The notes: a model not told the origin generated them from the letters alone. A stretch of 64,000 nt of DNA from Rhodoferax sp. OV413 (GCA_943371745.1 CALRWE010000001.1:14290-78289), one strand, 5' to 3'; positions 1 through 64,000 are shown, numbered from the stretch's first letter. Translations and numbers: made by a program.

Positions 1-121
1 TCAGGTCACTGACTACAGAGTCGACGATCTTGCCGAAGGCTGCGCCAATGATCACCCCGACTGCGAGGTCCATCACATTACCCTTGATGGCAAACTCTTT
101 GAATTCTTGAACCATGCCCAT
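1..121 (-). CDS. mscL: Large-conductance mechanosensitive channel MscL, N-terminal part (gene runs off the window)
   Basis: Reverse-complement translation from the ATG at 121 gives [40 protein letters not shown]. This closely matches the conserved MscL TM1 region (E. coli ...[28 protein letters not shown]...). Confidence 0.9.
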
Positions 122-278
122 GACGTGTCCTTTTGGTTAATTTGAAGGCGTAGAGTATCGACCTGAAATCGAGCCAATAACAAGATCCCAAGCGCAATAT
201 CCGACTCGAATGCTCGCTGCAATCGCTCAGCTACAATGCAAAGTCTCCAAATAGCAGTGTTTTTCATTGAGGATTCCC

Positions 279-893
279 ATGAGTGAAACCCTAGTCGACA
301 GCGGTCAGATCGACAACAGTAAACGAACGTGGTTGATTGCTTCCGGCTGTGTTGGCGCAGTAGGCGGTGTCGCCGCTGTTGTCCCGTTTGTCAGCAGTTT
401 TCAGCCTTCCGAGAAGGCCAAGGCGGCTGGCGCAGCCGTTGAGGCTGATATTTCTGGCCTCAAACCAGGTGAGAAAATGACGGTTGAGTGGCGCGGCAAG
501 CCTGTTTGGATTGTTCGCAGAACGCCTGAGCAACTCGCTGCATTACCGGCTCTCGACGCTCAGTTGGCAGACCCCAAGTCAGAACGCAAGCCCGATGAGC
601 AGGCGCCAAAATATGCACGCAATGCGTCGCGCGCCATCAAGGATGAGTACCTGGTGGTTGTAGGTATATGTACCCATTTGGGTTGTTCACCTTCTGACAA
701 ATTCACAACGGGTGCGCAGCCATCGCTGCCGGACGATTGGCAGGGTGGGTTTTTCTGTCCTTGTCACGGATCAACGTTTGACATGGCGGGGCGTGTCTAC
801 AAAAACAAGCCGGCGCCGGATAACCTCGAAGTTCCTCCCCATATGTACCTCTCTGATGCCAAGCTGCTCATCGGTGATGACAAGAAAGCCTAA
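279..893 (+). CDS. petA: Ubiquinol-cytochrome c reductase Rieske iron-sulfur subunit
   Basis: Rieske motifs CTHLGC and CPCHGS are present. A GAGGA Shine-Dalgarno precedes the ATG at 279, whereas the ORF-track start at 267 is a TTG. It is followed by cytochrome b and c1 genes. Confidence 0.93.
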
Positions 894-904
894 GGAAAAA
901 CAAC

Positions 905-2305
905 ATGGCTGAATATCACGAAGTCTCTCCCAATGCGCCTGCTGGCGAAAAGCTGCTGAACTGGGTGGACAACCGGTTTCCGGCGACAAAGCTCTTTAAA
1001 GAGCACATGAGCGAGTACTACGCTCCAAAGAATTTCAATTTCTTCTATATCTTCGGCTCGCTTTCGCTTTTGGTGCTGGTGATTCAGATCGTCACCGGGA
1101 TTTTCCTTGTGATGCATTACAAGCCTGACGCAGCACTGGCGTTCGGGTCGGTTGAGTACATCATGCGTGACGTGCCTTGGGGCTGGCTGATTCGCTACAT
1201 GCACTCCACGGGTGCGTCGGCTTTCTTCGTGGTGGTTTATTTACACATGTTCCGCGGCCTGATGTATGGCAGCTACCGCAAACCACGCGAGTTGATCTGG
1301 CTCTTTGGCTGTGGCATTTTCCTGGCTTTGATGGCCGAAGCATTTATGGGTTACTTGCTGCCCTGGGGTCAGATGAGCTACTGGGGCGCCCAAGTGATTG
1401 TTAATCTGTTTGCCGCCATCCCATTTATCGGTCCTGATTTGGCTCTGCTGATTCGGGGCGATTTTGTGGTAGGCGACGCCACGTTGAACCGGTTTTTCAG
1501 TTTCCACGTGATTGCAGTGCCCCTGGTGCTTTTGGGCTTGGTCGTGGCGCACATCATTGCGTTGCACGAGGTGGGCTCCAACAACCCGGATGGCATTGAA
1601 ATCAAGGCCAAGAAAGACGCCCAAGGGCGTCCTCTGGACGGGATCCCTTTCCATCCCTACTACTCCGTGCATGACATCTTTGCCGTGAGCGTGTTTTTGA
1701 TGGTTTTCTCTGCGATCGTTTTCTTCGCGCCTGAGATGGGTGGCTACTTCCTTGAATACAACAACTTCATACCGGCAGACCCATTCCAGACGCCCTTGCA
1801 CATCGCTCCAGTCTGGTATTTCACGCCTTTCTACTCGATGTTGCGGGCTGTAACTACCGAGATGATGTACGTCCTGATTGCATGCGCTGTGTTGGGCGCT
1901 ATCTTGGCTGTGGTTAAAGGCAAAATGCCCGCCTTGTTCAAAGGTTTGATCATCGGTGCCACGGCGATGTTGGTGGCCATGATGTTGTCTATCGATGCAA
2001 AGTTCTGGGGCGTGGTCGCCATGGGCGGTGGCGTGGTGATTTTGTTTTTCCTGCCTTGGCTGGATAACAGTCCGGTGAAGTCAATCCGCTACCGTCCAGA
2101 CTGGCACAAATACCTGTACGCGCTGTTCATCATCAACTTTTTGGTGTTGGGCTACCTTGGCATCTTGCCGGTCTCTGATCTCAGTAGCCGGATCTCGCAG
2201 CTTGGAACCTTGTTTTACTTCGGTTTTTTCCTGCTGATGCCTTGGTGGAGTGGTCTCGGAAAGCCCAAGCCGGTGCCGGACCGGGTCACTTTCACGCCGC
2301 ATTGA
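905..2305 (+). CDS. petB: Cytochrome b of the bc1 complex
   Basis: A 466-aa polytopic protein with a typical cytochrome b N-terminus ([10 protein letters not shown]...[16 protein letters not shown]) and conserved His-containing helices. It lies between the Rieske and c1 genes. Confidence 0.95.
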
Positions 2306-2318
2306 GTTGGAGAAAAAT

Positions 2319-3095
2319 ATGAAAACAACGGGTTTTACAAAAAGAATTATTGCTGGCCTGGCATTGGCGTTGGGTTTAGTGGCGGGTGCCCAAGCGGCAG
2401 GTGGTGGCATCGCATGGGATAAAGCGCCCAACAAGACCAACGACATGGTTGCTCTGCAAAACGGGGCCAAGTTGTTCGTCAATTACTGCCTCAACTGTCA
2501 CTCGGCCGCGTTCATGCGTTACAACCGGCTGACCGACATTGGCCTCACAGAGCAGCAAATCAAGGACAACCTCTTGGTAACCAACGCCAAGATTGGTGAA
2601 ACCATGAAGGCGGCCATTGATCCTCAGCAAGCCAAAGCCTGGTTTGGTGCGAATCCGCCTGACCTGACTGTGATTGCCCGCTCGCGCGCGAGTGCTGCTG
2701 GGGGCTCAGGTGCTGATTATCTCTACACCTATATGCGTACTTTCTACCGGGATGCCGACAAGCCTACTGGGTGGAATAATTTGGCTTTTCCAAACATTGC
2801 CATGCCACATGTTTTGTGGGAACTGCAAGGTGAGCGTCGCCCCATATTTGAAGAGGTGATGGCCCACGGGCATCCAACCCAAGTTCTCAAGGGATGGGAG
2901 CAGGTCAAGCCCGGCGCAATGACCGCTTTACAATACGATGAGAACATTGGCGACCTGGTGAGCTATCTTCAATGGATGGGCGAGCCAGCGCAAAACACAC
3001 GGGTCAAGATCGGTGTGTGGGTTTTGCTTTTCCTGGGTGTGTTGACCCTGTTCACGTGGCGGCTCAACGCAGCCTACTGGAAAGACATCAAATAG
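2319..3095 (+). CDS. petC: Cytochrome c1
   Basis: The signal peptide is MKTTGFTKRIIAGLALALGLVAGAQA. It has the CXXCH heme motif (CLNCHS) and a C-terminal TM anchor. The start was chosen at the ATG at 2319 after an AGAAAAA/GGAG-like region. Confidence 0.9.
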   Translation: MKTTGFTKRIIAGLALALGLVAGAQAAGGGIAWDKAPNKTNDMVALQNGAKLFVNYCLNCHSAAFMRYNRLTDIGLTEQQIKDNLLVTNAKIGETMKAAIDPQQAKAWFGANPPDLTVIARSRASAAGGSGADYLYTYMRTFYRDADKPTGWNNLAFPNIAMPHVLWELQGERRPIFEEVMAHGHPTQVLKGWEQVKPGAMTALQYDENIGDLVSYLQWMGEPAQNTRVKIGVWVLLFLGVLTLFTWRLNAAYWKDIK

Positions 3096-3150
3096 ATGTG
3101 AACAATTTGCTTGGGTCGTGCCCCTGATCGGGCGCCACTTGAGGTCTTCG

Positions 3151-3190
3151 GAGTGGGCGTGCAGTCGGCATCCCACTCTCTTTGCTTTTT
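3151..3190 (+). terminator. Possible intrinsic terminator/attenuator after petC
   Basis: A 7-bp stem GAGTGGG (3151-3157) / CCCACTC (3172-3178) is followed by the T-rich tract TCTTTGCTTTTT. Confidence 0.4.
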
Positions 3191-3204
3191 AGGAGTCCCC
3201 CGCC

Positions 3205-3816
3205 ATGATGGTGTTGTATTCAGGTACTACCTGCCCTTTTTCCCACCGCTGTCGCTTCGTGTTGTTCGAGAAGGGCATGGATTTCGAGATCCGTGACGTG
3301 GATCTGTACAACAAGCCGGAAGACATCAATGTGATGAATCCCTATGGCCAGGTCCCTATCTTGGTGGAGCGCGATCTCATTCTGTACGAGTCAAACATCA
3401 TCAATGAATACATTGATGAGCGGTTCCCGCATCCCCAGTTGATGCCCGGAGATCCGGTGGACCGGGCGCGTGTGCGTCTGTTTCTCCTGAATTTCGAAAA
3501 GGAGCTGTTCGTTCATGTCTCTATTCTGGAATCTCGCGCAGCCAAGAGCAATGAGAAAGCACTGGAAAAAGCCCGGGCTCATATCCGCGATCGGCTGACG
3601 CAACTGGCGCCGGTGTTCTTGAAAAACAAGTACATGCTGGGCGATGGTTTCTCCATGCTGGATGTCGCGATCGCACCGCTACTCTGGCGGCTGGACTACT
3701 ACGGAATCGATCTGAGCAAGAACGCAGCGCCGTTGCTGAAATATGCTGAGCGGATTTTTTCTCGCCCGGCTTACATTGAAGCATTGACTCCCTCGGAAAA
3801 GGTCATGCGCAAGTAG
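3205..3816 (+). CDS. sspA: Stringent starvation protein A (GST-like)
   Basis: A GST-fold N-terminus (LYSGTTCPFSHRCRFVLFEKG) is followed by sspB. The petABC-sspAB order is conserved. Confidence 0.9.
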   Translation: MMVLYSGTTCPFSHRCRFVLFEKGMDFEIRDVDLYNKPEDINVMNPYGQVPILVERDLILYESNIINEYIDERFPHPQLMPGDPVDRARVRLFLLNFEKELFVHVSILESRAAKSNEKALEKARAHIRDRLTQLAPVFLKNKYMLGDGFSMLDVAIAPLLWRLDYYGIDLSKNAAPLLKYAERIFSRPAYIEALTPSEKVMRK

Positions 3817-3828
3817 GGGCAGTTCCAG

Positions 3829-4362
3829 ATGCTGATGAACGACACGCCTGATGCGACTTCCACTCGTCCGTATCTCATCAGGGCTTTGTACGAGTGGTGT
3901 ACCGATAACGGTTTCACGCCTTATTTGGCTGTGTCAGTCAATGAGGCTGTGCAGGTTCCTCTTGAGTTCGTGCAAAACGGCGAGATTGTCCTGAACGTCG
4001 GTCTGGATGCCACGAGCTCTCTCAAGTTGGGAAATGACTTCATTGAGTTCAAGGCTCGTTTCTCCGGTGCTGCTCGAGAGATCATGGTGCCAGTTGGGCA
4101 AGTGATGGCAATCTATGCCCGGGAGAATGGCCAAGGAATGTCTTTTCCGGTATCCCCCCTACAAGGCAAGTCAGGTAAGTCGCCTTTGGCACCAGTTACC
4201 AAACTTGATGCAGGACCCGTACCACCAGTTGTCCAGGGCAGCAAGGCAGTCCAACTCGCGAGCGTGGAAAAAAATCCGCAACAAGCGCAGGACGATGGCA
4301 CCCCAACACCTCCGCGGTCGCCCTCCAATGCCGGCAAGCCGGCTTTGAAGCGAGTGAAATAA
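3829..4362 (+). CDS. sspB: ClpXP adaptor / stringent starvation protein B
   Basis: It has the SspB N-terminal signature RPYLIRALYEWCTDNGFTPYL, a low-complexity linker and a C-terminal basic tail (KPALKRVK). Confidence 0.9.
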   Translation: MLMNDTPDATSTRPYLIRALYEWCTDNGFTPYLAVSVNEAVQVPLEFVQNGEIVLNVGLDATSSLKLGNDFIEFKARFSGAAREIMVPVGQVMAIYARENGQGMSFPVSPLQGKSGKSPLAPVTKLDAGPVPPVVQGSKAVQLASVEKNPQQAQDDGTPTPPRSPSNAGKPALKRVK

Positions 4363-4413
4363 TCATTGATGAGCGCCAGAAACAGCCGAAGAGTCCATTA
4401 AACTATGCCCTGT

Positions 4414-4489
4414 GCCGATTTAGCTCAGTTGGTAGAGCAACCGCCTTGTAAGCGGTAGGTCGTCAGTTCGAATCCGACAATCGGCACCA
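4414..4489 (+). tRNA. tRNA-Thr (anticodon UGU)
   Basis: It folds by hand into a cloverleaf. The acceptor is GCCGATT/AATCGGC plus A and an encoded CCA. The D arm is GCTC..GAGC. The anticodon stem is ACCGC/GCGGT with loop CTTGTAA. The T loop is TTCGAAT, with one mismatch in the T stem. Confidence 0.9.
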
Positions 4490-4503
4490 CCATAAATCAT
4501 AGA

Positions 4504-4542
4504 AACCGCTGAATGGCAAGCCGCTGTTCAGCGGTTTTTTTT
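4504..4542 (+). terminator. Intrinsic terminator after tRNA-Thr (probably bidirectional)
   Basis: A 10-bp stem AACCGCTGAA / TTCAGCGGTT is followed by T8. The stop codon of the convergent minus-strand ORF lies inside the hairpin. Confidence 0.75.
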
Positions 4543-4839
4543 GATTTGGACCTTCAGACGAATTGAGTTAACCTCCCATCCCTTGACTCTTAAATGTGAA
4601 GCCAGGGATGGCAGGAGTTGCCGAAATTTGGCTGCGGACGCGTTGTTGTCAAGAATCAGGCACCACACAGGTCCGTCGATGGGTCCTGCCTGGACTGTGC
4701 CTCTGAGTGACTGCGGAATGAGAGGTTCAATAGCCTTCAGCCGCGCGACCGAATCCTGTGTGAGTTCCGTCAAGCGTGCAAACGTGGGGGATCCTTGGCT
4801 AGCCTGTAATAAGGTGACGGTTTGATGGCGGCGGTTCAT
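4528..4839 (-). CDS. DUF721/DciA-like protein (recognition-level call)
   Basis: A small protein divergent from the M23 peptidase-secA genes. The C-terminal part (GPIDGPVWCLILDNNASAAKFRQLLPSLASHLRVKGWEVNSIRLKV) resembles the DUF721 pattern. The start is uncertain: 4839 gives MNRRHQ..., and an alternative lies at 4872. Confidence 0.5.
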   Translation of the reverse strand: MNRRHQTVTLLQASQGSPTFARLTELTQDSVARLKAIEPLIPQSLRGTVQAGPIDGPVWCLILDNNASAAKFRQLLPSLASHLRVKGWEVNSIRLKVQIKKNR

Positions 4840-4866
4840 GGATGTTATTGTTGAAGGCGATACCCT

Positions 4867-5868
4867 ATGCAATTGATTATCACGGATGCCTGGTTGGCTA
4901 GAAGCCGAAGCATCCAGATCACGGTTCCCAGGCTGATATTGGCAACGATTTTGTCCTCATTGGCATTGGTGGTGGTTGCGGTGGGCATGTACCACTGGGT
5001 GTTTCTGAAGGGTGCGCGCGAAGGCTGGCCGCTGGTTGGGTCTCTGCTGCAACTTGTAGTCAAGGATGAGTTCGCGCAGCGAGATCGTTACATGCGCGAA
5101 AATCTGGATGTCCTGGCCCGCCAGGTGGGCGAGATGCAGGCCAAAGTCATGCTCCTCGAATCCTTGGGTGAACGGGTTTCAGGTCTGGCTGGCCTCAAGC
5201 CGAATGAAAAAAAGAATATGGGTCAGGGCGGCGCACTGGTGTCCAGTCAGCCCTTGTCATCGCAACAATTGTTGACCACCCTGCAGATTCTTGATGCGCA
5301 ATCGCACGAGCGTACTGAGCTCTTTACGTCGTTGGAGTCTCGATTGTTTGACCAAAAGATGCGCAACATGATGATCCCTACGCAGTTGCCCGTCATGCAG
5401 GGCGATTTGGGTTCAGCATTTGGTTGGCGCATTGATCCATTTACCGGTACGTCGGCGCTCCACACCGGCCTGGACTTCCAGGCAAGTCCCGGAACCCCTA
5501 TTGTTGCGGCCGCAGGCGGTGTGGTGGTGGCCCAGGAGTTTCACCCTGCCTACGGAAATATGGTCGAAATAGACCACGGCAATGACCTGGTCACCCGGTA
5601 TGCCCATGCGTCGAAAACGCATGTCAAGCGCGGCGACTTGGTCAAGCGGGGTCAAAAGATAGCCGAGGTGGGTTCAACTGGGCGATCAACCGGGCCGCAT
5701 CTGCATTTTGAAGTCTGGGTACAGGGCATCGCGCAAGATCCACAGAAGTTCTTGGCCTCGGGTCAGAACCCGCCGCTGCAACAGGTGTCCCGGGTGGATG
5801 CAATTTCCTCCAGTCGAAGTCCAATCCAATCCTTGCCCACAGAAAGAAGTTTGCCCGGTCAAAGGTAA
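4867..5868 (+). CDS. M23 family metallopeptidase (membrane-anchored, coiled-coil N-terminal part)
   Basis: M23/LytM motifs are present: HTGLDF, GNMVEIDHG, and STGPHLHFEV near the C-terminus. There is an N-terminal TM segment. Confidence 0.88.
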   Translation: MQLIITDAWLARSRSIQITVPRLILATILSSLALVVVAVGMYHWVFLKGAREGWPLVGSLLQLVVKDEFAQRDRYMRENLDVLARQVGEMQAKVMLLESLGERVSGLAGLKPNEKKNMGQGGALVSSQPLSSQQLLTTLQILDAQSHERTELFTSLESRLFDQKMRNMMIPTQLPVMQGDLGSAFGWRIDPFTGTSALHTGLDFQASPGTPIVAAAGGVVVAQEFHPAYGNMVEIDHGNDLVTRYAHASKTHVKRGDLVKRGQKIAEVGSTGRSTGPHLHFEVWVQGIAQDPQKFLASGQNPPLQQVSRVDAISSSRSPIQSLPTERSLPGQR

Positions 5869-6011
5869 AATCAAGGACTTGGTTATCGTGGCGCCATCAC
5901 TTCAGTGGGTAGAGTTGTATTTTGGCGCGGTGACCCCATTTCATTCAGACTAAGAAAAAGGATTGCGCTGCTTATTTGACCTTTGGAGGTCGAAGGGTTC
6001 GTCTTGCATTC

Positions 6012-8777
6012 ATGGCCACAAATATTCTCACCAAAATCTTCGGCAGTCGAAATGACCGCCTGCTCAAACAGTACCGCACTGGCGTTGTACGAATCAATGC
6101 AATGGAGGTTGAGCTTGAAAAGTTGACCGACGACGCGTTGCGTGCCAAGACGCAGGAGTTCAAGGCCCGCGCGGAAAAAGGCGAGACACTGGACTCGCTT
6201 TTGCCCGAGGCTTTTGCGGTGGTGCGGGAAGGCTCCAAGCGGGTGATGAAAATGCGTCATTTTGACGTCCAGATGCTCGGTGGGATGTCTCTGCACAACG
6301 GAAAGATCTCCGAGATGGGCACGGGCGAGGGCAAGACGCTGACCGCGACGCTGCCGGTGTACCTCAATGCCTTGACCGGCAAGGGTGTGCATGTGGTTAC
6401 GGTGAATGACTACCTCGCCAACCGTGATGCGCAGTGGATGGGCAAGCTCTATAACTTCCTGGGTCTGACCGTGGGCATCAATTTGCCCAATATGGCGCGA
6501 GAGGAAAAGCAGGCGGCCTATCGCGCAGACATCACCTATGGCACCAACAACGAATACGGTTTTGATTACCTGCGTGACAACATGGTCTACGAGGCCGCCG
6601 ACCGGGTGCAGCGAGGCCTGAACTACGCGATTGTGGACGAGGTGGATTCGATCCTGATCGATGAAGCCCGCACGCCGCTGATCATCAGTGGACAGGCCGA
6701 GGATCACACGGACCTCTATCTGGCGATCAATAAAGTGGTTCCCTTGCTGTTCAAACAAGAGGGCGAGGAAGATCCGCGAACCGGGGAGGGCATCACCAAG
6801 CCCGGTGACTTCACGCTCGATGAGAAAAGTCGTCAGGTTTTTTTAACCGAGCGGGGTCATGAAAGTGCCGAGAAGATTCTCTTTGAGTTGGGGTTGATTC
6901 CAGAAGGTGCGACACTTTACGACCCAGCCAACATCACGCTGATGCACCATTTGTACGCCGCCCTGCGTGCCAACCATCTCTACCATCGTGATCAACACTA
7001 TGTGGTGCAAGAAGGTGAAGTCGTCATCGTGGATGAGTTCACTGGTCGGCTGATGTCGGGGCGGCGCTGGAGTGAGGGTCTACATCAGGCTGTGGAGGCC
7101 AAGGAAGGTGTCGGCATTCAGCCTGAAAACCAGACCATGGCGTCCATCACTTTTCAGAACTATTTCCGCCTGTACAGCAAGCTGGCAGGCATGACGGGTA
7201 CCGCCGATACCGAAGCTTATGAGTTTCAGGAGATCTACGGCCTGGAGACCGTGGTCATGCCGCCTAACCGCCCGAGTAAGCGCGTCGATCAACTCGACCG
7301 CGTCTACAAGACAACACGTGAAAAGTACGAAGCCGCCATCGCGGATATTCGTGAATGCTACGAGCGCGGCCAGCCTGTTCTGGTCGGAACTACCTCGATC
7401 GAAAACTCGGAGATCATTGCGGACCTGTTGCAGAAAGAGAAGCTGCCGCACCAGGTCCTGAACGCCAAGCAACATGCGCGCGAGGCGGACATCGTTGCCC
7501 AGGCTGGCCGTGCCAAGATGATCACCATTGCCACCAACATGGCAGGTCGGGGAACCGACATTGTGTTGGGCGGCAACATCAGCCAGGCGGTTGAAGCGGT
7601 AGAGAACGACGATTCCTTGAGCGCCGACCAGAAGCAAGCGCAGCTCGATGTCATCCGGGCCCAATGGCAAAAAGACCACGAACAGATCAAGGCACTGGGC
7701 GGCTTGCGCATCATTGCGACCGAGCGTCACGAGTCGCGCCGCATTGACAACCAATTGCGGGGCCGTTCGGGGCGGCAGGGTGACCCGGGTTCTTCGCGCT
7801 TCTACTTGAGTCTGGATGACTCACTCATGCGTATTTTTGCAGGCGACCGGGTGAGGGCTATCATGGATCGCCTCAAGATGCCGGATGGTGAGGCAATCGA
7901 GGCGGGAATTGTGACCCGGAGCATTGAAAGCGCCCAACGCAAGGTTGAGGCTCGTAACTTTGACATGCGCAAGCAGCTGCTGGAGTACGACGACGTGTCC
8001 AACGATCAGCGCAAGGTGATTTACCAGCAGCGCAACGAGATACTGGACGCTACGAACCTCACAGGCCAGATCACCTCGTTGCGTGAAGGCTGTTTCCAAG
8101 ATCTTGTGCGCCAGTATGTCCCTGCCGAATCGGTCGAAGAGCAGTGGGACGTAGCGACCCTCGAGAAGGCCTTGGCGGACGAGTGGCAGGTGGTTTTGCC
8201 CTTGCAACAACAGGTGAGTGCCGCCAGCGCCATCACAGACGATGATTTGCTTGAGCTGGTCCGTAACGAAGTCAATACGGTCTTCAATGCCAAAGTGGCG
8301 CAGGTGGGTGGAGATGGCTTCACCCAGTTCGAACGCATGGTCCTGTTGCAAAGCATCGATACCAATTGGCGCGACCACCTGAGTTCACTGGATTATTTGC
8401 GCCAGGGCATCCATTTGCGGGGCTATGCACAAAAGCAGCCCAAGCAGGAGTACAAGCGTGAGGCGTTCGAGTTGTTTGGCCAGATGCTCGACGCGGTCAA
8501 GAATGAGGTGACGAAGATACTCATGACAGTCAAAATCCAGTCCAATGAGCAGCTGGAAGAAGCGGCCCAGGATCTGGAGCGCCGCGGCGAGAAAATTGCC
8601 AATGTAACCTATACCGCACCCACCGAAACGGGCGAAATCGAGACCATCGTGGACGCCGAAACGGTCAACAGGGGTCCAGCGTCATTGGCCGGCGCTGTCC
8701 CGCGGGTGGGGCGCAATGAAGCCTGCCCCTGCGGCAGTGGAAAAAAATACAAGCATTGCCACGGCAAGCTGGACTGA
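6012..8777 (+). CDS. secA: Preprotein translocase ATPase SecA
   Basis: It has the canonical N-terminus [19 protein letters not shown], the Walker A motif MGTGEGKT, and a C-terminal zinc-binding tail [14 protein letters not shown]. Confidence 0.97.
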
Positions 8778-8791
8778 AATCGAGCAGAAAC

Positions 8792-10021
8792 ATGGCTGTT
8801 AATTTGCCCCCACCCAACCCGTCCGAGCTGTACCCTATTCAGGGGCTGCGCATTGGTGTTACTGAAGCCGGAATCCGAAAAGCAAACCGCAAGGACCTGA
8901 CGGTGGTGCTCATCGATGAGGGTGCCTCCGTGTCCGGGGTATTCACCCAAAACCGCTTTTGTGCCGCACCCGTGCAGATCTGCCGCGAGCACATGGCCAG
9001 CACAAGCGGCATTCGGGCCATGCTCATCAACACGGGCAATGCCAATGCAGGCACCGGTGAAGAGGGTCGTTTCCGCGCCTTGCACACCTGTACGGCGCTC
9101 GCTGGCAAGCTCAATGTGGCCTCTGACCAGGTTTTGCCTTTTTCGACCGGCGTCATCATGGAAACCCTTCCGGTGGATCGCATCGAGGCGGGTCTCGATG
9201 GTGCTTTGGCCGATGCGCGCGAAGACAATTGGTTGCGCGCTGCCGAAGGCATCATGACCACGGACACCATCGCCAAGGCGTATGGCACGCAGGTGATGAT
9301 CGGCGACACACGGGTCAGTATTACCGGCATCAGCAAGGGCGCCGGCATGATTCGGCCCAATATGGCCACCATGCTGGGTTTCCTGGCGACTGACGCTTGC
9401 GTCAGTCAGCTGCTTATGCATCAGTTGGCGACCGAGTTGGCGGACGGCTCATTCAATCGGGTTACCGTGGATGGAGATACCTCCACCAACGACTCGTTTG
9501 TGGTGATTGCCACCAACAAGGCACTTCACGCCCCAATTGAATCTCTGGACAGTCCAGAGGGTCAAACGCTCAAGCTGGCCATGCTTGAGGTGGCACGTAA
9601 ACTGGCCCAAGCCATTGTTCGGGATGGTGAAGGGGCGACCAAATTCATTGCCATCAAGGTCGAGGGTGGGAAAACCAAGGCCGAGTGCCGTCAAGTGGCC
9701 TATGCCATTGCCCATTCTCCCTTGGTCAAGACTGCGTTTTTTGCCAGTGACCCGAACCTGGGGCGTATTTTGGCCGCTGTGGGGTATGCCGGCATTGATG
9801 ATCTGGATCAGAGTGGCATTGACCTCTACCTTGATGAGGTGCATGTGGCGATGAAGGGCGGACGAAATCCCTTGTACCGTGAAGAGGATGGCCAGCGTGT
9901 CATGAAGCAAAGCGAGATCACGGTGTGCGTGGTCTTGGGCCGGGGTGATGCATTTGATGCGATCTGGACGTGTGACCTGAGTCATGACTACGTCACGATC
10001 AATGCAGACTATCGCTCATGA
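8792..10021 (+). CDS. argJ: Bifunctional ornithine acetyltransferase / N-acetylglutamate synthase ArgJ
   Basis: ArgJ signatures are present, including the autoprocessing region [18 protein letters not shown]. It is about 409 aa. Confidence 0.92.
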
Positions 10022-10896
10022 ACGAACAATTCACGCATTTACTGTCTCGGGCCGAGGAGCTCATCACCCGCATAGAGTCGGTTTTGCCTCAGGCGTTGTC
10101 GGCGCCAGACTGGGCGGCTGCAGTGGCTTACCGTTACCGCAAGCGAAGCTCGGGCCATGGTGCGCTGGAGCCCATTCGCCACATCGGCCCCATGCGCCTG
10201 TCTGACTTGAAGGAAATTGACCTGCAAAAGGAAAAAATCCAGCGCAACATCCTTCAGTTCGTCTCCGGTAAGCCTGCCAACAATGTGTTGTTGACCGGTG
10301 CCCGGGGAACTGGCAAGTCATCCTTGGTCAAGGCATGTTTGAACGAATATGCCGCATCAGGTCTGCGCTTGATTGAGGTGGACAAGGCCGATCTGACGGA
10401 CCTGCCTGATATTGTGGATGTGGTGTCGGAGCGCCCTGAAAAATTCATTGTATTTTGCGATGACCTTAGCTTTGAGGACGGTGAACCTGGTTACAAGGCC
10501 CTCAAGTCCACACTGGATGGGTCCGTTGCCGCGACGACATCCAATGTGCTGATTTTTGCGACCAGCAATCGGCGCCATTTGTTGCCCGAGTACATGAAGG
10601 AAAACCTCACTTACACCCATACGGACGATGGTGAGGTTCATCCTGGTGAGGGCGTGGAAGAAAAAATTTCGCTTTCGGAACGGTTTGGCTTGTGGGTCAG
10701 CTTCTACCCCTTTTCCCAAAATGAGTACCTGGTGATCGTGGCGCAGTGGTTGTCTTCATTCGATGTGGCTCCCGAAGCTATCGCTGCTGCACGGCCTGAA
10801 GCGCTGGTATGGGCCCTGGAGCGGGGCTCGCGCAGCGGCCGTGTCGCATACCAGTTTGCCCGTGATTACGCAGGCCGGCACGCTGCGGCGACATGA
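10018..10896 (+). CDS. DUF815-type AAA ATPase
   Basis: It has the Walker A motif GARGTGKSS and a Walker B-like [10 protein letters not shown]. The ATGA overlaps the argJ stop. Confidence 0.75.
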
Positions 10897-11336
10897 TGGC
10901 GCCACCCTTGGTGGCCGATGCGGATTTACCCCGCGAGGGCGGGTTGGACCGGCCTGTAGTTGACGTGGCAGTGGGCGTCTTGATTCGGCCAAACGGTGAT
11001 TTTCTGTTGACATCCAGGCCCCCCGGCAAGGCGTATGCTGGCTACTGGGAGTTTCCTGGCGGCAAGTTGGAGGCTGGTGAAACCGTTGCGCAAGCGCTGA
11101 CGCGCGAGCTCACCGAAGAACTCGGCATCACCATCGGCCCCGTGACGCCCTGGAAAGTTTCGATGGTGGATTACCCTCACGCCTTGGTGCGGTTGAATTT
11201 CTGCAAAGTGTTCAACTGGGTTGGTGAACTGCAAATGCGCGAGGCCCAATCATTCGCATGGCAACGGTTGCCTGTTAACGTGGCGCCCATTTTGCCGGGC
11301 ACGGTCCCGGTGCTGCAATGGCTTGCCGACGAATAA
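10893..11336 (+). CDS. Nudix hydrolase (MutT/8-oxo-dGTP diphosphatase-like)
   Basis: It has the Nudix box GGKLEAGETVAQALTRELTEELGI. Its start overlaps the upstream stop. Confidence 0.85.
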   Translation: MMAPPLVADADLPREGGLDRPVVDVAVGVLIRPNGDFLLTSRPPGKAYAGYWEFPGGKLEAGETVAQALTRELTEELGITIGPVTPWKVSMVDYPHALVRLNFCKVFNWVGELQMREAQSFAWQRLPVNVAPILPGTVPVLQWLADE

Positions 11337-11348
11337 GCGTTGTGGGAT

Positions 11349-11410
11349 CGCTATAAAATTTGAATGTCTATATGTATATAAAACGCCGACCAGAGGCTGT
11401 TTTTCTATAC
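11349..11410. repeat. AT-rich intergenic repeat, copy 1
   Basis: It contains cgctataaaatttgaatgtctatatgtatataaaacgccgaccagaggctg. The gctat[g/a]aaat core and a downstream ...agagg... are shared with copies at 25265, 27526 and (reverse) 57421. Confidence 0.45.
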
Positions 11411-11413
11411 AAC

Positions 11414-11629
11414 TCAAGTTGGGGCACTGTCGGTGAGTTGATCCTCGGGTAATCCGTGGGTCGGCATTCGAAAGTCTTCGTTGGCCCATGCGCCCAAATC
11501 AATATTTTTGCAACGTTCGCTGCAAAACGGCCGAAACAAGTTAGTCGAGGCGTACACGCTGTCGCCGCCGCAGGTCGGGCAAATCACCAGTTTGGGTGGT
11601 TTGGATCCGGGTGAATTTTCCATCATCAT
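11414..11629 (-). CDS. yacG: DNA gyrase inhibitor YacG (zinc finger)
   Basis: It has CPTCGG...FCSERCKNIDLGAWA, the YacG zinc-ribbon signature. The MMMENS start overlaps the zapD stop (ATGA). Confidence 0.88.
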   Translation of the reverse strand: MMMENSPGSKPPKLVICPTCGGDSVYASTNLFRPFCSERCKNIDLGAWANEDFRMPTHGLPEDQLTDSAPT

Positions 11630-12381
11630 GAGCACAGAGCCAACTCGAACGCGGCATCGTCTGCGCAAGCATGGAGCCTGTCGTCTTCACCATGTCGCAT
11701 CAGCCGAATGGACACCATCAACCTGTTGCCACTGATTTCAGGGATCAGCCCCAAAGCCGGATTCAGTGCCAGTCGCAGAAGCTGAAAAGTCCGCCCTTGG
11801 GGCAAGTTTTGTTGATACTGCCCTCCGTTGGCGATCATCTTTTGTGGCGTTCCCGAGTCCCGCAGCAGCTTGAGCAGGATATGAATGGAGTCTGAGAGAG
11901 GCATTAGCGTGCCGATCCACCGGGTCAGGTCGGTTCTGCGCAGGTCTGCGGACTTGTGTTGCCAGGCAAAGTAGGCTGGCAGATCAAATTCACAGGTGCC
12001 ACCTGGAATTCCGATACGGCTGCGAATGCTCATCAGCCAGTCGTTCTCGGTCAAGGAATGCCCCGCTTTACCCGACAAACTATTGATGGCCTGGTAGCAG
12101 TTGTCCAACCGCTCGATCACCTCGTTCAGAACGCTTTGATCAATGGCTGGATTGTCCCGATAGCCATTGAGAATGTGCTTTTGCTTGTCAAGGTCTTTCA
12201 ACACGTCGGACTTCAGGTCGGCCCGGGCCCCGACGTCCATGATCTCAAAGATGGTGGTTAGCGCGTAGTGGTGATCCAGGGCCTCATCCCGTGTCGCCAG
12301 CGTTGTCAGCCTCAGAAACAGGTGTTCCAGCCGCAAATAGGTTCGTATGCGTTCGTTAAAGGGGTATTCGTAGAGGATCAC
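11626..12381 (-). CDS. zapD: Cell division protein ZapD
   Basis: It has the typical ZapD N-terminus MILYEYPFNERIRTYLRLEHLF and sits in the conserved coaE-zapD-yacG context. Confidence 0.9.
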   Translation of the reverse strand: MILYEYPFNERIRTYLRLEHLFLRLTTLATRDEALDHHYALTTIFEIMDVGARADLKSDVLKDLDKQKHILNGYRDNPAIDQSVLNEVIERLDNCYQAINSLSGKAGHSLTENDWLMSIRSRIGIPGGTCEFDLPAYFAWQHKSADLRRTDLTRWIGTLMPLSDSIHILLKLLRDSGTPQKMIANGGQYQQNLPQGRTFQLLRLALNPALGLIPEISGNRLMVSIRLMRHGEDDRLHACADDAAFELALCS

Positions 12382-12405
12382 GCTGGTATTTTGGTAAACA
12401 AAGTT

Positions 12406-13023
12406 CTACCCGGATGATAGCCCGAAGCGGTGTATCAATTGATTGACCTCCGCAGCCAGTTCTTCCATGGAGAGCCTGTCGTTTTCGATCACGACATCTG
12501 CAGCGCTCAAGCGGTTTTCACGCGTTGCCTGGGAGGCGATGATTTTCTCCACCTCCGCGCGTGCCAACTGGTTACGAGCCAAAACCCGTTTGACTTGAAC
12601 CTCCGACGTGCAGTCGACCACGACCACCTGATCCAGATGCTGGCGCCAATTGCCTGACTCCACCAGCAGCGGTATGTCGAAAACGATGCAGCGATGCCCG
12701 GAGCGGATTGCGCGTGCCGCTTGAGTTTGGATCTCCAGTCTCACCAACGGGTGAATGATGGACTCCAGCCGTTTGCGGGCCGCTGGTTCACTGTAGATCA
12801 GCTGGCGCATCTTTTCTCTGTTCAGCGCACCCGTTGAGCTAACGAAATCGGGCCCGAAAATTTCCTCGATAGCGGGTATGGCAAGGCCTTGGGGCCCAGT
12901 CGATCCGTGAGCAATGGCATCGGCATCCACCACGGCCGCACCCGCTTCAGCCAGTAGACGTGCAACAGTACTTTTGCCGCTGCCAATGCCGCCAGTCAGG
13001 CCCAGTTGAAAGGGTAGGCGCAT
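12406..13023 (-). CDS. coaE: Dephospho-CoA kinase
   Basis: It has the P-loop GLTGGIGSGKST and lies downstream of pilD, as in many proteobacteria. Confidence 0.92.
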   Translation of the reverse strand: MRLPFQLGLTGGIGSGKSTVARLLAEAGAAVVDADAIAHGSTGPQGLAIPAIEEIFGPDFVSSTGALNREKMRQLIYSEPAARKRLESIIHPLVRLEIQTQAARAIRSGHRCIVFDIPLLVESGNWRQHLDQVVVVDCTSEVQVKRVLARNQLARAEVEKIIASQATRENRLSAADVVIENDRLSMEELAAEVNQLIHRFGLSSG

Positions 13024-13026
13024 GTA

Positions 13027-13869
13027 TCAAAGCCCAAAGAAACGAAGCAACGCAGTCGTGCCAAAGCCCATGGCGATCAGCCCGGCCCCCCCCAGGAAAG
13101 GGCCAAAGGGAACTTGGCCGCCATCTCGCAGGCCAGTGGAGAACTTCATCGCAATCCCGACGATTGCCCCAACAACGGAGGCCATCAAAATGATGGGCAC
13201 CAAGGCTTGCCAACCAAACCAGGCCCCGAGTGCAGCGTATAACTTGAAGTCTCCATAGCCCATGCCCTCCTTCCCCGTGATCAGCTTGAACGCCCAATAA
13301 ACCAACCAGAGCGACACATAGCCGCCCACAGCGCCCCATAGCGACGCAGCAAGTGGCACCGATGTCCATTGAAAGGCCGCAGCGATCAGACCTGCCCAGA
13401 CCAAAGGCAAGGTAATGTCATCGGGCAGCAAGGTGGTGTCCCAGTCAATCAGGCTCAGCACCAACAGTGCAGCGGCGAAGCCACTCCAGGCAGCAGCTGT
13501 CGGCGTCAAACCCCATTTCCAGCCGCAGTAAAAAAACAGTGCGCCGGTGGTTAACTCCACCAAGGGGTATCGAACCGGGATGGGCGCGGAGCAGGCGGAG
13601 CATTTGCCCCTCAGTGCCATGTAGCTCAGCAGGGGGACATTCTCATACCAGCGAATCTGGTGGCCGCAACTCGGGCACCGGGAGCGCGGCGTCATGAGGT
13701 TGAACGCCTCGTTACTCGCAGCCTTCTGACCCGACAACTCCGCACACTCGGTCTTCCATTGCGCCTCAAGCATGAGGGGGAGCCTGTAGATGACAACATT
13801 TAAAAAGCTGCCGATCAGCAAGCCCAGACCGCCCAAGACGGCGGCCTCAAACCATGGTGAGGCAAGCAT
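13027..13869 (-). CDS. pilD: Prepilin peptidase / N-methyltransferase (A24 family)
   Basis: It is polytopic with cytoplasmic Cys pairs (CPSCGH...CSACS) and GDFKL-type aspartyl protease motifs (GMGYGDFKL). It belongs to the pilBCD operon. Confidence 0.93.
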   Translation of the reverse strand: MLASPWFEAAVLGGLGLLIGSFLNVVIYRLPLMLEAQWKTECAELSGQKAASNEAFNLMTPRSRCPSCGHQIRWYENVPLLSYMALRGKCSACSAPIPVRYPLVELTTGALFFYCGWKWGLTPTAAAWSGFAAALLVLSLIDWDTTLLPDDITLPLVWAGLIAAAFQWTSVPLAASLWGAVGGYVSLWLVYWAFKLITGKEGMGYGDFKLYAALGAWFGWQALVPIILMASVVGAIVGIAMKFSTGLRDGGQVPFGPFLGGAGLIAMGFGTTALLRFFGL

Positions 13870-15086
13870 CAGACCACCTGTCCAAGTTTGAAGATTGGCA
13901 AGTACATTGCCACCACAATGCCGCCAATCAAAATGCCCAAAATCACAATGATAATTGGCTCCATCAGGCTGGAGATTCCTGCCACCATGTCGTCAACCTC
14001 TGCTTCATAAAAATCAGCCGCCTTGCCAAGCATGTGATCAATGGAGCCGGACTCTTCTCCGATGGAACACATTTGCAAGACCATCGATGGAAAGAGGTTG
14101 GCGTTGGTCATTGCAACAGTCAAGGCCGTACCGGTGGATACCTCCTGCTGTATTTTGGTGGTTGCAGCCTGATAAACGTAATTCCCCGACGCGCCGCCAA
14201 CCGAGTCAAGTGCTTCCACCAGAGGCACGCCGGCGGCGAACATGGTGGACAGGGTTCGCGTCCAGCGCGCAATGCATGACTTGTCGACAAGTGTGCCAAA
14301 AATCGGCATTCTGAGCATCAGGCGATCCATGACATGTTGCATCTTCTCGTTGCGTTTCCATGCTTGCATGAAAAAGTAAAAACCACCACCCAGACCCCCA
14401 AAAATCAACCACCAGTAGGCGACAAAAATCTCGCTGATGGCAATGACAACCAAAGTGGGACCCGGCAAGTCGGCGCCAAAATTGGAGAATACCTCTTTGA
14501 ACGCGGGCACCACAAAGATCATGATCACCGCTGTGACAACAAAAGCCACAACCAGCACCGATATGGGGTACATCAGGGCCGACTTGATCTTGGACTTGAT
14601 CGCCTCGGTCTTCTCCATATAGACCGCCAGCCGGTCCAGCAGTTGATCCAGAATACCGGCGGATTCGCCAGCCTCGATCAAGTTGCAGTACAAGTTGTCA
14701 AAATGCATCGGGAACTTGCGGAATGCCGCGCTCAGGGATGTGCCCGTTTCGACATCGGTGCGGATGTCGTTCAGAAGTTTGGTTACGCTGGGGTTCGGGT
14801 TACCACGACTCACAATGTCGAAAGCCTGCAGCAACGGCACTCCAGCTTTCATCATTGTGGCGAGTTGTCGAGTGAAGATCGCCAGTTCTTTCGGCTTGAT
14901 GGACTTGCCCATGCGCATTCTGCGCTTTTTGATGGTGGTCGCCCTGACGCCTTGACGACGCAGGGCTGCTTGAACCTGGTTTTCGCCGGCTGCACGGGTT
15001 TCTCCGCGAACTGTCTTTCCGTTTCTGTCTTTGCCTTGCCATTCAAAGACGAATTCTTTAGCGCTTTTGGTCTGTGCGGTTGCCAT
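13869..15086 (-). CDS. pilC: Type IV pilus platform protein PilC (GspF family)
   Basis: A 405-aa GspF-family duplicated domain protein with 3 TM regions, located between pilB and pilD. Confidence 0.93.
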   Translation of the reverse strand: MATAQTKSAKEFVFEWQGKDRNGKTVRGETRAAGENQVQAALRRQGVRATTIKKRRMRMGKSIKPKELAIFTRQLATMMKAGVPLLQAFDIVSRGNPNPSVTKLLNDIRTDVETGTSLSAAFRKFPMHFDNLYCNLIEAGESAGILDQLLDRLAVYMEKTEAIKSKIKSALMYPISVLVVAFVVTAVIMIFVVPAFKEVFSNFGADLPGPTLVVIAISEIFVAYWWLIFGGLGGGFYFFMQAWKRNEKMQHVMDRLMLRMPIFGTLVDKSCIARWTRTLSTMFAAGVPLVEALDSVGGASGNYVYQAATTKIQQEVSTGTALTVAMTNANLFPSMVLQMCSIGEESGSIDHMLGKAADFYEAEVDDMVAGISSLMEPIIIVILGILIGGIVVAMYLPIFKLGQVV

Positions 15087-15107
15087 GGGTGTCTCGTTTG
15101 GTTCGCT

Positions 15108-16844
15108 CTAGTCGTTGGTTACCGCGAGCACTGCTTCCAGGGAGGTCAATCCCAGTTTGACTTTGTGCAGGCCCGCTTGCCTTAGCGAACGAACTCCTTC
15201 AAGTTTGGCTTGGTGGGCAACGTCCAAGGCGCTGCCATCGCGCAGAATGATGCGTTGAATCGCCTCACTGATCGGCATGACCTGGTACAAGCCGACTCGT
15301 CCCTTGAATCCGTTGTTGCACATCGTGCATCCTACGGCGCGGTAAGAAACCCAAGGCGATTTCAACTCGTCTTCGCTGAAGCCGGCATCCATCAACGCTT
15401 TCCTGGGAATATCAACCGGCATCTTGCAATGAAGGCAGAGGCGTCGCGCCAGGCGCTGGGCAGTGATCAGAATCACACTCGAGGCAATGTTGAAGGGCGA
15501 AATACCCATATTGCGCATTCGTGCCAATGTGGTTGGCGCGTCATTCGTATGAAGCGTCGATAAAACCAGGTGACCAGTTTGCGCTGCCTTGACGGCGATA
15601 TCTGCCGTCTCCAGATCCCGGATCTCGCCGACCATGATGATGTCAGGATCCTGGCGCAAAAACGACTTCAGCGCCACCGCAAAGGTGAGTCCAGCTTTCT
15701 CATTGATATTGACTTGGTTGACACCAGGCAAATTGATTTCAGACGGATCTTCGGCAGTCGCGATATTCACTCCTGGCTTGTTCAGGATGTTCAGGCAGGT
15801 GTACAGGGACACCGTCTTTCCCGAACCGGTTGGGCCCGTTACCAGGATCATGCCGTAAGGCCGCGCAATCGCCTCCGTCAGTCTTTCTTTTTCCTCCGGC
15901 TCATAGCCCAGAGCATCGATGCCCAATTTGGCGCTGCTGGGGTCCAGAATCCGGATCACGATCTTCTCGCCAAAAAGCGTGGGCAAGGTGCTGACCCGCA
16001 AGTCGATGATGCGGTCGGGACCCACCTTGAGCTTCATCTTTCCGTCCTGGGGCACCCGTTTTTCCGAAATGTCCATCCGGGAAATCACCTTGATGCGCGA
16101 AGCCAGTTTGTCCTTGATGGCGATGGGGGGCGAAGCGATTTCCTTCAGTTCTCCGTCAATCCGGAACCTCACGCGGTAGTTGTGTTCATAGGGTTCGAAA
16201 TGCAAATCCGATGCCCGCATGTTGAATGCGTCCAGTAGCATCTTCTGCAGGAACTTGACGACCGGCGCATCTTCGACCTCTGAAGTCGACACGTCCGGCG
16301 TGTCCGTGATGACTTCCGCCGAGAGCTCATCAAATTCAAAATCACCACCGCTGATGATGTTGTCCATGGCCTCTGCAGCAGTTGTGGCGTTCGCGGTGAC
16401 CAGTTTCAGCAGTTTGTCGTATTCGGCAATGACCCAATCGACCCCCAGTTGGGTGGCAAATTTGATTTTCTCCGCGGCTTGCTGATCGGAGGGATCGGCT
16501 GTCGCCACGATCAATCGGCTGTTGCGCTTGCTCAAGACCACGATGCGGTAGTCCTGGCAAATTTTCCCGTCCAGAAGATTTCTGGGCAGCCTTTGCAGAT
16601 CGATGGCGTCGAGGTCCACCAGCGGTGCTGCAAAAGCAGTTGACATGGTATGAGCCAGGTCGTATGCAGAAACTGCCCCTGAGCCGGTGAGTTCGGCGAT
16701 GAAGCTCGTGCGGTTACTCTGCGCTTTGCGGTAAATCTCTTCCGCCGACTTTTGCCCCAGTTTTCCAGCCAAAACAAGGGCGCGTCCCAGGCCCGGAAGG
16801 GCGTATGTTGCGGTTTCGCGGGAGGTGGAGTCGATGGAAGCCAT
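15108..16844 (-). CDS. pilB: Type IV pilus assembly ATPase PilB
   Basis: It has the Walker A motif GPTGSGKT, the Asp box EDPSE, the Walker B motif DPDIIMVGEIRD and the His box TGHLVLSTLHTN. The tetracysteine motif is CLHCK...GCTMCNNGFKGR. The start is taken at MASIDS (16844); the ORF extends to 16889. Confidence 0.93.
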   Translation of the reverse strand: MASIDSTSRETATYALPGLGRALVLAGKLGQKSAEEIYRKAQSNRTSFIAELTGSGAVSAYDLAHTMSTAFAAPLVDLDAIDLQRLPRNLLDGKICQDYRIVVLSKRNSRLIVATADPSDQQAAEKIKFATQLGVDWVIAEYDKLLKLVTANATTAAEAMDNIISGGDFEFDELSAEVITDTPDVSTSEVEDAPVVKFLQKMLLDAFNMRASDLHFEPYEHNYRVRFRIDGELKEIASPPIAIKDKLASRIKVISRMDISEKRVPQDGKMKLKVGPDRIIDLRVSTLPTLFGEKIVIRILDPSSAKLGIDALGYEPEEKERLTEAIARPYGMILVTGPTGSGKTVSLYTCLNILNKPGVNIATAEDPSEINLPGVNQVNINEKAGLTFAVALKSFLRQDPDIIMVGEIRDLETADIAVKAAQTGHLVLSTLHTNDAPTTLARMRNMGISPFNIASSVILITAQRLARRLCLHCKMPVDIPRKALMDAGFSEDELKSPWVSYRAVGCTMCNNGFKGRVGLYQVMPISEAIQRIILRDGSALDVAHQAKLEGVRSLRQAGLHKVKLGLTSLEAVLAVTND

Positions 16845-16978
16845 TAACCAAGACTGTACTACGTCAGTAGAGGCTTGTGTGCCTGGCATGGCAGGGCCGA
16901 TTGCGCGCCGTCGGGTCGTGCTTTGTGCCCGCCGCCCAGCGGATTATTCCGAATGCGGAGGCCATTCACCAAATTCTC

Positions 16979-17055
<77 letters not shown>

Positions 17056-17073
17056 ACTTTTCCCCACGCGGTT

Positions 17074-18024
17074 TCAAAATTTTCTGCCGAGCAGATTTGC
17101 CGATAATTCTATCAAACACGTCGTGTAGGGTCCCGGGGGAAGTTGTTGCGCGGCAGCTGTCGCGCGTTGTGCTTCAAGGGCAGCATATTGCCGGGCAACG
17201 TCAAGCGCACCTGTTGCCGTGACAATCTGGACTACTTGATCCAGCATGGCGACACCTCCCGTCTCGATGGCCTCCCGGATGATGTTTTGTTGACTGACCG
17301 TGCCTCGTTCCATTGCAGCAATCAGCGGCAAAGTGATTTTGCCCTCCCGCAAATCATCCCCGAGATTCTTTCCCATCACGTTGGCGTCACCGGTGTAATC
17401 CAGAACATCGTCTATCACCTGAAATGCCGTGCCCAGCGCTTGCCCGTAAGTGGCGCAGGCTTCTTCCATCTCCTTGGTGCAACCGGCCAAGAGGGCCCCC
17501 ACTCTGGCACTGGACTCAAACAACTTGGCTGTCTTGGAGCGAATAACCCGGATGTAACCCGCCTCATCGAGACTGGCGTTGTGCATGTTCATCAGCTGAA
17601 GCACTTCACCCTCGGCGATCACATTCGTGGCGTCAGCAAGAACCTCCATGACACGCATGTCTTGAGCGTCAACCATCATTTGGAACGCACGAGAGTAGAG
17701 GAAATCTCCAACCAGCACGCTGGCTGGATTGCCAAATGTTTCGTTGGCAGTTGCATTGCCTCTGCGCAAGGCAGAGTCATCCACGACATCATCGTGCAGC
17801 AAGGTAGCGGTGTGAATGAATTCCACGACTGCGGCCAGGTTGAACCTTTGCGCGCCACTAAAACCCAGGGCGCCGCTGGTCAAAAGCAGAAGAGCTGGTC
17901 GCAATCGTTTGCCGCCGGCAGCGATGATGTAACGTGAAACCTGGCCGATGAGTGGCACCTCGGACTCCAGTCGACGTGCAATGACCAGGTCGACCTCGTG
18001 CATCTCCTGCGCGATGACGGACAT
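17074..18024 (-). CDS. ispB: Octaprenyl diphosphate synthase
   Basis: It has the polyprenyl synthase Asp-rich motifs LLHDDVVDD and DDVLD. The start is taken at MSVIAQEM; the ORF extends to 18141. Confidence 0.9.
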
Positions 18025-18209
18025 GGAGGGGGTGGAGTTCGAAGGGTTATCTTGCAAGACAGGTACCAAATTGTGAATCTGAATTATAGAAAGGGCCAAG
18101 CAGCGTGCATCCCGCGCCAAAAAGAACCAAGTATTGGCCAAGCCCGGCTCATGTTATGATGTTGGGCTCTGAGAAAATTCGTTCCCAGAGCTAAATTGAA
18201 GAGGTCAAC

Positions 18210-18521
18210 ATGTACGCGGTCATAAAAACCGGCGGCAAGCAATATCGAGTTGCAGCCGGTGAAAAAATTAAAGTAGAACAGATTGCTGCGGACGTAGGCC
18301 AAGAGATTGTGTTCGATCAGGTTCTCGCAGTCGGAAACGGCGCAGAATTGAAGGTCGGGACTCCCTTGGTGTCCGGCGCAACCGTGAGTGTCACGGTTGT
18401 GGCTCACGGCAAGCACGACAAAGTCAGCATTTTTAAAATGCGTCGTCGTAAGCATTACCAAAAACGTCAAGGTCATCGTCAACAGTTCACTGAACTGCTG
18501 ATTGGTGCGATTGCTGCTTAA
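18210..18521 (+). CDS. rplU: 50S ribosomal protein L21
   Basis: [23 protein letters not shown] is the canonical L21 N-terminus. Confidence 0.97.
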
Positions 18522-18533
18522 GGGGCACGGGTC

Positions 18534-18791
18534 ATGGCACAGAAAAAAGGCGGCGGCTCTACGCGAAATGGGCGCGATTCCAAGCCCAAAATGCTCGGTG
18601 TTAAGAAATTCGGTGGCGAACTGGTCAGCTCGGGAGCAATCATTGTTCGCCAGCGTGGTACCAAGTTCCACCCCGGAAACAACGTTGGCATCGGCAAGGA
18701 TCACACACTGTTTGCACTGGTTGATGGCAACGTTTTGTTCGCTATCAAAGGCGCACTGAACAAACACACAGTGAGTGTTGTTTCGGCATAA
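18534..18791 (+). CDS. rpmA: 50S ribosomal protein L27
   Basis: [16 protein letters not shown]...[10 protein letters not shown] is the canonical L27 sequence. Confidence 0.97.
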
Positions 18792-18815
18792 TCTGCTAGA
18801 AACTTTCAGTCAAGA

Positions 18816-18840
18816 CCCTGCGCCCTGCGCGGGGTTTTTC
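18816..18840 (+). terminator. Intrinsic terminator after rpmA
   Basis: The stem CCCTGCG / CGCGGGG (one G-U pair) has a 5-nt loop and is followed by T5. Confidence 0.6.
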
Positions 18841-18943
18841 GTTTGTGAAGTCTGACGCCGCTTTTGGTTCAATGCGAGGTTAGACGCACCGGCACAGACA
18901 ATGCTCTGTTACGGCATGGCGCAATAGCGACACAGCGCATTGA

Positions 18944-21162
<2,219 letters not shown>

Positions 21163-21212
21163 CAGCCCGCTGTGACGAGCTGCTTTCAGCCACAGATTCG
21201 GGGAGCCTCAGA

Positions 21213-21710
21213 TCAGTAGTCAGGTTTCGGGGTTTTCAGCCTGCCAGCGACATCTGCAGCTGACCTTGAGGCCGCCGAACGGCCTTCGCACACGCCCTGC
21301 CTGGCCAGAGCCAGAGCGTGTTTTGAGGGGAGATTGCCGTTGAGGTCTTGCCATTGCGGATTCTGCACAGAGACCCACGGTCCATGGGATGAGAAGCGGG
21401 CGTAGGTTTTGACCTCTCCGCTGGCACATCGGATTCCTTCATACATGGCGCTCATTGAGTCAGACTCATTGATCGCAACCACCACGTAACGAACCACCCC
21501 ATCGGCAGTAATCGTCAACGTGCGAGGGTCAACGCCCAGTTGAACCGAAACATAGCTGGGCATGTTGACCCGAATCAATTTGTCTCTGCTGAAAGCCGGT
21601 GGCGCCGGCACCTCTGACTCGCTCCACCGGGGATCCGTGCTGAAGAGTTGCGCAGAGGCGCTGCTGGCAAACAGCAGCCATCCCAGCCACACCAGTCTTT
21701 CAAGCGCCAT
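21213..21710 (-). CDS. CNP1-like secreted protein (recognition-level call)
   Basis: It has the signal peptide [20 protein letters not shown], followed by a region resembling CNP1-like family proteins ([21 protein letters not shown]...). It overlaps the rppH 3' end by 11 nt. Confidence 0.55.
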
Positions 21711-22347
21711 GTGGCTTTTCCGAGAAGTCGGGTCCGTAACCTGACTGAGGTTGGGATTCGAACGTAGCACCCGGTGGAAGTTCGAATCCGGCGCCAGGCA
21801 TCAAGTCGAAGGTCACATCCTGGTCAAGCGTGCGCGTACCTTGCCGCAAAAAACGGTTCCGGGGTTCGTTCCTCGGCAGATAGCGGGACAATTCTGTCAA
21901 AGCCATCTCATAGACGCCGCGTTTGAATTCCACGACTGAATCAAGTGGCACCCAGTAGTCGTGCCAGCGCCAGGCATCAAACTCAGGATGATCGGTCGCC
22001 CGAAGATTTAAATCCCAGTCGTGACCCACCAATTGAAGCAAGAACCAGATTTGCTTCTGGCCTTTGTAATGGCCGCGCGCATCGCGGCGGATATATCTGT
22101 CCGGCACCTCGTAGCGCAACCAGTCTCGGGTGCGGGCCACAATGCGAACATGCTCCTGAAAGAGCCCCACTTCCTCGTGCAGTTCACGAATCATGGCCTG
22201 TTCGGGGGTCTCACCCCGATCAATGCCACCCTGCGGAAACTGCCACGAGTGCGTGCGAATTCGCTTGCCCCAAAAAACCTGATTTTTCTGGTTGAGCAGG
22301 ACGATGCCGACGTTGGGCCTAAAGCCGTCCCGGTCAAGCATAATCAA
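21700..22347 (-). CDS. rppH: RNA pyrophosphohydrolase RppH (Nudix)
   Basis: It has [10 protein letters not shown]...[28 protein letters not shown] (Nudix box) and a C-terminal extension. Confidence 0.9.
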
Positions 22348-22433
22348 ACCCCAATTTTTAAACTGTTTCCATTATGCACAGCAAGCGCTGTGCAGCAAGC
22401 GATGCAGCCCTCAGTTATTCCCGGATTCCCGCC

Positions 22434-24176
22434 ATGAAAGCTTCCCATTTCTTTATTTCCACGCTCAAAGAAGCCCCGGCCGATGCCGAGGTGGTCAGCC
22501 ACAAGCTGATGACGCGTGCCGGCATGATCAAAAAGCTCGGAGCCGGCATCTACAGTCTCATGCCCATGGGCTTGCGCGTGGTGCGCAAAGTCGAGGCCAT
22601 CGTCCGGGAAGAAATGAACCGGGCGGGCGCCATTGAGCTCACCATGCCGGTCGTTCAGCCAGCCGAGCTGTGGCAAGAGACGGGCCGGTTTGCCAAGATG
22701 GGCCCCGAGTTGCTGCGCATCAAGGACCGCCATGACCGCGACTTTGTCATTCAGCCGACCAGCGAGGAGGTGGTGACTGACATTGCCCGCCAGGAAATCA
22801 AGAGCTACAAGCAGCTGCCAAAAAACTTCTATCAGATCCAGACCAAGTTTCGGGATGAACGCCGGCCTCGCTTCGGCCTGATGCGCGGGCGCGAATTCAC
22901 CATGAAGGACGCCTACAGTTTTGACCGGGACCAGGCCTCTGCCAAAGCAAGTTACCAGGTCATGGCGCAGGCTTACCGCCGTATTTTTGACCGTTTTGGC
23001 CTGACCTACCGGGCGGTGGCGGCCGACAGCGGCGCCATTGGGGGCGATCTGAGCGAGGAATTCCAGGTGATCGCCGCCACCGGCGAGGACGCGATCGTGT
23101 ATTGCCCGACCAGTGACTATGCGGCCAACCTGGAGAAGGCCGAGGCACTGGCGCCCGTCACGCCGAGGTCAGCGCCCGGCAGGGCCATGACCAGGACGCC
23201 AACGCCTGGCAAGAGCACTTGCGCCGACGTGGCTGCGATGCTGGACGTGCCCCTGCAAAACACCGTGAAATCGCTGGTACTGGCGACCGACGAACTCAAC
23301 GACGTTGCCGAAGTCGTGAAAACAAAAGTCTGGCTGCTGCTGTTGCGCGGCGACCATGACATGAATGAGGTCAAAGTGGGCAAGTTGCCTGGTTTGGCTG
23401 ATTTCCGTTTTGCCAGTGTGGAGGAAATTGACACTCACTTTGGTTGCAAGCCCGGTTACCTGGGCCCGATTGGCCTGAAAAAACCACTCTCCATCGTGGT
23501 GGATCGCGACGTGGCCGTGATGTCGGACTGGATTTGCGGCGCCAACGAGCCCGACTTCCACATCACCGGCGTCAATTGGGCGCGTGATCTCCCCGAGCCC
23601 GATCTGGTGGCGGACCTCCGCAATGTGGTGGCGGGTGATGCATCACCCGACGGTTTGGGCACACTGGCGATTGAGCGCGGGATTGAAGTCGGTCATGTGT
23701 TCTACCTCGGCACCAAATACAGCCAGGCCATGAACGCGACATTTCTGGATGTCAACGGCAAGCCCAGCTTCATGGAAATGGGCTGCTACGGCATCGGCAT
23801 CACCCGCTTGCCGGCGGCGGCCATTGAACAAAACCATGACGAGCGCGGCATCATCTGGCCGGATGCGTTGGCGCCGTTCACAGTGGTGCTGTGCCCCATC
23901 AGCCCGGATCGTTTTCCAGCGGTGAAAGAGGCCGCTGACACGCTGTATGCCGAATTGTTGGCCGCCGGTGTGGATGTCATCCTGGATGACCGGGGCGAAC
24001 GCCCGGGCGCCATGTTTGCCGACTGGGAGTTGATCGGCGTGCCGCACCGCGTGACACTGGGCGACCGCGGGCTCAAAGACGGTCAGGTGGAGTACCAGCA
24101 TCGCCGGGACGCCGCTGCGACGTCGGTGCCGGTAGGCGAGGTCGCTGCTTTGATCCGCGCCCGCCTCACGGTGTGA
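22434..24176 (+). CDS. proS: Prolyl-tRNA synthetase
   Basis: [32 protein letters not shown] is the canonical bacterial ProRS N-terminus. It is about 580 aa with an editing-domain insertion. Confidence 0.95.
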
Positions 24177-24195
24177 GCCAGAAAAAGGGCGTGCT

Positions 24196-24819
24196 GTGAT
24201 CTCAAGGCGCGCGGCCCTGACTTCTGTGGCGTCGGGTTTGGGTTGGTGGTCGTCTGCCGGGCCTGCACTGGCCGGGCAGCAACTCGAAGAGCCGCTGGTG
24301 GATTCGGTTCGCACGGCCCTGAGTTCGGCGATCTCGAACCACGCGCCGCCCGTTCCCGAGTTTGCCAGCACCGAGTCGCGGCTGCAGTACCTGCGATGGC
24401 TGGGCAGCATGAGTGAGCGGCTGCGCAAGAAAAAGCCGGAATGGCAGGTGCGCCAGGAGTTTTTGCAGACGATCTGGTACGAGAGCCGGCGAGCCGGCTT
24501 GCACACCGCCATGGTGCTGGGTCTGGTGCAGGTGGAGAGTAATTTCCGGAAATTTGCCATCTCCAGCGCCGGCGCAAGGGGCTACATGCAGATCATGCCG
24601 TTTTGGACCCGTGTCCTGGCCGATGGGGACGCGGGCAAGCTGTTTCACATGCAAACCAATTTACGGTTTGGATGCGTCATCTTGCGGCATTATCTGGACC
24701 GGGAAAATGGTGATTTGTTCATGGCTCTGGGCCGGTACAACGGTTCTCGGGGCCGCCCGCCTTATCCCAGTGCGGTGTTCGCTGCCCAAAAATTGTGGGA
24801 AATGCCCCAACTGCCTTAG
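24196..24819 (+). CDS. Lytic transglycosylase (SLT domain), secreted
   Basis: It has the SLT catalytic region GLVQVESNF...GARGYMQIMPFW and an RR-containing signal-like N-terminus (SRRAALTS...PALA). A GTG start is assumed. Confidence 0.8.
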   Translation: MISRRAALTSVASGLGWWSSAGPALAGQQLEEPLVDSVRTALSSAISNHAPPVPEFASTESRLQYLRWLGSMSERLRKKKPEWQVRQEFLQTIWYESRRAGLHTAMVLGLVQVESNFRKFAISSAGARGYMQIMPFWTRVLADGDAGKLFHMQTNLRFGCVILRHYLDRENGDLFMALGRYNGSRGRPPYPSAVFAAQKLWEMPQLP

Positions 24820-24847
24820 CGCGGTGCCGGGCGTTTCCCACGCCCGA

Positions 24848-25171
24848 TCAGGCTTGTGCGGCCAGCGCCTTTTGCAATTCGCCGTTTTCGTACATCTCCA
24901 TCATGATGTCCGAGCCGCCAATGAATTCGCCCTTGACGTAGAGTTGGGGAATGGTGGGCCAGTTGCTGTAGTCCTTGATGCCCGCCCGAACAGCGTCATC
25001 TTCCAGCACATTCACGGTCGTGAGGGCTTTGGCGTCCACGCCGCAGGCTTTCAGAATCTGAATGGCCCGGCCGGAGAAACCGCATTGCGGGAAACTGGCA
25101 TTGCCCTTCATGAAAAGCACGACCTCGTTGGATTTCACCAGGTCGTCGATGCGTTGTTGTGTGTCGCTCAT
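24848..25171 (-). CDS. grxD: Monothiol glutaredoxin (Grx4 family)
   Basis: It has the CGFS active site ([10 protein letters not shown]) and is 107 aa. Confidence 0.93.
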
Positions 25172-25264
25172 GTCAATCGTCCTTCAATAAAGATGCCGTA
25201 ATTATTTCACTTTCTCCACTCAAGTGGCGCAGGTAACCTTGCGTCGCCAAGGGCTTGTGAGGTG

Positions 25265-25330
25265 ATTGCTATGAAATTTAAACCCCTCTAGTTAAATAAG
25301 ACAGTGGCTACAGCTTGATTTGAGCGAAAC
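25265..25330. repeat. AT-rich intergenic repeat, copy 2
   Basis: It contains attgctatgaaatttaaacccctctagttaaataagacagtggctacagc. The ttgctatgaaa core is identical to the copy at 27526. Confidence 0.45.
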
Positions 25331-25432
25331 TGGCAGATGGGGGTGGCCCGGCCTTGTCCGAAAAGGCCGGTGCGCGTGGCATCTGTGAAAATAGAGCTCT
25401 CGAATGCTCAATTCTCCAACCCAGGCCCGTTC

Positions 25433-25909
25433 ATGAAAATCGAAAAAAACACCGCTGTCACCTTGCGCTACAAGGTCACCGATCCGCAAGGCAAGTTGCT
25501 GGAGCAAAGCCAGGCGCCCATGGTGTACCTGCACGGAGGCTACGACAACACCTTCCCCAAACTTGAAGCCGCGCTGGAAGGGCAAGTGCCCGGCTTCCAG
25601 ACCACGGTGGACCTGCAGCCTGAAGACGCCTTTGGGTTGCGCGACGAGAGCCTGGTGCAAAGTATTCCCAAAAGCCAGTTTCCCCCCGGCGTGAAGGTCG
25701 GCGGCCAATTGCAAAGCCGGGGCGCTGACGGAGAAGCCCATATGTTCAACGTCACGAAAATCAAGGGCGACACCGTCCTGCTGGACGGCAACCATCCGCT
25801 GGCCGGCAAGGCCTTGCGTTTGAGCGTCAACGTGACCGATGTACGGCTGGCCAGTGAGGAAGAGATTGCCCACCGCCATGTGCACGGAGAGCACGGCCAT
25901 CACCATTGA
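25433..25909 (+). CDS. slyD: FKBP-type peptidyl-prolyl isomerase SlyD with His-rich tail
   Basis: It has the SlyD-like N-terminus MKIEKNTAVTLRYKV, an IF-domain insertion and the C-terminal tail HRHVHGEHGHHH. Confidence 0.85.
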   Translation: MKIEKNTAVTLRYKVTDPQGKLLEQSQAPMVYLHGGYDNTFPKLEAALEGQVPGFQTTVDLQPEDAFGLRDESLVQSIPKSQFPPGVKVGGQLQSRGADGEAHMFNVTKIKGDTVLLDGNHPLAGKALRLSVNVTDVRLASEEEIAHRHVHGEHGHHH

Positions 25910-25920
25910 TCAAGGGTGGA

Positions 25921-26514
25921 TCAAGACGCGTCAGACCGCTTGGAGGCCATCCAGGCAATGAGTGTCGAGCGCATGGCCTCTTCCACTGACATGTCGATCG
26001 GCTCAATCCAGGTGCGGGGCACAAACACGGTGTAGCCGCCAATCATGTAGCCCATGGGCAGATAGACCGCCACTTGGTCGGTTTCAGCCAGGCCCTTGGG
26101 CAGGCCGTACATGCTTTGGCGGGTGACCAAGCCCACAATGGACATCTCGTTTCCGGGCATGCGCAGCACCACCACTTGCTGGCTGTGCTCCTGGTGGGGC
26201 GAGAAGAAGTCGGCAAAGTTCTTGAGCGACGAATAAATGCTCTTGACCACCGGCAGGTTCGTAAACGGAAACTCAACCCAGGACAGCAGCCGCGTGGTCA
26301 CGGGTTGCGAGATCAGGAAACCCAGGCCGACGATCGCCCCCACGCCCAGAACAATGCCCAGGCCAGGGAGGTAAAAGTCGCCAATGATGGGGCTGATCAC
26401 ACTCATGGCCAGCGAATCCATCCACGAGATGAACATGTACAGCACATAAACCGTCAGGCCCAGGGGCAGGATCGTCATCAGACCACGAAAAAAATACTGG
26501 GACAGGCGTTTCAT
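25921..26514 (-). CDS. DUF502 family membrane protein (paralog 1)
   Basis: MKRLSQYFFRGLMTILPLGLTVYVL is the typical DUF502 N-terminus, and there are 2 TM segments. The ORF extends to 26547. Confidence 0.7.
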   Translation of the reverse strand: MKRLSQYFFRGLMTILPLGLTVYVLYMFISWMDSLAMSVISPIIGDFYLPGLGIVLGVGAIVGLGFLISQPVTTRLLSWVEFPFTNLPVVKSIYSSLKNFADFFSPHQEHSQQVVVLRMPGNEMSIVGLVTRQSMYGLPKGLAETDQVAVYLPMGYMIGGYTVFVPRTWIEPIDMSVEEAMRSTLIAWMASKRSDAS

Positions 26515-26625
26515 CTGGGGGGTGGAGAACATGGGTGGCGCTAGCAAAGAGGGCCCGAAGGCGGTGCGCCAGCATACCAGTGGCAGGGCCGCGCGATGGT
26601 GCGCTGTCCCGGGGTTGGCCGCTGG

Positions 26626-27525
26626 TCAGCTTGGCGTGGCTGGTGTTCTACCGCCGCTGCAACGCTCAATGCCATTGAGGTCTTTGCGGGATTGCACATC
26701 CTCAAAGCCGGCGGTTTCCAGCAACTCCCGCACGGTGGCCGCCTGGTCGTAGCCGTGTTCCAGCAGCAACCAGCCGCCCGGTTGCAGGCAGGCGCTGGCC
26801 TGCGCAATGATCAGGCGCAGGTCATCAAGCCCGTCTGCACCGCTGACCAGCGCTTGCAGCGGCTCGTGGGTCAGGGCTGGCAAGTGTGAGTCGTGTGCGG
26901 CGATGTAAGGCGGGTTGGAGACGATGAGGTCCAACCGCGGTGTGGCGGGGGGCAGGGCGCCCAACCAGCTGCCCTGATGAAACTCGATGGCCAGCCCAAG
27001 GCGCTGCGCGTTGGCCTGGGCCACGGCGAGCGCATCCAGGCTGTCGTCAGTCGCGACTACCTGCAGCGCGGGCCGGGTGGCTTTGAGCGCCAGTGCAATG
27101 GCGCCACTGCCGGTGCCAAGGTCCAGCGCGCGCAGGGGGCGCGGCGTGGCCAGCGCTATTTGGACAGATGCCGCGTCCAGCGCCTCCAGCGCCCAATCCA
27201 CCAGGGTTTCGGTGTCCGGCCTCGGCACCAGCACGCGGGCATCGACGTGCAGGGTTAGGCCAAAAAACTCTTTGCGGCCACTTAAGTAGGCCAGCGGTTC
27301 GCCTTGCAGGCGTCTTTGGGCCAAGGCGTCAAGGTCCTTCAGGGTGGCTGGATCCACCGGGTCGGTGTCGTGCGCGAGCAGCCAGGCGCGCTGACGATCC
27401 GGCTGCTTGAGGGCTTGCAACAGCAACAACTGGGCATCCAGCCGGTCCAGCCCACGTGCTTGCAGCGTTGCCAGCGTACTGGCAACCGAGGGCCGGGGAG
27501 CGGGTGGCGCCATGGCGTCGTTCAT
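26626..27525 (-). CDS. prmC: Release factor glutamine methyltransferase PrmC/HemK
   Basis: It has the SAM motif LDLGTGSGAIA and the NPPY catalytic motif (VSNPPYI), and lies downstream of prfA. The start is taken at MNDAMAPP. The 9 extra codons in the ORF track are encoded by the intergenic repeat. Confidence 0.9.
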   Translation of the reverse strand: MNDAMAPPAPRPSVASTLATLQARGLDRLDAQLLLLQALKQPDRQRAWLLAHDTDPVDPATLKDLDALAQRRLQGEPLAYLSGRKEFFGLTLHVDARVLVPRPDTETLVDWALEALDAASVQIALATPRPLRALDLGTGSGAIALALKATRPALQVVATDDSLDALAVAQANAQRLGLAIEFHQGSWLGALPPATPRLDLIVSNPPYIAAHDSHLPALTHEPLQALVSGADGLDDLRLIIAQASACLQPGGWLLLEHGYDQAATVRELLETAGFEDVQSRKDLNGIERCSGGRTPATPS

Positions 27526-27592
27526 TGCTATGAAAATAAGCAGTCTTGCCATTTATATTCAATGGCTAGAGGGCATTTAGTCAATAAATAAA
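27526..27592. repeat. AT-rich intergenic repeat, copy 3 (between prfA and prmC)
   Basis: It contains tgctatgaaaataagcagtcttgccatttatattcaatggctagagggcatttagtcaataaataaa, including the inverted repeat gccatt/aatggc. Confidence 0.5.
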
Positions 27593-28693
27593 TCACGCAC
27601 CGGCTCCCACTTCCAGCGCGGCCAGTTGTTCTGCTGCTTCATAGGCTTGCAGAGCCTGGACCACATCATCGAGGTCGCCTTCCATGATGTAGAGCAGTTT
27701 GTAGAGGGTGAGGTTGATGCGGTGGTCGGTCAGGCGGCCCTGCGGGAAGTTATAGGTGCGAATGCGGTCACTGCGGTCGCCCGTCCCAATCAGGCCCTTT
27801 CGCTCAGCGGCGTCCTTGGCGGCGCGCTCAGAGCGGTCTTTTTCATGGATGCGGGCGGTCAGCACCTTGAGCGCCTGAGCCTTGTTGCTGTGCTGGCTGC
27901 GACCGTCCTGGCACTCGGCCACGATCCCGGTGGGCAGGTGGGTGATGCGCACGGCCGAGTCGGTCTTGTTGATATGCTGGCCGCCGGCGCCGCTGGCGCG
28001 GTAGGTGTCGATACGCAGGTCCGAGGGGTTGATCTGGATCGCCTCCTGCTCGTCCGGCTCGGCCAGCACCGCCACCGTGCAGGCGCTGGTGTGAATGCGC
28101 CCCTGGGTCTCGGTGGCGGGTACACGCTGCACACGGTGGCCGCCGGACTCGAACTTGAGCGTGCCGTACACGTTGTCACCCTCAATCCGGATCACCACCT
28201 CTTTGTAGCCCCCCAACTCGCTGGGGGACTCACTCATCACCTCGGTCTTCCAGCCCCGGCGCTCGCAAAAACGGGTGTACATGCGCAGCAGGTCACCGGC
28301 AAACAGGGCCGATTCATCGCCCCCGGTGCCGGCGCGGATTTCCATGAACGCGTTGCGCGCGTCGTCCGGGTCCTTGGGCAGCAGCATGCGCTGCAATTCG
28401 CCGTCGAGCTGGCTGATCTCGGCGGCGGCACTGTCAATTTCTTCTTGTGCCATCTCGGCCAGATCGGCGTCGGTGGCAGCGCTCTTGAGCATCTCCTGGG
28501 CGCCTGCCAGGTCAGCCTCGCGCTGCAGGTAGCGTGACCAGCGGGTGGTCACGGCCGACACATCGGTGTGCTCGCGTGACAGCACGAGAAACTGCTTCAT
28601 GTCTTTCATGATGTCTTCGCGCGAGAGCAAAAACTCAAGCTCCCCCAGGCGGTCGGCATAGCGGGCGAGTTGTTGGCGGAGGAAGGGTTTCAT
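27593..28693 (-). CDS. prfA: Peptide chain release factor 1
   Basis: It has the GGQ motif ([23 protein letters not shown]) and the PxT-type recognition region. The start is taken at MKPFLRQQL. Confidence 0.96.
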
Positions 28694-28893
28694 AGCGTCA
28701 AAAATTTTGGGGCAGTCTGGACTGAAGATGCGCGTGCGGCCCTGCTCGAGGGCGGCCATCCTGGCCGCAGAGGCGAAGCAGGCGGCATGCGCAAAACCAT
28801 TCCGCGAAGTATCGCACCTTGATTGGCTCTGAGCGCCGCCGCCAGGGCCCCGGCCGGGGAGATGGGCGGGTCTGTGTCCGATACACTCGCCAA

Positions 28894-30336
28894 ATGTCCT
28901 CCCTCTATATTGACCATTTCGGTTTACGAAAGCCCCCGTTTCAGATAACGCCTGATCTTGATTTCTTCTTTACTGGCGGGCGCAGGGGCGACATTTTGAC
29001 CGCGCTGCTTCACGTCGCGACCCATGACGAAGGCATCATCACCCTGGTGGCAGAAGTGGGCAGCGGCAAAACGCTGCTGGCGCGCTTGATGATCATGCGA
29101 CTGGACCCGCAGGTTTTTGCCATTTATCTGGCGAATCCATGCTTCAGCCGCGACGAGATCATTGCCGCTATTGCCCGGGACCTGGGTCTCACCGATTTGG
29201 CGACCAACATTGAAGGAAAGCTCGCCGCGCTGCAGCAGGAGTTGCTGCGCCGACACGCCCAGGGGCAGCGCGTGGTGCTCGTCATTGATGAAGCACACGC
29301 CATGCCCGTGGAGTCTCTCGAAGAAGTGCGCCTGCTCTCCAATTTGGAAACCGGTCAGCACAAACTGATCAACATCATGTTGTTTGGGCAGCCGGAGCTC
29401 GACGCCCTCCTGGCCGAACCCCGGTTGCGCCAGGTGCGCGACCGGGTCATCCATCGGTTTGAGCTGCGAGCGCTGCAGGCTGTGGAGGCCAACGCCTACA
29501 TTGACCACCGGTTAAGAGCCGCCGGCTGGCAGGGTGCGGGGCTTTTTTCAGCCAGTGCGATGACTCGTTTGGTCAAAGCCTCCGGGGGCCGTGCCCGGCG
29601 CATCAATTTGTTGGCCGACAAAGCGTTGTTGGCAGCCTATGCTCAGGGCTCCTTGACGGTTGAATTGCCCCACGTCGAAAGTGCCGTGCAGGAGTTACCC
29701 AATGGCGCCATGCACGCGGCAGACAAGGTGGGCAGGCGTCCATGGTCGATGCCTGGCCTGAGTGGGGTGCTGGCCGTATTCGTGACCGCCTCAGCGGTGG
29801 GTCTGCTGGGTTGGTACCTCAAAGGGGGGTCGAGCGAACCTGCCGACCAGGTCAAGCCTGTGGCGCTGGTGAATCCCAACACCGGACTGCCGACGGTTTC
29901 GGTCGCCAAGGGCATGGCTGGGCCTGGGCCCGTCCGCAACTCGAATCCTGCAGCCCGGCCGCCCCCAACAGAAGACAAACCCCTCTTGAAGCGGGCACCG
30001 CCAACCACTGGTACGCGGTCCCAAGAGGTGCTCGAACGCACGCAAACCCGGGTGTTGGAGACGCCGCTAATTGGCTATACTGTTCAGCTAGGTGCGTTCG
30101 AGACTATCGATGGTTTGGATCCTTATCTGACCCGAATGGGGGCTTGGCTTGACCCGTCCCAGATGTATGCGCAGTTCAGTGATTACAAGGGTAAAACTTA
30201 TATGGCGGTTTATTTTGGCAACTTCGGGTCAGCTGCGGAAGGCGCTCGTGCCATTCAGTCCTGGCCTCCCGCTGTAAGGGAAAATCGCCCATTGGTAAGA
30301 TCCTGGGCTAAAGTGAAACAGGAACAAACACCTTGA
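28894..30336 (+). CDS. ExeA/MshM/GspA-like AAA ATPase with TM segment and C-terminal SPOR domain
   Basis: The N-terminus [19 protein letters not shown] is typical of ExeA/MshM. It has the Walker A motif EVGSGKT and the Walker B motif [11 protein letters not shown] segment ([21 protein letters not shown]) and a Pro-rich linker follow. The C-terminal SPOR-like region is YTVQLGAFE...[18 protein letters not shown]. Confidence 0.8.
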
Positions 30337-30371
30337 CCCCGTCAATTACACGCACCGGTTTTTCCGGTTGC

Positions 30372-32204
30372 ATGCCTCACGTCTTGCGAGACGCAGGGTT
30401 GGTTTTGTTGGTTGTCGGCTTGACGGCCTGTGCGGCCCCGGCACCTCCAAAACTCTCCAGCCAGCACCTGCTCCCCGGCAACCTCGTCGCCGGGACCGTC
30501 CCGGACTTTGTCAACGCAGCTCCCCTGCCGCCGCCGCCCCGGCCAAGCGTGCGACAGGAGCTGTACAGCGTGGTCATGAAAAACGTCAGCGTGCAGGATT
30601 TGCTCTTTGCCCTGGCGCGGGATGCGAAGCTGAATGTAGACATCCACCCCAGCATCAGCGGCTCGGTCACCATGAATGTGCGTGACCAGACCTTGACTGA
30701 AATCCTGGACCGGGTGGCCCGCCAGGTCGACCTGCGGTACGAAGTCAACGGTATGAATTTATCCATACTGCCCGACTCCGCTTACCTCAAGCACTACCGG
30801 GTCGACTACCCCAATGTCCAGCGGGACGCCAAGTCCAGCATTGTGACCTCGACCAACGTGGCCAGTACTGGCGGCAGCGGCAGTGGTGGTGGCGGCAACG
30901 CTTCAACTTCGTCGATTGACAGCACCTCCAACAACCGGTTTTGGGTCACGTTAAACAGCAATCTGGTCGATTTGTTGCGGGAAACTGACAAACTCAGTCC
31001 TGAAGCGGGCAGGCCCACCGCGCCAGGGCAGGCCGGCCAAAGCGCCCCAGGGCAAGCACCCAGCCCGGCCTTGCCTGCGCCGTTGTCCGCGGCCGGGTCT
31101 GCTTTGGCCGCAGCTTCTGGAGGCGCCACAGCTCCGCTGGCAGCAGCGAGCGCCGCTGTGCCACGCAGTATTTTCCGCGAGGCAGCGTCGGTTATTTCCA
31201 ACCCGGAGACCGGTGTCATCAGCGTGCGTGCAACGCAAAGTCAACATGCCAAAGTGGGTGATTTTTTGTCCCGGGTGCTCAGTTCGGCGCGGCGTCAAGT
31301 GCTCATCGAGGCCACGATTGTCGAGGTGGACCTGTCCAATCGGTTTCAGCAGGGCATTGACTGGTCGCTGCTGCAAACGGCGGGCGCAAATGCGGGCTCG
31401 GGCATCGTCATCCGTCCCACGGGGGGGGGCACCAATGGTCTGCAAACCGGGGGTGTGGTCAGTTCAATTGCTTCGGTGGGCTTCAAGCAATTTCGCCTTT
31501 GGAACGGTGACACGGACCTGTCTGCCATGCTGAGCCTGCTTGAATCGTTTGGAACCCTGAAGGTTCTCTCCAGCCCCAAGGTATCGGTTTTGAACAACCA
31601 GAGCAGCGTCTTGAAGGTGGTGGACAACAAAGTCTATTTCACCATCTCGGTTACGCCCGGTACGGCGGCCACAGCGACAACCGCTGCCACGCCAGCCATC
31701 TACACAACAGACATCAAAACCGTGCCGATTGGTTTCTTGATGACCGTCGTCCCACAAATCAGTGAGAGCAGTGAAGTCACCCTGAACCTTCGCCCCACCA
31801 TCAGCCGCATCACAGGCTACGCCACTGACCCCAACCCCGTGCTGGCCCAAAACAACCTGGTCAACCGTATTCCCGAGGTGCAAACCCGTGAAATGGAATC
31901 GGTGTTGCGCGTGCAGTCGGGTGAGATCGCCATACTGGGTGGACTGATGCAGGACAGTCGCAACAACAACACAGACGGCGTGCCGGGCCTGAACCAGCTC
32001 TCAGTGTTCGGTGAGTTGTTCAAGTACCGCAATGACAGCACCAGCAAATCTGAACTGGTCATTTTTCTGCGGCCCACAGTGCTCAGGGATGCCAGCCTGA
32101 ACGCTGACTTCAAGGATTTCCGGGGTCTGCTTCCCAGCTCTGTTGATACGCCGCTGCCGGATGACAGTCCATTGCGAATGACGCTCCCGTACCCCCGGAA
32201 TTAG
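30372..32204 (+). CDS. Secretin, lipoprotein type (MshL/PilQ/GspD superfamily)
   Basis: It has a lipobox (LLVVGLTAC). The secretin C-domain motifs are VLSSPKVSVLNNQ..., VPGLNQLSVFGELFKYRNDSTSKSELVIFLRPTV. A Gly/Ser and Ala/Pro low-complexity linker is present. An alternative TTG start at 30333 overlaps the upstream stop. Confidence 0.88.
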   Translation: MPHVLRDAGLVLLVVGLTACAAPAPPKLSSQHLLPGNLVAGTVPDFVNAAPLPPPPRPSVRQELYSVVMKNVSVQDLLFALARDAKLNVDIHPSISGSVTMNVRDQTLTEILDRVARQVDLRYEVNGMNLSILPDSAYLKHYRVDYPNVQRDAKSSIVTSTNVASTGGSGSGGGGNASTSSIDSTSNNRFWVTLNSNLVDLLRETDKLSPEAGRPTAPGQAGQSAPGQAPSPALPAPLSAAGSALAAASGGATAPLAAASAAVPRSIFREAASVISNPETGVISVRATQSQHAKVGDFLSRVLSSARRQVLIEATIVEVDLSNRFQQGIDWSLLQTAGANAGSGIVIRPTGGGTNGLQTGGVVSSIASVGFKQFRLWNGDTDLSAMLSLLESFGTLKVLSSPKVSVLNNQSSVLKVVDNKVYFTISVTPGTAATATTAATPAIYTTDIKTVPIGFLMTVVPQISESSEVTLNLRPTISRITGYATDPNPVLAQNNLVNRIPEVQTREMESVLRVQSGEIAILGGLMQDSRNNNTDGVPGLNQLSVFGELFKYRNDSTSKSELVIFLRPTVLRDASLNADFKDFRGLLPSSVDTPLPDDSPLRMTLPYPRN

Positions 32205-32206
32205 AC

Positions 32207-33763
32207 ATGAGCCTGCTTCTTGACGCCCTTAACCGCGCCAGCCGGGACAAAGCTGCTGCTGAAGCCCCGTCCGACCCTCTGGCTGTTGGCGCCGTGGTGC
32301 CCGCTGCACCGCCCTTGGCTTTTGAATCCCAGGCTTCGCCGGTTCCAAGCGAGCCTCTGCCGTCAGCCACCAAAACGCCTGACTGGCCGTCGCTGGAGCC
32401 CTTGGAGTTCACGGTGACCTTGCCGGAGAAACCCGCTGCGCCCAGGCCGGAGACCCCGGCCCCGCCTCCAGCGAAGCTTGGCCCCGTGGCCTTGTCGCTG
32501 ACCCCCAAGGTCCCCGATATGGCTGTCAAGCCTGCCCCGCCAGCCCCGGCCGATCCCATGCCGGCAGAGCCCCCCTTGGTCGCAGTTGCAGAGCCGGCTC
32601 CTGGATTTGCCGGGGCATCCTCACCCGCCGTCGATGCTGGACGCCGGACAAAACCCCTTGGTGGTGAGCGTGCTGCGCAAAACATCGTGCGCGCCAAGGA
32701 AATTCCCGCGAGCAAAAAAAAGCAAGGCGTTGGGGCGTGGGTTGCCGTGGTGCTGGTCCTCGTTCTGGGTGCGGGCCTGTCCAGCGTGTTCCTGGGAGTG
32801 GGGGGCGACCCGATGGCGTGGATGAAGTCGCTGGGGTTGGGCCAACCCAGCCTCCAGGCGACGGGTGTGCCCGCGCCTGCCGGCGTACCCGCCGGCGTAC
32901 CCGCCGGGGAGGCGCCCGCAGTGTCACCGCCGGATCTGCCAGTCGCTGCGGTGGTCATGGCCCCTGCAACCCCCACCCCCGTGTCACGGTCAGTGCCTTC
33001 ACAAAAAACACCGGTGAAATCAGCCGCCTCCGCGCCGCCCGGCAAGGATCAGCGCAAGCTTGACGGCGGTTCAGTCCCGGCCAGAACCTGCCCACCCGGG
33101 ACTGTGCCGCCCGACTGCCTGCCGTCTGGCACGGACCAGCAGGCCGGTCTGCAAAGTCGCATCAGCGGGCCTTCCACCCTGGAATTGGGCTACGCTGCGC
33201 TGACCCGGGGGCAACTGCAAGAGGCGACCAAAGCCTACGAGCAAGCCTTGGTCCAAAACCCGGAAGAGCGCGATGCGTTGCTGGGGCTGGCCTATATCGC
33301 GCAGCAACAAAGCCGTCAAGACGAGGCCTTGTCACTGTACAAACGGGTGTTGCGGCAGGAGCCAGACAACGCCACAGCCCGCACCGGGGTGTTGACACTC
33401 ACCATGCTGGGTGATGCACAGGATTTTGGCAGCCGGTCCCGCGAAGTGGTCGATCAAAACCCGGATTCCGCTGAGGCGCAATCGATCCTGGGTCACGCCC
33501 TGGTTCGTCAGGAACGGCTCGCCGATGCCCGGTTGGCGTTTGCCAGGGCGTTGCAACTTGAGCCCCAGGTGGCACGCCACGCCTTCAACCTGGCAGTGGC
33601 TTTTGACCGCCTGCACAACTACGATGAGGCACGCCGGTTTTATGAGTTGACTGCCAATTTGGTGAAGAAGCCGGGTTCAGAGCGGTCAAGTGGCGTTGCA
33701 CTGCGTGATGTGCTTGTGAGGCTGGAGCAGCTTCGCTCAGCCCAGCAGGCTGGTCTCCAGTAA
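32207..33763 (+). CDS. Bitopic TPR-repeat protein (MshN-like architecture)
   Basis: The N-terminus is MSLLLDALNRASRDK (GspB/MshN-like). It has a long Pro/Ala-rich region, one TM (WVAVVLVLVLGAGLSSVFLGV) and C-terminal TPR repeats (ALLGLAYIAQQQSRQDEALSLYKRVL..., AEAQSILGHAL...). Confidence 0.7.
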   Translation: MSLLLDALNRASRDKAAAEAPSDPLAVGAVVPAAPPLAFESQASPVPSEPLPSATKTPDWPSLEPLEFTVTLPEKPAAPRPETPAPPPAKLGPVALSLTPKVPDMAVKPAPPAPADPMPAEPPLVAVAEPAPGFAGASSPAVDAGRRTKPLGGERAAQNIVRAKEIPASKKKQGVGAWVAVVLVLVLGAGLSSVFLGVGGDPMAWMKSLGLGQPSLQATGVPAPAGVPAGVPAGEAPAVSPPDLPVAAVVMAPATPTPVSRSVPSQKTPVKSAASAPPGKDQRKLDGGSVPARTCPPGTVPPDCLPSGTDQQAGLQSRISGPSTLELGYAALTRGQLQEATKAYEQALVQNPEERDALLGLAYIAQQQSRQDEALSLYKRVLRQEPDNATARTGVLTLTMLGDAQDFGSRSREVVDQNPDSAEAQSILGHALVRQERLADARLAFARALQLEPQVARHAFNLAVAFDRLHNYDEARRFYELTANLVKKPGSERSSGVALRDVLVRLEQLRSAQQAGLQ

Positions 33764-33829
33764 GAGCCCCATCAAGCGCAACCGTGCCCAAACTGCCTGC
33801 CTTTGACTGCCCACTAAATTGAACTGACC

Positions 33830-35548
33830 GTGACTACCGATCCCACTCTTCAGACGCAGCCTGCGATTCGGCTGGGGGACAAATTGGTCGAATTGGGCTT
33901 GGTTTCCCAGGACCAGTTGCGAATCGCACTTCAGGAGCAAAAAAACACCGAAAAACCTTTGGGTGAGATATTTTTGCTCCTGGGTTTTGTCACGGAAGAA
34001 GCCATGCGCGCCGCGCTGGCAGACAAGCTGGGCGAAGAAGCCATCAGCCTCAAAGGCATCGTGGCCGACCCCAACGCGCTGGCGCTGGTGTCCAAGGCCC
34101 TCGCCAGGCGGCTGATGCTGTTTCCTGTCAGTCTGGACCACCAAAACAATACGTTGATCGTCGCAAGTCCCAATCCTCACGACATTGTGGCCACTGATCA
34201 ATTGAATTCACTTCTGATGGGCGGTCCACGCCCGCTGTGGCGCCTGGCCAGCAGTGCCGAGGTGCTGGGCGCCATTGAGCACTTTTATGGGCATGAGCTC
34301 TCGATTGACGGCATCTTGCAGGAGCTTGAAACCGGCACCATTGACATGACCAGCTTGTTGCAAGAGGCTGACGGTTACAGCCATCCCGTGGTGCGTTTGA
34401 TTGATGCTTTGCTCGCGGATGCCACCTTGCGCGGCGCATCAGACTTGCATTTCGAGCCCGAAATGCAGTTTTTGCGCATTCGCTATCGCATCGATGGCGT
34501 TTTGCGGCAAGTCCGTGTCTTGCACATGCGTTACTGGTCAGCCATGGTCGTGCGGCTTAAAGTGATCGCAGGCATGAATATTGCCGAAACACGGGCACCA
34601 CAGGACGGTCGTATTTCTTTGTCCATTTCAGGCCGTGCTGTTAGTTTCCGCTCCGCGGTGCAGCCCACCATTCACGGTGAAAACTTTGTCCTGCGCATCC
34701 TGGATCGCAAAAGCGGCATTGTTCCCATCACTGGCCTGGGGCTCTCGGAGCCGCAACTCAACGTACTGCAGCTTATGCTGTCCCGGCCCGAAGGCATTTT
34801 GCTGGTGACCGGACCGACTGGCTCGGGGAAAACCACCACGCTCTATTCCATTTTGGGTCACCTCAACAGCGAGGGGGTCAACATCATGACCCTGGAAGAC
34901 CCGGTTGAATACCCCATGCCGCTCATCCGGCAGACCTCGCTGTCCGATGCCGTCAAAATGGACTTTGCCGAAGGCATTCGCTCCATGATGCGGCAAGACC
35001 CCGACATCATCCTGGTGGGTGAAGTGCGGGACAAAGACACGGCAGAGATGGCGTTTCGGGCCGCGATGACCGGTCACCAGGTGTTCTCCACTTTGCACAC
35101 CAATTCGGCTATTCGCTCGATTCCGCGCTTGATTGACATGGGTATTGAGCCCAATGTGCTGGCCGGTAATGTCATTGGCATCGTGGCCCAGCGCCTGGTC
35201 AGGGCCTTGTGCAATGCCTGCAAGCAGCCTTACGACCCCAGTCCGGTCGAGGTCCAGTTGCTCAAGTTGAAGGCCAATGAATCCCTCTCCCTGTACCGGG
35301 CGGTGGGGTGCCAGGCCTGTGAGAACCGGGGCTTCAAGGGCCGCCTGTCGATAATGGAGCTGCTCAAGTTCGATGCTGTGCTTGATGACATGGTGACTGA
35401 GCGGGCGAGCCTCAAAGCCATGAGCGATTATTTGCAGAAGAAGGGCTTTGTGACGATGGCTGAAGACGGCATGCGCCGTGTGCGCGCTGGCATGACCACG
35501 CTTGAGGAAGTGGGGCGCGTGGTCGACTTGACCGAGTGGCTTGACTGA
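33830..35548 (+). CDS. GspE/PilB-family secretion ATPase with N-terminal MshEN-type domain
   Basis: It has the Walker A motif GPTGSGKTT, EDPVEY, the Walker B motif DPDIILVGEVRD and the His box TGHQVFSTLHTN. The tetracysteine motif is CNACK...GCQACENRGFKGR. The N-terminus carries RLGDKLVELGLVSQDQLRIALQEQ. A GTG start is assumed. Confidence 0.92.
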   Translation: MTTDPTLQTQPAIRLGDKLVELGLVSQDQLRIALQEQKNTEKPLGEIFLLLGFVTEEAMRAALADKLGEEAISLKGIVADPNALALVSKALARRLMLFPVSLDHQNNTLIVASPNPHDIVATDQLNSLLMGGPRPLWRLASSAEVLGAIEHFYGHELSIDGILQELETGTIDMTSLLQEADGYSHPVVRLIDALLADATLRGASDLHFEPEMQFLRIRYRIDGVLRQVRVLHMRYWSAMVVRLKVIAGMNIAETRAPQDGRISLSISGRAVSFRSAVQPTIHGENFVLRILDRKSGIVPITGLGLSEPQLNVLQLMLSRPEGILLVTGPTGSGKTTTLYSILGHLNSEGVNIMTLEDPVEYPMPLIRQTSLSDAVKMDFAEGIRSMMRQDPDIILVGEVRDKDTAEMAFRAAMTGHQVFSTLHTNSAIRSIPRLIDMGIEPNVLAGNVIGIVAQRLVRALCNACKQPYDPSPVEVQLLKLKANESLSLYRAVGCQACENRGFKGRLSIMELLKFDAVLDDMVTERASLKAMSDYLQKKGFVTMAEDGMRRVRAGMTTLEEVGRVVDLTEWLD

Positions 35549-36747
35549 TGGCCTTATTTCAATTTCGGGCCACCAACGACGCCGGCGAAATCAACAAAGG
35601 CCAGATTGAGGCTTTGAACGAGCGCGATCTCGAAGCCCAGCTCAAACGCATCGGTTTCAGCCTGTTGTCCGTCAAGGTGCTTCAGCAACGCCAGCGCATC
35701 GTCAAGTCCTTGCCTCGGCGGGACGTGATTGATTTTTTCTTCCAACTGGAGATGCTGGTGCGTGCAGGGGTGCCCTTGCTGGCCTCTTTGGGGGATTTGC
35801 GGGACGAGGCGGGGTCTCCAGCCATCCGGGACCTGTGCAGTGGATTGTTTGAAAAAATCGAGGCTGGCACCACCTTTGGCGAGGCTGTGGCGGCCTATTC
35901 CGGCGTCTTTTCGGCCACCAATGTCAGTTTGATTCGCGCGGGCGAAGTCACTGGGCAATTGCCCGATGTGCTCAAGGAAATAGTGCGTGCCCTGAAATGG
36001 CAGGATGAAATGACATCCACCACCAAAAAGCTCTTGATGTACCCCAGTTTTGTGCTGGTCATTGTGGGTGGTGTGGTGTTTTTTCTCATGATTTACCTGG
36101 TGCCCCAACTGATTGGTTTTTTGACCAACATGGGCCAGGAAATACCGCTGCAAACCCGCATGCTGATCGGGTTGTCCAACTTGTTTGTCAACTATTGGTG
36201 GGCGATGTTATCGGTGCCTGTCGTTGTGGTTGTGGTCCTGATGACCCTGTCAGCGGCGGTGCCTGGTGTGCGGTTCAAGCTGCACCAACTGCAATTGAAT
36301 TTGCCTTATGTGGGCCCAGTTTTGGAAAAAATTATTCTCGCGCGCTTTGCCGATACTTTTGCGCTGATGTACCGCACGGGTATTCCCCTGATCGAAGGAC
36401 TGACCTACTGCCAGGACGTCACCAGCAACATGGTCATTCAGCGCGCCCTGAGGCGCGTGCGTGAGCGCGTCATCAACGGCACATCGCTGTCAGACAGTTT
36501 TGCATCCGAGATGCTATTCCCGTCCCTGGTCATCCGCATGATGCGGGTGGGGGAGTCCACGGGCGCGCTCGACTCATCGCTGGCCAACATCAGCTACTTT
36601 TATACCCGGGACATCAATGAATCGGTCGGACGGGTTCAGGCCATGATCGAGCCCGCACTGACCGTGGTGATGGGGCTCATCTTGGGCTGGATCATGATGG
36701 CTGTCTTGAGTCCGATTTATGACACCATTTCTAAAATGAAAATGTGA
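35548..36747 (+). CDS. GspF/PilC-family platform protein
   Basis: A 399-aa protein with a duplicated GspF-type domain and 3 TM regions. The ATG overlaps the ATPase stop (TGATG). Confidence 0.9.
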   Translation: MALFQFRATNDAGEINKGQIEALNERDLEAQLKRIGFSLLSVKVLQQRQRIVKSLPRRDVIDFFFQLEMLVRAGVPLLASLGDLRDEAGSPAIRDLCSGLFEKIEAGTTFGEAVAAYSGVFSATNVSLIRAGEVTGQLPDVLKEIVRALKWQDEMTSTTKKLLMYPSFVLVIVGGVVFFLMIYLVPQLIGFLTNMGQEIPLQTRMLIGLSNLFVNYWWAMLSVPVVVVVVLMTLSAAVPGVRFKLHQLQLNLPYVGPVLEKIILARFADTFALMYRTGIPLIEGLTYCQDVTSNMVIQRALRRVRERVINGTSLSDSFASEMLFPSLVIRMMRVGESTGALDSSLANISYFYTRDINESVGRVQAMIEPALTVVMGLILGWIMMAVLSPIYDTISKMKM

Positions 36748-36754
36748 GACCGCC

Positions 36755-38233
36755 ATGAAGACCGTCCTTCACATCTCAGCGGCTGACGCGCAATATTGGC
36801 GCCAAAACGCGCGGGGCTGGCAACCCTGTGACGATGCCGGGTCTGGCCCCCTGTGGGTGGTGATCAACCTGCCTGAAGAAGGTTTTTTTGAAATTCAAGT
36901 GCCGGTTTTGTTCGGTCGCGATCGAAAAAACTATGTTCAAAGGCAACTCGACAGCCGGTTCCCCGACACTCCTTACCGCACCGTGTTAACCCCAGCGGGC
37001 AGTGGCAGCTTGATGGATCGCCTGGCGCCCCCGTTGCAAACCATTTTTGGTGTGGATGCTGCGCCGCGTTTGAGTGCGCTCATCGCGGGCGCAGGAACGG
37101 CACCTATCGCCGGCGTTTGGGCCACGTCCATGCTGTTGGCTCGCCTGGGTGGTCACAAAGCGCTGCCCAGCGAGTTATTTGTGGCGCTGCCCGGGGCGGG
37201 TGCGCTGAGAATCGTTTACCTGAAAAACCGCGTCCCGGTGTTCAGCCGCCTCATTCCGGGCGTGACCGAGGCGGCCAATATGGCCGACGAAATCACGCGC
37301 ACCGTGCGCCACCTTGAAAACACCCACGTGCTGGAGCGTTCTACTGCATTGCGTAACGTGCTTTTTCTTCACAATGAGACCGACATCGACCCTTGGCTGG
37401 CGCAAGAACGCTTGTCACGCGTGCCCGCCCCACCGCCTTGGCGCTCAGCCGCACCCGCTGACTGGCGATTTGCGCTGTTTGACATGGCGGTCAGCTCACC
37501 GCCCGGCCAGTTGGCACCGCTGGCGCAACGCACCCGGTTTGTGGCCAGCAAGTTGCGGCCTCGGATCTACGCTGCAGCGGCATTGTGTGTGGTGCTGGGG
37601 GCCTGGGCCACTGCTGGCAACCTCAGCGAGGTTGCCAGTGGCTACACCAGCCTGGCGCAGGCCGGGAGCAGCACGGACCAACTCAACAGCCAGATCAGTG
37701 ATGTGGAGCAGAAAGTTGCCAGTTTTGGGGTCTCGTCCGAGGTTGTTCAAAGCGCCGTGGCGCTGGATCAGGGTGAAATCGCCGCAGCGCCTTCGCTGGC
37801 CCGGCACATGGTCCAGCTCTCGGGTATCGTCACTGCCCTTGAGTCGGTGCGCCTGAACCAGCTGGGTTGGCGTATCCTTGACTCGGGCAAGGAGGGTTGC
37901 AGCCAAAGCGCGGCCACCACACCCGTGCCCACCACCGCAGAGGCGGGGGCTGCTGCAGCCGTTCCCGAGCGGCGCGTTGAAATCAATTTTGGCGTGGTCT
38001 GGCCTGCCAGCCAGAGCGACAGAGCGCGCGCCCAGGACATCAGCAACCTGTCTGCCAGGGTGTCAAAAATGGACGGCGTCCATCTGCTGATCGATCCCGC
38101 CCAGGCGCTCGCCCGGGGCAAGCTCACCGGCGGAGGCGCCGTGGCCGACAACTCAAGTCTTGATGCACAGTCCTGGTGCCTCACCTTGCCTGGCAGCGGT
38201 GGCGTCAACCCGGGGCTCGCCAAACATGAATGA
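36755..38233 (+). CDS. Hypothetical bitopic protein; possible GspL / fused PilM-PilN analogue (inference only)
   Basis: It is 492 aa and I recognise no motif. It has a cytoplasmic region of about 270 aa, a single TM (IYAAAALCVVLGAWATAGNL) and a periplasmic region of about 200 aa with a coiled-coil-like start. Its position is directly after the platform gene and before a PilO/GspM-like gene. Confidence 0.4.
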   Translation: MKTVLHISAADAQYWRQNARGWQPCDDAGSGPLWVVINLPEEGFFEIQVPVLFGRDRKNYVQRQLDSRFPDTPYRTVLTPAGSGSLMDRLAPPLQTIFGVDAAPRLSALIAGAGTAPIAGVWATSMLLARLGGHKALPSELFVALPGAGALRIVYLKNRVPVFSRLIPGVTEAANMADEITRTVRHLENTHVLERSTALRNVLFLHNETDIDPWLAQERLSRVPAPPPWRSAAPADWRFALFDMAVSSPPGQLAPLAQRTRFVASKLRPRIYAAAALCVVLGAWATAGNLSEVASGYTSLAQAGSSTDQLNSQISDVEQKVASFGVSSEVVQSAVALDQGEIAAAPSLARHMVQLSGIVTALESVRLNQLGWRILDSGKEGCSQSAATTPVPTTAEAGAAAAVPERRVEINFGVVWPASQSDRARAQDISNLSARVSKMDGVHLLIDPAQALARGKLTGGGAVADNSSLDAQSWCLTLPGSGGVNPGLAKHE

Positions 38234-38834
38234 CTGGAAAATCATCGCCCGGCTGGCGCGGCGCAGCCTGTTGGCGCTTTCTGTATCAATCTTGCTGGTG
38301 CTCGCCCTGTACCACGGCAGCGCTTTACTCAAAGACCGCCAGGCCAGCCAACTGATGGAGACCAATCAGCAGATGAGCTCACTCCAGGGCCGTTTGACGC
38401 AAAGGCAAGCTGATCTTGCCAACATGCAGGCACAGGCCGGGCGTTTCCGTCAACTGAGCGAACAGGGTTTGCTTGGCGCTGCGGACAGAGCGGGGTGGGT
38501 TGACCAACTGAAGGCCAGTGTCGCCCGCACAGGGCTGCCACTTGACGCACTGCGCTACACCTTGCAAGAGCCCCAAGCCCTGGCCTCGTCGGGTTCCGGT
38601 GCCACGGATGCGGTTGCCCTGAGCGCCGGGCCCAACATTCACAATCTGGACTTTGAATTGAAGAATATCCATGAGCAAGACCTCCTGTCCTTGCTGCACG
38701 ACTATAGGGCGAATGTGAGGGGATTATTCAGGGTGCAAGCCTGCACTTTCTCGGAGCCGAATGATTCCGGCTTGTCGGCACGATGCACCTTGCGGTTTTT
38801 CAATTTGCCAGATGAAAAGCCGGGTCAGGCCTGA
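38226..38834 (+). CDS. Hypothetical bitopic coiled-coil protein; PilO/GspM/MshJ-like architecture (inference)
   Basis: It has an N-terminal TM (LLALSVSILLVLALY) and then a coiled-coil (QQMSSLQGRLTQRQADLANMQAQAGRFRQL). The ATGAATGA overlaps the upstream stop. Confidence 0.45.
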   Translation: MNDWKIIARLARRSLLALSVSILLVLALYHGSALLKDRQASQLMETNQQMSSLQGRLTQRQADLANMQAQAGRFRQLSEQGLLGAADRAGWVDQLKASVARTGLPLDALRYTLQEPQALASSGSGATDAVALSAGPNIHNLDFELKNIHEQDLLSLLHDYRANVRGLFRVQACTFSEPNDSGLSARCTLRFFNLPDEKPGQA

Positions 38835-38861
38835 CGGCTCCCATTTCTGACCAGCGAACCC

Positions 38862-39368
38862 ATGCCTGATCTCCAGACTTTGTCCATGTTCTTCCTTTTG
38901 TTTCGTCACCGCCAAGCTGAGCCGCCTCGCTTGCACCGGCATGGCTGCGTACCCACTCGCGCCCTGATGGGCTTGTTTGGTCTGCTGTGCCTGCTGACAG
39001 CGCACGCGGCGGAGGTGACCCCTGTGCCGGGTGAGCCTCTGCAAACGCTTTTTTATTCGGCCTCTGAGCGCAGTGCAATTGACCGCATCCGCTCGGGCAG
39101 TGGGCCTGAGGGCGCGCCCAACCTGCCCCAGGTAGTCCATGTCAATGGCATTGTCAAGCGTCAGGGGGGCGGCAGCACCGCGTGGCTCAATGGCTTGCCG
39201 GTGCGCGACGGGGACGCGATTGCGCCTGATCAACGAGTGCTCACCATCGACGGGGGTGTCCGTCTCAATGGTGTGCCCGTGAAGGTGGGGGAGGCGCTGG
39301 ACCTCAAGACCCAGGCGCGCCAGGACGTGGTGGCGCCGGGTGCTGTGACGGTGCGTGCCAAAAAATAA
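38862..39368 (+). CDS. GspB/MshK-like small envelope protein
   Basis: It has a hydrophobic segment or signal (MGLFGLLCLLTAHAAEV). The C-terminal part VHVNGIVKRQGGGSTAWLNGLPVRDGDAIAPDQRVLTIDGGVRLNG resembles the GspB C-terminal domain pattern. The start is uncertain (38862 or 38967). Confidence 0.5.
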   Translation: MPDLQTLSMFFLLFRHRQAEPPRLHRHGCVPTRALMGLFGLLCLLTAHAAEVTPVPGEPLQTLFYSASERSAIDRIRSGSGPEGAPNLPQVVHVNGIVKRQGGGSTAWLNGLPVRDGDAIAPDQRVLTIDGGVRLNGVPVKVGEALDLKTQARQDVVAPGAVTVRAKK

Positions 39369-39391
39369 GACAATACCCCCAGTACAGCACC

Positions 39392-39634
39392 ATGGCATCG
39401 CCCCCCCCAAAAACGCTGCTGCAACGGCATCGCAGCAAATCAATGCGCCGGCGCATGAGTCTGATCGTCGGGCTGTGCCTCTTGATCACCGGCTATGCGC
39501 TGTTGGCCGTGAGCCCTAACACCCCCACCGACTGGGTGATGCTTCGTGTGGTGGGGGGGTTTGCTTTGTTGTTTGTGGGCTTTGCGACTGCAATTTCTCC
39601 CTTTTTGGCCGGATTGGTGGGTGACGATGAATGA
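39392..39634 (+). CDS. Small 2-TM membrane protein, unknown function
   Basis: It is 80 aa with an Arg-rich N-terminus and two hydrophobic helices. Its 3' end overlaps the response-regulator start by 8 nt. Coding status rests on context only. Confidence 0.4.
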   Translation: MASPPPKTLLQRHRSKSMRRRMSLIVGLCLLITGYALLAVSPNTPTDWVMLRVVGGFALLFVGFATAISPFLAGLVGDDE

Positions 39635-40262
39635 CAAGGCCATGGCCTCGGGGCTGCTGCCCGACACCGTCCTGGTTGTGGAGGATGACCCTGCACTGTG
39701 CGCCTATCTGGTGTCTTCGCTGCAAGATGCCGGCTTCACGGTGCATCACGCCCATGACCGCTTGCAAGCGAGTCGTTTTTTCAATGCACCCCAGCCACCG
39801 GCCTTGGTATTGCTTGATCTGGGCTTGCCGCCCCATGCCAGCACGCTGACGGAAGGCGTGGCCGTGCTGGAGCTGGGCTTGCAGCGTAGCCCAAGCAGCA
39901 AATTTATTGTGTTGACGGGGCAGGATGAAGAGGCCGCCGCGCTGGAGGTGGTGCGCAAAGGCGCATTTGACTTCCTGGTCAAGCCCGCGGCCATGGCCGC
40001 GATCTTGGCTGCCCTGAGGCGTGCGCAATTGTTTGTGTGCCAGGAAAACCGGCTTGCCCTGCTCGGTGAAGCGCGGCTCTTCTTGACAACCCGGCTTGAT
40101 GAAGGTCCCAAACAAGCTGCTTCCAACGCCGAGGAGCAGCTGCTGCGCCGCGTTCTGGCGGCTACGGAGTACAACGTGGCAGAGTCCGCCCGGCAGCTGG
40201 GCTTGGCCCGTGAGCACGTTTACTACTACCTGAACAAGTATGGCATTCAGCGCCCTGGCTAG
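39627..40262 (+). CDS. Response regulator: REC domain + Fis-type HTH, no sigma-54 AAA+ module
   Basis: It has the acidic pocket VVEDD, the phosphoacceptor context LVLLDLGLPP and the conserved Lys FDFLVKP. The C-terminal HTH_8-like region is YNVAESARQLGLAREHVYYYLNKYGI. It is about 211 aa, too short for an NtrC-type central domain. Confidence 0.85.
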   Translation: MNDKAMASGLLPDTVLVVEDDPALCAYLVSSLQDAGFTVHHAHDRLQASRFFNAPQPPALVLLDLGLPPHASTLTEGVAVLELGLQRSPSSKFIVLTGQDEEAAALEVVRKGAFDFLVKPAAMAAILAALRRAQLFVCQENRLALLGEARLFLTTRLDEGPKQAASNAEEQLLRRVLAATEYNVAESARQLGLAREHVYYYLNKYGIQRPG

Positions 40263-41358
40263 CCTGTCGCTGGTGATGGTGATTGGCGGGATATGCCTGC
40301 TGATCATCAGCATGGTGTTGACCCGCCGCTTGCGTCGCCACAATGCCAATTTGCAGGCCCTGCTGCACATTGGCACACGCAATCTGGAGCCGCTGGCCAT
40401 TGCGGGCGTGGCCTGGTCGATTCTTGCGGGTGCGGGTTGGCGTGAACTGGTCATGCGCGGTGACTGGTTTGGCCACCCCATTCACAGTGTGTTTGGTGGC
40501 CCCAAGGGCGGGGGAGCCATGTCGTCGTCAAGCCAGACCTTGTTGTTCCAGATCAACAGCAGTGCCGATGTGCACCTGACCCTGCAGCTCATGCACCCCC
40601 GGGGGCAGGGCGAGCGCTGGCTGTTGGCAGAGCAACTGGCGGGTGTTTTTGCGCTCCTGCTGGAAACCAGCTTGCGCATGCGCACCGAGGCGCTCTCGGC
40701 CGCGCTGGCAGAGCGCGCCCGTTTGTCTCTGTATTTGCAGCATGACATGCGCAACCTGGCGCAGTGGGTCAGCTGGGTGGGGGCTGACTTTGCAGCCTGC
40801 ACGAGCGAAGAGGATTTGCTGCGCCTGGCCAGACGTTTGCAGGACAACGCGCCCCTGGCGCAAGAGCGTGCGCTGCGGCTGATCAGCGCGCTGGGCCAAC
40901 GCCCCACCGAAGACCAGCCGGCCTCCATCGATCTGACCCAGGCCGTGACCCAGGCGGCCCATCTGGCGGGTATTGAAATAGAGGTTGCGGGGCAGGCCCA
41001 GGGCTGGATCGCCAAAAGCCTGCTGCTGCGCGCGCTGGACAACCTGTTCTCCAACCTGGCGCCCAACTGGCGTGAGGCGGTGCAGGCACGACCCGTAGTA
41101 CAGTTGCGGCGCATGGCAACCCTTGCATCACAACCCGCCCGGGTTGAAATGCTTTTTTTCAGCCCTTTGCCTCCTGGCGCCGGGCAGATCGCGCCGGAGA
41201 AGTTGTTTGAGCCCTTTGCCAGTGGTCGCCCCGGCGGCTTGGGTCTGGGCTTGTACCAGGCGCGCCAGAGCCTGCGCGAGGCGGGTGGTGACTTGCAGGC
41301 CAGCTCGTCTCCGGGCGGGGTCAGCTTTGCGCTGGAGATTTTGGCAGACGCACCGTAA
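40240..41358 (+). CDS. Sensor histidine kinase (2 N-terminal TM, HisKA + HATPase_c)
   Basis: It has the H-box LYLQHDMRNLAQWV, the N-box-like LRALDNLFSNLAPN and the G2-box GGLGLGLYQAR. It overlaps the RR 3' end by 23 nt. Confidence 0.8.
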   Translation: MAFSALASLSLVMVIGGICLLIISMVLTRRLRRHNANLQALLHIGTRNLEPLAIAGVAWSILAGAGWRELVMRGDWFGHPIHSVFGGPKGGGAMSSSSQTLLFQINSSADVHLTLQLMHPRGQGERWLLAEQLAGVFALLLETSLRMRTEALSAALAERARLSLYLQHDMRNLAQWVSWVGADFAACTSEEDLLRLARRLQDNAPLAQERALRLISALGQRPTEDQPASIDLTQAVTQAAHLAGIEIEVAGQAQGWIAKSLLLRALDNLFSNLAPNWREAVQARPVVQLRRMATLASQPARVEMLFFSPLPPGAGQIAPEKLFEPFASGRPGGLGLGLYQARQSLREAGGDLQASSSPGGVSFALEILADAP

Positions 41359-41462
41359 ACTTTTTTCACTGTGACGAGCGTTGTTCCCGCCCTAGAATTC
41401 TCCCCTGAAGGTATCGGGCTCATGTCGGGTTCGACCTCAAGTCCAACACGAAGGAAAAATTC

Positions 41463-42155
41463 ATGAAACACCGCAGTTTGGCCCGTCAATCGGGTTTTAC
41501 ACTGGTTGAAATCGCCATTGTTCTGGTCATCATCGGCTTGCTGCTGGGTGGTGTGCTGAAGGGGCAGGAGCTGATTGAGAACTCCAAGGTCAAGAATGCA
41601 GTCGCCGACATGAACGGCATCAGTGCCGCCACGAACACTTATGTGGATCGCTTCAAGCGCGTACCCGGCGATGATGGTCCTATCGGCACATTGACTGCTC
41701 GGGGTGGTGCATGGTTAACTGCAGGTATTACTGCCGGTGGCAACAATGGCGCCCTGTCAGTGGCGGCAGGTAATACATATACACTGGTTGCTGGTGAAAG
41801 TACGGCTTTCTGGCAACACCTGAAAGCGGCTGGTCTAATCGCTGGTAATCCTGGTGCCACTGCGACCGCAGATTTGCTTCCTCGCAATGCCTTCAATGGA
41901 TTTATCGGCGTTGTAGCTGGCGTAACGCCAGCTGCGAACACTACTGGCTATAACGGTAACTCGGTTTGTTTGTCTCAAGTGCCCGGCAAGGCTGCTCGTG
42001 CGATTGATGCGCAACTGGACGATGGCATCACGGACGCTGGATCAGTCCGTGCGACTCTGAGCGCCATCTCGACAAATACAGCACCGGGCACAGCGGTACT
42101 TGCCGCTGCTGGCTATATTGACACCAATTACTATACAGTTTGTAAATCGCTTTGA
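41463..42155 (+). CDS. Prepilin-type protein, probable major pilin of the locus
   Basis: It has a class III signal: MKHRSLARQSG|[19 protein letters not shown] with Glu at +5. A C-terminal Cys pair (C169...C227) is present. A strong terminator follows immediately. Confidence 0.85.
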   Translation: MKHRSLARQSGFTLVEIAIVLVIIGLLLGGVLKGQELIENSKVKNAVADMNGISAATNTYVDRFKRVPGDDGPIGTLTARGGAWLTAGITAGGNNGALSVAAGNTYTLVAGESTAFWQHLKAAGLIAGNPGATATADLLPRNAFNGFIGVVAGVTPAANTTGYNGNSVCLSQVPGKAARAIDAQLDDGITDAGSVRATLSAISTNTAPGTAVLAAAGYIDTNYYTVCKSL

Positions 42156-42186
42156 TTTGCCACGGGTAGTTTTTAATTGAGAGCAG

Positions 42187-42209
42187 AAAACCCGCTTCGG
42201 CGGGTTTTT
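42187..42209 (+). terminator. Intrinsic terminator after the major pilin gene
   Basis: The sequence is AAAACCCGC-TTCG-GCGGGTTTTT, a GC stem with a TTCG tetraloop and a T5 run. Confidence 0.85.
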
Positions 42210-42512
42210 CTATAAGAAATATATTGAAAGGCTTGGAAGTATGGAAGGCTGTTTCAAGATGTTTTTTTTAGATCCACCACCGAGAAGGGCATTGCTTGCC
42301 CGGTTGCAAAAATGGTAAATGATCTTGTCAGCACGAACTTTGATGGCCAGTATGGCACCTGAGGCCTTTGAATCAAGATGTATTCGAGCCAAGTCAGGCG
42401 CAGCTGCGGTAAGCCAGCTTGGAGTCGCCTTGGCAAGGTCGGAGCCGCGGGCTCGATTTGAATGCCACAGGCAAGTATTGCTTACTTTCAAATGGCAAGT
42501 AATATCACGCCC

Positions 42513-43406
42513 ATGACTTACCGCAGAATCACACTTTTCCCTGTCCGTCTGGCGCGGTGCAACGCGGCTGGGTTTACTCTGGTCGAAATGGCGGTAGTGA
42601 TCACGCTGATGGCGATCTTCGCCACCATGGGGCTGCGTTTGCTGCAAGCCACCCGTGACAGCGCGGCTTGGACCGAGACCAAAACCAAACAAGAGCGCAT
42701 CAAGCTGGCGCTCGTTGGGTATTTGCGCAGCAACGGGACCTTGCCCTGCCCAGATTCCACGGCGGTGGGCATCGCGCCCACGGGCCTCAAGGGCACGTCG
42801 CCCTGCCTGGGTGCTTTGGGCACCGGTGTGGTACCGTGGAAGGATCTGGGCTTGTCGGTGGCTGATGTGCAAGACGGGTGGTCCAATTTTTTCACCTACC
42901 GTGTCGCCAACCGCACCCCTGTCACCAGCAGCAACTGGACCACCAAGCTGTCGGCTCAAAACGCCTTCAGCATCAACGAACTCACCGTACCCTTGGCAAC
43001 GTTTTCACTGAAAGAGCGTGACGCTGCTGGCGTACTCAGTGCCACGGCCCTGTCGCCTCAACCCGTGGTAGTGCTGGTGTCGCATGGCAAAAATGGCTCG
43101 GGCGCCCGAACCCTTGGCGGCAGCCGCCTGGCCGCGCCGCCTGTCGGTTCGGACGAGCGTTTCAATGCCGATGCGGTTACCGAATTCATCAGCCGCGCAC
43201 CCACCGATGTGGTTGGCACGGGCGGCCTGTTTGACGATCTGGTGGCCTACATGACCCCGCAGGACTTGCTGCAGCCTTTGATGACGGAGGGTGCGCTCAA
43301 GGCCTGTGTGGCGTATTGCCCACCACCGCCCGGAGGCGGAACTGCTGTGGCGGGTTGCGTCCCGGCCAACATCCCGATTGGCGTGACACCTTTGGCGTGT
43401 CCGTAG
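42513..43406 (+). CDS. Large prepilin-type protein (minor pilin candidate)
   Basis: The leader is MTYRRITLFPVRLARCNAAG|FTLVEMAVVITLMAIF. The mature part is about 280 aa with several Cys (LPCP..., ACVAYCPPPPGGG...CVP...LACP). The start is uncertain (42462, 42492 or 42513) and none has a good Shine-Dalgarno. Confidence 0.7.
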   Translation: MTYRRITLFPVRLARCNAAGFTLVEMAVVITLMAIFATMGLRLLQATRDSAAWTETKTKQERIKLALVGYLRSNGTLPCPDSTAVGIAPTGLKGTSPCLGALGTGVVPWKDLGLSVADVQDGWSNFFTYRVANRTPVTSSNWTTKLSAQNAFSINELTVPLATFSLKERDAAGVLSATALSPQPVVVLVSHGKNGSGARTLGGSRLAAPPVGSDERFNADAVTEFISRAPTDVVGTGGLFDDLVAYMTPQDLLQPLMTEGALKACVAYCPPPPGGGTAVAGCVPANIPIGVTPLACP

Positions 43407-43441
43407 ACCTTGATCGATCATTTGTTTTACCTGAGGATTTC

Positions 43442-44089
43442 ATGAAAACCAACCTAAGCAAACAACGTGGCTTTACGCTGGCCGAGATGGCCATTGTGGT
43501 GGTGCTGGGCGGCATTTTGCTGGCAGCAGGTCTGTTGGCTGGGCGGGGGCAAATCAGCCGGGCGCAAACGCAGGAGGTGCTGCAAATGGCGGCTGATCTG
43601 CAAACTGCCTCAGCCGGTTTCAGGCAACGCTATGGCTACTTGCCGGGGGATTTCCCTTCAGCCGTGACCTTGTTGCCACCGCCCTACAACGTCAACGGTA
43701 GCAGCACACTTGGTGACAGCCTGATTGATGGCACCATAGGCGCAACTGGTCTGGCCACGGCCGGTACTCAAGTGGCCTTGGCGCCTGAGCAACTTTATGC
43801 CGCAGGCTTGATTGGCAAGCTCGGCACCAACACCCTAATGCGCCTGCAATCCCAATTCGGCGCGGTTCATATGGCCGTGGCCAATACCGCCAACACCAGC
43901 GCGGTGTATGTAGCTGACAACCCAGCGGTCAGGAATGTCATCATTTTCTTCAACCTGCCGTGTGAGGTGGTGTACGAAGTGGATAGAGCCTTGGACGACG
44001 GTAATCGCATCACAGGCCGGTCCAGGTCGGCTGCTGCTTTGGATTGCGCACCGGATAGCACTGTGGCGCGCTACCTTGTTCCCCTGTAA
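43442..44089 (+). CDS. Prepilin-type protein (pilin paralog)
   Basis: It has MKTNLSKQRG|FTLAEMAIVVVLGGILL and the C-terminal CEVVYEVDRALDDGNRITGRSRSAAALDC motif, shared with two other pilins here. Confidence 0.8.
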   Translation: MKTNLSKQRGFTLAEMAIVVVLGGILLAAGLLAGRGQISRAQTQEVLQMAADLQTASAGFRQRYGYLPGDFPSAVTLLPPPYNVNGSSTLGDSLIDGTIGATGLATAGTQVALAPEQLYAAGLIGKLGTNTLMRLQSQFGAVHMAVANTANTSAVYVADNPAVRNVIIFFNLPCEVVYEVDRALDDGNRITGRSRSAAALDCAPDSTVARYLVPL

Positions 44090-44135
44090 TGCCGCGACCC
44101 CTCGGCACAACCAGCCTTTGACTGCCGCTGCAGCC

Positions 44136-44744
44136 ATGAGCCGCCGCCCTTCACGCACCCAGGGCTTTACCTTGGTAGAGATTGCTATTGTGCTTGCGAT
44201 CACTGGGTTCCTGATGTTCGGCATACTAAATTCACGGTCCGTGGTTCGCCAAGCCCAAACCAAGGACATCGTCAAAGGGGTAGGCGAGATGGCCACTGCG
44301 GCCCAGCAGTTTCGGGATCGTTACGGTGCGTGGCCCGGTGATTTGATCGCGGGTCCAGCCATGTTGCCCAATTTGACGGCAACATGCATTGGCAATGGCA
44401 ATGGGGCCATCGACACCGCTCTGGAGTCCAGCTGCGCCAGCGAGGCACTGATTCGGGCCTCGATGCTGCGCGGCGACGCTGGCGCGCCGATTGTCGTGGT
44501 TAGACAGGTGACGTTGAGTTTGACCAACCGTGCTTCTGCCGTCTTGCTGGCTGGCCTGGGCGCACTGCCTACTGGCTGGAACAATGTGGTGCGGGTGCAA
44601 AACATTGATTGCGATGTGGCGATCCAGCTTGACCGCGCGCTGGATGATGGCAGCACGGCCACCGGCAATTTTCGAACCGGTACGGTGTGTCTGGGTCAGG
44701 ACGAGAACACGGCAGTGGCCAACGCGGTGTTGAAGCTCAATTAA
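44136..44744 (+). CDS. Prepilin-type protein (pilin paralog)
   Basis: It has [10 protein letters not shown]|[19 protein letters not shown] and the C-terminal [27 protein letters not shown] motif. Confidence 0.8.
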
Positions 44745-46000
44745 CGCTCGTTGCGCAAGAAAAAGTGCTGAATGGCCGCGCTGGCCCGTTCCCTGGTATC
44801 TGCGTCGCTGGCGCGCAGCTCGGCCATGGCGCCGTGCAGCATCTTTTGGGTCAAGCCGCGTGACAGGGCTTCGAGCACGGTGTCCAGGTCTTCGCCTTTG
44901 GCCAGCAGCTTGCGGGCGCGGGTGATTTCCATCGTGCGCCACTCCTCGGCCTGGGAGTTGAGCTGCTGAATCAGGGGCACCGAGCCGCGTTGGTCCACCC
45001 AGTGCATGAAGCTCTGCACGCCGGCGTCCACGATGACCTCGGCCTGCGCCACAGCCGCCTGCCGGTTGGCCTGCGCGGTCTGCACCACGCCAGCGAGGTC
45101 GTCCACGGTGTAGAGGTAAATGTCTTCCAGCGCCTTGACTTCGGGCTCGATGTCGCGCGGCACGGCGAGGTCGACCATGAACATGGGGCGGTGCTTGCGC
45201 CGCTTGACGGCGCGCTCCACCGCACCCAGACCGATGATGGGCAGGGTGCTCGCGGTGCAACTCACCACCACATCAAACTCATGCAGGCGATCTGGCAGGT
45301 CAGCCAGGCGCATGACCTCGGCGCCAAAACGGCTGGCGAGCTTCTCGCCGCGCTCCAGCGTGCGGTTGGCAATGGCGATGCTCTGGGGGTTTTTGGCCGC
45401 GAAATGGGTGGCGCAGAGTTCGATCATCTCGCCCGCGCCCACAAACAGGACCTTGACCTCGCCCAGGTCTTCAAACACCTGGCCCGCCAGGCGCACCGCC
45501 GCCGCAGCCATGCTGATGGAGTGGGCACCGATCTCGGTGGAGGTGCGTACCTCTTTGGCCACAGCGAACGAGCGCTGGAACAGCTGGCTCAGTGTGGTGC
45601 CCAGTGAGCCTGCGGCCTCGGCGGCGCGCACGGCGTCTTTGAGTTGCCCCAGAATTTGCGGCTCGCCCAGCACCATTGAGTCCAGCCCGCTGGCGACCCT
45701 GAAGGCGTGGCGGGCGGCAAAGCTGTTTTCCATGGTGTAGGAGTGGGACCGGAGCAAGCCTGGGGAGACGCCGCCAGCGTGGGCCAGCCAGTCCAGCGTG
45801 TGCTCCAGCTCGGGCTTGTCCCCGGCGCAGTACACCTCGGTGCGGTTGCAGGTGGAGATGATGGCGGCCTCTGGCGAGTGGGTCAGAGCCCGGCGCAAAC
45901 CGTGCAGTACGGGCTCGATCTGGTCGATGGCAAACGCGAAGCGGCCCCGCAAGTCGAGCGGTGCGGTGGTGTGATTGATGCCTAGAGCCCAGACTGCCAT
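44741..46000 (-). CDS. hemA: Glutamyl-tRNA reductase
   Basis: It has [23 protein letters not shown]...TCNRTEVY (catalytic Cys region) and the NADPH motif VLFVGAGEM. Confidence 0.96.
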
Positions 46001-46050
46001 AGAGCGATTATAAAATCACCCTGCGCTCAATTGACGCAGCGCTGTGTTGT

Positions 46051-46350
46051 TTGCCATGGATATTCACCGCAATGGGCCTGCCCGATCTCCTGAATCACTT
46101 GTTGAATTTTTTTGCGCCGGCCTTTTGGGTGGCTTTGATGGTGACCTTGTCGGCTCGGATTTTTATGAAAAAGCAGGCTCTAGTCAGCGGATTCATTAGG
46201 TCGGCAGCTATTAATTTTTTAATTTCTTGCGGGGTGTTGGGGGTGGGGCTGTGGTTTTTTGGGCGTGACGGCAAGATGGGCACCTATGCCGCCATGGCCC
46301 TGTTTTGTGCCGGCAGCCAGTGGGTTTTGCAGCGCGGCTGGCGCGCTTAA
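46051..46350 (+). CDS. Small membrane protein, unknown function
   Basis: It has three predicted hydrophobic helices. There is a TTG at 46051 and an in-frame ATG at 46072. I recognise no family. Confidence 0.4.
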   Translation: MPWIFTAMGLPDLLNHLLNFFAPAFWVALMVTLSARIFMKKQALVSGFIRSAAINFLISCGVLGVGLWFFGRDGKMGTYAAMALFCAGSQWVLQRGWRA

Positions 46351-47240
46351 GCCGGCGCGGTGGATTGCACCGCGAGGTCGGCGCTCAGGTGCAGGTACAG
46401 GCGATTGAGGCCCAGCAATGCCATGGAGAAAATCACGGAGCCCACCACGGCCAGCAAAATACCCAGGCCCAGCATGCCGCCGTACACCACCGCTTGGGCG
46501 CGCCCGCCTTCAAACAAGGTGGAGAGGTCCAGCATGATCATGGCGGTGTCCAGAATGCCGGCACTGAGTCCCGCGACGATGCCAATCCCCGTTGACACAA
46601 ACACCCCGATGACGCCGCCCACCAGCAGCATGAACAGGGTCAGCAAGAGCACGCCGATGGCCGATTCGACAAATCGGTGCGTCACGATGGCCACCAGGGC
46701 CGCCAGGGCTTGCCGAAAGGTCACGCCCGACCAGACCACCGCACCGGCCAGTGCCAACACGAAATACAGACCGGCATAGACGAAGGCGAGAAGCAGCACG
46801 CTGACGGGCAACACCACGGCGTACAGCAGGCCGCCCAGCCCGGGAATCTTGCAGAGCAGCACCAAAAAGGCAACCACCAGAACCGCTGCCAGGGCGCCGG
46901 CCAGTCCGATCAGCAAAATGGCAAACAGGCGCACTGCAGCCCGGGCGCCGTCGACCAAGGCCACCCGGATGCGCCGGGGTGTCTGGTTGAGCGCCTGATC
47001 CATCAGCAAGATGCCGCTGGCAGAAATGCCCACACTCACCGTGGCATAGCCCACCAACACACCAAAAAAGATCACCCCGGCATGCCCCGTGGCGGCCGAG
47101 GCCATCATGATCACCAAGGCGGTGACACCCGCGCCCACCAGGGTGAGCAGCGCGCGCCAGTTGCGCAGGGCGTCGCCGGAGCGCAGCAGCAGGTCCATGA
47201 TGCCGACCTTGGGCGCGGTCGTTGTTGGATGTGGGGACAT
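46347..47240 (-). CDS. Polytopic membrane protein, unknown function
   Basis: A 297-aa protein with about 6-7 hydrophobic helices rich in Ala/Gly/Leu/Val. I recognise no motif. Confidence 0.55.
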   Translation of the reverse strand: MSPHPTTTAPKVGIMDLLLRSGDALRNWRALLTLVGAGVTALVIMMASAATGHAGVIFFGVLVGYATVSVGISASGILLMDQALNQTPRRIRVALVDGARAAVRLFAILLIGLAGALAAVLVVAFLVLLCKIPGLGGLLYAVVLPVSVLLLAFVYAGLYFVLALAGAVVWSGVTFRQALAALVAIVTHRFVESAIGVLLLTLFMLLVGGVIGVFVSTGIGIVAGLSAGILDTAMIMLDLSTLFEGGRAQAVVYGGMLGLGILLAVVGSVIFSMALLGLNRLYLHLSADLAVQSTAPA

Positions 47241-47273
47241 GTGGATCAGATTTTCAGGCTTTGGTTTTTTGTA

Positions 47274-48059
47274 TCAGGCCGAGGTTTCAGACGGTGGAAA
47301 CAAGTCCACCCGGTCGGTGATGATGCCATCGGTTTCCAATTCAAGGAGGCGCTGGGCGGCCCACTCGTCGTTGACGGTGTAGCTCAGGCATTTGAACCCT
47401 GCGCTTTTGGCCTGCGTGACGCTCGAGGTGTCCCACAAGGCGTGGTTGCACACCACGGCCACGCAGCCCAGCGTCAGGGCCGTCTCCAGCCAGCCGGTCC
47501 ACAGCGTATCGAGCAGCAGGCCGCGGGGCAGCTCGGGCTGGGTATCGTGGGCGGCCTGCAGTGATTCGGGACGAAAGGAGGTGAGCAGTGGTGGCACGGC
47601 AGCACCCTGCCAGAGGCGGGCGGCGTGTTCGGCGACGACCTTGCCGGTCTCGTATTCCAGCCCGGGTGTGGGTTTGATCTCGATGTTCAGACAGTAGCCA
47701 TTGCTCAGGCAAAACCGGGCGACATGGTCCAGCGTGGGTAGGGGCTCGCCGGCAAAGGCGCGGGAATGCCAGCTGCCGGCGTCCAGCCGTGACAAGACGC
47801 CCCAGGCATGGTCGCCGCCCACAGCACTGTGGCCACGGCCAATCACCTCCACGGCGTTGGTGGTGCGCTGCAGGGTGGCGTCGTGCATCAAAAACGGCAC
47901 ACCGTCGGCGCTGAGTTTCACGTCGCACTCAAACATGCGGTAACCGTGGCTGGCACCCAGACGAAAGGCGGCCAGGGTGTTTTCGGGCGCGAGTCGGCCG
48001 GCACCCCGGTGGGCGATCCAGCGCGGGTAGGGCCAATGGTCAACGGTGACTTGCATCAT
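47274..48059 (-). CDS. ugpQ: Glycerophosphodiester phosphodiesterase
   Basis: It has the GDPD motifs IAHRGAG...ENTLAAF and [18 protein letters not shown], and is the last gene of the ugp operon. Confidence 0.88.
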
Positions 48060-49084
48060 TGGGGCAAGTCCATGCGTTGGCCGGTGGCTGCGTCAAAACA
48101 ATGCATCTTGGCGGCGCGGGGAGTGACGTGAATGGTGCTGCCCACAGCGGGCACGGCATCCGATTCTTCAGTGCGGATGATGACCATTTCGTCCCGGCTG
48201 CCATGCGACCAGCGGCCATACACCAGCCGCTCGGCGCCCAGCAGTTCCACCGTTTCAACCACCAGTGCCCAGCCGGTCGGCGTGATGTCCAGGTGCTCCG
48301 GGCGAATGCCGGTAATGGTGCCAGCGGGTGCATCCGGGGCATTTTTGAGCAGGTTCATGGGCGGCGAGCCAATGAAGCTGGCCACAAAGGTGGTGGCGGG
48401 CCGGTTGTAGACCTCTTCGGGCGTGCCAAACTGCTCCATCACCCCGGCGTTCATGACGATCATGCGTTGGGCCAGCGTCATGGCCTCGACCTGGTCATGG
48501 GTCACAAACAGGGAAGTGATGCCCAACTCCCGGTGCAGTTTCTGGATTTCCAGGCGGGTTTGGGCGCGCAGCTTGGCGTCCAGGTTGCTCAAGGGTTCAT
48601 CAAACAAAAACACCTTGGGCTGGCGCACAATCGCCCGGCCCATGGCGACGCGCTGGCGCTGGCCCCCGGAGAGTTCGCGCGGTTTGCGTTGCAAAAACGG
48701 GCCAATCTCCAGAATCTTGGCGGCCTTGTCCACACGCGTCTTGATCTCGTCCATGGGGACTTTTTTGATCTTCAGGCCATAGGCCATGTTCTCGAACACG
48801 CTCATGTGCGGGTACAGCGCATAGTTCTGGAACACCATGGCAATGTCGCGCTCGGCCGGTTCCAGGTCGTTGACGACCCGCTCGCCAATGCAGATCTCGC
48901 CGCCACTCACTTCTTCCAGCCCCGCCACCATGCGCAGGAGTGTGGATTTGCCGCAGCCCGAGGGGCCGACGATGACAATGAATTCGCCGTCAGCCACTTC
49001 GGCGCTCACGCCGTGAATGACTTGCAGCGCGGTCTTGCCGCTGCCGTAGCGCTTGATGATGTTTCTTAATGAGATGGAAGCCAT
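48056..49084 (-). CDS. ugpC: sn-glycerol-3-phosphate ABC transporter ATP-binding protein
   Basis: It has the Walker A motif GPSGCGKST, the ABC signature LSGGQRQRV and the Walker B motif FLFDEPLS, with a MalK-type C-terminal domain. Confidence 0.9.
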
Positions 49085-49183
49085 GTTTTACGGGATGTTT
49101 CTTGGGGCACTTTTAGATGCCCGCAATGACGGACAAGACATGCAAATTTGCGATGATGAAAATGCGGTTGACGGGAGCGCCAT

Positions 49184-50038
49184 TTATTTTTCGGTGTCAA
49201 CCAGGCCTTTCACAAACCAGCGCTGCATGAGCATGACCACCAAAGCGGGGGGCAGCATGGCCAGAATGGCGGTGGCCATGACCACGTTCCACTCGGTGTA
49301 GGACTCACCGGCGATGAGGCGTTTGATGCCCATGACCACCGGGTACATGTCTTCCTGTGTGGTCACCAGCAGGGGCCACAGGTACTGGTTCCAGCCATAA
49401 ATGAATTGAATGACAAACAGCGCGGCAATCGAGGTGCTGGACAAGGGCAGCAGCACGTCCTTGAAAAAGCGCATGGGACCGGCGCCATCCATGCGGGCGG
49501 CCTCTACCAGCTCATCCGGTACGGTCAAAAAAAACTGCCGGAATAAAAAGGTGGCGGTGGCCGAAGCGATGAGGGGCACGGTGAGGCCGGCATAACTGTT
49601 GAGCATGCCCAGGTTGGACACCACCTCGTAGGTCGGGCCAATGCGCACCTCCACCGGCAGCATGAGGGTGACAAAAATCATCCAAAACACCAGGTTGCGA
49701 AACGGGAAACGGAAATACACGATGGCAAAGGCCGACAACAGCGAGATAGCGATCTTGCCGATGGCAATGACCAGCGCGCTGATCAGGCTCACCCACATCA
49801 TGGGCGCTGCGGCGGGAATCTTGCTGCCCGCGCTGGTGATGCCGCCAAACAGCGCGGTTTTGTAGGTCTCGATCATGTGCCCGCCGGGCATCAGGGACAT
49901 GGGCGTGGACTGCGCAATTTGCTCGGCGCTTTGCGTCGAGGCGATCAGCGTCAGATACAGGGGGAAGGCCACAATGACCACCCCCAGCACCAGCACGAGG
50001 TGCGAGAGGAGGGTGAGGCCGGGGCGTCGTTCAATCAT
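49184..50038 (-). CDS. ugpE: sn-glycerol-3-phosphate ABC transporter permease
   Basis: It is a binding-protein-dependent transport permease with an EAA-like motif ([17 protein letters not shown]). Confidence 0.85.
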
Positions 50039-50053
50039 GGAGGTTGCCTGCTT

Positions 50054-50935
50054 TCAGTACTGGACTTTTTTCTCGACAAACCGGAACTGGACCACGGTGA
50101 GTGTGATGACGATCACCATCAGCACCACCGACTGCGCGGCCGAGCCGCCCATGTCCAGCGCCTTGAAGCCGTCGTAATAAACTTTGTAGACCAGAATAGC
50201 CGTGTCCTTGCCGGGACCGCCCTGGGTGGTGGCGTCCACAATGCCGAAGGTGTCGAAGAAGGCGTAAACCACGTTGATCACCAGCAAAAAGAAGGTGGTG
50301 GGCGAGAGCAGCGGGAACACGATGGTCCAGAACCGGCGCCACGGGCCGGCGCCATCAATGGCGGCGGCTTCAATCAATGATTTGGGGATCGACTGCAGCC
50401 CGGCCAGAAAAAACAGGAAGTTATAAGAGATTTGCTTCCACACGGCTGCCGCCACAATCAGGGACATGGCATGGTTGGCGTTGAGCAGGTGATTCCATTC
50501 GATGCCGATCGAGCGCAGAAAATACGCCACCACGCCCATGGGCGAGGCAAACATGAACAACCACAACACGCCAGCCACCACCGGGGCCACGGCGTAAGGC
50601 CAGATCAGCAGCGTTTTGTAAACCGACGAGCCCTTGAGCACCCGGTCCGCCATGACCGCCAGCATCAAGGCCAGCGACAGGCCGATCACGGCCACCAGAA
50701 CAGAAAACACGGCCGTGGTCTTGAAGGAGCCCCAATAGGTCGCATCGTTCCACAGGCGCTCAAAATTCTCCAGGCCCACAAACTCGCTGGACAGGCCAAA
50801 CGCGTCCTGGCTCAGCACACTTTGATAGAGCGCCTGGGCGGCAGGCCAGAAAAAGAACACCAGCACCACGGCCATTTGCGGGGCAATGAGGGCCCAGGGC
50901 AGCCAGGCAGATTTGAATCGAACACGTTTTTCCAT
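50054..50935 (-). CDS. ugpA: sn-glycerol-3-phosphate ABC transporter permease
   Basis: It is a permease with an EAA-like motif ([17 protein letters not shown]). Confidence 0.85.
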
Positions 50936-50967
50936 GGGGCGGGCAGGGGTCGATGGTGGGGGCTGTC

Positions 50968-51012
50968 AATAAAAAAATACACGCCCCGGCCGGCAGGTCC
51001 AGCGAGGGCGTG
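50968..51012 (-). terminator. Intra-operon terminator/attenuator after ugpB
   Basis: On the minus strand, the stem CACGCCC...GGGCGTG (7 bp, 19-nt loop) is followed by TATTTTTTTATT. The position after a binding-protein gene is typical of a partial terminator. Confidence 0.45.
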
Positions 51013-51057
51013 AGGGGAGTCAGGCTTGTCAGGCCCGAATTAGACCTGATTATTCAC

Positions 51058-52362
51058 TCAGGACTTGTTGGCTTTCTCAAAGCGCTCCAATTGCTCGTTG
51101 CCGCGCTTGACGGCGGAGTCAAGCGCTTCCTGGGCGGATTTCTTGCCGCCCCAGACTTGTTCGAGCTCCTCGTCGGTGATGGTGCGAATCTGGACAAAGT
51201 TGCCCAGACGGATGCCGCGCGACTTGTCGGTGGTCTTGCGGATCATCTGGGTCACCGACACATCGGTGCCCGGGTTCTGCTTGTAGAAGCCGCTGCTGTC
51301 GGTGAGCTTGAACGAAGCCATCGTTACCGGCAGGTAGCCGGTGCGCTGGTGGCTCTTGGCGGCTTCTTCGGCCTTGGACAGGTGGGCAAAGAACTGGGCC
51401 ACGCCCTTGTACTCGTCGGCCTTCTTGCCCGACATGACCCACAGGCTGGCGCCGCCAATGACGGTGTTCTGGGGCGAGCCGGCCACGTCTGGGTAGTAGG
51501 GCAGGGTGCTGATGCCGCTGGCAAACTTGGAGTTGCGCTTGATGTTGCCGTACAAGGCTGAGGAACCGGTGGCCATGGCGCATTCGCCCGAGACAAAGGT
51601 GGCGTCGGCCGCATTGCCCCGGCCCTTGTAGACCAGCAGGCCGGTTTTGGCCATGTTGCCCAGGTTCTCGATGTGGCGAACGTGCAGCGGGCTGTTGAAG
51701 TTCAGGCGGGCGTCCATGCCGCGCATGCCGTTGCCCTTGGTGGCGAACTCGGTGTTGTGCCAGGCCGAGAAGCTCTCCAGTTGGGTCCAGCTCATCCAGC
51801 TGCTGGTGAAGGGGCATTTGTGGCCGGAGGCCTTGAGTTTGCCGGCGGCCAGGGCGACTTCAGGCCAGGTCTTGGGGGGATTCTCGGGGTCCAGGCCAGC
51901 GGCCTTGAACGCGTCCTTGTTGTAATGGAACACCGGTGTGGAGCTGTTGAACGGGAAGCTCAGCATCTGGCCGTTGGGGGCGGTGTAGTAGCCGGCAACC
52001 GCTGGCACGTAGGCGGTGGGGTCGAACTTGACGCCCGCATCTGCCATGATCTTGCCCACGGGCACGATGGCGCCCTTGCTGGCCATCATGGTGGCGGTGC
52101 CCACTTCAAACACCTGCAGTATGTGCGGGGCGTTGCCGGAGCGAAAGGCCGCGATGGCGGCGGTCATGGACTCGTCGTAGCTGCCCTTGAAGGTCGGCAC
52201 GATCTTGTAGTCTTTCTGGCTGGCGTTGTAATCCTTGGCCAGGTCATTGACCCATTCACCCAGGGCGCCGCCCATGGAGTGCCACCACTGGACTTCGGTT
52301 TGGGCCTGGGCCGACACGGAAAACGTTGCGGCGAGGGCAACGGCTGCCAATTTGAATTTCAT
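51058..52362 (-). CDS. ugpB: sn-glycerol-3-phosphate ABC transporter substrate-binding protein
   Basis: It has the signal peptide MKFKLAAVALAATFSVSAQA and is a 434-aa family-1 solute-binding protein. It is the first gene of the ugpBAECQ order. Confidence 0.88.
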   Translation of the reverse strand: MKFKLAAVALAATFSVSAQAQTEVQWWHSMGGALGEWVNDLAKDYNASQKDYKIVPTFKGSYDESMTAAIAAFRSGNAPHILQVFEVGTATMMASKGAIVPVGKIMADAGVKFDPTAYVPAVAGYYTAPNGQMLSFPFNSSTPVFHYNKDAFKAAGLDPENPPKTWPEVALAAGKLKASGHKCPFTSSWMSWTQLESFSAWHNTEFATKGNGMRGMDARLNFNSPLHVRHIENLGNMAKTGLLVYKGRGNAADATFVSGECAMATGSSALYGNIKRNSKFASGISTLPYYPDVAGSPQNTVIGGASLWVMSGKKADEYKGVAQFFAHLSKAEEAAKSHQRTGYLPVTMASFKLTDSSGFYKQNPGTDVSVTQMIRKTTDKSRGIRLGNFVQIRTITDEELEQVWGGKKSAQEALDSAVKRGNEQLERFEKANKS

Positions 52363-52402
52363 GGGATCTCCTTGGATAAAGCGCTGAGCTTAGGGGTCAG
52401 GT

Positions 52403-52431
52403 GTGACGGTTTTGCGACAAATTGATGTCAA
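52403..52431 (-). promoter_or_regulatory. Pho-box-like PhoB binding site upstream of ugpB
   Basis: The minus strand reads TTGACAT-caat-TTGTCGC-aaaa-CCGTCAC, three 7-mers at 11-bp spacing related to CTGTCAT. A TAAGCT (-10-like) lies 10 nt downstream, and AAGGAG is the Shine-Dalgarno before the ATG. Confidence 0.55.
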
Positions 52432-52590
52432 TCTCGCAAGTGCTCCATTAAACGCGCCTTTTGGGTGCTGTTCTATCGGGGTTTCCATCAGGCCAGTAGG
52501 TGAATTGCTGCGCTGCGGTAATATCATGGGCCAGCCGGGCCCAGCGCCACGCAACCCCGTGGCACGTTCAGGCTGCAACTACAGAACAAG

Positions 52591-55500
52591 ATGAACGCTC
52601 CCCTCCAGCTCAATCCATTGGTGTCTTTGCCTGCCTTGGCGGCGCATGCGCACACCCGCATTCGCGAAATCCCTTACAACTACACCTCGTTTTCTGACCG
52701 GGAAATCGTCATCCGCCTCTTGGGCGCGCCCGCCTGGGATTGGCTCAACTGCTTGCGCGACGAGCGCCGCACCGGCCGCTCGGCCCGCATGCTCTACGAG
52801 GTGTTGGGTGACATTTGGGTAGTTCAGCGCAACCCCTATTTGCAGGACGACCTGCTGGACAACCCCAAGCGCCGCGCCTTGCTGGTGGAGGCCTTGCACC
52901 ACCGGCTGGCTGAAGTCCAAAAGCGCCGAACACCCGAGACCGACCCGGAGCGCGACGGTCTGGTGGGCGACCTGCTCAAGGCGGCGGCCAAAGCCATCCA
53001 GGCCTTTGATGCCGCTTTTGTGGAAACGGCCGCCTTGCGTCGCCAGACCCAGCGTACCCTGGTGAAGTTGACGGCCAGGGACAACATCAAGTTTGACGGC
53101 CTCTCGCGCGTGAGCCATGTGACCGATGCCACCGACTGGCGGGTGGAATACCCGTTTGTGGTGCTGACCCCGGACACGGAAGAAGAGATGGCGGGCCTGG
53201 TCAAAGGCTGTATTGACCTCGGGTTGACCATCATTCCCCGGGGCGGCGGCACGGGTTACACCGGCGGCGCCATTCCCCTGACCTGGAAAAGCGTGGTCAT
53301 CAACACCGAAAAGTTGGAGGCCATGACCGAGGTCGAGATGCGCACGCTGCCGGGCTTGTCCGAGCCCGTCGGCACGGTCTGGACCGAAGCCGGTGTGGTG
53401 ACGCAGCGCGTGGCGGACGCGGCCGAGCGCGGTGGTTTTGTGTTTGCCGTGGACCCCACTTCAGCCGAGGCCTCGTGTATTGGCGGCAACATCGCCATGA
53501 ACGCCGGTGGCAAGAAGGCCGTGCTCTGGGGCACCGCCCTGGACAACCTGGCCAGCTGGCGCATGGTGACACCCCAGGCCGAATGGCTGGAGGTGACCCG
53601 CGTCAACCACAACATGGGCAAGATCCACGACGCCGAGATGGCGAGCTTTGAGCTGCAGTATTTCAAGGCCGATGGCAAGACCAAGCTGCGCAGCGAGCGC
53701 CTGGACATTCCCGGCAAGTCTTTCCGTAAGGAAGGTCTGGGCAAGGATGTGACCGACAAGTTTCTGAGCGGCCTGCCGGGCATTCAAAAAGAAGGCTGCG
53801 ACGGCCTGATCACCAGCGCACGCTGGGTGGTGCACCGCATGCCCGCCCACACCCGCACGGTGTGCCTTGAGTTTTTTGGCAACGCCAAAGACGCGGTGCC
53901 CAGCATCGTGGAGATCAAGGACTTCATGTTTGCGGAGCAAAAGCGCTCGGGCGTGCTGCTGGCCGGGCTGGAGCACCTGGATGACCGCTACCTGAAGGCC
54001 GTGGGCTATGCCACCAAGTCCAAACGGGGCGGCTTGCCCAAGATGGTGCTGTTTGGCGACATAGCAGGCCATGATGCCGACGCGGTTGCCCGCGTTACCT
54101 CCGAGGTGGTGCGCATTGCCAACTCGCGCAGTGGTGAGGGCTTTATTGCCATCAGCCCGGAGGCGCGCAAGAAGTTCTGGCTGGACCGCAAGCGCACAGC
54201 GGCTATCAGCAAGCACACCAACGCCTTCAAGATCAATGAAGACGTGGTGATTCCGCTCCCCCGCATGGCCGAATACACCGACGGCATTGAGCGCATCAAC
54301 ATTGAACTCAGCCTGCAGAACAAGATTGCCCTGTGCGACGCGCTGCAAGCCTTCTTTGCCAACGGCAATTTGCCCTTGGGCAAGCACGATGACGCCAATG
54401 ACGTTCCGTCGGCCGAGTTGCTGGGCGACCGCGTAGCGCAAGCCCTGGCCCTGGTGGGTGAGGTGCGTGCGCTGTGGGCTGGTTGGCTGGACGGTGTCGA
54501 GGTGCTGTTTCCCCAGTTGCAGGACCACACCCTGCGGGCCAGCTGGAAAACCCAGCTGCGCGAGCCGCTGCAAAACATCTTTACGGGCGGCGCGTTTGAG
54601 CCCATTCTGAAAGAGTGCGTGGCCGTGCACCAGCGTGTGCTCAAGGGCCGCGTGTGGGCGGCGCTGCACATGCATGCCGGTGACGGCAATGTGCACACCA
54701 ACCTGCCGGTCAACAGCGATGACTACGACATGCTGCAGGCCGCGCACGGGGCGGTCAAGCGCATCATGGCACTGGCGCGTTCGCTCGACGGCGTGATCTC
54801 GGGCGAGCACGGCATCGGCATCACCAAGCTGGAGTTTTTGAGCGACGCCGAGTTGCAGCCTTTTACCGACTATAAAGCCCGGGTGGATCCGGAGGGGCGG
54901 TTCAACAAAGGCAAGTTGCTCAGAAATAAAGAGCAGCCAAGCCAATTAACGTATCGGCCAGAGGCCGATTTGATGCAGGCCGACCTCACCAATGCCTATA
55001 CCCCGAGCTTCGGGCTGATGGGGCATGAGTCGCTGATCATGCAGCAAAGCGACATTGGTGCGATTGCCGACAGCGTCAAGGATTGCCTGCGTTGCGGCAA
55101 GTGCAAACCGGTGTGCGCCACCCACGTGCCGCGCGCCAATCTGCTGTACAGCCCGCGCAACAAAATTCTGGCGACCTCGCTGCTGGTGGAGGCGTTTTTG
55201 TATGAAGAACAAACGCGCCGGGGAATCTCGATTCGCCATTGGCAGGAGTTTGAGGACGTGGCGGACCACTGCACCGTGTGCCACAAGTGCCTGACACCGT
55301 GCCCGGTGAACATCGACTTTGGTGAAGTTTCCATGAACATGCGCAATTTGTTGCGCAAGATGGACAAGAAGACCTTCCGCCCGGCCGGGGCGGCTGCCAT
55401 GTTCATGCTCAACGCGACCAACCCGGATACGATCAAGTTCGCCCGGTCGGCCATGGTCAATGTGGGCATCAAGGCGCAGCGCTTTGCCGCCGATGTGCTC

Positions 55501-56496
55501 AAGGTGGTGGCGCGCAAGCAAACCAAGGCGCCGCCAGCGTCCATCGGCACCGCGCCCATCAAGGAGCAGGTGATTCACTTCATCAACAAGAAGCTGCCCG
55601 GTGGTCTGCCCAAGAAAACCGCGCGCGCCTTGCTGGACATTGAAGACAAAGATTACGTGCCCATTATCCGCAACCCCAAAACCACCACGGCCGAGACCGA
55701 GGCGGTGTTTTACTTTCCCGGCTGCGGCTCGGAGCGCCTGTTCAGCCAGGTGGGGCTGGCCACGCAGGCCATGTTGTGGCACGCCGGGGTGCAGACGGTG
55801 CTGCCACCGGGTTACCTGTGCTGCGGTTATCCGCAGCGGGGCTCGGGCCAGTTTGACAAGGCCGAGAAAATGATCACCGACAACCGGGTGCTGTTCCACC
55901 GGGTGGCCAACACCCTGAATTACCTGGACATCAAGACCGTGGTGGTGAGTTGCGGCACGTGTTACGACCAGTTGCAGGGCTACCAGTTTGACAAGATCTT
56001 CCCCGGTTGCCGCATCATCGACATCCACGAGTACCTGCTGGAGAAAAACATCACGCTGGGCAATGCGGGCTCGTTCCTGTTTCATGACCCCTGCCACAGC
56101 CCCATGAAACTGCAGGAGCCGATCAAGACCGTCAAGGCCTTGCTCGGCAACAACGTGGTGCAGTCCGAACGCTGCTGTGGTGAGTCCGGCACGCTGGCGC
56201 TGAACCGGCCCGACATTTCGACTCAGGTGCGCTTTCGCAAGGAAGAAGAAATTCTCAAGGGCGAGACCAAGCTGCGCGAGCAGGGTGGCCTGGGCGCGCA
56301 GGAGAACATCAAGATCCTGACCTCGTGCCCCGCGTGCCTGCAAGGCCTGAGCCGCTTTGGTGACGACCTGAAAAACGGCCTGCTGGAGGCCGATTACATC
56401 GTGGTCGAGATGGCCAACCAGATTTTGGGCGACCAGTGGATGCCCGATTACGTCAAGCTGGCGAACAACGGCGGCATTGAACGCGTGCTGGTGTAA
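52591..56496 (+). CDS. Large fusion oxidoreductase: N-terminal DUF3683-like region + FAD-binding (GlcD-like) + 4Fe-4S/CCG (GlcF-like) domains
   Basis: It is 1301 aa. The FAD-binding PCMH-type region is [16 protein letters not shown] and the FAD-oxidase C-terminal is [12 protein letters not shown]. Ferredoxin-type clusters [11 protein letters not shown] and [12 protein letters not shown] are present. Two Cys-rich CCG-like regions (FPGCGSE, CCGYP, HDPCH, CCGESG) follow. Confidence 0.8.
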
Positions 56497-56507
56497 GGCG
56501 CTGGCAG

Positions 56508-56951
56508 ATGACCACTACAAGCTGCCCTCTATGCGCTGATGTTGGTGGCACGCTGGTATTCAAGGGCGAGAAGTTCCGGGTCATCCGGGCCGAGGAGCCA
56601 GGTTTTCCGGCGTTTTACCGGGTGGTCTGGGCGGAGCACGTGGCCGAGTTCTCTGAACTTGGGCCCGATGACCGAAACCTGTGCATGGCGGCGGTGGTGG
56701 CGGTGGAGCTGGCGTTGCGCGAGCATGTGCAGCCCACCAAGGTCAACCTGGCGGCGCTGGGCAACATGGTGCCTCACCTGCACTGGCACGTGGTTGCCCG
56801 CTTTGACTGGGACAGCCATTTTCCGGCGCCCGTATGGGCCGCGGCCGTACGCCCCCAAAATGCCGAGGCGCTGGCGGGCGTGACGGCGCGCCTGGCACAG
56901 GCAGACCTGGCCATCAAATCCGCACTGGCCGCATTGTGCCGGGGCGTGTGA
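56508..56951 (+). CDS. HIT family protein
   Basis: It has the histidine triad HLHWHVV and an N-terminal CPLC. Confidence 0.8.
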   Translation: MTTTSCPLCADVGGTLVFKGEKFRVIRAEEPGFPAFYRVVWAEHVAEFSELGPDDRNLCMAAVVAVELALREHVQPTKVNLAALGNMVPHLHWHVVARFDWDSHFPAPVWAAAVRPQNAEALAGVTARLAQADLAIKSALAALCRGV

Positions 56952-56996
56952 TAGTTTCAGTTCTTTTTACCTCAACCCATCACCGGGAGTATTCAC

Positions 56997-57410
56997 ATGG
57001 CAGGTTTGCAATCCGGCGCTCCAACGCCCCAATCCATCACGGTGCACAGCCAGTCCAAAGTGCTGGAGGTGTCTTTTTCTGATGGCGCCGAGTTCCGTAT
57101 TCCTTTTGAGCTGATGCGGGTGTATTCCCCCTCGGCCGAGGTGGCCGGGCACGGGCCGGGTCAGGAAGTGCTGCAGACCGGCAAGCGCGATGTGGAGCTG
57201 GCCGGCTTGGAGCCGGTGGGCAACTATGCCGTGCAGCCCGCGTTTTCCGACGGACACGACACCGGCATTTTCTCGTGGGACTACCTGTACTTTCTGGGTT
57301 CCCAGCAAGACCAGCTGTGGGCCGACTACACGGCGCGGCTGGTGGCTGCCGGCGTCAGCCGCGATGCGCCCATGCCTGAAAAAGCGGGACAAGGCTGCGC
57401 CAGTCATTGA
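56997..57410 (+). CDS. DUF971 family protein (gamma-butyrobetaine hydroxylase-like N-terminal fold)
   Basis: It has LMRVYSPSAEV...GNYAVQPAFSDGHDTGIFSWDYLY, typical of DUF971. It is upstream of ubiE. Confidence 0.65.
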   Translation: MAGLQSGAPTPQSITVHSQSKVLEVSFSDGAEFRIPFELMRVYSPSAEVAGHGPGQEVLQTGKRDVELAGLEPVGNYAVQPAFSDGHDTGIFSWDYLYFLGSQQDQLWADYTARLVAAGVSRDAPMPEKAGQGCASH

Positions 57411-57420
57411 GGCGCGCTGC

Positions 57421-57500
57421 TACATAATTTGACTCATCTAGCCAATAAAAATGCTGGCTAGAGCCTAATTTCATCATATTTACAACACATTGCGATCGTT
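57421..57500. repeat. AT-rich intergenic repeat, copy 4 (opposite orientation)
   Basis: It contains a perfect 8-bp inverted repeat TCTAGCCA (57446-57453) / TGGCTAGA (57464-57471). Its reverse complement (..gatgaaattaggctctagcc..ttggctagatgag..) resembles the copy at 27526. Confidence 0.45.
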
Positions 57501-57542
57501 TGCGGGTATTCATCATGTGCTGCCCCAGCGTTCGCGTCTAGC

Positions 57543-58283
57543 ATGGCATCCATGACAACAACTCATTTTGGTTATCAATCGGTCGAGGAAACCGAAAAAG
57601 CAAAGCACGTGCGCAGCGTGTTCGACTCGGTGGCGCCCAAATACGACCTGATGAACGACCTCATGTCGATGGGCCTGCACCGGGCCTGGAAAGCGTTCAC
57701 GCTCACGGTGGCAAACCCGCGCGAGGGCGACAAGGTGCTCGATATTGCGGGCGGCACGGGCGACCTGGCCCTGGCGTTTTCCAAAAAAGTCGGCAAGAGC
57801 GGGCGAGTGGTGCACACCGACATCAACGAAGCCATGCTGCGCACCGGGCGCAACCGCTTGCTGGATGCCGGCGTGTCGCTCCCGACTTTGGTCTGCGACG
57901 CCGAGAAGCTGCCTTTTCCTGGCAACCATTTTGATCTGGTCAGCGTGGCCTTTGGCCTGCGCAACATGACCCACAAGGACGTGGCGCTGGCCGAGATGAG
58001 CCGGGTGCTCAAGCCCGGTGGCAAGTTGCTGGTGCTGGAATTCTCCAAGGTGGCCCCCCCGCTGGCGAAGGCCTATGACTGGTATTCCTTCAAGGTCTTG
58101 CCCAAACTGGGCCAACTGGTGGCGGGCGATGACGCCAGCTACCGCTATCTGGCTGAGTCCATCCGGATGCACCCGGGGCAGGATGAGCTCAAATCCCTGA
58201 TGAAGAATAATGGCTTTGGCCATGTGGACTACCACAACATGACGGGCGGGCTGGTAGCCTTGCACGTGGGAATCAAATGTTGA
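57543..58283 (+). CDS. ubiE: Ubiquinone/menaquinone biosynthesis C-methyltransferase UbiE
   Basis: It has [32 protein letters not shown] and the SAM motif [12 protein letters not shown]. Confidence 0.95.
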
Positions 58284-58326
58284 CTTTTGACACGCGCTGA
58301 GCTTTTATTTATTTTTTGGAGACACC

Positions 58327-59286
58327 ATGAAATTCTGGTCCGTAATATTCGCAGTCACCCTGATGCTGGTGGGCTTCAACGCCGAGGCGCAAAAGCGTTT
58401 TGGCGGCGGTAAGTCCGTCGGGCAGCAGTCCAATAACGTCACCCAGCGCCAGGCACCTGCCCAAGGCGCAACCAAAGCGCCCCCGCCAGCCGGGGCCGCA
58501 GCTGCGGCGCCCAAGAAGCCTTGGGGTGCCATGTTGGGTGGTCTCGCCGCGGGTCTGGGTCTGGCCTGGTTGGCCAGCTCGCTCGGTTTTGGCGAAGGCA
58601 TGGCGCAGTTCATGATGTTTGCCTTGCTTGCGCTGGTGATCATGATGGCGGTGGGTTGGTTCATGCGCTCTCGCAAGGCAGCGCAATCGCGCAATACGGC
58701 GAATTCGCCCTTTGCTTTTCAGGGCGCGTCCGCCAGCACGGCCCAAACGCCCAACAGCTACCGGCCTGAGAACGTCGGCAACGACGCATCTGCCCGCCCC
58801 TGGGAGCGCAACAGCACCGCGTTTGAAACGCTGAAGCCGGCGCCTGCCGCCGGCGCGTCCATGATTGGTTCCGGTCTCGCCGGTTCACAAAGCTGGGGTA
58901 TTCCTGATGGTTTCGATGCCGAAGGTTTTCTGAGGTCCGCCAAGGCCAATTTCGTGTCCTTGCAGGCCGCGTGGGACAAGTCCGACATCAACGCGCTGCG
59001 TGTGATGATGACCGACACCATGCTCCAGGAGATCCAGTCTCAATTGGCCGACCGTGAGGTTCACACTGGTGGACCCGTGAATTTGACCGATGTGGTGATG
59101 ATCGAAGCGCAGCTGCTGGGCATCGAAGACACGGGTGCCGAGTACATGGCCAGCGTGGAGTTCTCCGGCATGATCCGCGAAGAGCCATCGGCGGGCCCGA
59201 GCCCGTTCCGCGAAGTGTGGAACATGACCAAGTCCAAAACCGGCAACAGTGGCTGGCTGGTCGCTGGCGTCCAGGCTCTGCAGTAA
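58327..59286 (+). CDS. Tim44-like domain membrane protein
   Basis: It has a signal peptide (MKFWSVIFAVTLMLVGFNAEA), an Ala/Pro-rich segment and TM helices. The C-terminal Tim44-like region is FDAEGFLRSAKANFVSLQAAWDKSD...WLVAGVQ. Confidence 0.7.
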   Translation: MKFWSVIFAVTLMLVGFNAEAQKRFGGGKSVGQQSNNVTQRQAPAQGATKAPPPAGAAAAAPKKPWGAMLGGLAAGLGLAWLASSLGFGEGMAQFMMFALLALVIMMAVGWFMRSRKAAQSRNTANSPFAFQGASASTAQTPNSYRPENVGNDASARPWERNSTAFETLKPAPAAGASMIGSGLAGSQSWGIPDGFDAEGFLRSAKANFVSLQAAWDKSDINALRVMMTDTMLQEIQSQLADREVHTGGPVNLTDVVMIEAQLLGIEDTGAEYMASVEFSGMIREEPSAGPSPFREVWNMTKSKTGNSGWLVAGVQALQ

Positions 59287-59365
59287 CGAGCCAAGCCCAT
59301 TCTCCAGCAGGCCATGTGAAATGCATGGCTGCTGCAGAGAATAAAGAGGGCATAAAGCGGGAATA

Positions 59366-59926
59366 ATGGGGACTATGGCACCACAGTCCCCATTTCCTTT
59401 TTTGGACGGTTTTATGCAAAACCTTCCCCTCCCTGATGTGCAGCCGCCCGCCTGGGCGGTCGATGAGGCCCAGCGCCGCGTTGTCCTGTTGCTCAATCAC
59501 ATCTTGATGCAGGAGGCCGAGGCCACCCAGCGCCTTGCCCGGCAAAAAGGCAGCGTGGTCTTGATGCAGTGGCGCTTGTTTTCCATCAAGTTGACAGCCA
59601 CACCAGCCGGCCTGCTTGACATCGCATCGCCCGAGTCCAAGCCTGATCTGGTCTTGTTGGTCACCGAGACATCGCCCCTTGCCCTGATCCAGGCGGTTTT
59701 GCGCGGGGACAAGCCCACGGTGCGCATCGAAGGCGATGTTCAGCTCGCGGCCGAGGTGAATTGGCTGGTGGATCACGTCCGGTGGGATCTTGAAGAGGAT
59801 CTTTCCCGGGTGCTGGGCGATGCGCCAGCCTATGCCTTGGGCCAGGTCGCCCGGGGTATTGGCAGCGCATTGCGGCAGTTTTTGGGCGCGAACGCGCCAG
59901 GTGGGTCGACCAAGGCGCCGATATGA
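59366..59926 (+). CDS. ubiJ: Ubiquinone biosynthesis accessory factor UbiJ (SCP2 domain)
   Basis: It lies between ubiE and ubiB as in the E. coli ubiE-ubiJ-ubiB operon, and has an SCP2-like region ([29 protein letters not shown]). Confidence 0.65.
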
Positions 59927-61488
59927 CGCGCCTTTTCCGAGGCGTCTTCATTGTTTTTATTGTTCTGCGCTATGGCTTGGATGAGCTTTTTTTAACAAGT
60001 TTTCAAAAACCCTGGTTGCGCTTGATCGCGCGAGTGGTGTCGGTTGGGCGCAAGCTGGACGCACCACGAGGCCAGCGCATTCGGGAGGCGCTTGAGCGTC
60101 TGGGGCCCATATTTGTCAAGTTCGGGCAAGTGCTCTCCACCCGGCGTGATCTGATGCCGGTGGACATCGCCGACGAGTTGGCCCGTCTGCAGGACCGGGT
60201 GCCGCCCTTTGCGAGTCAGGTGGCCATGGACACGATTGAGCGTGCCTTCAACAAGAAAGTGGACGACATCTTTGTGTCATTTGAGCGCGAACCGGTCGCC
60301 AGTGCCTCGATTGCGCAGGTGCACTTTGCCGTGCTGAAGGACCGCACAGGGCTGACCCGTGATGTGGCAGTCAAGGTGCTCAGGCCCGGCATGCTGTCGG
60401 CGATCGAGAAGGACTTGAGCCTGATGCGCATGATGGCCGGCTGGGTGGAGGGGCTGTCGGCGGATGGCAAACGCCTCAAACCACGTGAGGTGGTGGCCGA
60501 GTTTGACAAGTACCTGCATGACGAGCTCGACCTGGTGCGCGAGGCCTCCAGCGCGGCTCAATTGCGCCGCAACATGGCGGGGCTGGACCTGGTGCTGATT
60601 CCCGAGATGTTCTGGGATTACTGCGCCACCGAGGTCATTGTCATGGAGCGCATGACGGGCGTTCCCATCAACCAGATCGAGCGGCTGCGTGCGGCGGGCA
60701 TCGACCTGCCCAAGCTGGCGAGAGACGGTGTCACCATTTTCTTCACCCAGGTTTTTCGGGATGGTTTTTTCCATGCCGACATGCACCCGGGCAATATCCA
60801 GGTCAGTTTGGCACCCGACACGTTTGGCCGCTATATCTCGCTGGATTTCGGCATTGTGGGAACGTTGACCGAGGTGGATAAAGAGTATCTGGCCCAGAAC
60901 TTCACTGCTTTTTTCCGCCGGGATTACAAGCGCGTGGCGGAGCTGCACATCGAGTCGGGCTGGGTGCCGGCTGCCACGCGGGTGGATGAGCTCGAGTCTG
61001 CGATTCGTTCGGTGTGTGAGCCCTACTTTGACCGGCCTTTGAAGGAGTTGTCACTGGGTCTGGTGCTGATGCGGCTTTTTCAGACCTCCCGCCGGTTTGA
61101 GGTCGAGATTCAGCCCCAGTTGGTGTTGCTGCAAAAGACCTTGCTCAACATTGAAGGTCTGGGGCGCCAGCTGGATCCCGAACTGGATCTCTGGAGCACG
61201 GCCAAGCCTTTTCTTGAGACCTGGATGATCGACCAGTTGGGCCCCAAAAAGCTTCTGGATCAGCTGCGCAACGAGGCACCTCGCTACGCCAAGCTCCTGC
61301 CGGAGCTGCCCCGGCTGTTGGTCAATTTCCTGCAAACGAACCGGCCGGGGTCAGGTCGGGCACTGGAAGCGCTGCTGGCCGAACAAAAGCGCACCAATCG
61401 CATGCTGCAGGCGATCATGTATGGCGGTGTGGGTTTTGTACTGGGGTTGGTGGCTATGCAACTGTTCAACCGGTTTCAGGTTTTCTGA
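59923..61488 (+). CDS. ubiB: Ubiquinone biosynthesis regulatory kinase-like protein UbiB
   Basis: It has ABC1/UbiB motifs ([33 protein letters not shown]) and C-terminal TM helices. Confidence 0.95.
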
Positions 61489-61571
61489 CCAGGTTTTCAT
61501 CGCCTACGGCCCCTGGGTGGGTGGGTCTTATAATCCGAGGCTTTGCCATCTGAAATCCGAGTCAATTAGCC

Positions 61572-61880
61572 ATGCCAATTTATGCTTACAAATGTGAGTC
61601 CTGCGGATTTGCCAAGGATGTGCTGCAGAAGATGTCGGACGCAGTGCTCACTGATTGCCCTTCCTGCGGTGCAGCGGCTTTCAAAAAGCAGTTGACTGCT
61701 GCGGGATTCCAGCTCAAAGGCACCGGTTGGTACGCCACAGACTTCAAGGGTGGCGCTGCTGCGACCAGCGCCCCTGCGACCGGGTCCGAAGCAGATCAAA
61801 AGCCTGCCTCAGACGCCAAGCCTGCTGAGAGCTCTCCGGCTCCTGTGGTTGCGCCAACGCCTGTGGCTTCGGGCAGCTGA
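61572..61880 (+). CDS. FmdB family zinc-ribbon protein
   Basis: It has MPIYAYKCESCG...CPSCG, the canonical FmdB/CxxC-CxxC motif, and a low-complexity acidic/Pro-rich tail. Confidence 0.85.
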   Translation: MPIYAYKCESCGFAKDVLQKMSDAVLTDCPSCGAAAFKKQLTAAGFQLKGTGWYATDFKGGAAATSAPATGSEADQKPASDAKPAESSPAPVVAPTPVASGS

Positions 61881-61934
61881 TGTGGTTTTCTTGTTTATCC
61901 CGGCACTCGCCCGGTAAAAGCCAGGGTTAGTTCT

Positions 61935-62573
61935 GTGCCTATCAAAAAGTATTTGCTGACCGGTCTGCTGGCCTGGCTTCCCCTGACGCTCACGATCTGG
62001 GTGCTGTTGTGGCTGGTGGGCCTGCTCGATGCCGTTTTTGGTGGCGTGTTGACGGGGCTGTCGGCGGTGTCGCCTTCTTCCATGAGTCCGTCGATTGAAC
62101 AGCTGCGCCACATTCCTGGTTTGGGTGTGTTGCTGGTTTTTTCTGGTTTGCTGCTCACAGGCGCGCTGGTTTCCAATGTGGCGGGGCGGTGGTGGCTCCG
62201 GCAGTGGGGGCGTCTGTTCACCCGGATACCGGTTTTCAAGACAATCTACAACAGTGTAAAAAAGGTGTCCGATACACTTTTTTCCAGCAACGGCAACGCC
62301 TTTCGCAAGGCGATGCTGGTGCAGTACCCGCGCGCAGGGGTTTGGACGATTGCCTTTCAGACTGGCACACCTGGCGGTGAGGTAGCGGCCCATTTGGGCA
62401 GTGATTTTGTGAGCGTGTATGTGCCCACCACGCCCAATCCGACCAGCGGCTTCTTTTTGATGTTGCCCCGCTCCGACATCATTGAATTGAAAATGAGCGT
62501 GGATGAGGCACTGACCTATGTGATTTCCATGGGTTCGGTGGCACCGCTGCCACGGCCTCTTTCTGAAAAATAG
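61935..62573 (+). CDS. DUF502 family membrane protein (paralog 2)
   Basis: With a GTG start, (M)PIKKYLLTGLLAWLPLTLTIWVL is DUF502-like. Its overall layout is similar to the protein at 25921-26514. Confidence 0.7.
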   Translation: MPIKKYLLTGLLAWLPLTLTIWVLLWLVGLLDAVFGGVLTGLSAVSPSSMSPSIEQLRHIPGLGVLLVFSGLLLTGALVSNVAGRWWLRQWGRLFTRIPVFKTIYNSVKKVSDTLFSSNGNAFRKAMLVQYPRAGVWTIAFQTGTPGGEVAAHLGSDFVSVYVPTTPNPTSGFFLMLPRSDIIELKMSVDEALTYVISMGSVAPLPRPLSEK

Positions 62574-62622
62574 TTTTGTTCATAACCTGTGCCGCCCTTT
62601 CGGCGAGCTTTGAAAGTTTTTT

Positions 62623-64000
62623 ATGGCCATGCGCTCCCACTATTGCGGTCTTGTGACCGAAGCCCTGTTGGGTGAAACCGTGACCCTGTGTGGTTGGGTC
62701 AACCGCCGCCGTGACCACGGCGGTGTGATTTTTGTAGATGTCCGCGACCGCGAAGGCTATGTGCAAGTGGTGTGCGACCCGGACCGTGCCGATATGTTCA
62801 AGACGGCCGAAGGTATTCGCAACGAGTTTTGCATTCAGATCAAAGGCTTGGTGCGTGCCCGCCCGGATGGCACCACCAACGAGAACCTCAAGAGCGGCAA
62901 GATTGAGGTGCTGTGCCATGAGCTGACCGTGCTGAATCCATCGGTCACACCGCCTTTTCAGCTGGATGACGAGAACCTGAGCGAGACCACACGCCTGACA
63001 CACCGGGTACTGGACTTGCGCCGCCCGTACATGCAAAACAACCTGATGCTGCGCTACCGCGTGTCCATGGAAGTACGCAAGTTTCTGGATGCCAATGGGT
63101 TCATCGACATCGAAACGCCCATGCTCGGCAAATCCACGCCGGAAGGTGCGCGCGACTACCTCGTGCCCAGCCGGGTTCACGAAGGTCACTTTTTTGCTTT
63201 GCCCCAAAGCCCCCAGTTGTTCAAGCAGCTGCTGATGGTGGCCGGTTATGACCGCTACTACCAGATCACCAAGTGCTTCCGGGATGAAGACCTGCGCGCG
63301 GATCGTCAACCCGAGTTCACCCAGATTGATATCGAGACTTCGTTTCTGAGCGAGCAGGAAATCCGGGACATGTTCCAGGGCATGATCACCACGGTATTCA
63401 AAAACACGTTGGGTGTGGACCTGGGTGAGTTCCCGGTGATGACTTTCCAGGAGGCGGCACATCGCTATGGCTCGGACAAACCGGATCTGCGGGTCAAGCT
63501 GGAGTTCACTGAACTGACCGATGTCATGACAGACGTCGATTTCAAGGTGTTCGCAGGAGCGGCCACCATGAAGGGCGGTCGAGTGGTTGGCCTTCGCGTT
63601 CCGGGCGGCGCACGGGAAACCGGGGGCTTGAGCCGCGGCGAGATTGATGCCTACACCGAGTTCGTCAAAATTTACGGCGCCAAAGGCTTGGCTTACATCA
63701 AGGTCAATGAGTTGGCCAAAGGCCGCGACGGCCTGCAAAGCCCCATCGTCAAGAACATTCACGACAAGGCCTTGGCGGATGTGCTGGCTCGCACGGGCGC
63801 ACAGGATGGCGACCTGATTTTCTTTGGCGCCGACAAGGCCAAGATCGTCAATGACGCCATCGGTGCCTTGCGCATCAAGATCGGCCACAGCGAGTTTGGC
63901 AAGAAGAATGGTCTGTTTGAGAAGGCCTGGCGCCCCATGTGGGTGGTTGACTTCCCGATGTTCGAGTTCGACGAAGAGGCGCAGCGCTACTCGGCCGTGC
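62623..64000 (+). CDS. aspS: Aspartyl-tRNA synthetase, N-terminal ~459 codons (runs off the window)
   Basis: The plus-strand frame from the ATG at 62623 gives [50 protein letters not shown]. It continues to class II motifs ([41 protein letters not shown]). The frame is open to the window end. Confidence 0.95.

Follow-up and report, generated by a model that had tools for sequence, protein, structure and literature searches.

A 15-gene locus for a probable MSHA-related type IV filament with an embedded two-component system in Rhodoferax sp. OV413

What kind of machine is encoded by the compact 16-kb block of genes at 28894-44744 of the analysed window (64,000 nucleotides of Rhodoferax sp. OV413), and does it correspond to a system already described? 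The cassette represents an undescribed lineage of a familiar machine family, and its filament would be a relative of the MSHA attachment pilus. It probably encodes a complete outer-membrane-spanning, MSHA-like type IV filament machine, best read as an adhesive c-di-GMP-dependent pilus.

The block consists of 15 tightly packed plus-strand genes (g01 to g15 in our ORF listing), a count also given by separate gene predictions for an identical contig (L031) and a homologous locus (L043). The initial annotation had counted sixteen, although its own list likewise sums to 15. The sole further candidate, a 65-aa ORF at 42319-42516, was rejected as a sixteenth gene, as it shares sequence with the beginning of g13 and does not fit into at least one homologous locus (L011). 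Of the tight boundaries that had been described, g04 and g05 share 1 nt in TGATG, g06/g07 and g09/g10 each overlap by 8 nt in ATGAATGA, and the response regulator and kinase genes (g10/g11) overlap by 23 nt; the 8-nt overlap, including that at g09/g10, and the 23-nt overlap recur in L043. A TTGA junction between g01 and g02 exists only if g02 starts at TTG 30333, where its longest ORF begins, whereas the ATG at 30372 called in L031 leaves a 35-nt gap instead. Pfam and NCBIfam profile searches assigned 11 of the 15 proteins (AAA_22; Secretin; TPR; T2SSE with MshEN; T2SSF; Response_reg with HTH_8; a weak HATPase_c; four N_methyl), leaving g06-g09 unassigned by sequence profile. These matches support the proposal that the block is a self-contained locus for a type IV filament related to MSHA and T2SS.

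The three proteins read initially as an ExeA/MshM-like AAA ATPase, a lipoprotein secretin and a TPR protein bear out those names. g01 (28894..30336, +; start as in L031), an MshM/ExeA-type AAA+ ATPase (AAA_22, 97 bits), comprises an AAA+ region at residues 1-270, one TM segment at ~288-306 (hydropathy scan) and a C-terminal periplasmic SPOR domain. It shares 41% identity with Aeromonas MshM in BLAST, which returned no match to E. coli GspA. The SPOR domain occurs in 19 of 19 homologues, and in the window scores 21.6 bits (cutoff 21), with the DamX SPOR structure 2lfv matched at E 6e-4. For g02 (30372..32204, +; Secretin, 124 bits), which carries the lipobox LVVGLTAC (LTAC) on reading of the sequence, the top secretin model is TIGR02519 MshL at 246.2 bits, below its cutoff of 250.2, and similarity is higher to MshL (130 bits) than to GspD (95 bits). 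g03 (32207..33763, +), identified by TPR families, is a membrane-anchored protein in the MshN position with a Pro/Ala-rich linker and one TM segment at ~179-197 (hydropathy scan); it resembles Aeromonas MshN at the TPR level only. The SPOR domain of g01 would bind peptidoglycan, and g01, helped by g03, may aid secretin assembly across the cell wall, much as ExeA acts for ExeD; the filament would then exit via g02.

The expected GspE-type ATPase and GspF platform protein were likewise recovered. g04 (33830..35548, +; T2SSE, 412 bits) is an extension ATPase of the GspE/PilB/MshE superfamily with an N-terminal MshEN domain, which scores 63.9 bits against the c-di-GMP motif model NF053729 (cutoff 38) and matches 5HTL MshE-N at E 1e-13. 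Both of its 24-residue motifs agree with the relaxed pattern given in PMC5013675, and related loci largely retain them; motif II begins with Pro, not Arg. c-di-GMP bound there could turn extension on, as for V. cholerae MshE. By similarity, g04 can be called equally close to GspE and MshE (341-347 bits) and PilB (296 bits), with its top NCBIfam score to GspE (489.6 bits). g05 (35548..36747, +; T2SSF, 161 bits), the inner-membrane platform protein of the GspF/PilC/MshG family, is closest to MshG (201 bits), followed by PilC (183) and GspF (144), with its top NCBIfam score to the GspF model (288 bits). In NJ trees, g04 and g05 form their own clade outside MshE/G, PilB/C and GspE/F, are not nested within the MshE/MshG pair and are separated from the clade of GspE/GspF references. 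Some Rhodoferax MAGs hold a canonical MshE/G-like pair beside the cassette.

Four proteins had been listed as poorly recognisable. This stands at the level of sequence families, but g06, g07 and probably g08 correspond in fold to MshI/GspL, MshJ/PilO and MshK/PilP, and the fourth, g09, is conserved, has two TM segments and partners the two-component system. The AF2 model of g06 (36755..38233, +; pLDDT 80.9) shows a cytoplasmic actin-like domain, a membrane-spanning and coiled-coil helix, and a periplasmic ferredoxin-like domain; Foldseek matched it to the GspL cytoplasmic domain 4pht_Y (TM 0.62, the highest target TM-score) and to PilM (5eou, 2ych), pointing to a GspL or PilM-PilN (MshI)-like protein. 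It matched nothing in Pfam or NCBIfam, and while it has 111 close and 1350 representative homologues, a Pfam scan of 33 more distant relatives matched none. g07 (38226..38834, +), a PilO/GspM (MshJ)-like bitopic protein of no sequence family with an N-terminal TM segment (hydropathy scan), was modelled by AF2 in a natural g07-g08 fusion homologue (such fusions occur in P0270-P0276 and L012/L019/L027), and its best Foldseek matches were PilO chains 3jc8_Oa (E 1.2e-3) and 2rjz_A (TM 0.58). g08 (38862..39368, +), a small exported or anchored beta-domain protein conserved in 27 loci, appears in that model as a helix with 7 short strands; sequence and profile searches gave no match and its fold none of its own, and it is a probable PilP/MshK/GspC-HR analogue. 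For g06-g08, no sequence similarity was detectable to MshI/J/K, GspL/M/C or any PDB chain. We suggest that the three form a PilM/N-PilO-PilP-type alignment complex reaching the secretin, and that g04 docks on g05, where the actin-like domain of g06 would help to keep it.

The distal genes encode one probable major pilin and three further prepilin-type proteins, as proposed, each with an N_methyl match and a class III signal retaining G-1/F+1/E+5, with E+5 kept in all four. The major pilin g12 (41463..42155, +; 28.8 bits) has an 11-aa leader, a mature length of 219 aa and two C-terminal cysteines, and is 44-68% identical in most loci. A consensus scan placed a sigma70-type promoter (GTGACG-16-TAGAAT) at 41371..41398 (+), preceded by an A/T-rich stretch that begins at the kinase stop codon; loci bearing the two-component system share the layout GTAAA / A/T-rich / (T/C)TGAC(A/T) / N17 / TA(C/T)A(T/A)T upstream of g12, and no sigma54 -24/-12 motif was seen at the promoter on reading the sequence. 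The strong terminator claimed behind g12 (42186..42212, +) is a GAAAACCCGC-TTCG-GCGGGTTTTT hairpin (42186-42209) with a T-run (-17.6 kcal/mol, z -2.5), which our consensus scanner failed to pick up. With a strong promoter and a terminator dedicated to the major pilin gene, the cell can thus produce more of this subunit than of the minor pilins. Of these, g13 (42462..43406, +; 26.5 bits; probable start ATG 42513) is Cys-rich and has an LPCPD...PWK region in common with an orphan protein of 680-700 aa from related loci (E 6e-6 in BLASTP to the 680-aa protein of L012). g14 (43442..44089, +; 28.8 bits) and g15 (44136..44744, +; 25.7 bits) are g12 paralogues at 29% and 32% identity, the former sharing the motif D-x-x-LDDG-x4-G-x2-R.

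Neither PilT nor a prepilin peptidase is encoded inside 28894-44744, in agreement with the initial annotation. PilB, PilC and PilD are encoded on the minus strand of the same window at 13027-16889, with PilD at 13027..13869 (-; A24_N_bact 117 bits, Peptidase_A24 95 bits in Pfam). Presumably this housekeeping PilD, encoded 15 kb away, processes g12-g15 in trans, cleaving and methylating them. Since MSH loci are single loci generally without their own peptidase (PMC6668835), and PilD is in the window, this absence is not exceptional. Any retraction would require a PilT encoded elsewhere; MSHA, according to PMC9815625, uses PilT in trans.

A two-component system is indeed embedded within the structural locus. 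The response regulator g10 (39627..40262, +) has 211 aa, as in the L043 gene call, and combines a receiver (Response_reg, 59.8 bits) with a Fis-type HTH (HTH_8, 21.2 bits, slightly below the cutoff of 22), without a sigma54 AAA+ domain; in NCBIfam, the PrsR receiver comes closest to it (95 bits, cutoff 502.6). The kinase g11 (40240..41358, +) matches the PrsK C-terminal kinase core (E 5e-11) and, weakly, HATPase_c, and has an H-box read as LQHDMRN; with one strong TM segment at 9-27 (hydropathy scan) and almost no periplasmic loop, it appears to be of the intramembrane-sensing type. Translationally coupled to both is g09 (39392..39634, +), an 80-aa two-TM hairpin protein with a basic N-terminus, whose homologues measure 79-84 aa in 22 loci (mean column identity 61% over 20 aligned sequences); none was detected in the four related loci without the regulator and kinase. 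The g09-g10-g11 module may pick up a signal at the membrane, perhaps the pilin pool, and tune transcription, so setting pilin supply.

The gene order is conserved in ~30 species-level MAGs (Rhodoferax/Comamonadaceae), and because these other genomes have the same order, the arrangement is far beyond chance. The hosts are mainly uncultured Rhodoferax-like freshwater and wastewater bacteria; several carry isolate names from a Danish wastewater-plant series, which we take as a wastewater link. L043 has a GGDEF gene after the cassette, and L018 and L029 have a GGDEF-like stretch upstream of it. In a Chitinibacter relative, an EPS gene cluster directly follows the core module, with no pilin gene nearby.

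Might the locus instead be a recently acquired, silent or decaying one with no current function? It separates hemA from prfA-prmC, abuts hemA stop-to-stop without a terminator (the stop codons of g15 and hemA overlap in TTAA), and has flanks not common to other loci, and several relatives (L017, L018, L025, L028, L029) contain split genes. However, all 15 ORFs are intact with translational coupling preserved, GC content equals that of the flanks, and most relatives are intact too, with lengths and order kept over ~30 species at 35-83% protein identity. The split genes lie mostly on contigs named 'tig...', presumably long-read assemblies, in which frameshift errors easily arise. We therefore hold decay to be very improbable. 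A different main role, for example in DNA uptake, or in surface display or export tied to exopolysaccharide and floc formation, is doubtful, though less remote: the best NCBIfam matches of the regulator, kinase, AAA+ and TPR proteins belong to the XrtA/PEP-CTERM set (PrsR, PrsK, TIGR03015, PrsT), so that the regulators would on this reading tie the machine to PEP-CTERM/EPS circuitry, and the Chitinibacter EPS cluster and the Danish wastewater names would agree with it. Yet those scores are 3-7 times below cutoffs, the defining sigma54 AAA+ domain of PrsR is absent from g10, flanking-gene scans in the window found only housekeeping functions with all PEP-CTERM system models below cutoff, and the EPS linkage occurs in one distant locus only.

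Somewhat less doubtful, but still unlikely, is a type II secretion-like system, whose prepilin-type proteins would form a short periplasmic pseudopilus pushing folded proteins or other cargo through the secretin. The GspE and GspF top scores, the one-polypeptide GspL architecture of g06 and the pilin-less Chitinibacter module would fit it, as would the AAA+/peptidoglycan-binding arrangement of g01, which mirrors ExeA of the T2SS (PMC4098917), and the assignment of at least one c-di-GMP-binding MshEN ATPase to a T2SS of P. aeruginosa (PMC5013675). Against this, NCBIfam scores fall far short of cutoffs (GspD 165/351, GspE 490/630, GspF 288/424, GspG 28/89), no GspC with HR and PDZ and no GspK-like subunit lacking E+5 was found, and the 219-aa major subunit with its two cysteines compares with a 145-aa precursor for E. 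coli GspG (L039); MshL and MshM are the nearest relatives of the secretin and the AAA+ protein, and the GspE/GspF references stand in a clade apart. The MSHA-like pilus has points against it as well, namely the GspE top score of g04 and its equal similarity to GspE, MshE and PilB, the position of g04 and g05 outside the MshE/MshG pair in the NJ trees, the lack of sequence similarity in g06-g08, the unmatched fold of g08, the motif II Pro and the pilin-less Chitinibacter locus. By sequence, it is suggested by the matches of g01 to MshM, g02 to MshL and g05 to MshG; the modelled folds of g06 (GspL/PilM) and g07 (PilO) are consistent with it, and the neighbouring GGDEF sequences would suit c-di-GMP dependence.

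No characterised operon matched the cassette one-to-one in sequence. It shares with the T2SS (Gsp/Exe/Xcp) a GspE/F-family motor and platform, a single GspL-like polypeptide that connects the cytoplasm with the periplasm and has a GspM/PilO-like partner, and an ExeA-like AAA+ protein whose peptidoglycan-binding domain is periplasmic. It differs in having no GspC, GspK or GspN, a large cysteine-bearing pilin in place of GspG, a secretin without a GspD-level match, and all T2SS equivalog models below cutoffs. ExeA uses a PG_binding_1 domain, for which g01 gave no match, its module being SPOR. As in PilS-PilR, where kinase and regulator act on the major pilin gene, g10/g11 lie immediately upstream of g12, and the membrane-embedded g11, with little periplasmic exposure, is compatible with within-membrane sensing. 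With this precedent for a pair adjoining the major pilin gene (PMC6058289), the embedded system is less unusual than the initial annotation implied. Unlike PilR, however, which is an NtrC-type sigma54 activator, g10 carries no AAA+ domain, and the promoter of the pilin gene resembles a sigma70 one; the six TM segments of PilS contrast with one or two in g11, which is accompanied by the separate two-TM g09; and the closest sequence relatives of g10/g11 are PrsK/PrsR, not PilS/PilR.

The comparison with MSHA covered the type IVa-derived pilus of Vibrio, Aeromonas (Bfp) and Shewanella, the MSH class of Denise et al. 2019. As had been claimed, the order differs: M-L-N-E-G-I-J-K-(TCS)-pilins in the cassette is permuted relative to I-J-K-L-M-N-E-G-F-B-A-C-D-O-P-Q in the authentic msh locus of Aeromonas caviae (L038). 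Unlike MSHA, the cassette has no sequence similarity at the I/J/K positions, an extra TM segment and SPOR domain in g01, the g09-regulator-kinase module, an ATPase and platform of a separate clade, and betaproteobacterial hosts, and BLAST against the Aeromonas locus found no counterparts of MshF, MshH, MshO, MshP or MshQ. Like MSHA, it is a single locus without prepilin peptidase or PilT, and combines an MshM-type AAA+ protein (41% identity), an MshL-type lipoprotein secretin and a membrane TPR protein with an ATPase bearing the MshEN c-di-GMP motif, a platform closest to MshG, and one major and several minor pilins. Its trio of ~490, 200 and 170 aa matches MshI-MshJ-MshK in sizes and order, and the first two also in fold.

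We compiled the gene set of the cassette from three sources: our reading of the sequence, the genes called on L031, an identical contig (Logan ERR9580612), and those called on L043, a homologous locus. The ORF listing gives an unbroken series of plus-strand ORFs between 28.8 and 44.8 kb of the window, comprising 15 genes (g01 to g15). The initial annotation had described a self-contained MSHA/T2SS-like filament locus, and we found the locus to be real and that interpretation essentially right; it had also counted sixteen genes, a figure that has to be corrected to 15, as its own list likewise totals 15 and there is no sixteenth. The tight junctions it reported are present, with TGATG at g04/g05, an 8-nt overlap (ATGAATGA) at both g06/g07 and g09/g10, and a 23-nt overlap at g10/g11; a TTGA junction at g01/g02 exists only if TTG is taken as the g02 start (the longest g02 ORF begins at TTG 30333). 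The strong terminator that it placed 3' of the major pilin gene g12 was recovered by direct folding as a hairpin (42186-42209) with a T-run, at -17.6 kcal/mol (42186-42212 in all, plus strand). A consensus terminator scan missed this textbook element, apparently because the T-run pairs into an extended stem, and negatives from that scan need caution. The GC content of the cassette resembles that of its flanks.

For the purpose of comparing the cassette proteins with known systems, references were taken from the Aeromonas caviae msh locus (L038), E. coli gsp, Comamonas T2SS, P. aeruginosa xcp, and the pilBC genes of Acinetobacter and of the window itself. The first gene, g01 (28894-30336), encodes an AAA+ ATPase (AAA_22, 97 bits) whose residues 4-267 are 41% identical to A. 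caviae MshM (BLAST, E 3e-61), with no BLAST match to E. coli GspA. A hydropathy scan places one transmembrane (TM) segment in this protein, with a SPOR domain behind it: the isolated C-terminal domain scored 21.6 bits against PF05036 (Pfam cutoff 21), SPOR was matched in 19/19 g01 homologues (best E 4e-8), and the profile also matches the DamX SPOR domain (2lfv). From this domain evidence we read g01 as an AAA+ protein with a putative peptidoglycan-binding domain, which may stand in for the ExeA-type peptidoglycan anchor in secretin assembly. The secretin, g02 (30372-32204), carries a lipobox, read from the sequence, and covers the full MshL model TIGR02519 at 246.2 bits (cutoff 250.2), the top score among secretin models (GspD, TIGR02517, 165 bits; PilQ, TIGR02515, 116 bits). 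It is 30% identical to Aeromonas MshL and among the reference proteins scores higher against MshL (130 bits) than against GspD (95 bits). TPR matches were found with Pfam and NCBIfam in g03 (32207-33763), and by analogy with ExeA (PMC4098917), g01 and g03 would aid assembly of the secretin.

The motor consists of the ATPase g04 (33830-35548; T2SSE, 412 bits, plus MshEN) and the platform protein g05 (35548-36747; T2SSF). Among the references, g04 is equidistant from MshE and GspE (341-347 bits; PilB 296 bits), and g05 scores highest against MshG (201 bits), ahead of PilC (183) and GspF (144). In the MshEN domain of g04, two 24-residue motifs stand in tandem with a 5-residue spacer; motif I (RLGDKLVELGLVSQDQLRIALQEQ) fits the strict pattern and motif II (PLGEIFLLLGFVTEEAMRAALADK) the relaxed pattern of PMC5013675. 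Both are largely conserved across the cassette family, and the MshE-related c-di-GMP motif model NF053729 scored 63.9 bits (cutoff 38). Predicted c-di-GMP binding to this domain would activate extension. An Rfam search of 27.5-46.5 kb at E<=1 yielded no c-di-GMP riboswitch, only two sub-threshold chance matches. In L043, a complete-looking MAG, the major pilin gene is directly followed by a gene for a membrane GGDEF protein (diguanylate cyclase; 17062-17883), and two further loci, L018 and L029, have a GGDEF-like stretch upstream of the cassette, at about 700-1200. These neighbours fit c-di-GMP control of the cassette, a linkage that is anecdotal because it was seen only in these three loci.

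The next three genes encode sequence orphans. Neither Pfam nor NCBIfam returned a match for g06 (36755-38233), g07 (38226-38834), or g08 (38862-39368), even at E<=10, and 33 g06 relatives at a greater distance gave no Pfam match either. When all window proteins were compared by BLASTP with the authentic Aeromonas msh locus, g06 to g08 stayed without a match, HMM profiles of g07 and g08 returned only noise among PDB sequences, and hhalign of the three profiles against single GspL, MshJ, MshK, and GspC sequences stayed below 4% probability, single-sequence targets being a weak test. None of these searches tied the three proteins by sequence to MshI/J/K, GspL/M/C, or any PDB chain. An AlphaFold2 model of g06 based on an alignment of 32 homologues (pLDDT 80.9) begins with an actin-like domain, continues in a long helix, and ends in an alpha/beta domain; Foldseek matched it to the GspL cytoplasmic domain (4pht_Y, target TM 0.62), PilM (5eou, 2ych, 3jc8), and FtsA, and its modelled architecture is of the one-polypeptide GspL / PilM-PilN (MshI) type. 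Genes g07 and g08 are fused into one ORF in three loci (L012, L019, L027) and in seven database proteins. In a model of the fusion (pLDDT 76.9), the g07 half consists of a TM segment, a coiled coil, and a ferredoxin-like domain, and matches PilO in Foldseek (3jc8_Oa, E 1.2e-3; 2rjz_A, TM 0.58). The g08 half, a helix with seven short strands, could be a PilP/GspC-HR-type beta domain, judged by its secondary structure in the fusion model. In predicted fold and in size, g06 and g07 fit the MshI and MshJ positions; sequence or profile similarity to MshI/MshJ/MshK is absent.

All four prepilin genes, g12 (41463-42155), g13 (start at 42462 or 42513, end at 43406), g14 (43442-44089), and g15 (44136-44744), encode a prepilin N-methylation motif with G-1/F+1/E+5. 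The major pilin g12 is large and has two C-terminal cysteines; its match to Aeromonas Msh pilins is confined to the N-terminal 24-32 residues. Among the pilins, g12, g14, and g15 are paralogues (29-32% identity) that share the C-terminal motif Cys ... D-x-x-LDDG-x4-G-x2-R, and g14 weakly matches DUF7459 (E 0.003). The g12 gene has its own sigma70-type promoter (41371-41398, plus strand), and its layout (GTAAA, an A/T-rich stretch, (T/C)TGAC(A/T), N17, TA(C/T)A(T/A)T) recurs in loci that bear the two-component pair. Reading of the sequence upstream of g12 revealed no sigma54 promoter, the conserved sigma70-type element being there instead. Several related loci encode, 3' of the g08 equivalent, a conserved Cys-rich protein of 680-700 aa that lacks a Pfam match (L012 12450-14492; L037 8209-10314; L006 12705-14750, apparently frameshifted). 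The 680-aa version in L012, L019, and L027 also occurs in L037, a metagenome contig (40% identity), and the protein is absent from the window. An N-terminal LPCPD...PWK region in this protein is similar to the one in minor pilin g13; the protein may thus act as a tip or adhesin subunit. With three structural proteins of the cassette, and this protein in related loci, invisible to family libraries, automated annotation leaves the cassette half 'hypothetical'.

Between the alignment and pilin genes lies a regulatory module. The 80-aa two-TM hairpin protein g09 (39392-39634; 79-84 aa in 22 loci) was assigned to this module: its gene is translationally coupled to the response regulator gene g10, and it was not detected in four loci without kinase and regulator. 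By Pfam and NCBIfam, g10 (39627-40262) contains only a receiver domain (Response_reg) and HTH_8 (21.2 bits, just below the cutoff of 22), and lacks the sigma54 AAA+ domain that would be expected of an XrtA/PEP-CTERM PrsR. The kinase g11 (40240-41358) has a core most like the PrsK C-terminus, one strong N-terminal TM segment, and practically no periplasmic loop (hydropathy scan). The scores with the XrtA/PEP-CTERM models, those for PrsK/PrsR and that for the associated ATPase, were all far below the cutoffs (TIGR02915 95/503, TIGR02916 42/300, TIGR03015 198/325; score/cutoff). PilS-PilR is known to sense PilA (PMC6058289); by analogy, g09-g10-g11 would control pilin transcription via a membrane-level signal, without sigma54, so that a small membrane partner and a sigma54-independent kinase-regulator pair may control pilin supply. 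Kinase-regulator pairs next to pilin genes are in themselves a familiar arrangement. We rejected a paper on EmbRS of Rubrivivax (PMC3684757) as a parallel, as it concerns unrelated EPS clusters.

Scanning a single genome of each species yielded 30 loci, all of them in MAGs. By tblastn, nearly all share one order: AAA+, secretin, TPR, ATPase, platform, g06, g07, g08, (extra pilins), g09, regulator, kinase, major pilin, minor pilins; identities range from 35% (g06) to 83% (g04), and the majority of the genes have their full length. The subtype of L012, L019, and L027 lacks g01, g09, and the regulator and kinase, and combines the g07-g08 fusion with the 680-aa orphan protein. Apparent gene splits are concentrated in contigs with names that point to long-read assembly, and we read these splits as assembly errors and not as decay. 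One MAG, Candidatus Egaibacter danicus, has two cassette copies on different contigs (L018, L029), both with many apparent frameshifts, which may reflect either pseudogenes or errors of long-read assembly. A Rhodoferax-type cassette (56-75% identity in g01-g05, 35% in g06) on a contig labelled as an Akkermansia muciniphila MAG (L016, CALPVM020000050.1) is probably mis-binned. The 111 close homologues of g06 are all labelled 'hypothetical', and their named hosts are Rhodoferax, Burkholderiales, Sulfuritalea, and once Gammaproteobacteria; several host MAGs bear isolate names of the Danish wastewater-plant series. Two distant loci, in Chitinibacter tainanensis (L036) and L037, share the core module, which in both adjoins an mla phospholipid-transport operon and in Chitinibacter is also followed by an exopolysaccharide cluster (these neighbours at L036 1-3536 and 12614-20741; L037 14535-17103).

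The flanks of the cassette are not conserved, and the hemA / prfA-prmC position is found only in this genome and its identical contig. In E. coli, hemA and prfA-prmC form one operon; here the cassette splits hemA from prfA-prmC (26626-28759), so that the promoter used by prfA must lie within the divergent gap of 135 bp that precedes g01. At the other end, the stop codons of g15 (+) and hemA (-) overlap as TTAA (44741-44744), leaving no room for a terminator between them. As the initial annotation had stated, a PilT-like ATPase is lacking, also among the flanking ORFs at about 11.6-28.8 and 44.7-56.5 kb, where domain scans found housekeeping genes and pilBCD only.

Judged by domain, fold, or sequence, the cassette has a full complement of parts for a type IV filament of diderm bacteria, with a motor and platform, an alignment complex, a secretin, and both major and minor pilins. 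A secretion pseudopilus would accord with the GspL-type architecture of g06, with an ExeA-like logic of secretin assembly, and with the context in Chitinibacter, where an exopolysaccharide glycosyltransferase/flippase cluster directly follows the core module and there are no pilin genes near. Against this stand the large major pilin with its two C-terminal cysteines, the MshM and MshL affinities, and the MshEN motif, because of which we consider an adhesive pilus more likely. In such an adhesive pilus, the prepilins would be processed by PilD (13027-13869), and retraction, if any, would depend on PilT encoded elsewhere, as is the case for MSHA (PMC9815625). A c-di-GMP-gated adhesin would matter for how the hosts, Rhodoferax-like by the labels of related loci, aggregate and form biofilms.

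The cassette is neither a routine copy of a characterised operon nor a decaying locus. Its proteins fell short of the T2SS equivalogs (GspD TIGR02517 165/351, GspE TIGR02533 490/630, GspF TIGR02120 288/424, GspG TIGR01710 28/89; score/cutoff); Pfam and NCBIfam gave no family match in the cassette for a GspC (HR + PDZ or coiled coil), g08 reached a probability of 0.1% when aligned with E. coli GspC by hhalign, and a GspK-type minor pseudopilin without E+5 is absent, 4/4 prepilins having E+5. The T4aP equivalogs were not reached either (PilB TIGR02538 477/676, PilQ TIGR02515 116/284), although the window's own PilB passes TIGR02538 at 785 bits. Neighbor-joining (NJ) trees with bootstrap, built from ATPase and platform of 13 systems, place g04/g05 with their relatives (Chitinibacter and L037 among them) in a separate clade outside the MSH clade; with few taxa sampled and NJ as the only method, this placement is provisional. 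PilB/C and GspE/F likewise each form their own clade, and Aeromonas MshE/G pairs with 100% bootstrap with a second ATPase-platform pair of L020, located just downstream of its cassette (17111-19947). On account of that grouping, some Rhodoferax MAGs may carry a canonical MSH-like system beside the cassette. Similar downstream ATPase matches, 34-37% identical to g04 and outside the tree, occur in L022 (20155-), L024 (9243-), and L025 (20592-).

We put forward only tentatively, as a possibility we consider rather unlikely, that the cassette represents a separate, unnamed type IV filament lineage, widespread in Betaproteobacteria and of the same depth as MSH, T4aP, and T2SS, with its own sequence-orphan alignment complex, a SPOR-anchored secretin-assembly ATPase, and regulation by a truncated PrsK/PrsR-type pair with a two-TM co-sensor. 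Its wide distribution is suggested by the g06 profile, which hits 1350 representative clusters at E<=1e-3 among 1.84 billion, and by the 33 more distant relatives outside Pfam. If so, the cassette could connect c-di-GMP, the display of pili, and the formation of flocs or EPS in Comamonadaceae of wastewater and freshwater.

The cassette involves no new principle, as its logic is that of known pili and all its parts have equivalents among known type IV filament machines. The MSH class is defined by a single locus without prepilin peptidase and by mandatory mshA, E, G, L, and M, and is known mainly from Gammaproteobacteria, plus a few other groups (PMC6668835). The cassette, too, is a single locus without prepilin peptidase, and with g01 it has a homologue of the mandatory MshM. 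Its order differs from that of A. caviae msh (I-J-K-L-M-N-E-G-F-B-A-C-D-O-P-Q), and it departs from MSH also in the SPOR extension, the orphan proteins at the I/J/K positions, and the embedded regulators. The classification of type IV filaments rests on a handful of model organisms; the cassette is a coherent, conserved betaproteobacterial relative of MSH systems, sharing their definition in outline, but not their clade.
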